IMG/VR virus record: IMGVR_UViG_3300021400_005359
DNA from: an uncultured virus (IMG/VR IMGVR_UViG_3300021400_005359)
Taxonomy: Duplodnaviria; Heunggongvirae; Uroviricota; Caudoviricetes
Direction: 5' to 3' (one strand)
Length of the DNA stretch: 20,000 bases
Every line of letters starts with the position of its first letter. Within the stretch, counting starts at the first letter, position 1. The notes under the pieces are model-generated. The model searched no databases. It saw only the letters and a program-made list of their open reading frames with translations, and had not been told where the DNA came from. A program made the translations under genes and the position numbers. Below, in pieces: positions 1-20,000 of the stretch.

Positions 1-234
1 AACTCTCTTACTGAATTTTTCAGTAAATACAGCCTCTTCTTCATTTAAATCAAAAATAATATGACCTAAATCTATATGATAAAAATCTTCATCTTCACTA
101 AATTTACAAATATCCAAAACATCTTGAGGAATAGAAGAAACATCTTTAATTGGAATTTTTACTGTATCAACAGAAAAAGGATATTTATTTGAGGAATAAA
201 ATTTTCCATTATAATTTACTTTTAATAATTTCAA
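1..234 (-). CDS. Hypothetical protein, partial (3' end runs off the left edge)
   Basis: Translated by hand: TTG start at 234 preceded by GGAGGT SD. The frame is open to position 1 (MKLLKVNYNGKFYSSNKYPFSVDTVKIPIKDVSSIPQDVLDICKFSEDEDFYHIDLGHIIFDLNEEEAVFTEKFSKRV...). Not in the ORF track because it is truncated. Confidence 0.8.
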   Translation of the reverse strand, partial: MKLLKVNYNGKFYSSNKYPFSVDTVKIPIKDVSSIPQDVLDICKFSEDEDFYHIDLGHIIFDLNEEEAVFTEKFSKRV

Positions 235-263
235 TGAGTTTTACCTCCAATTTTTATAAATAT

Positions 264-291
264 ATTATACCATAAAACCACTAAAAATCAA
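264..291 (-). promoter_or_regulatory. sigmaA-type promoter for the partial CDS
   Basis: Minus strand TTGATT (291-286), 16-nt spacer, extended -10 TGGTATAAT (272-264). Confidence 0.6.
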
Positions 292-331
292 AGAAAAACA
301 ACTAAAATCATAGAATATCAATATTAAAATA

Positions 332-360
332 TTGAAAAATTTTCAAAAAAAATATAAACT
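332..360 (+). promoter_or_regulatory. sigmaA-type promoter for the TIGR02452 gene
   Basis: TTGAAA (332-337), 17-nt spacer, TAAACT (355-360), then GAAAGGA SD before ATG 389. Confidence 0.5.
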
Positions 361-388
361 ATAGATATAGAATGAAAGGATTTTTTTT

Positions 389-1219
389 ATGAATAAATTT
401 GATGAACAAAAAGTTTTAAGAACCGAAGCATTTCTTGACACTTTAAAGCTTTTAGAAAAAGAAGACATAAAGAAAAAGTTAGAAAATTCAAGAACAAAGC
501 TTTATAGAGAAGACAAAGAAATAGAAATAGAAAAGCAAAATAGAAGAGGAGAAATCTTAGTTTTAAAAACATCCACCCTAAATGCTTCTAAAAATTTCAA
601 AGATAAAGTATGCATATTAAACTTTGCATCTGCAACAAATCCAGGTGGTGGAGTTAAGAATGGTTCAAATGCTCAAGAAGAATCAATTTGCAGAGTAACA
701 TCTCTATATAAAGAACTTTCAACTCAATTTCTTTTTGACAATTTCTATATGTATCACAGAGAAAGAAAGAACACTTTATATACAAACAGAATAATCTATT
801 CAGAAAATGTATTAGTTTTAAAAGAGGATTTTGCTCCATACAACGCTTTTAGTGAAGATAGTCAAAGATTTATTAATGTAATTACATCTCCAGCCCCAAA
901 TATTAGAAATTTACAAGGAATAAAAGAAGAAGAGCTATTAGATATTCTAACTTCAAGAATTATAAGAATATTAGAAGTCGCAATAGAAAATAAAAATACA
1001 AACATAGTTTTGGGAGCTTTTGGATGCGGAGCTTTTGGCAATCCTCCTAAAATCGTAGCAAAAGCTTTTAAAAACGTTTTGTTTGATAAAAATTATAGAA
1101 GATATTTTGATACAATCATATTTGCAATTCTTGATAGTAAAAATACAAATAATTTTGAAATTTTCGAGTCAATACTTAGAGACCCACAGCTTATAGATTG
1201 TAGACCAGAAATTTTATAA
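389..1219 (+). CDS. TIGR02452/DUF2263 family protein (bacterial PARG-type macrodomain, putative ADP-ribose glycohydrolase)
   Basis: Motifs LNFASATNPGGGVKNGSNAQEESICR (GGG-x6-QEE catalytic loop) and LGAFGCGAFGNPP; 276 aa; good SD. Confidence 0.9.
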   Translation: MNKFDEQKVLRTEAFLDTLKLLEKEDIKKKLENSRTKLYREDKEIEIEKQNRRGEILVLKTSTLNASKNFKDKVCILNFASATNPGGGVKNGSNAQEESICRVTSLYKELSTQFLFDNFYMYHRERKNTLYTNRIIYSENVLVLKEDFAPYNAFSEDSQRFINVITSPAPNIRNLQGIKEEELLDILTSRIIRILEVAIENKNTNIVLGAFGCGAFGNPPKIVAKAFKNVLFDKNYRRYFDTIIFAILDSKNTNNFEIFESILRDPQLIDCRPEIL

Positions 1220-1225
1220 GGACTA

Positions 1226-1360
1226 ACTGTTAAGTAATCAAAAACATAGAAATATGTAGTCAAACATACTCAAAAGTGGACACAATTAAGCCTTTTGAGT
1301 ATGGACTTAACAGTAGGTTTCGAGCCCGAATTTGAGCATATTTGTATACAAATGACATTG
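1226..1360. ncRNA. Structured intergenic element (candidate ncRNA or mobile-element end remnant)
   Basis: Perfect 10-bp IR ACTGTTAAGT (1226-1235)/ACTTAACAGT (1305-1314). It encloses ACATA-GAAA-TATGT (1244-1257) and a perfect 12-bp IR CATACTCAAAAG (1265-1276)/CTTTTGAGTATG (1292-1303). It is followed by TTCG-AGCC-CGAA (1319-1330) and a 14-bp palindrome ATTTGTATACAAAT (1340-1353). Confidence 0.5.
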
Positions 1361-1378
1361 TTTTATAAGGAGATTTTT

Positions 1379-1639
1379 ATGTTTAAAATAGTTTTATTAA
1401 CAATTCTAGCTGCAACTTCAATTAATTTGCAAGTTCCAAAAGAAAATAAAGTCATAATAGAAAAAAAAGACCCTGCAGTTTTTACTTTTAGAGATGATGG
1501 TTTTACTATCAAAGCTCCAGAACATATAGACGATAAAATAATTATAAAACCAAAATATAATTTTGATTATGACTACGATTTAAAAGAAAACGAATATAAA
1601 TTTATTTTATTGAGCAATGAAAAAATTTACGATTTGTAA
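1379..1639 (+). CDS. Small hypothetical exported protein (86 aa)
   Basis: AAGGAG SD at 1367-1372 favours ATG 1379 over the track's TTG 1295. N-terminus MFKIVLLTILAATS is signal-peptide-like. A terminator follows directly. Confidence 0.7.
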   Translation: MFKIVLLTILAATSINLQVPKENKVIIEKKDPAVFTFRDDGFTIKAPEHIDDKIIIKPKYNFDYDYDLKENEYKFILLSNEKIYDL

Positions 1640-1671
1640 TAGAAAGAGGGTATTTCCCTCTTTCTATTTTT
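1638..1671 (+). terminator. Intrinsic terminator
   Basis: AATAGAAAGAGGG-TATTT-CCCTCTTTCTATT followed by T run. Confidence 0.85.
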
Positions 1672-1755
1672 GTCATAAAAAGTTTTAAATGAATTAAAAG
1701 ATTTAAAAGAAAATATAATATCTTATAAAGATATATCCTTTTAGAGGTGATTAAT

Positions 1756-1947
1756 ATGACAAATTTAAAAAATATGATTAAATATTCGCTTGACAATGAA
1801 GTTGGAGGAGCAAATGCTCAAACAATCTTCATAATTGGAGCAAGCTGTGCAGTTATTGTTGTAGCTTACGGTATAAGAACAAGAGTATATAACTGGATTA
1901 AAATGGTTGAAAAAAGAGAATCTCTAACTCTTAATAAAGCAGAATAA
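1756..1947 (+). CDS. Flp/Tad-like prepilin 1 (class III signal peptide)
   Basis: GAGGTGA SD. MTNLKNMIKYSLDNEVG|GANAQ followed by an approximately 17-aa hydrophobic helix. Leader is paralogous to the next two ORFs. Confidence 0.6.
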   Translation: MTNLKNMIKYSLDNEVGGANAQTIFIIGASCAVIVVAYGIRTRVYNWIKMVEKRESLTLNKAE

Positions 1948-1961
1948 AGGAGTTGATATAT

Positions 1962-2168
1962 ATGAAATTAATAAAACATTGTTTAAATAATGAAAATGGA
2001 GGACCTCATTTAGATGCTATTATAGCTCTAACAGTAGGATTCATTATCACATCTGGAATATGGGCTGTTGGAAGAATGATTTGGTTCTTATATTACGATA
2101 CTCCAAAAGCACCAGTTATTGATAGAGTTGGTGAAGGTGCTCAATCTGTAATCGTTGGAACACAGTAA
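1962..2168 (+). CDS. Flp/Tad-like prepilin 2
   Basis: AAGGAG SD. MKLIKHCLNNENG|GPHLD followed by hydrophobic helix AIIALTVGFIITSGIWAVG. Confidence 0.62.
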   Translation: MKLIKHCLNNENGGPHLDAIIALTVGFIITSGIWAVGRMIWFLYYDTPKAPVIDRVGEGAQSVIVGTQ

Positions 2169-2186
2169 TAAGGAGGGATAAATAAA

Positions 2187-2387
2187 ATGAATTTAAAAAA
2201 TAAAATATTATATTCTTTAGATAATGAAAATGGTGGACCATCACTTGAAGTTTTATTCTTATGTATAGTGTCCCTCGGAGCATTTGCAGCTGTTTTAACC
2301 TTAATAAAACCAAGAGTCCACGAATTAAACAGAAAAACTATCAATTTCCTAGCAAAAGGAAATGGTTTTCAAAATACTGGAGCATAA
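2187..2387 (+). CDS. Flp/Tad-like prepilin 3
   Basis: AAGGAGG SD. MNLKNKILYSLDNENG|GPSLE (canonical Glu+5) followed by hydrophobic helix VLFLCIVSLGAFAAVLTLI. Confidence 0.68.
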   Translation: MNLKNKILYSLDNENGGPSLEVLFLCIVSLGAFAAVLTLIKPRVHELNRKTINFLAKGNGFQNTGA

Positions 2388-2420
2388 AAATAAGAGGGTT
2401 TAAAACCCTCTTATTTTTTT
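2386..2420. terminator. Bidirectional intrinsic terminator
   Basis: AAAAATAAGAGGGTTT-A-AAACCCTCTTATTTTT between convergent genes. Confidence 0.9.
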
Positions 2421-2422
2421 CA

Positions 2423-3229
2423 TTACTTTTGAGTATTAAAATACTTATTAATAAAAGTATTAATTGAATCCATATCTTCTCCCATTTCTGAAGAAGTATC
2501 AATACTTCCTTCTGGAAGGAAAAGATAATTTTTGTTTTCATCAATAATAAGATTTCCATCTTTATCTCTTTGAACAGGTTCTTGTTCAAAGTCACCAGTA
2601 ATAATTCCAAACATATCAGTAGCTGAATATTTATAGTAATAGTCAGTACCCCTAATATCATTAACTATTGGATTGTATTCAATAATAAAGTTACCAACAA
2701 GTTTTGTTACTGATTCTCCAAGAGTAAATCTTTCATTGTCAATACCTTCTGCTGTCTGATAAATATATTCAAGTTCCATTGATTGTCCTTGAATATATAA
2801 AGCATAAGACTTAAGCATATTAGTATAAAGTTCTTCATAGTCAGCATTTTTATCACTAGGAGCATTATTTTCCATTCTAGAAATAATTTCTCCTTCAGCA
2901 ACAATTATATTAGAAAGTTCTTTCTTTTCTGCTTCAGAATAAGAAGAATAATCTCTAGAAATTTTTGCTGTATTATCAAAAGCTACCATATTTTCAATAA
3001 ATGCATCATTTTGTTCTATTAAAAATCTCCCATATTCATTTTCATAATTATAATCATAAAAATAAATAGTAAAACCAGTAGTATAGTTAAAATACTTGTA
3101 GATGGCAAGTAAAAGTAAGAAAATAGTAACAATTACAAGACATATAATTCCTAAAACTTTTAAAATTTTTTTAGTTTTAGAAGGTTTCTTTTCTTTAACT
3201 TTTAGCTCTTTAGTTAGTTTATTACTCAT
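2423..3229 (-). CDS. Hypothetical membrane-anchored protein (268 aa)
   Basis: GGAGG SD; basic N-terminus, one TM helix (VLGIICLVIVTIFLLLLAIY), then an acidic, probably helical, extracytoplasmic domain. Confidence 0.85.
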   Translation of the reverse strand: MSNKLTKELKVKEKKPSKTKKILKVLGIICLVIVTIFLLLLAIYKYFNYTTGFTIYFYDYNYENEYGRFLIEQNDAFIENMVAFDNTAKISRDYSSYSEAEKKELSNIIVAEGEIISRMENNAPSDKNADYEELYTNMLKSYALYIQGQSMELEYIYQTAEGIDNERFTLGESVTKLVGNFIIEYNPIVNDIRGTDYYYKYSATDMFGIITGDFEQEPVQRDKDGNLIIDENKNYLFLPEGSIDTSSEMGEDMDSINTFINKYFNTQK

Positions 3230-3240
3230 AAAAAACCTCC

Positions 3241-4098
3241 TTACTCAACTTTTTCAACAAGACCATATTGTCCAAGTATTTCAACAGAATCTTCATAATT
3301 TAAAGGAAGTACAGTCATTTTAATGTAATTTAAATTATCTCCTGAACCAAAAGCATCTCCATTTAATCTACTTAAATCAACAAGCCAATTCCAATCATTT
3401 GAATAAACAAGAACTAAGAATCTATCACCATAATCATTTAAAATATCACATTGAATTTTATCCTGACATAACCATTTCAAAGAATTCCAAGCTCTATCAA
3501 AAACTTCTGTATCTGAAAATACTTCACTGTACCAAATAGCATTATCAACACCAATAAGACCATCTTTATACATATGATAAGTAAATTTCCAAGCATTTGA
3601 AGCAGTTTTTACGTTTTCTTTTGTTAAAGTCTTAGGAACTGTAATTGTTAAAGTTTTATTTCCATCAATTTTTTCTCCATTAGAATCAACATAATCGCCT
3701 CTTTCAATTGTAGCAACATCTTCTAATGCAAGATATTTTTCACTTGTAGTATTTTCTGAAATATTCAAAGTAGTATCTAAAAGATTTTCATTATCTTCTT
3801 CTTTAACAAGGTCTTGATTCATAAGTCCTTCATAATAATAAGTAATAACATTTTCATTTACTCCATATGAAAAGATAGAACCAAGAGATAAATACTGAAG
3901 TCCAAGAGCCTCTAAATAAGTAACTCCCCCTTCAGGTTCTTTATATCCGTAAAGCCTATTTATAGTATCTTGATTAAAAGAAATGTCTGATATTGTATCT
4001 TTCTGGAATCCTAAAAATACTACTAAAAATAAGACTATTAAAGACAATATAGAATATTTAAAATTAGAATCCTTTAAAGATTTTAAAAAACTTTTCAC
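3241..4098 (-). CDS. Hypothetical exported or membrane-anchored protein (285 aa)
   Basis: GTG start with GAGGT SD; N-terminal hydrophobic helix; 11-bp gap to the downstream gene suggests an operon. Confidence 0.85.
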   Translation of the reverse strand: MKSFLKSLKDSNFKYSILSLIVLFLVVFLGFQKDTISDISFNQDTINRLYGYKEPEGGVTYLEALGLQYLSLGSIFSYGVNENVITYYYEGLMNQDLVKEEDNENLLDTTLNISENTTSEKYLALEDVATIERGDYVDSNGEKIDGNKTLTITVPKTLTKENVKTASNAWKFTYHMYKDGLIGVDNAIWYSEVFSDTEVFDRAWNSLKWLCQDKIQCDILNDYGDRFLVLVYSNDWNWLVDLSRLNGDAFGSGDNLNYIKMTVLPLNYEDSVEILGQYGLVEKVE

Positions 4099-4118
4099 TA
4101 AAATAACCTCTTTTCTTT

Positions 4119-4150
4119 TTGAATTTTTTTATAATAATCTATATATTATA
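4119..4150. promoter_or_regulatory. Overlapping divergent promoter elements
   Basis: Plus strand TTGAAT (4119-4124)-17-TATATT (4142-4147); minus strand TATAAT at 4150-4145. Confidence 0.4.
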
Positions 4151-4221
4151 TAAAGAATACTACAAAAAAAGAACATTTAAAATAAAAAATTTGCTTAACT
4201 AAAAAAGAAAGGATTTTTTAT

Positions 4222-5403
4222 ATGGATTATTTCAATAATACGTTAAAAACAGACTTCAAAGAAGTCACTTTTGATTTTCCTATAAAAGAAGTAGTTCTCT
4301 ATAAAGGAATGTACATTGTACTTATATCCCCTTTAGATAACCTTGAGTATCCATTAAATGTATATGGAGTAAATAATCAAGGAGATATAATGTGGAAAAT
4401 TAAGTCTTTTAATGGAGAACAAATAATCTTTGATAAAATAGAAATAAATATTTCTAATGGAAAATTATATTTAAAGGATATGAATCACTTTAAATATGTT
4501 GTAGATGCAGAAACAGGAGAAATCTTGTCAGGTAAAATCAGACCTTTAGAAGAAGATTCTTTTCAAGAGGATAAAAAATCTCCTATAAGTAAAGTAAAAT
4601 CTGCAGCAACTTCATCAAAAAATATGATTGATAAAGCATCTTCATTTAACCCTAAAACAATTCTCATAATTTCTTTTATAATAATTGTATTTTTGTTATT
4701 TAAATTAATGGGAAAAAGTATTGAGATAAACTCTCTTAATAAAAAGAACACAGAACTTTCAAATCAAATAACAGCCTATGAAGAAGCTTTAGTTTTACAG
4801 GAACAAAAACTTAAAACTTATGAAGATTTAATTCTTAATTTAAGAGAAAATTCATCTGGTCTACAATCTTCTCAAACTCAAAATGGAGTAACAATTATAG
4901 ATAGTAACCAAACACAAGAAACTCAAGAAGCACAAGAGACACAAGAAACTACTCCTACAAGAGAAAAGCAAGTAAATAGCGGAGTTTCAACAGTAATTGA
5001 TGTAATTGATTCAATTATTGGAAATGTTTCATCTGGAACTCCTACAACAATAGAAGATGTAAACAAACCTAAATATCAAGAAGGTTACGCAGTAGAAAGT
5101 ATTATAGATGGACAGAGAATGACTATTTCAGATGGTGTGGAGACAATTAATGTTAAACTTATAAGTGTTTCAGAATGTAAAAAAGAAACATTAGAAGCAT
5201 TATTCCCTGTTGGAAGTCAAGTATTTGTAGAAACTGATTCTAAAAAGTACGACGAAGATGGATATCTTCTTGCTTATGTTTGGTCAACAGAACCAAATCC
5301 AAATAATATGAATACTATGGCAAATTACGTAATATTGAAAAACGGTTATGGAAAATTTGTTATGGAATCCCCAAACATTAAATATAACAGATTTTTCTTC
5401 TAA
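4222..5403 (+). CDS. Membrane-anchored multidomain protein with a C-terminal degenerate thermonuclease (SNase)-like domain
   Basis: Beta-rich N-domain, TM helix (ILIISFIIIVFLLF), coiled coil and Q/E/T linker. The C-terminus VESIIDG...VKLISV...GSQVFVETD...DEDGYLLAYVW...MANYVILKNGYG...PNIKY follows the SNase motif order. Confidence 0.75.
   Translation: MDYFNNTLKTDFKEVTFDFPIKEVVLYKGMYIVLISPLDNLEYPLNVYGVNNQGDIMWKIKSFNGEQIIFDKIEINISNGKLYLKDMNHFKYVVDAETGEILSGKIRPLEEDSFQEDKKSPISKVKSAATSSKNMIDKASSFNPKTILIISFIIIVFLLFKLMGKSIEINSLNKKNTELSNQITAYEEALVLQEQKLKTYEDLILNLRENSSGLQSSQTQNGVTIIDSNQTQETQEAQETQETTPTREKQVNSGVSTVIDVIDSIIGNVSSGTPTTIEDVNKPKYQEGYAVESIIDGQRMTISDGVETINVKLISVSECKKETLEALFPVGSQVFVETDSKKYDEDGYLLAYVWSTEPNPNNMNTMANYVILKNGYGKFVMESPNIKYNRFFF
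4912..4947 (+). repeat. In-frame 4 x 9-bp tandem repeat (TQE/TQE/AQE/TQE linker)
   Basis: ACACAAGAA ACTCAAGAA GCACAAGAG ACACAAGAA. Confidence 0.8.
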
Positions 5404-5406
5404 TAA

Positions 5407-5434
5407 AAAAGAGAGGCTTTAAAGCCTCTCTTTT
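5407..5434. terminator. Bidirectional terminator (perfect 28-bp palindrome)
   Basis: AAAAGAGAGGCTTTAAAGCCTCTCTTTT between convergent stops. Confidence 0.9.
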
Positions 5435-6332
5435 ATTTTATATGAGTATGATTCTTTAAATGTTCGCTACAATATTCGTGTTCACCCTCACACTTCGAAC
5501 AATATCTAAATTCAAGATTTGGGTCATCAAGTTCAGTCTTTCCACAAACACAGCACCTATGATAAGCTTTCTTCACTTCAGAACTTGAATCATCCATAAT
5601 CTTTCTAGGTTTCATCTTTACAACATTATCAGAAGCTTCTTGATTTTTTACAGCTTTCTGAACAACATCTCCAAATCTCTTTAACATAGAATTAAGATTC
5701 TTTTGCCTATCTCTTGTTATCAAATAAAAGAATACAAAGTTTAGAATAGATAAAATTCCTTGAACACCAAGACCAATACCTAAAACACCACCAATAATAA
5801 AGTTAATAACGATATTTATAACACTTATTACTCCATAAAGAATTCCAAGCCATTTCATCTTAATAGGAATAATCATCCATAAATTTATCTTAAAATCTGG
5901 GAAAAGAAAAGCAAAAGCTAAAAACATTGTACTAAGAATTGGTCCAAATCCTTGAGAAATTGTTTGACCAGTTATTAAATACACGATTAAGCTTCCAATA
6001 AAATTAAAAAATAGACCGCCAAAGATATAGGCATTATACCAAAACTTTCCCCAAATAGCTTCAAGTCCTTTTCCTATAAAAGAATAAAACAAAATACTAA
6101 ACATAAAAAACAAAATACCTAAAACATCGAATTTATGAGAATCATATAAAAGATAAGAAACAAGTCTCCAAACTTCACCTTGCATAATCTTTGTAAAATC
6201 AAGAGCAAGGTAATTAGCATAAATTGTTTCGTCGGCAACATTTATAAAAAATCCACAAACAATAAATGCCATTATATAAAATGTAAGGTTAGGTATCGCA
6301 AATCTTCCAAGTTTACTTTCTAATTTCTTCAT
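5433..6332 (-). CDS. Rhomboid/Derlin-like polytopic membrane protein with a C-terminal Cys/His zinc-binding tail
   Basis: About 6 TM helices; GEVWRLVSY (WR motif); LFPDFKINLWMIIPIKMKWLG; tail HRCCVCG...RYCSKCEGEHEYCSEHLKNHTH. I recognise this architecture from clostridial membrane proteins. Confidence 0.75.
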   Translation of the reverse strand: MKKLESKLGRFAIPNLTFYIMAFIVCGFFINVADETIYANYLALDFTKIMQGEVWRLVSYLLYDSHKFDVLGILFFMFSILFYSFIGKGLEAIWGKFWYNAYIFGGLFFNFIGSLIVYLITGQTISQGFGPILSTMFLAFAFLFPDFKINLWMIIPIKMKWLGILYGVISVINIVINFIIGGVLGIGLGVQGILSILNFVFFYLITRDRQKNLNSMLKRFGDVVQKAVKNQEASDNVVKMKPRKIMDDSSSEVKKAYHRCCVCGKTELDDPNLEFRYCSKCEGEHEYCSEHLKNHTHIK

Positions 6333-6374
6333 AAAAACCTCTTTTTCTTCATTATTTTTAAAAATCTATTTATA

Positions 6375-6403
6375 ATTGTATCACAAAAACAAAATCTTTT
6401 CAA
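6375..6403 (-). promoter_or_regulatory. sigmaA-type promoter for the rhomboid-like gene
   Basis: Minus strand TTGAAA (6403-6398), 17-nt spacer, extended -10 TGATACAAT. Confidence 0.65.
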
Positions 6404-6480
6404 TTAAAAACAAAAAACCTAAAAATTTTAATAGGATTTGGTCTATAATAAATATATAAGAAAAGTTAAGGAGTTTATTT

Positions 6481-7710
6481 ATGAATATATATAAGAGATA
6501 TTTTAAAATATTAAAACTTCAAAATATATCAGAAGAAAATATAAAAAACATTTTAAGAAATGTACATATAGAAAAAATAACTGAAGATATGGCTATAAGT
6601 ATGGGAAAAATACTTGATAAAATATCTGAAAATGGCGGAAAAGTATCAGCAAGTTGTTTAGATGGTAAAAGCTTAAAAGAACTTAAAGTATTAAAAAAAT
6701 CTTTAGATGAATTTTATTTAAATGGAAAGACTGTTCTCGAAGATGAAAACATAAAAAATATAAAATCTTTATATAAAGTTGTTCAAACAAAAGATTTTAA
6801 TTTAATGACAAAAGAAGAAAAAACAAATTATTTATCAAAAATATATTCTAAGTATGAATCCCAATTAATTAATCTAATGACGATAGAACCTCCAGAGAAA
6901 AAAATGGAAGTTATAAATAAATATTTAGATGAAGAAGTTTTTGACGAAGAAGCATATTTAAAGAAACAAGAAACTCAAAAAGCTCTTAATATATTTAGAG
7001 AATTAGACCTTTTAAATTCTGGAAGAGAAAAACAAGAAAAATTAAGACTTGAAAAAGAAAAAGAAAACTCAATTCTTAAATCTAATGGACAAGAACCTAT
7101 ATATAATAAACAACTTGATAAGGTATATGAAGATAACAAATTGTCAAGAGACAAACAAGATTTCCTTAAATATGCTTATTTTAAAAAAGGCATAGATATA
7201 GAAGAATTTAAGAAAAATATGGGAAATGAAATATATAATTGTTCAGAAGAACAGCTCGAAAATTATGTAGAATTATGGGATAAATATCAAAGAAACTATA
7301 TCTCAAGAGATGATTTTTATTATGGGAAGAATGTCGTTTTCAAAGAAGAAATATCTCAAGAATCAATAGAAGAAATAATAATTCCTATGTTACAAGAAGA
7401 TACGTTAAGTAAAAAAGAAATCGATGAATGTATAAATTCTTCTATAGATGAAGGAGACGAATTTTTCAAAGAAGTAACAAATCTTGCTGTAGCAGCAGAA
7501 GAACACAACTATCCAGAGGCAGAAATAATGGAACTTATAAAAGATGCTGCAGATGAACCAATAGATAAAATTCACGAAGAGGTTGAACTTATCCAAGAAA
7601 AAGGTGATAACGAACTTGATGTGGATGTTTTAGATAATTTAAAAACAGATGAAATAAAAATAATCAGAGACTATGATTTAGAATGTGCTGATAAAAATTT
7701 TGAATTATAA
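6481..7710 (+). CDS. Hypothetical protein (409 aa, charged and helical, acidic C-terminal third)
   Basis: Long ORF, AAGGAG SD, TATAAT at 6444-6449, terminator right after the stop; no motif recognised. Confidence 0.85.
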   Translation: MNIYKRYFKILKLQNISEENIKNILRNVHIEKITEDMAISMGKILDKISENGGKVSASCLDGKSLKELKVLKKSLDEFYLNGKTVLEDENIKNIKSLYKVVQTKDFNLMTKEEKTNYLSKIYSKYESQLINLMTIEPPEKKMEVINKYLDEEVFDEEAYLKKQETQKALNIFRELDLLNSGREKQEKLRLEKEKENSILKSNGQEPIYNKQLDKVYEDNKLSRDKQDFLKYAYFKKGIDIEEFKKNMGNEIYNCSEEQLENYVELWDKYQRNYISRDDFYYGKNVVFKEEISQESIEEIIIPMLQEDTLSKKEIDECINSSIDEGDEFFKEVTNLAVAAEEHNYPEAEIMELIKDAADEPIDKIHEEVELIQEKGDNELDVDVLDNLKTDEIKIIRDYDLECADKNFEL

Positions 7711-7738
7711 AAAAGGAGGGTTTTAAAACCCTCCTTTT
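7711..7738. terminator. Bidirectional terminator (perfect 28-bp palindrome)
   Basis: AAAAGGAGGGTTTTAAAACCCTCCTTTT. Confidence 0.9.
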
Positions 7739-7741
7739 ATT

Positions 7742-9202
7742 TTACATATAAGTCATAGATACGAAACAAACTTTTCCAGTTTCATCATCTACTTGATAAA
7801 CAATATATTTAGATTCTTCATATTGATATGTATATATGGTTGATAATTCTCCTTCATAAAGAAAAGATTCATCATCAAAATCAAATCTTAAATCCCTTAA
7901 ATCAGAATCAAATGTAATATCATCAGAAACAACAAGTTCATTATTAAAATCTAAAGCATCAAACTCAGCTCTAATAATATAACAATCACTAAAATTCATA
8001 TCTTCTGTAGAATCATTCATTGCTGTTATATAAAATACATCTTCTCCATATTTTACTTCAACAGGAACACTATATTTATTAGGCTTAAGAATGTCTTCTT
8101 CTGGAAGAACAACCTCATATCCAGCATCTATAAGGTCATTAACTCTACAAGGAAATGTTATAGTATTCTCATCATTAGTTCTAAAAGAAAAATACTTTTC
8201 ATCAAAATCCTTAAATTCAAATTCAGGAATTTCAATTACTTCTTCATCTTCTACAAAAGAATCCTCTTCAACTATTTCATCGCTAGAAAAATCAGAAGAA
8301 AAGCTATAATCTTCATCTTTTTTCTCAACAGCATTTTTTACAATATCATCTGGAATAGATACTGTTTCTTCCATATTATAATTTCCTATAGAAACATTGA
8401 AGTCATCTATATTTACTGTAAAATCAGCATCTTCAGTTGAAAGCATTTGCATACTTTCTGTTTCTCCAAGGACTTTAGAAAGCTTAGAACAAAAATCCAC
8501 AAGAGAATTCGTTTCAATATTTATCATTGCAGGAAGAAGAGTATCTTTATAAACTAAATAATCAAAATCAAGATAAATATCTTTAAGCTCTTCTTTTTGA
8601 GCATCTGTAAGCTCAGGAATACTTAAACTAGAACTTTCAGCAGCTTCCTTAAATTCCTCTTTGTCAAAACTTGAAAGCATAGTAGTTAAAGTATCATAAT
8701 TCATTCTTAAAGGAACTACATAAAAATCACCTTTATCAGAAGAATATTCTGTATATTCTTGTCCAACTAAAACACCGTTAGACAAGAAAACATTCATAAC
8801 ATAAGATGGATTGCTTTGAGAAGAAAGCTCTTCTTTAACAATTTCTCCAGTTTCAGAATCAACTGTATATTTAATTTTATTATTAAAATCTTCATACACT
8901 AAGTTTTCACTATCATCTCCAAAAAATAATAAAAACATAGAAGTTTTATCTTTCTTCAAAACATTTTTAGATATATTGTCTACTTTATAAGATGGACTTG
9001 TTTTTATTGTAATAAAAGAATTTCCACCACTGGAAACATTAAATCCAAGATTCATATTTAAAGTATAATTAGATGCTTGATTAAAATTAGCCAAAGAAGA
9101 TTCGTAAACTTCAGATGTTGTTAGCTGTTTTTTACCACATCCAGAAAGAAGTAAAATAGCAAAACTTGAAATAATAAAACTTTTTAATATCTTTTTGAAC
9201 AT
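7742..9202 (-). CDS. Lipoprotein (two domains joined by an acidic linker; N-domain possibly DUF6612/LppX-like)
   Basis: MFKKILKSFIISSFAILLLSG|C lipobox; N-domain ends NYNMEETVSIPDDIVKNAVE; E/D-rich linker; C-domain starts ITFPCRVNDLIDAGY. Confidence 0.8.
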   Translation of the reverse strand: MFKKILKSFIISSFAILLLSGCGKKQLTTSEVYESSLANFNQASNYTLNMNLGFNVSSGGNSFITIKTSPSYKVDNISKNVLKKDKTSMFLLFFGDDSENLVYEDFNNKIKYTVDSETGEIVKEELSSQSNPSYVMNVFLSNGVLVGQEYTEYSSDKGDFYVVPLRMNYDTLTTMLSSFDKEEFKEAAESSSLSIPELTDAQKEELKDIYLDFDYLVYKDTLLPAMINIETNSLVDFCSKLSKVLGETESMQMLSTEDADFTVNIDDFNVSIGNYNMEETVSIPDDIVKNAVEKKDEDYSFSSDFSSDEIVEEDSFVEDEEVIEIPEFEFKDFDEKYFSFRTNDENTITFPCRVNDLIDAGYEVVLPEEDILKPNKYSVPVEVKYGEDVFYITAMNDSTEDMNFSDCYIIRAEFDALDFNNELVVSDDITFDSDLRDLRFDFDDESFLYEGELSTIYTYQYEESKYIVYQVDDETGKVCFVSMTYM

Positions 9203-9400
9203 ACTTATTCCTTTCTTTTTACAAATTATTTTATATAATATATAACAAGAAGAAAATTTATTTTTCTTTTTGTATTAAATAAAAGCTCTTTTGCTTTTTC
9301 GATTTTTAAAAGTATTTTTGCTCTTAGAAATCCTAAGTAGGAAGAATAAATACTTACATTTTAGGAAGGAGAAAAAATCTTTAAGATTTTAAATTAATTT

Positions 9401-11491
9401 ATGAAAAGTTTCAGAAAAGAAATTATCGAAGCTTTAGAAAAAGAAGCTTTAACAAGACTTGAAATTAGAAACAAGTTAAACATTGATATGGAGGATAAAA
9501 AACTTTCTAACATATTTGAAAGAGATATAAAAGCTCTTCAAAAATATGAAATAATTGATAAGAATAAAGCTTATAAGTTTTACTTAAAAGTAGATAATTA
9601 TTTTATAAGTAAAATCCATATGAGTTTTAATGGTAATGGATATGTAAAAGACTCTTTAACAGAAGAGCAAATGTTTATTTCAAAAAATAATTATATAAAT
9701 GCCTTAAACGAAGACTTGTGTTTATGTACAAAAATAAAAGATAAAGAAATTGGTCTAAAGGCAGAAGCAAAAGTTCTAGTAGTTCTCGAAAGAAAACTTG
9801 AAAAGATTGTTGGAACTTTTATGGAATACGATGAAGAATATGGATTCGTAATTCCTGATGAAGAAAAAATAGACAAAGATTTCTATATCCCAAAGAAATC
9901 TAATAAAGGTGCCAAGTCTTATGATAAGGTACTTATAAATATTACAAAATACCCTGGAATAACCAAAGACAATAAAGTTATAAATCCAGAAGGAGAAGTT
10001 GTTGAAATTTTAGGAGTAGTTGGTGAAAAAGGAGTAGACAGCATCTCTGTAATTAAAGAAAAAGAAATAAGAGAAGAGTTTCCTTCAGAAGTAAAAAGAG
10101 AAGCATCTGAGTACAACCTTAATATAGATGAAGAAACCCTAAAAGATAGAGTCGATTTAACAAATGAAACAATCTTCACAATTGATGGAGAAGATGCAAA
10201 AGATTTAGACGATGCAATATCAATAAAAAAGACTGAAAATGGATTTGAACTTGGTGTACACATTGCAGATGTATCACACTTCGTTCAAGAAAATTCAGAA
10301 ATAGATAAAGAAGCTTATCTTAGAGGGACAAGTATATATTTAACAGATAGAGTAATTCCTATGCTTCCAAGAATTTTGTCTAATAATTTATGCTCTTTAA
10401 ATGAGAAAGAAATAAAACTTACCCTTTCAGTTGTTATGAATGTTTCAAAAGATGGTAAAGTAGTTGATAGTAAAGTTTTCGAAAGTTATATTAAATCAAA
10501 TGAAAGACTTACTTATACAGAAGTTTTCAAATATTTGAATAATGAAGAAAATAAAATAAAAGACGAAAAAGTAAAAGAAGATTTGCTTATAGCAAAAGAG
10601 CTTTGTGAAATTTTAAAGCAAAACAGAATAAAAAGAGGAAGTATTGAATTTGACTTTGCTGAACCAAAAATCACTTTGGATGAAAATGGTGAGGTTATCG
10701 ATATCGAACCTTATAAACACACAATTGCAAATGATATAATTGAAGAATTTATGTTACTGGCAAACGAAGAAATTGCTAAAAAATTTAAAGAAATTCCATT
10801 TATTTATAGAATTCACGATAAACCAAGAGAAGAAAAATTTGAAAATTTCAAAAAGATAGCAAGACTTTATGGATTAAATCCTATGGATGAAATTTCTTCG
10901 AAGTCAATTTCAAAGTTTATAGATGAAAACAAAGATGACCCATCTATTGAAGTTTTAAAAACACTTCTTCTTCAATCAATGCAACAAGCAAGATATTCAA
11001 GAAATCCTTTTGGTCACTTTGGTCTTTCTTTAGAAAACTATTGTCATTTTACATCTCCTATAAGAAGATATCCAGACCTTTGGATTCATAGAATGATAAA
11101 ACTTTACTTAAAAGGACTTTTTGATTCAGAAGGAATGAAAGAAAAATATTCTATCCTTTCAGAAAAAGTAGCAGAGCATTCAAGTAGAGCTGAAAGAATT
11201 GCACAAGATGCTGAAAGAGAACTTGACAAAATTAAAATAGCTGAATATATGAGCAAAAATGCTGGAAAAGAATTCTCTGGTTCAATTAAAAGCTTTAACA
11301 AATACGGTATATATGTATTCTTAGACAATACAGTTGAAGGCTATTTTAAACCAAAGAATTTCTCCTTTGATGAAGAAACATTTAAAGCAAAAATTGGAGA
11401 TAAAGAAATTTTTATAGGAGACAGACTTGTATGTACTCCTGTTTCAATAGGAAAGAATAAAGAAGTTGTTTTTGAACTTGTAGAAATGTAA
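9401..11491 (+). CDS. rnr: Ribonuclease R (RNB family 3'-5' exoribonuclease)
   Basis: N-terminal HTH-like region, cold-shock domains, RNB motifs FTIDGEDAKDLDDAIS, LGVHIADVSHFV, RGTSIYL, PMLP, IEEFMLLANE, HFGL, HFTSPIRRYPDL, and a C-terminal S1-like region. Confidence 0.95.
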   Translation: MKSFRKEIIEALEKEALTRLEIRNKLNIDMEDKKLSNIFERDIKALQKYEIIDKNKAYKFYLKVDNYFISKIHMSFNGNGYVKDSLTEEQMFISKNNYINALNEDLCLCTKIKDKEIGLKAEAKVLVVLERKLEKIVGTFMEYDEEYGFVIPDEEKIDKDFYIPKKSNKGAKSYDKVLINITKYPGITKDNKVINPEGEVVEILGVVGEKGVDSISVIKEKEIREEFPSEVKREASEYNLNIDEETLKDRVDLTNETIFTIDGEDAKDLDDAISIKKTENGFELGVHIADVSHFVQENSEIDKEAYLRGTSIYLTDRVIPMLPRILSNNLCSLNEKEIKLTLSVVMNVSKDGKVVDSKVFESYIKSNERLTYTEVFKYLNNEENKIKDEKVKEDLLIAKELCEILKQNRIKRGSIEFDFAEPKITLDENGEVIDIEPYKHTIANDIIEEFMLLANEEIAKKFKEIPFIYRIHDKPREEKFENFKKIARLYGLNPMDEISSKSISKFIDENKDDPSIEVLKTLLLQSMQQARYSRNPFGHFGLSLENYCHFTSPIRRYPDLWIHRMIKLYLKGLFDSEGMKEKYSILSEKVAEHSSRAERIAQDAERELDKIKIAEYMSKNAGKEFSGSIKSFNKYGIYVFLDNTVEGYFKPKNFSFDEETFKAKIGDKEIFIGDRLVCTPVSIGKNKEVVFELVEM

Positions 11492-11497
11492 AGATAT

Positions 11498-11533
11498 AAG
11501 GAAGAGAGATTTTTTTCTCTCTTCCTTGTTTTT
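11498..11533 (+). terminator. Intrinsic terminator after rnr
   Basis: AAGGAAGAGAGA-TTTTTT-TCTCTCTTCCTT then GTTTTT. Confidence 0.8.
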
Positions 11534-11587
11534 ATGTTAAAAATATGTTAACCTATTAATATAAATTAATTTCTAAGAGGTGCCTTT

Positions 11588-12529
11588 ATGGGAATGTATG
11601 ACACTATTGAAAGTGAACAAGTAAAATGTTTTTATATACCATATTTTTGTGCAGACGAAATAATGGGAACTGGAATTTATCATAGTGGTGGACAATTAAA
11701 CTATTATGGAATTGGAAGTAAGATTCCTTATAAGACAAAATGGTATGATTATTCAAAAGATTTTGGAATTTATTCTTATTGGTATTATTCAAGACCTTCT
11801 GAGGACGATAAAGAAACTTTAGATTATAGTCCAACCTTCATTGTCATAAGAGATGGAAAAGTAGAAAAAGTAATAGAAGGTATTGAAAATATAAAGGAAA
11901 AAGATGTAAAAGGATTAAATCATATAATAAATTCTCACGGAAGTTTTTTAACTGTAAAAACAGTCCAAGATTTCTTTAATTTAAGAGAAGATTATTATAC
12001 ATATTACGATATATATAATCAGTTGACAGAAGAAACAAATAGAATAATGAATGAAATGATGCATTATGTTCATATGTCAAATGGAGCAAAACCAATAGAA
12101 GAAGGCTTAACAAAAGAAATTATAGAAAAGAAAATAAAAGAATGTCATAAACTTTATGATAAGAAAGATAAAGAAATTGAAAAAGACAGAAAACGTCTAT
12201 ATGAAACTTATCTGAAACCTTGGTTTTCAGAAAAAGAAGAAATTGACCCTATTGTAAGTGACTTTGGAGCACTTCTTGAATGTCTTGAAAAGAATAGAAA
12301 TTATGTAATAACGCATACAACAACTGTTCCTCTTGAAGGTTTTGAGCAAAAAAGGTATCAAGAAAGAAAAGAAGGTTTCTATTCTATGTGCGGAAAAATA
12401 AAAGAAATAAAAGAAAAAGAACCACAGGTAATAGAAACTTATAAAATTTGGCAAAACTTAAACAAAAAAGAAATCAAAGACCTAGATGATTTAATAGATA
12501 GAATACAAAAAGGAAAAGAGAGCATTTAA
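11588..12529 (+). CDS. Hypothetical protein (313 aa)
   Basis: GAGGTG SD; Tyr/Gly-rich N-half (MGMYDTI...) and helical C-half; no family recognised. Confidence 0.85.
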   Translation: MGMYDTIESEQVKCFYIPYFCADEIMGTGIYHSGGQLNYYGIGSKIPYKTKWYDYSKDFGIYSYWYYSRPSEDDKETLDYSPTFIVIRDGKVEKVIEGIENIKEKDVKGLNHIINSHGSFLTVKTVQDFFNLREDYYTYYDIYNQLTEETNRIMNEMMHYVHMSNGAKPIEEGLTKEIIEKKIKECHKLYDKKDKEIEKDRKRLYETYLKPWFSEKEEIDPIVSDFGALLECLEKNRNYVITHTTTVPLEGFEQKRYQERKEGFYSMCGKIKEIKEKEPQVIETYKIWQNLNKKEIKDLDDLIDRIQKGKESI

Positions 12530-12542
12530 GCTCTCTTTTTTT
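12514..12542. terminator. Bidirectional terminator overlapping the upstream stop codon
   Basis: AAAAGAGAGC-ATTTAA-GCTCTCTTTT. Confidence 0.85.
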
Positions 12543-13326
12543 ATTCTCCAAACAAATCTCTAAAAGAAAAATCTTTTATGTTATATTGTTTTCTAAGTTT
12601 ATTAATGTAAGAATTTGCATCAAAGTAAACAGAATAGTTTCTCAAATCTTTTTTTAGATTTAAAGTAACTTTTCCATTCGTTGAAAAACCATAATTTTTC
12701 AAAGTGTCTTTATCTATTACAATATTTTTCAAATTTAAAATCGTAAATTTATAATAATAGCTATTTTCTTCTATAACTTTCAATTTTAAACCTTTTTTCT
12801 TTTTTGAAAAAATCCAAGAATCATTTTTATATTCAAAATAAATTACATCCCCAACATCTAAATCTTTTAAAAGACTAGTTTTATTTATCTTTGTAATCTC
12901 AGGAATAAAAACAACTTTTCCATCTCCATAATCTTTTAATGTTCCAGAAATTGGATATAAAGAACTATACATATATCTAATTGCATTTGATAGAAAAAAG
13001 AAAATAACTAAAAGAACTATGAAAAGCTCAAAACCTTTAAAGAAAGCTTGATGTTTTTTCTTCGTTTTCTTTTCATATTGTCCAAATAATGAATTTTTTT
13101 GCCTTTTTTCTTTTAAAGAAAGCTTCTTAGGAGTATTTTCTTCTTTCTCTAAATTATCTTCAGCCTCTTTTATAGAAGAATCAGAAAGATTTTCAATATC
13201 TTTTAACAATTCTTCGTTTGTTTTTTCTTCTTCTACAAAAACATCTTTTTTAGATTCTTTTTCTTTTTGTTTAAGCTCTTTATTCTTTTTTAAATTTTTA
13301 AACTCAGAAATAAGCGTTAAAAGCAT
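12541..13326 (-). CDS. Hypothetical single-pass membrane protein
   Basis: GAAAGGAG SD favours ATG 13326 (MLLTL...) over 13344; K/E-rich N-region, central TM helix (LFIVLLVIFFFLSNAI), basic C-domain. Confidence 0.8.
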   Translation of the reverse strand: MLLTLISEFKNLKKNKELKQKEKESKKDVFVEEEKTNEELLKDIENLSDSSIKEAEDNLEKEENTPKKLSLKEKRQKNSLFGQYEKKTKKKHQAFFKGFELFIVLLVIFFFLSNAIRYMYSSLYPISGTLKDYGDGKVVFIPEITKINKTSLLKDLDVGDVIYFEYKNDSWIFSKKKKGLKLKVIEENSYYYKFTILNLKNIVIDKDTLKNYGFSTNGKVTLNLKKDLRNYSVYFDANSYINKLRKQYNIKDFSFRDLFGE

Positions 13327-13394
13327 AAAAATCTCTCCTTTCATATATAGTATATATGTTTTTTTTATAAAAAAAATTTAATATAGTTTTATAC

Positions 13395-13423
13395 TTGATT
13401 TTTAAAAAATTTATATATATAAT
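13395..13423 (+). promoter_or_regulatory. sigmaA-type promoter of the parM-parR operon (AT-rich region 13345-13463 is the candidate centromere/operator)
   Basis: TTGATT (13395-13400), 17-nt spacer, TATAAT (13418-13423). Confidence 0.7.
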
Positions 13424-13463
13424 AGATATATAAAAGATATAAGAAAGAAAGGATGTATAAAAA

Positions 13464-14402
13464 ATGGCTAGAATAATTGGTGTTGATAGCGGAAAGTATG
13501 CAACAAAAGTTTTACTTTATTCTCCTACAGGAGCACATAAGAAATTTTCATTTAGAACAAAGATGGACGATACTCAGGAAGATAAATCTCAGGGGTCTAA
13601 AAGCTGTGTTCTTGAATATGGAGATAGAAAGGTTCTAATTGGAGACGAAGCTGAGACAGCAGATTATGATAAGAGTAAGGCTAAAGATATTCATAAGCTT
13701 GCTACTTACGCAGCTATTGCTCAATCAGTTGAGAACGGAGACCACGTAATTCTTGCTTGTGGTTGTCCTCTTGTTATTTTTAATAACGTAGAAGAAAGAA
13801 AATCTTATAAGGACTTTATGTGGGATAAAGGCGATATTAATGTAAAGATTAACGGAAAAGAAAAGAACTTTATCATCGATAATGTAGTTGTTTGTCCTGA
13901 AGGTTCTGGAATTATCTATAAGAATCCTAATAGATTTAAGAAGGTTTTAGTAGCTATCGTAGATATCGGTGGACTTAATACAAACTGCTGCATTTACGAC
14001 TGCTTAAGCCCTGTTAGGTCAACATCTTTCACAACTAATCTCGGTGCAAATGTTATGAGAAACGAGTTGAAGCAGAAACTTAATAGTGTATTTAAGGATG
14101 CTAATATTAATGATTGGCAGATGGAAGATATTATTAGAAAGGGATACATTAAGTCTAATAAGGAAGAGTCTGCAATTATCATTGATGAATTTTTACAGAA
14201 GCACGTTGCTGCAATTATGCAGGAATGCACAAAGAAGGGATGGGATATCAAGAATATTGATTTCATCTTTACTGGTGGCGGAGCTCTTCAGTTTGAAAGA
14301 GAAATAAAGAGAATTATTCCTGATGCTGTAATTGGAGAGGACGCAGATTGGGAAAATGTAGAAGGATTTGCAGAAGTAGGTGCTGCATATGTCAACAGAT
14401 AA
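13464..14402 (+). CDS. parM: ParM/StbA-family actin-like ATPase (type II partition motor)
   Basis: Actin-fold motifs: phosphate-1 IIGVDSGKYATKV, connect-1 VCPEGSG, phosphate-2 IVDIGGLNTN, adenosine IFTGGGAL, connect-2 WENVEGF; 312 aa; coupled to a small downstream gene. Confidence 0.9.
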   Translation: MARIIGVDSGKYATKVLLYSPTGAHKKFSFRTKMDDTQEDKSQGSKSCVLEYGDRKVLIGDEAETADYDKSKAKDIHKLATYAAIAQSVENGDHVILACGCPLVIFNNVEERKSYKDFMWDKGDINVKINGKEKNFIIDNVVVCPEGSGIIYKNPNRFKKVLVAIVDIGGLNTNCCIYDCLSPVRSTSFTTNLGANVMRNELKQKLNSVFKDANINDWQMEDIIRKGYIKSNKEESAIIIDEFLQKHVAAIMQECTKKGWDIKNIDFIFTGGGALQFEREIKRIIPDAVIGEDADWENVEGFAEVGAAYVNR

Positions 14403-14928
14403 GGAATATCTAGACAGAGCACTGGACTTTTCAGATGATTTCGAAGAAGAAAAGCCAGAAAAGACAGAAGAACCTAAAACAATAGAAAAGAAAGATAAGA
14501 AAGAACTTAAAAAGTACGAAGGAAGAAAGAACGTTACTTCTGTTCAAAAAAAGAAGAAACAAACTTCTACTAGAGTTCAAAAGAAGCTAGTTTCCATTTC
14601 TGAAAAGAATAAACAAGTCTTAGATATTCTTGAAAACTTAGACAAGAAATATACTTCAGAGTCTGAATACATATGTCAGGCAATTATAGAAAAATTTGAG
14701 AGAGACTCTTCAAAAGACGAAAAGAGCTTAAAAGATTCTATTAAAGAAGTTCTTGAAGAAATGGTAGGTGAAAAATTTATTGTTATGAAGAGTTCTTCTG
14801 ATGTTGTAATTCCTACTACCTCTCCTGCAACTAATATACAACCAAAAGAAGAAATTCCTACAAACAATAATAATAGTGATAGTGCTGACCTCATTAGAGG
14901 AGCTCTTGATATGTGGGATGAAGAATAA
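14389..14928 (+). CDS. ParR-like adaptor / putative ribbon-helix-helix DNA-binding protein
   Basis: ATG 14389 with AGGTG SD, overlapping the parM end by 14 nt; RHH-like segment KKLVSISEKNKQVLDILENL...SESEYICQAIIEKFE; disordered linker and short amphipathic C-tail DLIRGALDMWDEE. Confidence 0.7.
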   Translation: MSTDKEYLDRALDFSDDFEEEKPEKTEEPKTIEKKDKKELKKYEGRKNVTSVQKKKKQTSTRVQKKLVSISEKNKQVLDILENLDKKYTSESEYICQAIIEKFERDSSKDEKSLKDSIKEVLEEMVGEKFIVMKSSSDVVIPTTSPATNIQPKEEIPTNNNNSDSADLIRGALDMWDEE

Positions 14929-14958
14929 AAAAGGAAGCGTATTTAACGCTTCCTTTTT
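14928..14958. terminator. Bidirectional terminator
   Basis: AAAAAGGAAGCGT-ATTTA-ACGCTTCCTTTTT. Confidence 0.9.
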
Positions 14959-14960
14959 GT

Positions 14961-16331
14961 TTATTCAGCTAACTCAAAAGATGTACCAAGAAGTCTGGTC
15001 TTAACCCTATTTTTAATATGACCTCTAGGCATAGTCTCTAAAGTCTTTAAATCTTCAACAACATCATCAACGTATCTTGAAAGGTTAACATCTCTTTCGA
15101 CTGTAAAACTTACAAGCTGACGATTTGTCCCAATTAACTTAGGAAGTTCAGTAATGCACTCAGCATTATCAATGAACATCGGATAACTAATTCCTATATA
15201 TTCCATAAGATAATCAGAAAGTTGAATTCCAGCTTTAACCTGTTCAGCAAATGAACACTCTTTCAAAGGAACTCCTTTGTAAAGAATCTGAAAATCAGTA
15301 TTACCTAAAGCATCTTTGAAAGAAAATGTAATATCAGGAACCTTCTTTTCAATTCCAATCTCTGAAAGGATTGTTTCGTAGAACTCTTCTACATAATCAA
15401 GGTTCTTTTCAATATCTTTATTTTCTTCTGTAAGCTTCTCAATATCAGCCTCATTTTCAGCAATCTTAGTTAAAGCATTATTGTACATACCAAATCTTTC
15501 AATAGCCTGAGCTCTCTGAGCTTTCTGTTCCATAAAAAGCTTAACAAGATTTTTGTTTGCTTCGCTTGGATTATTAGAGTATTCGTCCATAACAGTTTCA
15601 AAAGCAGCAGATTCAGTATAAATAATACCCTTGATATTGTACTCATCAGCTGGCATCTCATAAGCATCAACCATTTTAAGCTTCTTAATTTCAGCTTTAA
15701 GTTCTTTAATCATATCTTTATTCTGCTTAATGTTATCTTCAAAATGCTCTCTAACAGTTTCAATATCCTGTTCCTCAAGCTCGTCAATCAAAGCATTAAA
15801 AGCTTCTTCAGACATACTAGAAAGAATATCTTCAGTACTAATACCTTTCATTGAAATGAATTTGATAAGCAAAGCCTTGGCTGCAGAAATGGATAAAGAA
15901 GAAAGATATTTAGGATTAATAAGAGACAAAAATACATCCTTATCCCAAAGTTTCTTCCATTCAGTAGACTTTATTTCTCTGTGGTCAACAAAAAGTGTTG
16001 AAGTCTGTTTACCTGTAGCTGTTACATTAAAAATTCTCTTAAATACAGTATTAATATTGTCTACTCTAGCCTCAATCTCTACAAATGTTTCAGTTGAAAT
16101 TTCACCAGCCTTAGAAAAAGCAACTTTACTGTTGGCATTTCCAAAAGCATCTGTATAACAAAATACAAAAGCAACTGCATCTAATATAGTAGATTTTCCA
16201 GCTCCATTCTGACCAATAATTTCGCTTGTATCATCAAAATCAATGAAAAGCTCACCTTCAATTCCCATAAAGTTATGAAGTTTCATAGATTTGATTTTGA
16301 TTATATCAGCATCTAAATAACTAGTCATCAT
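14961..16331 (-). CDS. Rad50/SbcC/SMC-like ABC-type ATPase with a short coiled coil
   Basis: IKIKSMKLHNFMGI start, Walker A GQNGAGKST, central coiled coil, degenerate signature CSFAEQVKAG, Walker B/D-loop PMFIDNAE; AGGAGG SD. Confidence 0.85.
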   Translation of the reverse strand: MMTSYLDADIIKIKSMKLHNFMGIEGELFIDFDDTSEIIGQNGAGKSTILDAVAFVFCYTDAFGNANSKVAFSKAGEISTETFVEIEARVDNINTVFKRIFNVTATGKQTSTLFVDHREIKSTEWKKLWDKDVFLSLINPKYLSSLSISAAKALLIKFISMKGISTEDILSSMSEEAFNALIDELEEQDIETVREHFEDNIKQNKDMIKELKAEIKKLKMVDAYEMPADEYNIKGIIYTESAAFETVMDEYSNNPSEANKNLVKLFMEQKAQRAQAIERFGMYNNALTKIAENEADIEKLTEENKDIEKNLDYVEEFYETILSEIGIEKKVPDITFSFKDALGNTDFQILYKGVPLKECSFAEQVKAGIQLSDYLMEYIGISYPMFIDNAECITELPKLIGTNRQLVSFTVERDVNLSRYVDDVVEDLKTLETMPRGHIKNRVKTRLLGTSFELAE

Positions 16332-16477
16332 TTTCCTCCTAAGATATATAGAATATAAATCTATATTATTATATTATTCTTTAAGAAAATAAATAAACAA
16401 AATAAAAATAAAAATTAGAATAATTACAAGTTTTTTTAAATATAAGATATATTATTCTAGCAATAGCTATAAAAATA

Positions 16478-16506
16478 TTGATTAGAAAATAAAAAAATGA
16501 TATATT
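16478..16506 (+). promoter_or_regulatory. sigmaA-type promoter for the zinc-finger/lepB operon
   Basis: TTGATT (16478-16483), 17-nt spacer, extended -10 TGA-TATATT (16498-16506). Confidence 0.55.
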
Positions 16507-16538
16507 ATAAAAGGAAATAAAGGAAGAGGAATGTTAGT

Positions 16539-17207
16539 ATGGCAAAAAATCAATTTAAATTTAAAATAGAAAATAACAAATACTACAAACTTGGATTTTT
16601 AAACTGGAAAGAAATAACAAAAAGTGATTATATAAATGAACTTGATAAAGATATTTCCAATATAGGAAGAACCCAAAATTTTAATTTGTTTAAATATTTA
16701 AACGATAAATATGAAGTTGATTTCTATAATGGAAAATCAACTTATGGTGAAGAAGTTTCTTGTCAGTTTACAAATTGGGATAATAATTTAATGGAAACAC
16801 AAAACGGATATGCAGGAAATTTATCTTTCACAATCTTAATCAAATCTAAAAAAAATGGAAATCCTCTTGCTCAAACACAGTTTAATACGTTTTTATCTCT
16901 TCAAAAGAAGGTTTCAAAAAATCTTTTACAGATGCTTTTTGAAAGAGCTTATTCTGGAACATTTGAAAATCCTTGGCTTGAAGAAGATATTTATAATGAG
17001 ATGAAAAGCTGTGGAATTGTAAATCAGGATGCTGAACTTACTTTTTGTTGCGAAACTTGTAACCAAAAGTTCAATTCTTTAAATGAACTTTTAGCTCATC
17101 TAATTGATGAAAACCACTATGATAACATATTATATTTACATAGGAATAATCCAGAATTTGGAAATATATATAAGAGATTACTTCCTTTTAAGAAAGGAGA
17201 AAATTAA
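16539..17207 (+). CDS. Hypothetical protein with one C2H2-type zinc finger
   Basis: FCCETCNQKFNSLNELLAHLIDENH matches F-x-C-x2-C-x3-F-x5-L-x2-H-x5-H. Confidence 0.8.
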   Translation: MAKNQFKFKIENNKYYKLGFLNWKEITKSDYINELDKDISNIGRTQNFNLFKYLNDKYEVDFYNGKSTYGEEVSCQFTNWDNNLMETQNGYAGNLSFTILIKSKKNGNPLAQTQFNTFLSLQKKVSKNLLQMLFERAYSGTFENPWLEEDIYNEMKSCGIVNQDAELTFCCETCNQKFNSLNELLAHLIDENHYDNILYLHRNNPEFGNIYKRLLPFKKGEN

Positions 17208-17213
17208 AATAAA

Positions 17214-17783
17214 ATGACAAAAGATACAAAAGATACTAAAACTAAAGTTCAAAATACAGAAAAAAAGGATATAAAAAATGAAGTACAGCAAGAAATAATG
17301 TCTTGGATAAAAGCAGGAATTATAACTTTATTTGCATATATTTTTATAAACTTTTTTATATTTACAGCAAGAGTTGATGGTCCATCAATGCTTTCAACTT
17401 TTACACACGGAGATTTAATCTTTGTAAATAGAATAGCTTACTCAAGAACTCTTCCAGAATATGAAGATGTTGTAATTTTTACAAGTAATACAAGAGGATA
17501 TGAATTAATAAAAAGAGTAATTGGTCTTCCTGGTGACCATATTGTCGTAAAAGATGGTCAAGTATATAGAAACGGAACTCTTTTACAGGAACCTTACTTA
17601 GATGATGGAATTGTTACCGAAGGAGATATAGATACAATCGTAAATGAAGGTTTTATATTTGTTATGGGTGATAATAGACCTAATTCAGCAGATTCGAGAA
17701 TTGACGAAATAGGTCAGGTATCAATGGATTCTGTAAAAGGAAAAGTATTCTTAAGAATAATTCCAAATCCTAAATTCTTTTAA
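17214..17783 (+). CDS. lepB: Signal peptidase I (S26 family)
   Basis: One TM helix; box B VDGPSMLSTF (catalytic Ser), box D LIKRVIGLPGD (catalytic Lys), box E FVMGDNRPNSADSR. Confidence 0.95.
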   Translation: MTKDTKDTKTKVQNTEKKDIKNEVQQEIMSWIKAGIITLFAYIFINFFIFTARVDGPSMLSTFTHGDLIFVNRIAYSRTLPEYEDVVIFTSNTRGYELIKRVIGLPGDHIVVKDGQVYRNGTLLQEPYLDDGIVTEGDIDTIVNEGFIFVMGDNRPNSADSRIDEIGQVSMDSVKGKVFLRIIPNPKFF

Positions 17784-17789
17784 AAAAAT

Positions 17790-17818
17790 AAAAAGGTGGT
17801 TTTAAACCACCTTTTTTT
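17790..17818 (+). terminator. Intrinsic terminator after lepB
   Basis: AAAAAGGTGGTTT-T-AAACCACCTTTTT(TT). Confidence 0.9.
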
Positions 17819-17825
17819 ATGCAAT

Positions 17826-17854
17826 AAAAAAGCCTGCATAAAGCAGACCTTTTT
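17826..17854 (-). terminator. Second, minus-strand-specific terminator for the 181-aa gene
   Basis: Minus-strand RNA GGUCUGC-UUUAU-GCAGGCU-UUUUU pairs fully only with G-U pairs on the minus strand. Confidence 0.75.
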
Positions 17855-17862
17855 AAAATTAT

Positions 17863-18408
17863 TCAATTTTCTGACTTCTTGTAGAAGCCCTTAGTACCTC
17901 TGAATTCAAGAACAGCTTTCTCATCCTTTACTCCAAGAAATTCACATTCCTTGCTAATAAAGTTCTGGAAGTTATATTCGCTAGAGCCGTCCTTTGAATA
18001 TCTACCTTGTTTACCACTCAAATTGATGTAGTAATGGAAGTCTTTTCCATTTACAAGGCAATCCACATAGATTCTACGAGGATTATCAGAAGGCCAAGAT
18101 GCCATTTTCTTAATGGCGATATTGAGATTGTCATTGGCAACATTTGCACCAACACCAATTTCAATTTTTGTTGAAGATTTTACTACTTTTTTAGCTTCAT
18201 AGTTACGTCCAAGAAACTGCTGACAAACATTGTTCATCCAAACAATATCTTTACTGGAAATCTTAGCTCCAAGATTTTCAAGCTTTTCAACAAAAGCTCT
18301 AACATCTCCATCAATAGTAATAACCTGACCATTGACATTAGCTTCTCTTAACCAGTAGCCAACCTCTCTAGGATTTCTTGAAGAAAGTAAATTAAATCTA
18401 ACAAACAT
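17863..18408 (-). CDS. Hypothetical protein (181 aa)
   Basis: GAAAGGT SD; extended -10 TGATATAAT at 18506-18498; own terminator; no family recognised. Confidence 0.8.
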   Translation of the reverse strand: MFVRFNLLSSRNPREVGYWLREANVNGQVITIDGDVRAFVEKLENLGAKISSKDIVWMNNVCQQFLGRNYEAKKVVKSSTKIEIGVGANVANDNLNIAIKKMASWPSDNPRRIYVDCLVNGKDFHYYINLSGKQGRYSKDGSSEYNFQNFISKECEFLGVKDEKAVLEFRGTKGFYKKSEN

Positions 18409-18580
18409 TCTTTGTACCTTTCTGTCATTGTGACCGAATGGAAAATTGATTCTTCCCTTTTTTATATAATTAATAGTTTCTAATTTATTATATTTATATT
18501 ATATCACTTTTAAAACTATATTTTTAGACTTTTATGAAAAATAAAATTTATTAAATTTTGCAAAAATACTTGACATAACA

Positions 18581-18609
18581 AAAAAGAAGTCCTTTTAGGG
18601 CTTCTTTTT
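18581..18609 (-). terminator. Intrinsic terminator after the 412-aa gene
   Basis: AAAAAGAAGTCC-TTTTA-GGGCTTCTTTTT (one imperfect pair). Confidence 0.7.
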
Positions 18610-18633
18610 AAAATTAAATTAAGTTAACTTAAG

Positions 18634-19872
18634 TTAAGTAAAATCAATATCTTCTTCGTCAGGAGCATTCATAGTTCCAAAATCATCATCTCCTGGCTCA
18701 TCATCTCCATCATTTCCCATTGAAAATACCTGTTGAGGGATAAATCCATCAAGGAAATCATTAGAATTATCAATTTCTACTTTAATATTATTAGCTTCTT
18801 CTTCATATACAGCTGTTTCATCTATTTCTTTATCATCGATAGTAATCTTATTGTCAACTATATCATCAAAAGGACTTTCATCATCTTCTTTTATTTCTAA
18901 AGGATTAATTTCAGGTTTAACTTCTTCTTTTTCAACTTTTTCAACTTTTTTTACAGGAGCTTCATTTTCTAAAGGCTTTACTTCTTTTTCCTTAACTGAA
19001 GAATCTATGAACTTAGTATCTTCATCTTCATCCTTAAAAGCTTCTTTAGATTGAATAAGCTGTGTCTGAATTTCATCAAGTTCTTTAGAATTAATTATCT
19101 CTTCTTTACCTTTATTTTTTGGAGGCTGAGAAGAAATAAAGTCTTTCTTAAGTTCAATAGGCTGTAAATTATAGAATTTAATACCAGTCTTTATATTAAA
19201 CTTTTTCTCAACAACTTTATCAATATTATGAACTTTTGAAACAATCCCTGTAATTGATTCTTCAGAAATAGTATTAACATTTATATGATATCTATAATCA
19301 ACACTAAAACCATCAACACTTTGATTATAATAAACTTTTGAAAAACCTTGTGCAAATTCAGAAGTTTCAGGCTTTATTTCTGATACAATCTCCTTAAAAA
19401 TCTTAGAAAGTCTAAGAACTGCAAACTTTTCAGCAAAACCTCTTTTCTTCATAACTGCAGGCATCTCATCATCTGTAAGTCCAAAATAAATTTTAATAAA
19501 TTCTGGAGTAATAGAATATTGCTTAATAATAGTAATACAATCATTATCAACGTTGTTTTCAGTTTCAACAAATCTTGTAAAGCCTTGCTTAACCAAAGCA
19601 GTATTGACAATAGCTCTAAGCTTATCAAACTCTTCAACAAGTTCTTTCATACTCTTTAAGAATTCTCTATGACTCATAACTTCTGTCTCAAAATTCTTCA
19701 AAGAAAAAGCATCATCTAAAATTAATTCTTTTATTTTCTCGTCACAAACATTTTTTGTAACTAAATTATCTACACAAGTTTGTAAAGACAAATCAACTAT
19801 AGGAGAATAATGCTTCATATATTCTCTCTTATAGTCAATTAAGAGTTTTCCTGTCTTATTTATTCTATCCAT
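18634..19872 (-). CDS. Hypothetical protein (412 aa): folded N-domain plus a long acidic disordered tail
   Basis: GAAAGGA SD; C-terminal approximately 150 aa are D/E-rich and end ...GDDDFGTMNAPDEEDIDFT. Confidence 0.85.
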   Translation of the reverse strand: MDRINKTGKLLIDYKREYMKHYSPIVDLSLQTCVDNLVTKNVCDEKIKELILDDAFSLKNFETEVMSHREFLKSMKELVEEFDKLRAIVNTALVKQGFTRFVETENNVDNDCITIIKQYSITPEFIKIYFGLTDDEMPAVMKKRGFAEKFAVLRLSKIFKEIVSEIKPETSEFAQGFSKVYYNQSVDGFSVDYRYHINVNTISEESITGIVSKVHNIDKVVEKKFNIKTGIKFYNLQPIELKKDFISSQPPKNKGKEEIINSKELDEIQTQLIQSKEAFKDEDEDTKFIDSSVKEKEVKPLENEAPVKKVEKVEKEEVKPEINPLEIKEDDESPFDDIVDNKITIDDKEIDETAVYEEEANNIKVEIDNSNDFLDGFIPQQVFSMGNDGDDEPGDDDFGTMNAPDEEDIDFT

Positions 19873-19944
19873 AAGAAAAAATCCTTTCTTTTTTTAGGTA
19901 TAACTATATTTATATTCTATATAATATTTTTCAAAATATAAAAA

Positions 19945-19973
19945 ATAAAAGAGGGTTATAAGCCCTCTTTTAT
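19945..19973. terminator. Hairpin, probable terminator of a gene beyond the right edge
   Basis: ATAAAAGAGGGTT-ATA-AGCCCTCTTTTAT. Confidence 0.65.
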
Positions 19974-20000
19974 AAAAAACTTTAAAATTATTTAAATAGT

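What the first reader, a model, noticed from the sequence alone, without database searches (positions are those of the whole stretch)
1..20000. Window looks like part of a large plasmid-like extrachromosomal element carrying its own housekeeping-gene copies
Seen: a parM-parR pair, a stand-alone Rad50-like ATPase, a pilin cassette, about half unrecognisable ORFs, and about 13 strand switches in 20 kb. Most genes have their own promoter and terminator. Known: Firmicutes chromosomes are strongly co-oriented, rnr commonly lies in secG-rnr-smpB, and lepB often in rplS-lepB-ylqF-rnhB. None of those neighbours is here. Inference: a megaplasmid, secondary replicon or plasmid-like jumbo phage of a Clostridia host that supplies its own RNA turnover (RNase R), protein export processing (SPase I), membrane proteostasis (rhomboid-like) and ADP-ribose removal. 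It may be an undescribed replicon family.
Basis: partly seen in the sequence, partly recalled or inferred. Interest (0 to 1): 0.75.

Follow-up and report, generated by a model that had tools for sequence, protein, structure and literature searches.

The report
Piece of a giant gut plasmid
This stretch is most likely part of a very large plasmid-like DNA element from an uncultured gut bacterium of sheep and cattle; it is related to giant plasmids already sequenced in Bacillus and Clostridium relatives and carries its own versions of a few housekeeping-type enzymes.

Summary
The window has 22 genes at 27% GC with 12 strand switches, and about half the ORFs match no family. It encodes ParM with a ParR-like gene, a full RNase R, signal peptidase I, a bacterial-type PARG, a rhomboid-fold membrane protein, an SMC/Rad50-like ATPase and three tandem Flp-like prepilins.

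The plasmid reading is supported. An ORFan at 18634-19872 has relatives in only 11 of 72,556 plasmids. All 11 are 127-722 kb non-mobilizable Bacillota megaplasmids. It has none in 50,697 phage records and none in 401 sampled genomes. In five such complete plasmids, ParM, lepB and this ORFan family occur in 5 of 5, and lepB sits beside the ORFan relative.

The same five all carry a 422-467 aa replication-relaxation protein, built like the Inocle marker InoC, next to a Tad pilus locus. The window's RNase R falls in a clade with the RNase R of the Aneurinibacillus 722-kb plasmid, with that of the Alkaliphilus 436-kb plasmid as its sister, away from chromosomal Bacilli rnr.

Replication genes, circularity, size and host were not seen, because only 24.7 kb was readable. 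I rate it a new ruminant-gut member of a known but barely characterised kind.

The parts
1..234 (-). First 78 codons of a 466-aa PcfJ-like protein. The rest lies upstream of the window and is seen in L048.
   Evidence: L048:3573-4973(-) matches PF14284 at 76.6 bits. L048 is 100% identical to window 1-6016. A 98% identical copy stands on record with a 464,774-bp contig.
389..1219 (+). Bacterial-type poly(ADP-ribose) glycohydrolase (PARG/TIGR02452).
   Evidence: PF10021 at 121 bits and TIGR02452 at 199.6 bits, cut-off 50. GGG-X7-QEE at residue 86 (the motif is recalled). 34% identical homologue on the Aneurinibacillus 722-kb plasmid.
1295..1639 (+). Small protein with a hydrophobic N-terminal segment, no family, followed by a terminator hairpin at 1638-1668.
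1747..2387 (+). Three tandem Flp-like prepilin candidates (1747-1947, 1953-2168, 2187-2387).
   Evidence: Shared leader ending in GG, then a hydrophobic helix, with E or D at +5 in 2 of 3 if cut between the two G. DNA repeat D1. Profile hit at E 0.01 to the two Flp-position ORFs of the BTB_502p Tad locus. No curated family hit.
2423..4098 (-). Two membrane-anchored ORFans (2423-3229, 3241-4098).
   Evidence: No family. N-terminal hydrophobic segments seen in the translations.
4222..5403 (+). ORFan with a mid-protein transmembrane segment and a weak C-terminal thermonuclease-like stretch.
   Evidence: NF047694 at E 2e-5, far below cut-off, and phrog_20876 at E 1.6e-4. Leads only.
5433..6332 (-). 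Rhomboid-superfamily-fold polytopic membrane protein with a C-terminal Cys-rich zinc-ribbon-like tail.
   Evidence: Atlas feature score 0.97 with 233 of 256 features shared, and TM 0.65 to rhomboid/DUF1751/DER1 clusters over residues 1-211. No Pfam hit.
6481..7710 (+). ORFan of 409 aa.
   Evidence: No family.
7742..9202 (-). ORFan with a lipoprotein-type signal (…LLLSGCGKK) read by eye.
   Evidence: Translation. No family.
9401..11491 (+). Ribonuclease R of a plasmid-associated lineage.
   Evidence: TIGR02063 at 650.2 bits, cut-off 597.85. RNB at 390 bits, plus CSD2 and OB_RNB. PIRRY at residue 553. Trees.
11588..12529 (+). ORFan with a homologue on C. perfringens megaplasmid pJFP838A.
   Evidence: tblastn 30% over 185 aa, E 1e-18.
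12541..13344 (-). ORFan with one hydrophobic segment.
13464..14402 (+). ParM-type actin-like segregation ATPase.
   Evidence: PF17989 at 61.3 bits and phrog_691 at E 4e-52. Best plasmid hit is the Aneurinibacillus 722-kb plasmid at 42%. Relatives at 93% and 92% on record with 122,089- and 464,774-bp contigs.
14380..14928 (+). ParR-like adaptor candidate, called by position only.
   Evidence: Overlaps the parM stop. A small gene follows parM in the Aneurinibacillus and Geobacillus plasmids too. No family hit.
14961..16331 (-). SMC/Rad50-like ABC ATPase of 456 aa.
   Evidence: AAA_23 at 50.6 bits and AAA_15 at 36 bits. Only weak N-terminal hits to defence ATPases. Partial homologues on pJFP838A and the Aneurinibacillus plasmid.
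16539..17207 (+). 222-aa protein with a weak C2H2-like zinc finger, directly upstream of lepB.
   Evidence: Sub-threshold Pfam hits. A 230-250 aa hypothetical gene directly precedes lepB in 3 related plasmids. In pJFP838A a 699-bp and a 351-bp gene precede it. No sequence similarity was found.
17214..17783 (+). Signal peptidase I (LepB).
   Evidence: TIGR02227 at 134.2 bits, cut-off 47, and PF10502 at 128 bits. SM at residue 58 and KRVIGLPGD at residue 100. Homologues at 32-46% on 5 of 5 megaplasmids.
17863..18408 (-). ORFan of 181 aa.
18634..19872 (-). Marker ORFan: a conserved 230-aa N-terminal domain (helical bundle plus a T3S-chaperone/YbjN-like alpha/beta part) and an acidic tail.
   Evidence: 11 of 72,556 plasmids, all megaplasmids. 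0 phage records. 125 representatives in 1.84 billion proteins. Profile hits 5 of 5 megaplasmids against 0 of 401 genomes. Model pLDDT 94.4. Best VIA-align Z 7.9.
14928..14958 (.). Example of the bidirectional terminator hairpins between convergent genes. Others lie at 1638-1668, 2386-2418, 5407-5434, 7711-7738, 11496-11529, 12514-12539, 17790-17816 and 19945-19973.

Best explanation
The window is an internal segment of a large, low-GC, plasmid-like extrachromosomal element from an uncultured Bacillota host in the ruminant gut. It belongs to a group of giant plasmids (127-722 kb in isolates) found in both Bacilli and Clostridia.

In the five complete members I examined, the shared backbone is:
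- an actin-like ParM followed by a small gene;
- a lepB gene next to a member of the 18634-19872 ORFan family;
- a roughly 450-aa replication-relaxation protein built like the Inocle marker InoC;
- a Tad/Flp pilus locus beside that protein;
- often a divergent UDG-like gene.

How it probably works:
- Inferred from homology: ParM filaments with the ParR-like adaptor segregate the low-copy element.
- Inferred: the three Flp-like prepilins are extra pilins for a Tad pilus whose machinery lies elsewhere on the element.
- Inferred: its own signal peptidase I serves the many element-encoded membrane and secreted proteins. At least 9 of the 22 genes here have hydrophobic or signal segments by eye.
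- Shown by the tree: the RNase R belongs to a lineage that travels with such plasmids rather than with host chromosomes. What it does for the element is speculative. One possibility is control of RNA decay.
- Speculative: PARG and the UDG-like gene may reverse ADP-ribosylation and handle uracil in DNA, perhaps as counter-defence.
For: 1. Marker ORFan. Window 18634-19872 hits 11 of 72,556 PLSDB plasmids. All are non-mobilizable Bacillota megaplasmids of 127-722 kb. It hits 0 of 50,697 phage records. A profile of its family hits 5 of 5 megaplasmids at E 1e-57 to 1e-81 and 0 of 401 genomes drawn evenly from the phylum of G001.

2. Shared genes. I ran a local tblastn of 26 proteins (21 complete window ORFs and 5 from L048) against five complete plasmids. 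ParM matched in 5 of 5 (27-42%), LepB in 5 of 5 (32-46%) and the ORFan in 5 of 5 (26-32%). UDG-like matched in 3 of 5 and the ATPase partially in 2 of 5. PARG, RNase R and orf11588 each matched in 1 of 5.

3. Microsynteny. lepB lies next to the ORFan relative in 5 of 5. In Geobacillus pGspE55-1 the order ParM, small gene, lepB, ORFan spans 6 kb, as it does in the window.

4. Best plasmid hits. The best PLSDB hit for both ParM (42%) and RNase R (43%) is the same 722-kb circular Aneurinibacillus plasmid, where the two genes lie 12 kb apart.

5. RNase R tree (41 rows, LG+G4, SH-aLRT). The Aneurinibacillus plasmid's RNase R sits inside a 15-row clade (support 100) with the window and 13 unnamed metagenome proteins. 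The Alkaliphilus 436-kb plasmid's RNase R is sister to that clade (support 98). Two chromosomal-type Bacilli RNase R branch elsewhere, one of them in secG-rnr-smpB context.

6. Clade member P0066 is on record with a 426,386-bp contig. An InoC-like protein, P0322, is on record with a contig of the same length.

7. PF13814 proteins of 422-467 aa occur in 5 of 5 plasmids and 0 of 14 control genomes. A T2SSE ATPase and an A24 prepilin peptidase lie within about 12 kb of them in 5 of 5.

8. No close relative of the window's RNase R was found in one-genome-per-species collections. The best was 45% in the pattern scan and 48% among 401 genomes. Metagenome proteins reach 99, 75 and 71%.

9. pJFP838A is described as circular, 404.5 kb, 24.74% GC and 70.2% hypothetical (PMC4747519, section 20). 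This resembles the window.

10. PcfJ-like proteins occur in 550 plasmid and 325 phage records. This points to a mobile-element association.
Against: - No replication gene, InoC-like gene, relaxase, Tad machinery or T4SS gene lies in the 24.7 kb I could read (window plus 4.7 kb of L048).
- Circularity, full size and the absence of rRNA or ribosomal genes were not testable.
- The look-up for an InoC-like gene found none of the window lineage's contig lengths (115,067; 53,234; 122,089; 464,774; 927,709) among the 120 listed of 344 hits.
- A ParM relative at 71% is on record with a 927,709-bp contig, and an RNase R relative at 46% with an 887,875-bp contig. Both exceed any verified member (722 kb) and could be chromosomal.
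- Identities to the isolate plasmids are low (26-46%).
- RNase R, LepB and UDG also exist on every chromosome. For RNase R the plasmid hit (43%) is no closer in identity than chromosomal ones (up to 48%); only the tree separates them.
- PcfJ is absent from all five related plasmids.
- The trees are quick searches without bootstrap, on rows I selected.
- Equal 'longest contig' lengths suggest the same contig but do not prove it.
Confidence: 0.78

Rival explanations
1. The window is ordinary chromosome of an uncultured, low-GC, small-genome Bacillota lineage of the ruminant gut. The ParM-like actin, RNase R and LepB are its own chromosomal genes. The resemblance to megaplasmids reflects old gene flow.
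For: - RNase R passes the equivalog cut-off and looks intact.
- Its relatives form a ladder of 99, 75, 71, 56, 53 and 50% identity, like a species lineage.
- Relatives stand on record with contigs of 887,875 and 927,709 bp.
Against: - 11 of 22 genes have no family, and there are 12 strand switches.
- The marker ORFan family was found in 0 of 401 sampled genomes but in 5 of 5 megaplasmids.
- The clade contains the RNase R of a closed 722-kb plasmid, and that of a closed 436-kb plasmid is its sister. Both come from isolates of other classes or orders.
- No species-representative genome holds a close RNase R.
- rnr and lepB lack their usual neighbours.
- The PcfJ-like protein is 98% identical where RNase R is 71%, which a purely vertical history does not explain well.
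Confidence: 0.1
2. The window belongs to a huge phage or phage-plasmid of a Clostridia host.
For: - ParM matches phrog_691 and RNase R matches phrog_13933 at E 5e-161.
- RNase R-like genes at 34-35% identity occur in 635-642 kb 'uncultured phage' records.
- PcfJ-like genes occur in 325 phage records.
- Hodor megaplasmids were first filed among huge phages (PMC12934698, section 5).
Against: - No capsid, portal, terminase or tail family appears among the 20 window proteins scanned against PHROGs.
- Four IMG/VR scans found nothing close. These were ParM alone, an exact 43-mer, the RNase R alignment and the ParM alignment, which found only 30-36% relatives.
- The marker ORFan has 0 hits in 50,697 phage records.
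- HK97 capsid PF05065 occurs in 0 of 5 related plasmids. Only one capsid family was tested.
- The many membrane and lipoprotein genes fit a plasmid better.
Confidence: 0.06
3. The window is a megaplasmid-type element that has integrated into a chromosome, or a chromid that has become essential.
For: - The very long contigs on record for relatives (888-928 kb) would fit integration.
- Housekeeping-type genes (rnr, lepB, UDG-like) are what chromids carry.
Against: - No integrase or junction lies in the sequence seen.
- All five isolate relatives are separate circular records.
- pJFP838A was absent from the second strain sequenced in that study, JFP55 (PMC4747519, section 20). Inocle_004 was lost in liquid culture (PMC12340149, section 10). 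Such elements are therefore dispensable.
Confidence: 0.06

Closest known systems
Orphan megaplasmids of isolates: Aneurinibacillus sp. plasmid NZ_CP116888.1 (722 kb), C. perfringens pJFP838A (404 kb), B. thuringiensis Bt407 BTB_502p (502 kb), Clostridioides sp. pESW1602 (306 kb), Geobacillus subterraneus pGspE55-1 (127 kb)
   Same: ParM, LepB and the 18634-family gene occur in 5 of 5, with lepB beside that gene. UDG-like occurs in 3 of 5. PARG and RNase R occur on the Aneurinibacillus plasmid, and that RNase R falls in the window's clade. All are mostly hypothetical genes. GC is low in the Clostridia members (24.7-25.1%). Flp-like tandem ORFs occur in BTB_502p.
   Different: Protein identity is only 26-46%, with no DNA similarity by megablast. 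The hosts are cultured soil, water or pathogen isolates, while the window comes from ruminant gut metagenomes. PcfJ occurs in 0 of 5. RNase R is absent from four of the five. Their InoC-like and Tad genes have no counterpart in the stretch I could read.
Inocles, giant plasmid-like elements of oral Streptococcus (Kiguchi et al. 2025, PMC12340149; sections 8, 10, 11 and passages read)
   Same: Giant size, low GC (24-32%), mostly unknown genes and about 20% membrane or cell-wall genes. They have their own S26 signal peptidase. Their marker InoC (average 454 aa, N-terminal PF13814) has the same length and domain layout as the protein found in 5 of 5 related megaplasmids.
   Different: No InoC sequence was available, so homology is not shown. 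A word search of the supplementary annotation found no 'ribonuclease R', 'ParM' or 'PcfJ', and 'LemA' in one Inocle. That annotation is Prokka-based, so absence is weak evidence. Inocles carry VirB4 and VirD4, and none is in the window. Their habitat is human saliva.
Hodor conjugative megaplasmids of the human gut (Yuan et al. 2026 preprint, PMC12934698; abstract and sections 5 and 7 read)
   Same: Bacillota megaplasmids of more than 200 kb with ParM/StbA and a large surface-protein module. They were overlooked or misfiled as huge phages in metagenomes.
   Different: GC is 44.6-47.1% against 27% here. They have Rep_3, ParA/ParB, sortases, VirB4/VirD4 and a MOBH-like relaxase, none of which is seen here. 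The paper has no mention of signal peptidase, ribonuclease or Tad.
Type II (ParMRC) plasmid partition loci
   Same: An actin-like ATPase gene followed by a small overlapping gene.
   Different: No family hit for the ParR candidate. No clear parC repeat array in the 119-bp upstream spacer.

Membership tests
Giant Bacillota plasmids sharing the ParM / lepB-ORFan / InoC-like / Tad backbone (operational group defined here from five complete plasmids) | ALP/ParM gene followed by a small gene | tested here: met
   Window 13464-14928. ParM homologues on 5 of 5 plasmids. A small gene follows ParM in the Aneurinibacillus and Geobacillus plasmids.
Giant Bacillota plasmids sharing the ParM / lepB-ORFan / InoC-like / Tad backbone (operational group defined here from five complete plasmids) | lepB adjacent to a member of the 18634-19872 ORFan family | tested here: met
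   In the window, lepB is at 17214-17783 and the ORFan at 18634-19872, with one extra gene between them. The two are adjacent in 5 of 5 plasmids.
Giant Bacillota plasmids sharing the ParM / lepB-ORFan / InoC-like / Tad backbone (operational group defined here from five complete plasmids) | Replication-relaxation (PF13814) protein of about 450 aa | not testable with these tools
   Not in the 24.7 kb available. The full contig could not be fetched.
Giant Bacillota plasmids sharing the ParM / lepB-ORFan / InoC-like / Tad backbone (operational group defined here from five complete plasmids) | Tad/Flp pilus locus (T2SSE ATPase, A24 prepilin peptidase, Flp pilins) | tested here: inconclusive
   Only three Flp-like prepilin candidates are present (1747-2387), with a weak profile link at E 0.01. 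The machinery is not in view. It is present in 5 of 5 plasmids.
Giant Bacillota plasmids sharing the ParM / lepB-ORFan / InoC-like / Tad backbone (operational group defined here from five complete plasmids) | Separate circular replicon of more than 100 kb | not testable with these tools
   The window's proteins are on record with a 115,067-bp contig. Its topology is unknown.
Inocle (PMC12340149) | InoC marker gene (more than 70% identity among the 13 initially identified Inocle contigs) | not testable with these tools
   No InoC sequence is held. Only the architecture could be compared in relatives.
Inocle (PMC12340149) | VirB4 and VirD4 present | not testable with these tools
   None among the 27 proteins scanned. 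The rest of the element was not seen.
Hodor megaplasmids (PMC12934698) | GC about 45-47% with Rep_3, ParA/ParB and multiple sortases | tested here: not met
   Window GC is 0.23-0.34 per kb. No Rep_3, ParA/B or sortase hit among the proteins scanned.
ParMRC type II partition system | Actin-like ParM ATPase | tested here: met
   PF17989 at 61.3 bits against a cut-off of 26.3. NF010498 at E 4e-15, below its cut-off.
ParMRC type II partition system | ParR adaptor and parC repeats | tested here: inconclusive
   A downstream 182-aa gene with no family hit. No repeat array in 13345-13463.
Ribonuclease R (TIGR02063) | Equivalog score over cut-off, with RNB and cold-shock/OB domains | tested here: met
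   650.2 bits against 597.85. RNB at 390 bits, CSD2 at 73 bits and OB_RNB at 37 bits. The C-terminal S1 domain was not detected by Pfam in the window's protein.
Signal peptidase I (TIGR02227 / S26) | Score over cut-off and Ser/Lys boxes | tested here: met
   134.2 bits against 47. SM at residue 58 and KRVIGLPGD at residue 100 (the box names are recalled).
Bacterial-type PARG (PF10021 / TIGR02452) | Score over cut-off and the GGG-X6-8-QEE signature | tested here: met
   121.4 and 199.6 bits. GGGVKNGSNAQEE at residue 86 (the signature is recalled).
Rhomboid intramembrane serine protease (PF01694) | Sequence match to the family and a Ser-His dyad | tested here: inconclusive
   No Pfam hit at E up to 5. 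Fold and feature neighbours are rhomboid/DUF1751/DER1 clusters. I could not place a catalytic Ser or His by eye, so it may be an inactive rhomboid-like protein.
Flp/Tad type IVc pilin | Short prepilin, G at the cleavage site, acidic residue at +5, hydrophobic helix | tested here: inconclusive
   The size and helix fit in 3 of 3. E or D at +5 occurs in 2 of 3. No Flp family hit. E 0.01 to BTB_502p Flp-position ORFs. A double-glycine leader peptide is an alternative reading (recalled).
Tailed (jumbo) phage | Capsid, portal, terminase and tail genes | tested here: not met
   None among 20 window proteins against PHROGs. This covers only the 20 kb in view.

The most novel reading that the evidence does not exclude
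The window, the orphan megaplasmids of Bacillus, Paenibacillaceae, Geobacillus, Clostridium and Clostridioides isolates, and possibly the oral Inocles, are branches of one ancient superfamily of giant Bacillota plasmids. Its backbone would be an InoC-like replication-relaxation protein beside a Tad pilus locus, a ParM segregation system, and a lepB gene paired with a T3S-chaperone/YbjN-fold protein. One branch would have kept its own RNase R lineage while moving between Bacilli and Clostridia hosts. The ruminant-gut lineage seen here, with relatives on contigs of 53 to 465 kb and perhaps 928 kb, would be a common, unbinned and so far unnamed part of that superfamily.
Probability: 0.45. Interest if true: 0.7.

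Novelty: new member of a known kind. Interest (0 to 1): 0.55.

Why it matters
Giant plasmid-like elements of Gram-positive bacteria have only recently been recognised as common in microbiomes, for example Inocles in saliva and Hodors in the human gut. They are usually lost from bins and from culture.

This window shows a further lineage in sheep and cattle guts, held by 20 runs from 11 studies. It also ties that lineage by shared genes and gene order to closed plasmids of cultivable Bacillus, Geobacillus, Paenibacillaceae and Clostridium strains. That gives laboratory handles for genes that are otherwise metagenome-only:
- the lepB plus chaperone-fold pair;
- the InoC-like plus Tad block;
- a plasmid-borne RNase R lineage.

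It also warns annotators that rnr, lepB and UDG-like genes in MAG contigs need not be chromosomal markers.

Tried and rejected
- Whole genome: none is held.
- Megablast of the window against phages and plasmids found no match.
- An exact 43-mer in IMG/VR gave nothing. In metagenome contigs it gave one 10,755-bp contig (L048), which adds only 4.7 kb.
- IMG/VR scans with ParM alone, the RNase R alignment and the ParM alignment gave nothing, nothing, and six loci at 30-36% that share only ParM.
- Earlier-findings look-ups by place, by sequence (twice) and by words were all empty.
- The GTDB 'order of G205' search turned out to hold only 13 genomes and had no hit.
- PADLOC gave only weak N-terminal ATPase matches, so I make no defence-system call.
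- No parC-like repeats were found upstream of parM.
- Promoter enrichment was not found.
- The Atlas search for the marker ORFan gave no usable neighbour.
- Foldseek against the PDB found nothing at E 0.001 or better.
- VIA-align gave a best Z of 7.9 to a type III secretion chaperone, with many chaperone and YbjN rows at Z 5-7. This is in the 'middling' range, so the fold assignment is a lead only.
- The contig-length look-up for an InoC-like gene on the window's own lineage was negative within the 120 rows listed.
- The Inocle supplement word search gave no ParM, RNase R or PcfJ.
Synteny and variation across samples were therefore not examined, and habitat rests on the word-share table alone.
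- I did not run complex prediction for LepB with the ORFan domain. The ORFan has no signal or membrane segment, while the LepB catalytic domain is extracytoplasmic, so direct binding seemed topologically unlikely.
- The first tree run with the mixture model did not finish. The trees reported use LG+G4 quick searches.
- One literature search was badly worded and uninformative apart from one passage on pESW1602.

Full report
**What is in the window.**
The window is 27% GC (0.23-0.34 per kb) and densely coded. It holds 22 genes covering about 18.2 of 20 kb, with 12 strand switches across 21 junctions and no tRNA.

Curated families are met by these genes:
- a bacterial-type PARG (389-1219; TIGR02452 at 199.6 bits);
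- ribonuclease R (9401-11491; TIGR02063 at 650.2 bits against a cut-off of 597.85);
- a ParM-type actin (13464-14402; PF17989 at 61.3 bits);
- an SMC/Rad50-like ATPase (14961-16331; AAA_23);
- signal peptidase I (17214-17783; TIGR02227 at 134.2 bits);
- a PcfJ-like protein, taking the gene cut by the window's start as a whole.

Eleven of the 22 genes have no family.

The membrane protein at 5433-6332 has no Pfam hit even at E 5. The ESM Atlas places it among rhomboid/DUF1751/DER1 clusters (score 0.97, TM 0.65).

Terminator-like hairpins are enriched (16 against 4.9 +/- 2.7) and sit between genes. Promoter-like sites are not enriched.

The 'ParR' is called by position only. The 'pilin cassette' rests on a motif and one weak profile match.

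**Where it comes from.**
No genome is held for the window. Megablast finds nothing in 50,697 phage or 72,556 plasmid records.

An exact 43-mer finds one metagenome contig, L048 (10,755 bp). It is 100% identical over window 1-6016. It adds 4.7 kb upstream holding a TraX-family protein, a divergent UDG-like gene, LemA, a 455-aa Zn-ribbon ORFan and the full PcfJ-like gene.

Exact-sequence look-ups put the window's proteins on a contig of 115,067 bp. Copies more than 90% identical are on a 53,234-bp contig.

The DNA is held by 20 public runs from 11 studies labelled sheep, bovine or 'gut' metagenome.

**Relatives of single genes.**
Among 5.8 billion protein clusters, the RNase R has relatives at 99, 75 and 71% identity. 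These are on record with contigs of 53,234, 122,089 and 464,774 bp. Six more clusters lie at 50-56%. Below that come chromosomal enzymes such as Sarcina's at about 44%.

In one-genome-per-species collections the best RNase R match was 45% in the pattern-limited scan. It was 48% among 401 genomes drawn evenly from one phylum.

ParM has relatives at 93% and 92%, with the same 122,089- and 464,774-bp contig lengths. One at 71% is on record with a 927,709-bp contig. About 55 clusters lie at 50% or above, and nearly all are unnamed.

The PcfJ-like protein is 98% identical to one on record with the 464,774-bp contig, and the 455-aa ORFan is at least 90% identical. Conservation is therefore uneven: PcfJ and ORF455 are most conserved, then ParM, then RNase R. 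That pattern fits a mobile-element backbone with faster-evolving cargo better than uniform vertical descent. It does not prove it.

**The decisive link.**
In PLSDB, the best hit of both ParM (42%) and RNase R (43%) is the same closed 722-kb plasmid of an Aneurinibacillus isolate. The two genes lie 12 kb apart there, among hypothetical genes, clpX, recG and NADAR genes.

The ORFan at 18634-19872 hits only 11 of 72,556 plasmids. All are non-mobilizable Bacillota megaplasmids of 127-722 kb:
- Paenibacillus thiaminolyticus (360 kb);
- Brevibacillus (414 kb);
- P. polymyxa SC2 (510 kb, two records);
- B. thuringiensis Bt407 BTB_502p (502 kb);
- Aneurinibacillus (722 kb);
- C. perfringens pJFP838A (404 kb);
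- Geobacillus pGspE55-1 (127 kb);
- Jeotgalibacillus (603 kb);
- C. difficile BI1 (301 kb);
- Clostridioides sp. pESW1602 (306 kb).

It hits no phage record. In 1.84 billion representative proteins the family has just 125 members, mostly stand-alone proteins of about 230 aa.

A profile of the family finds 5 of 5 fetched megaplasmids (E 1e-57 to 1e-81). It finds 0 of 401 genomes sampled from the phylum of G001.

I fetched five of these plasmids whole and searched them with 26 proteins of the window and L048:

| Gene | Plasmids with a match | Identity |
|---|---|---|
| ParM | 5 of 5 | 27-42% |
| LepB | 5 of 5 | 32-46% |
| ORFan 18634-19872 | 5 of 5 | 26-32% |
| UDG-like | 3 of 5 | 32-36% |
| ATPase (partial) | 2 of 5 | - |
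| PARG | 1 of 5 | 34% |
| RNase R | 1 of 5 | 43% |
| orf11588 | 1 of 5 | 30% |

In all five, lepB lies next to the ORFan relative. In the Geobacillus plasmid, ParM, a small gene, lepB and the ORFan relative lie within 6 kb, as in the window.

**The wider backbone of those plasmids.**
All five carry one protein of 422-467 aa with an N-terminal replication-relaxation domain (PF13814). The same search rings in 0 of 14 control genomes. The five proteins are 31-50% identical over their full length.

This is the length and layout reported for InoC, the marker of the oral 'Inocle' elements, which averages 454 aa with an N-terminal PF13814 domain (PMC12340149, section 8). I had no InoC sequence, so homology is not shown.

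Within about 12 kb of that gene, each plasmid has a T2SSE-family ATPase and an A24 prepilin peptidase. In BTB_502p the annotated block reads as follows:
- replication-relaxation protein, HTH regulator, AAA ATPase;
- CpaB, AAA ATPase, T2SS/T4P ATPase;
- two hypotheticals, two 61-aa ORFs, two further hypothetical ORFs (the first begins with a G-FGLFEY pseudopilin-like motif), prepilin peptidase.

Those two 61-aa ORFs are the only hits at E 0.01 or better of a profile made from the window's three small ORFs, among 22,472 ORFs. They share the leader pattern LxN/GExG | (G/A)xxxE followed by a hydrophobic helix. This gives the pilin reading some support. A double-glycine leader peptide remains possible (recalled knowledge).

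A search with the pJFP838A InoC-like protein finds 344 clusters. Among the 120 listed, the longest contigs on record top out at 739,256 bp. Named members are plasmids or draft contigs of Bacillus, Paenibacillus, Brevibacillus and Clostridiaceae. None of the window lineage's contig lengths appears in those 120 rows. However, one row (P0322) shares the 426,386-bp contig length with RNase R P0066.

**RNase R does not follow the hosts.**
The first tree had 66 rows and used LG+G4 with SH-aLRT. I left out two partial rows, L009 and L031. In it the window sits in a clade of 14 unnamed metagenome proteins (support 100). That clade is weakly sister to Sarcina (support 83).

The second tree had 41 rows:
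- the 16 database proteins;
- 21 of the 52 locus-derived rows, chosen to span the first tree;
- four rows from plasmid-collection records.

In that tree the RNase R of the Aneurinibacillus plasmid falls inside the clade, which now has 15 rows (support 100). It is 57% identical to P0107. The RNase R of the closed 436-kb Alkaliphilus plasmid pB6464 is its sister (support 98). Two chromosomal-type Bacilli enzymes branch elsewhere, one of them in pgk-tpiA-gpmI-eno-secG-rnr-smpB context.

So a plasmid of a Bacilli host carries an rnr that is kin to the window's, not to Bacilli chromosomal rnr. The trees are quick searches without bootstrap and should be repeated.

**The lepB partner.**
With a 77-row alignment, the conserved 240-residue domain of the ORFan folds with mean pLDDT 94.4. 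Foldseek finds no PDB match at E 0.001.

VIA-align lists many type III secretion chaperones (SycN/YscB Z 7.9, InvB 6.5, VecA 6.3, SchA 6.1 and others). It also lists YbjN-family proteins (AmyR 6.7) over residues about 76-234. These Z values are in the range the tool calls middling, so this is a lead only.

The lead would be a cytoplasmic chaperone-fold protein conserved next to the element's signal peptidase. I did not test binding.

**Comparison with what is known.**
- pJFP838A was reported as a 'unique mega-plasmid'. It is 404.5 kb and circular, with 24.74% GC, 490 CDS, 10 tRNAs and 70.2% hypothetical genes (PMC4747519, section 20).
- BTB_502p was reported as 'a novel 502-kb megaplasmid' (PMC3569317, search listing only).
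- pESW1602 appears only as a table entry (PMC8942030, one passage).
- Inocles (PMC12340149) and Hodors (PMC12934698 preprint) show that such elements are common in human microbiomes. Hodors differ clearly, with GC of 45-47%, Rep_3, ParA/B, sortases and T4SS.

They cover open-access PMC and bioRxiv only. I found no paper that treats the isolate megaplasmids above as one family, and none that reports such elements from ruminants. Subscription journals and unread supplements may hold more.

**Verdict.**
The window is most likely (about 0.78) a piece of a giant plasmid-like element of this group in a ruminant-gut Bacillota host.

Not shown:
- its replication genes;
- its circularity and size;
- its host;
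- whether the 888-928 kb contigs on record for distant relatives are plasmids or chromosomes.

The functional story is inferred from homology. It covers ParM segregation, Tad/Flp pili, own signal-peptide processing, own RNA decay and ADP-ribose removal. The roles of RNase R, PARG and UDG-like for the element are speculative.

Noticed in passing
L048:2194-4973 and window 1-234: The PcfJ-like protein (98%) and the adjacent 455-aa Zn-ribbon ORFan (at least 90%) are far more conserved than RNase R (71%) between the window lineage and proteins on record with a 464,774-bp contig. The pair may be a core or recently exchanged module. PcfJ is absent from all five related isolate plasmids.
   Followed up: partly
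L062 (Aneurinibacillus plasmid NZ_CP116888.1, record 464750-470813): A second, weaker member of the 18634 ORFan family (E 2.5e-26) lies 3 kb upstream of the plasmid's rnr, next to recG. The same plasmid carries clpX, two lepB copies and NADAR genes near ParM.
   Followed up: partly
L176 (Priestia megaterium p2_CACC119, 410 kb): This 'plasmid' record carries pgk-tpiA-gpmI-eno-secG-rnr-smpB in canonical chromosomal order. It looks like a chromosome piece or a chromid rather than an accessory plasmid.
   Followed up: no
L174 (BTB_502p, record 478920-500487): A macro-domain protein, two DNA methyltransferases, an HU protein and a sigma-70 family factor flank the InoC-like/Tad block. ADP-ribose-processing genes (macro, NADAR, PARG) recur in three elements of this group.
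   Followed up: no
L048:856-1575: The UDG-like protein has GMEPYP where family-1 UNG has its GQDPY motif (the motif is recalled). It scores below all NCBIfam UNG cut-offs, yet it is conserved at 32-36% on three megaplasmids.
   Followed up: partly
window 18613-18648: An overlapping palindrome (TTAAATTAAGTTAACTTAAGTTAAG) lies just downstream of the stop of the 18634-19872 gene, after a terminator-like hairpin at about 18590-18612.
   Followed up: no
one search hits H3-H17: Several 'phage' records with full RNase R genes (Staphylococcus, Listeria and Enterococcus 'phages', many of them short unannotated contigs) look like host DNA filed as phage.
   Followed up: no
W06 (Alkaliphilus pB6464, record 260276-260773): This record has only a sub-threshold PF13814 match (19.4 bits, 482-aa frame). 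Its rnr lies among hypothetical genes next to a T2SS/T4P-family ATPase. It may be a more distant branch of the same kind of plasmid.
   Followed up: partly
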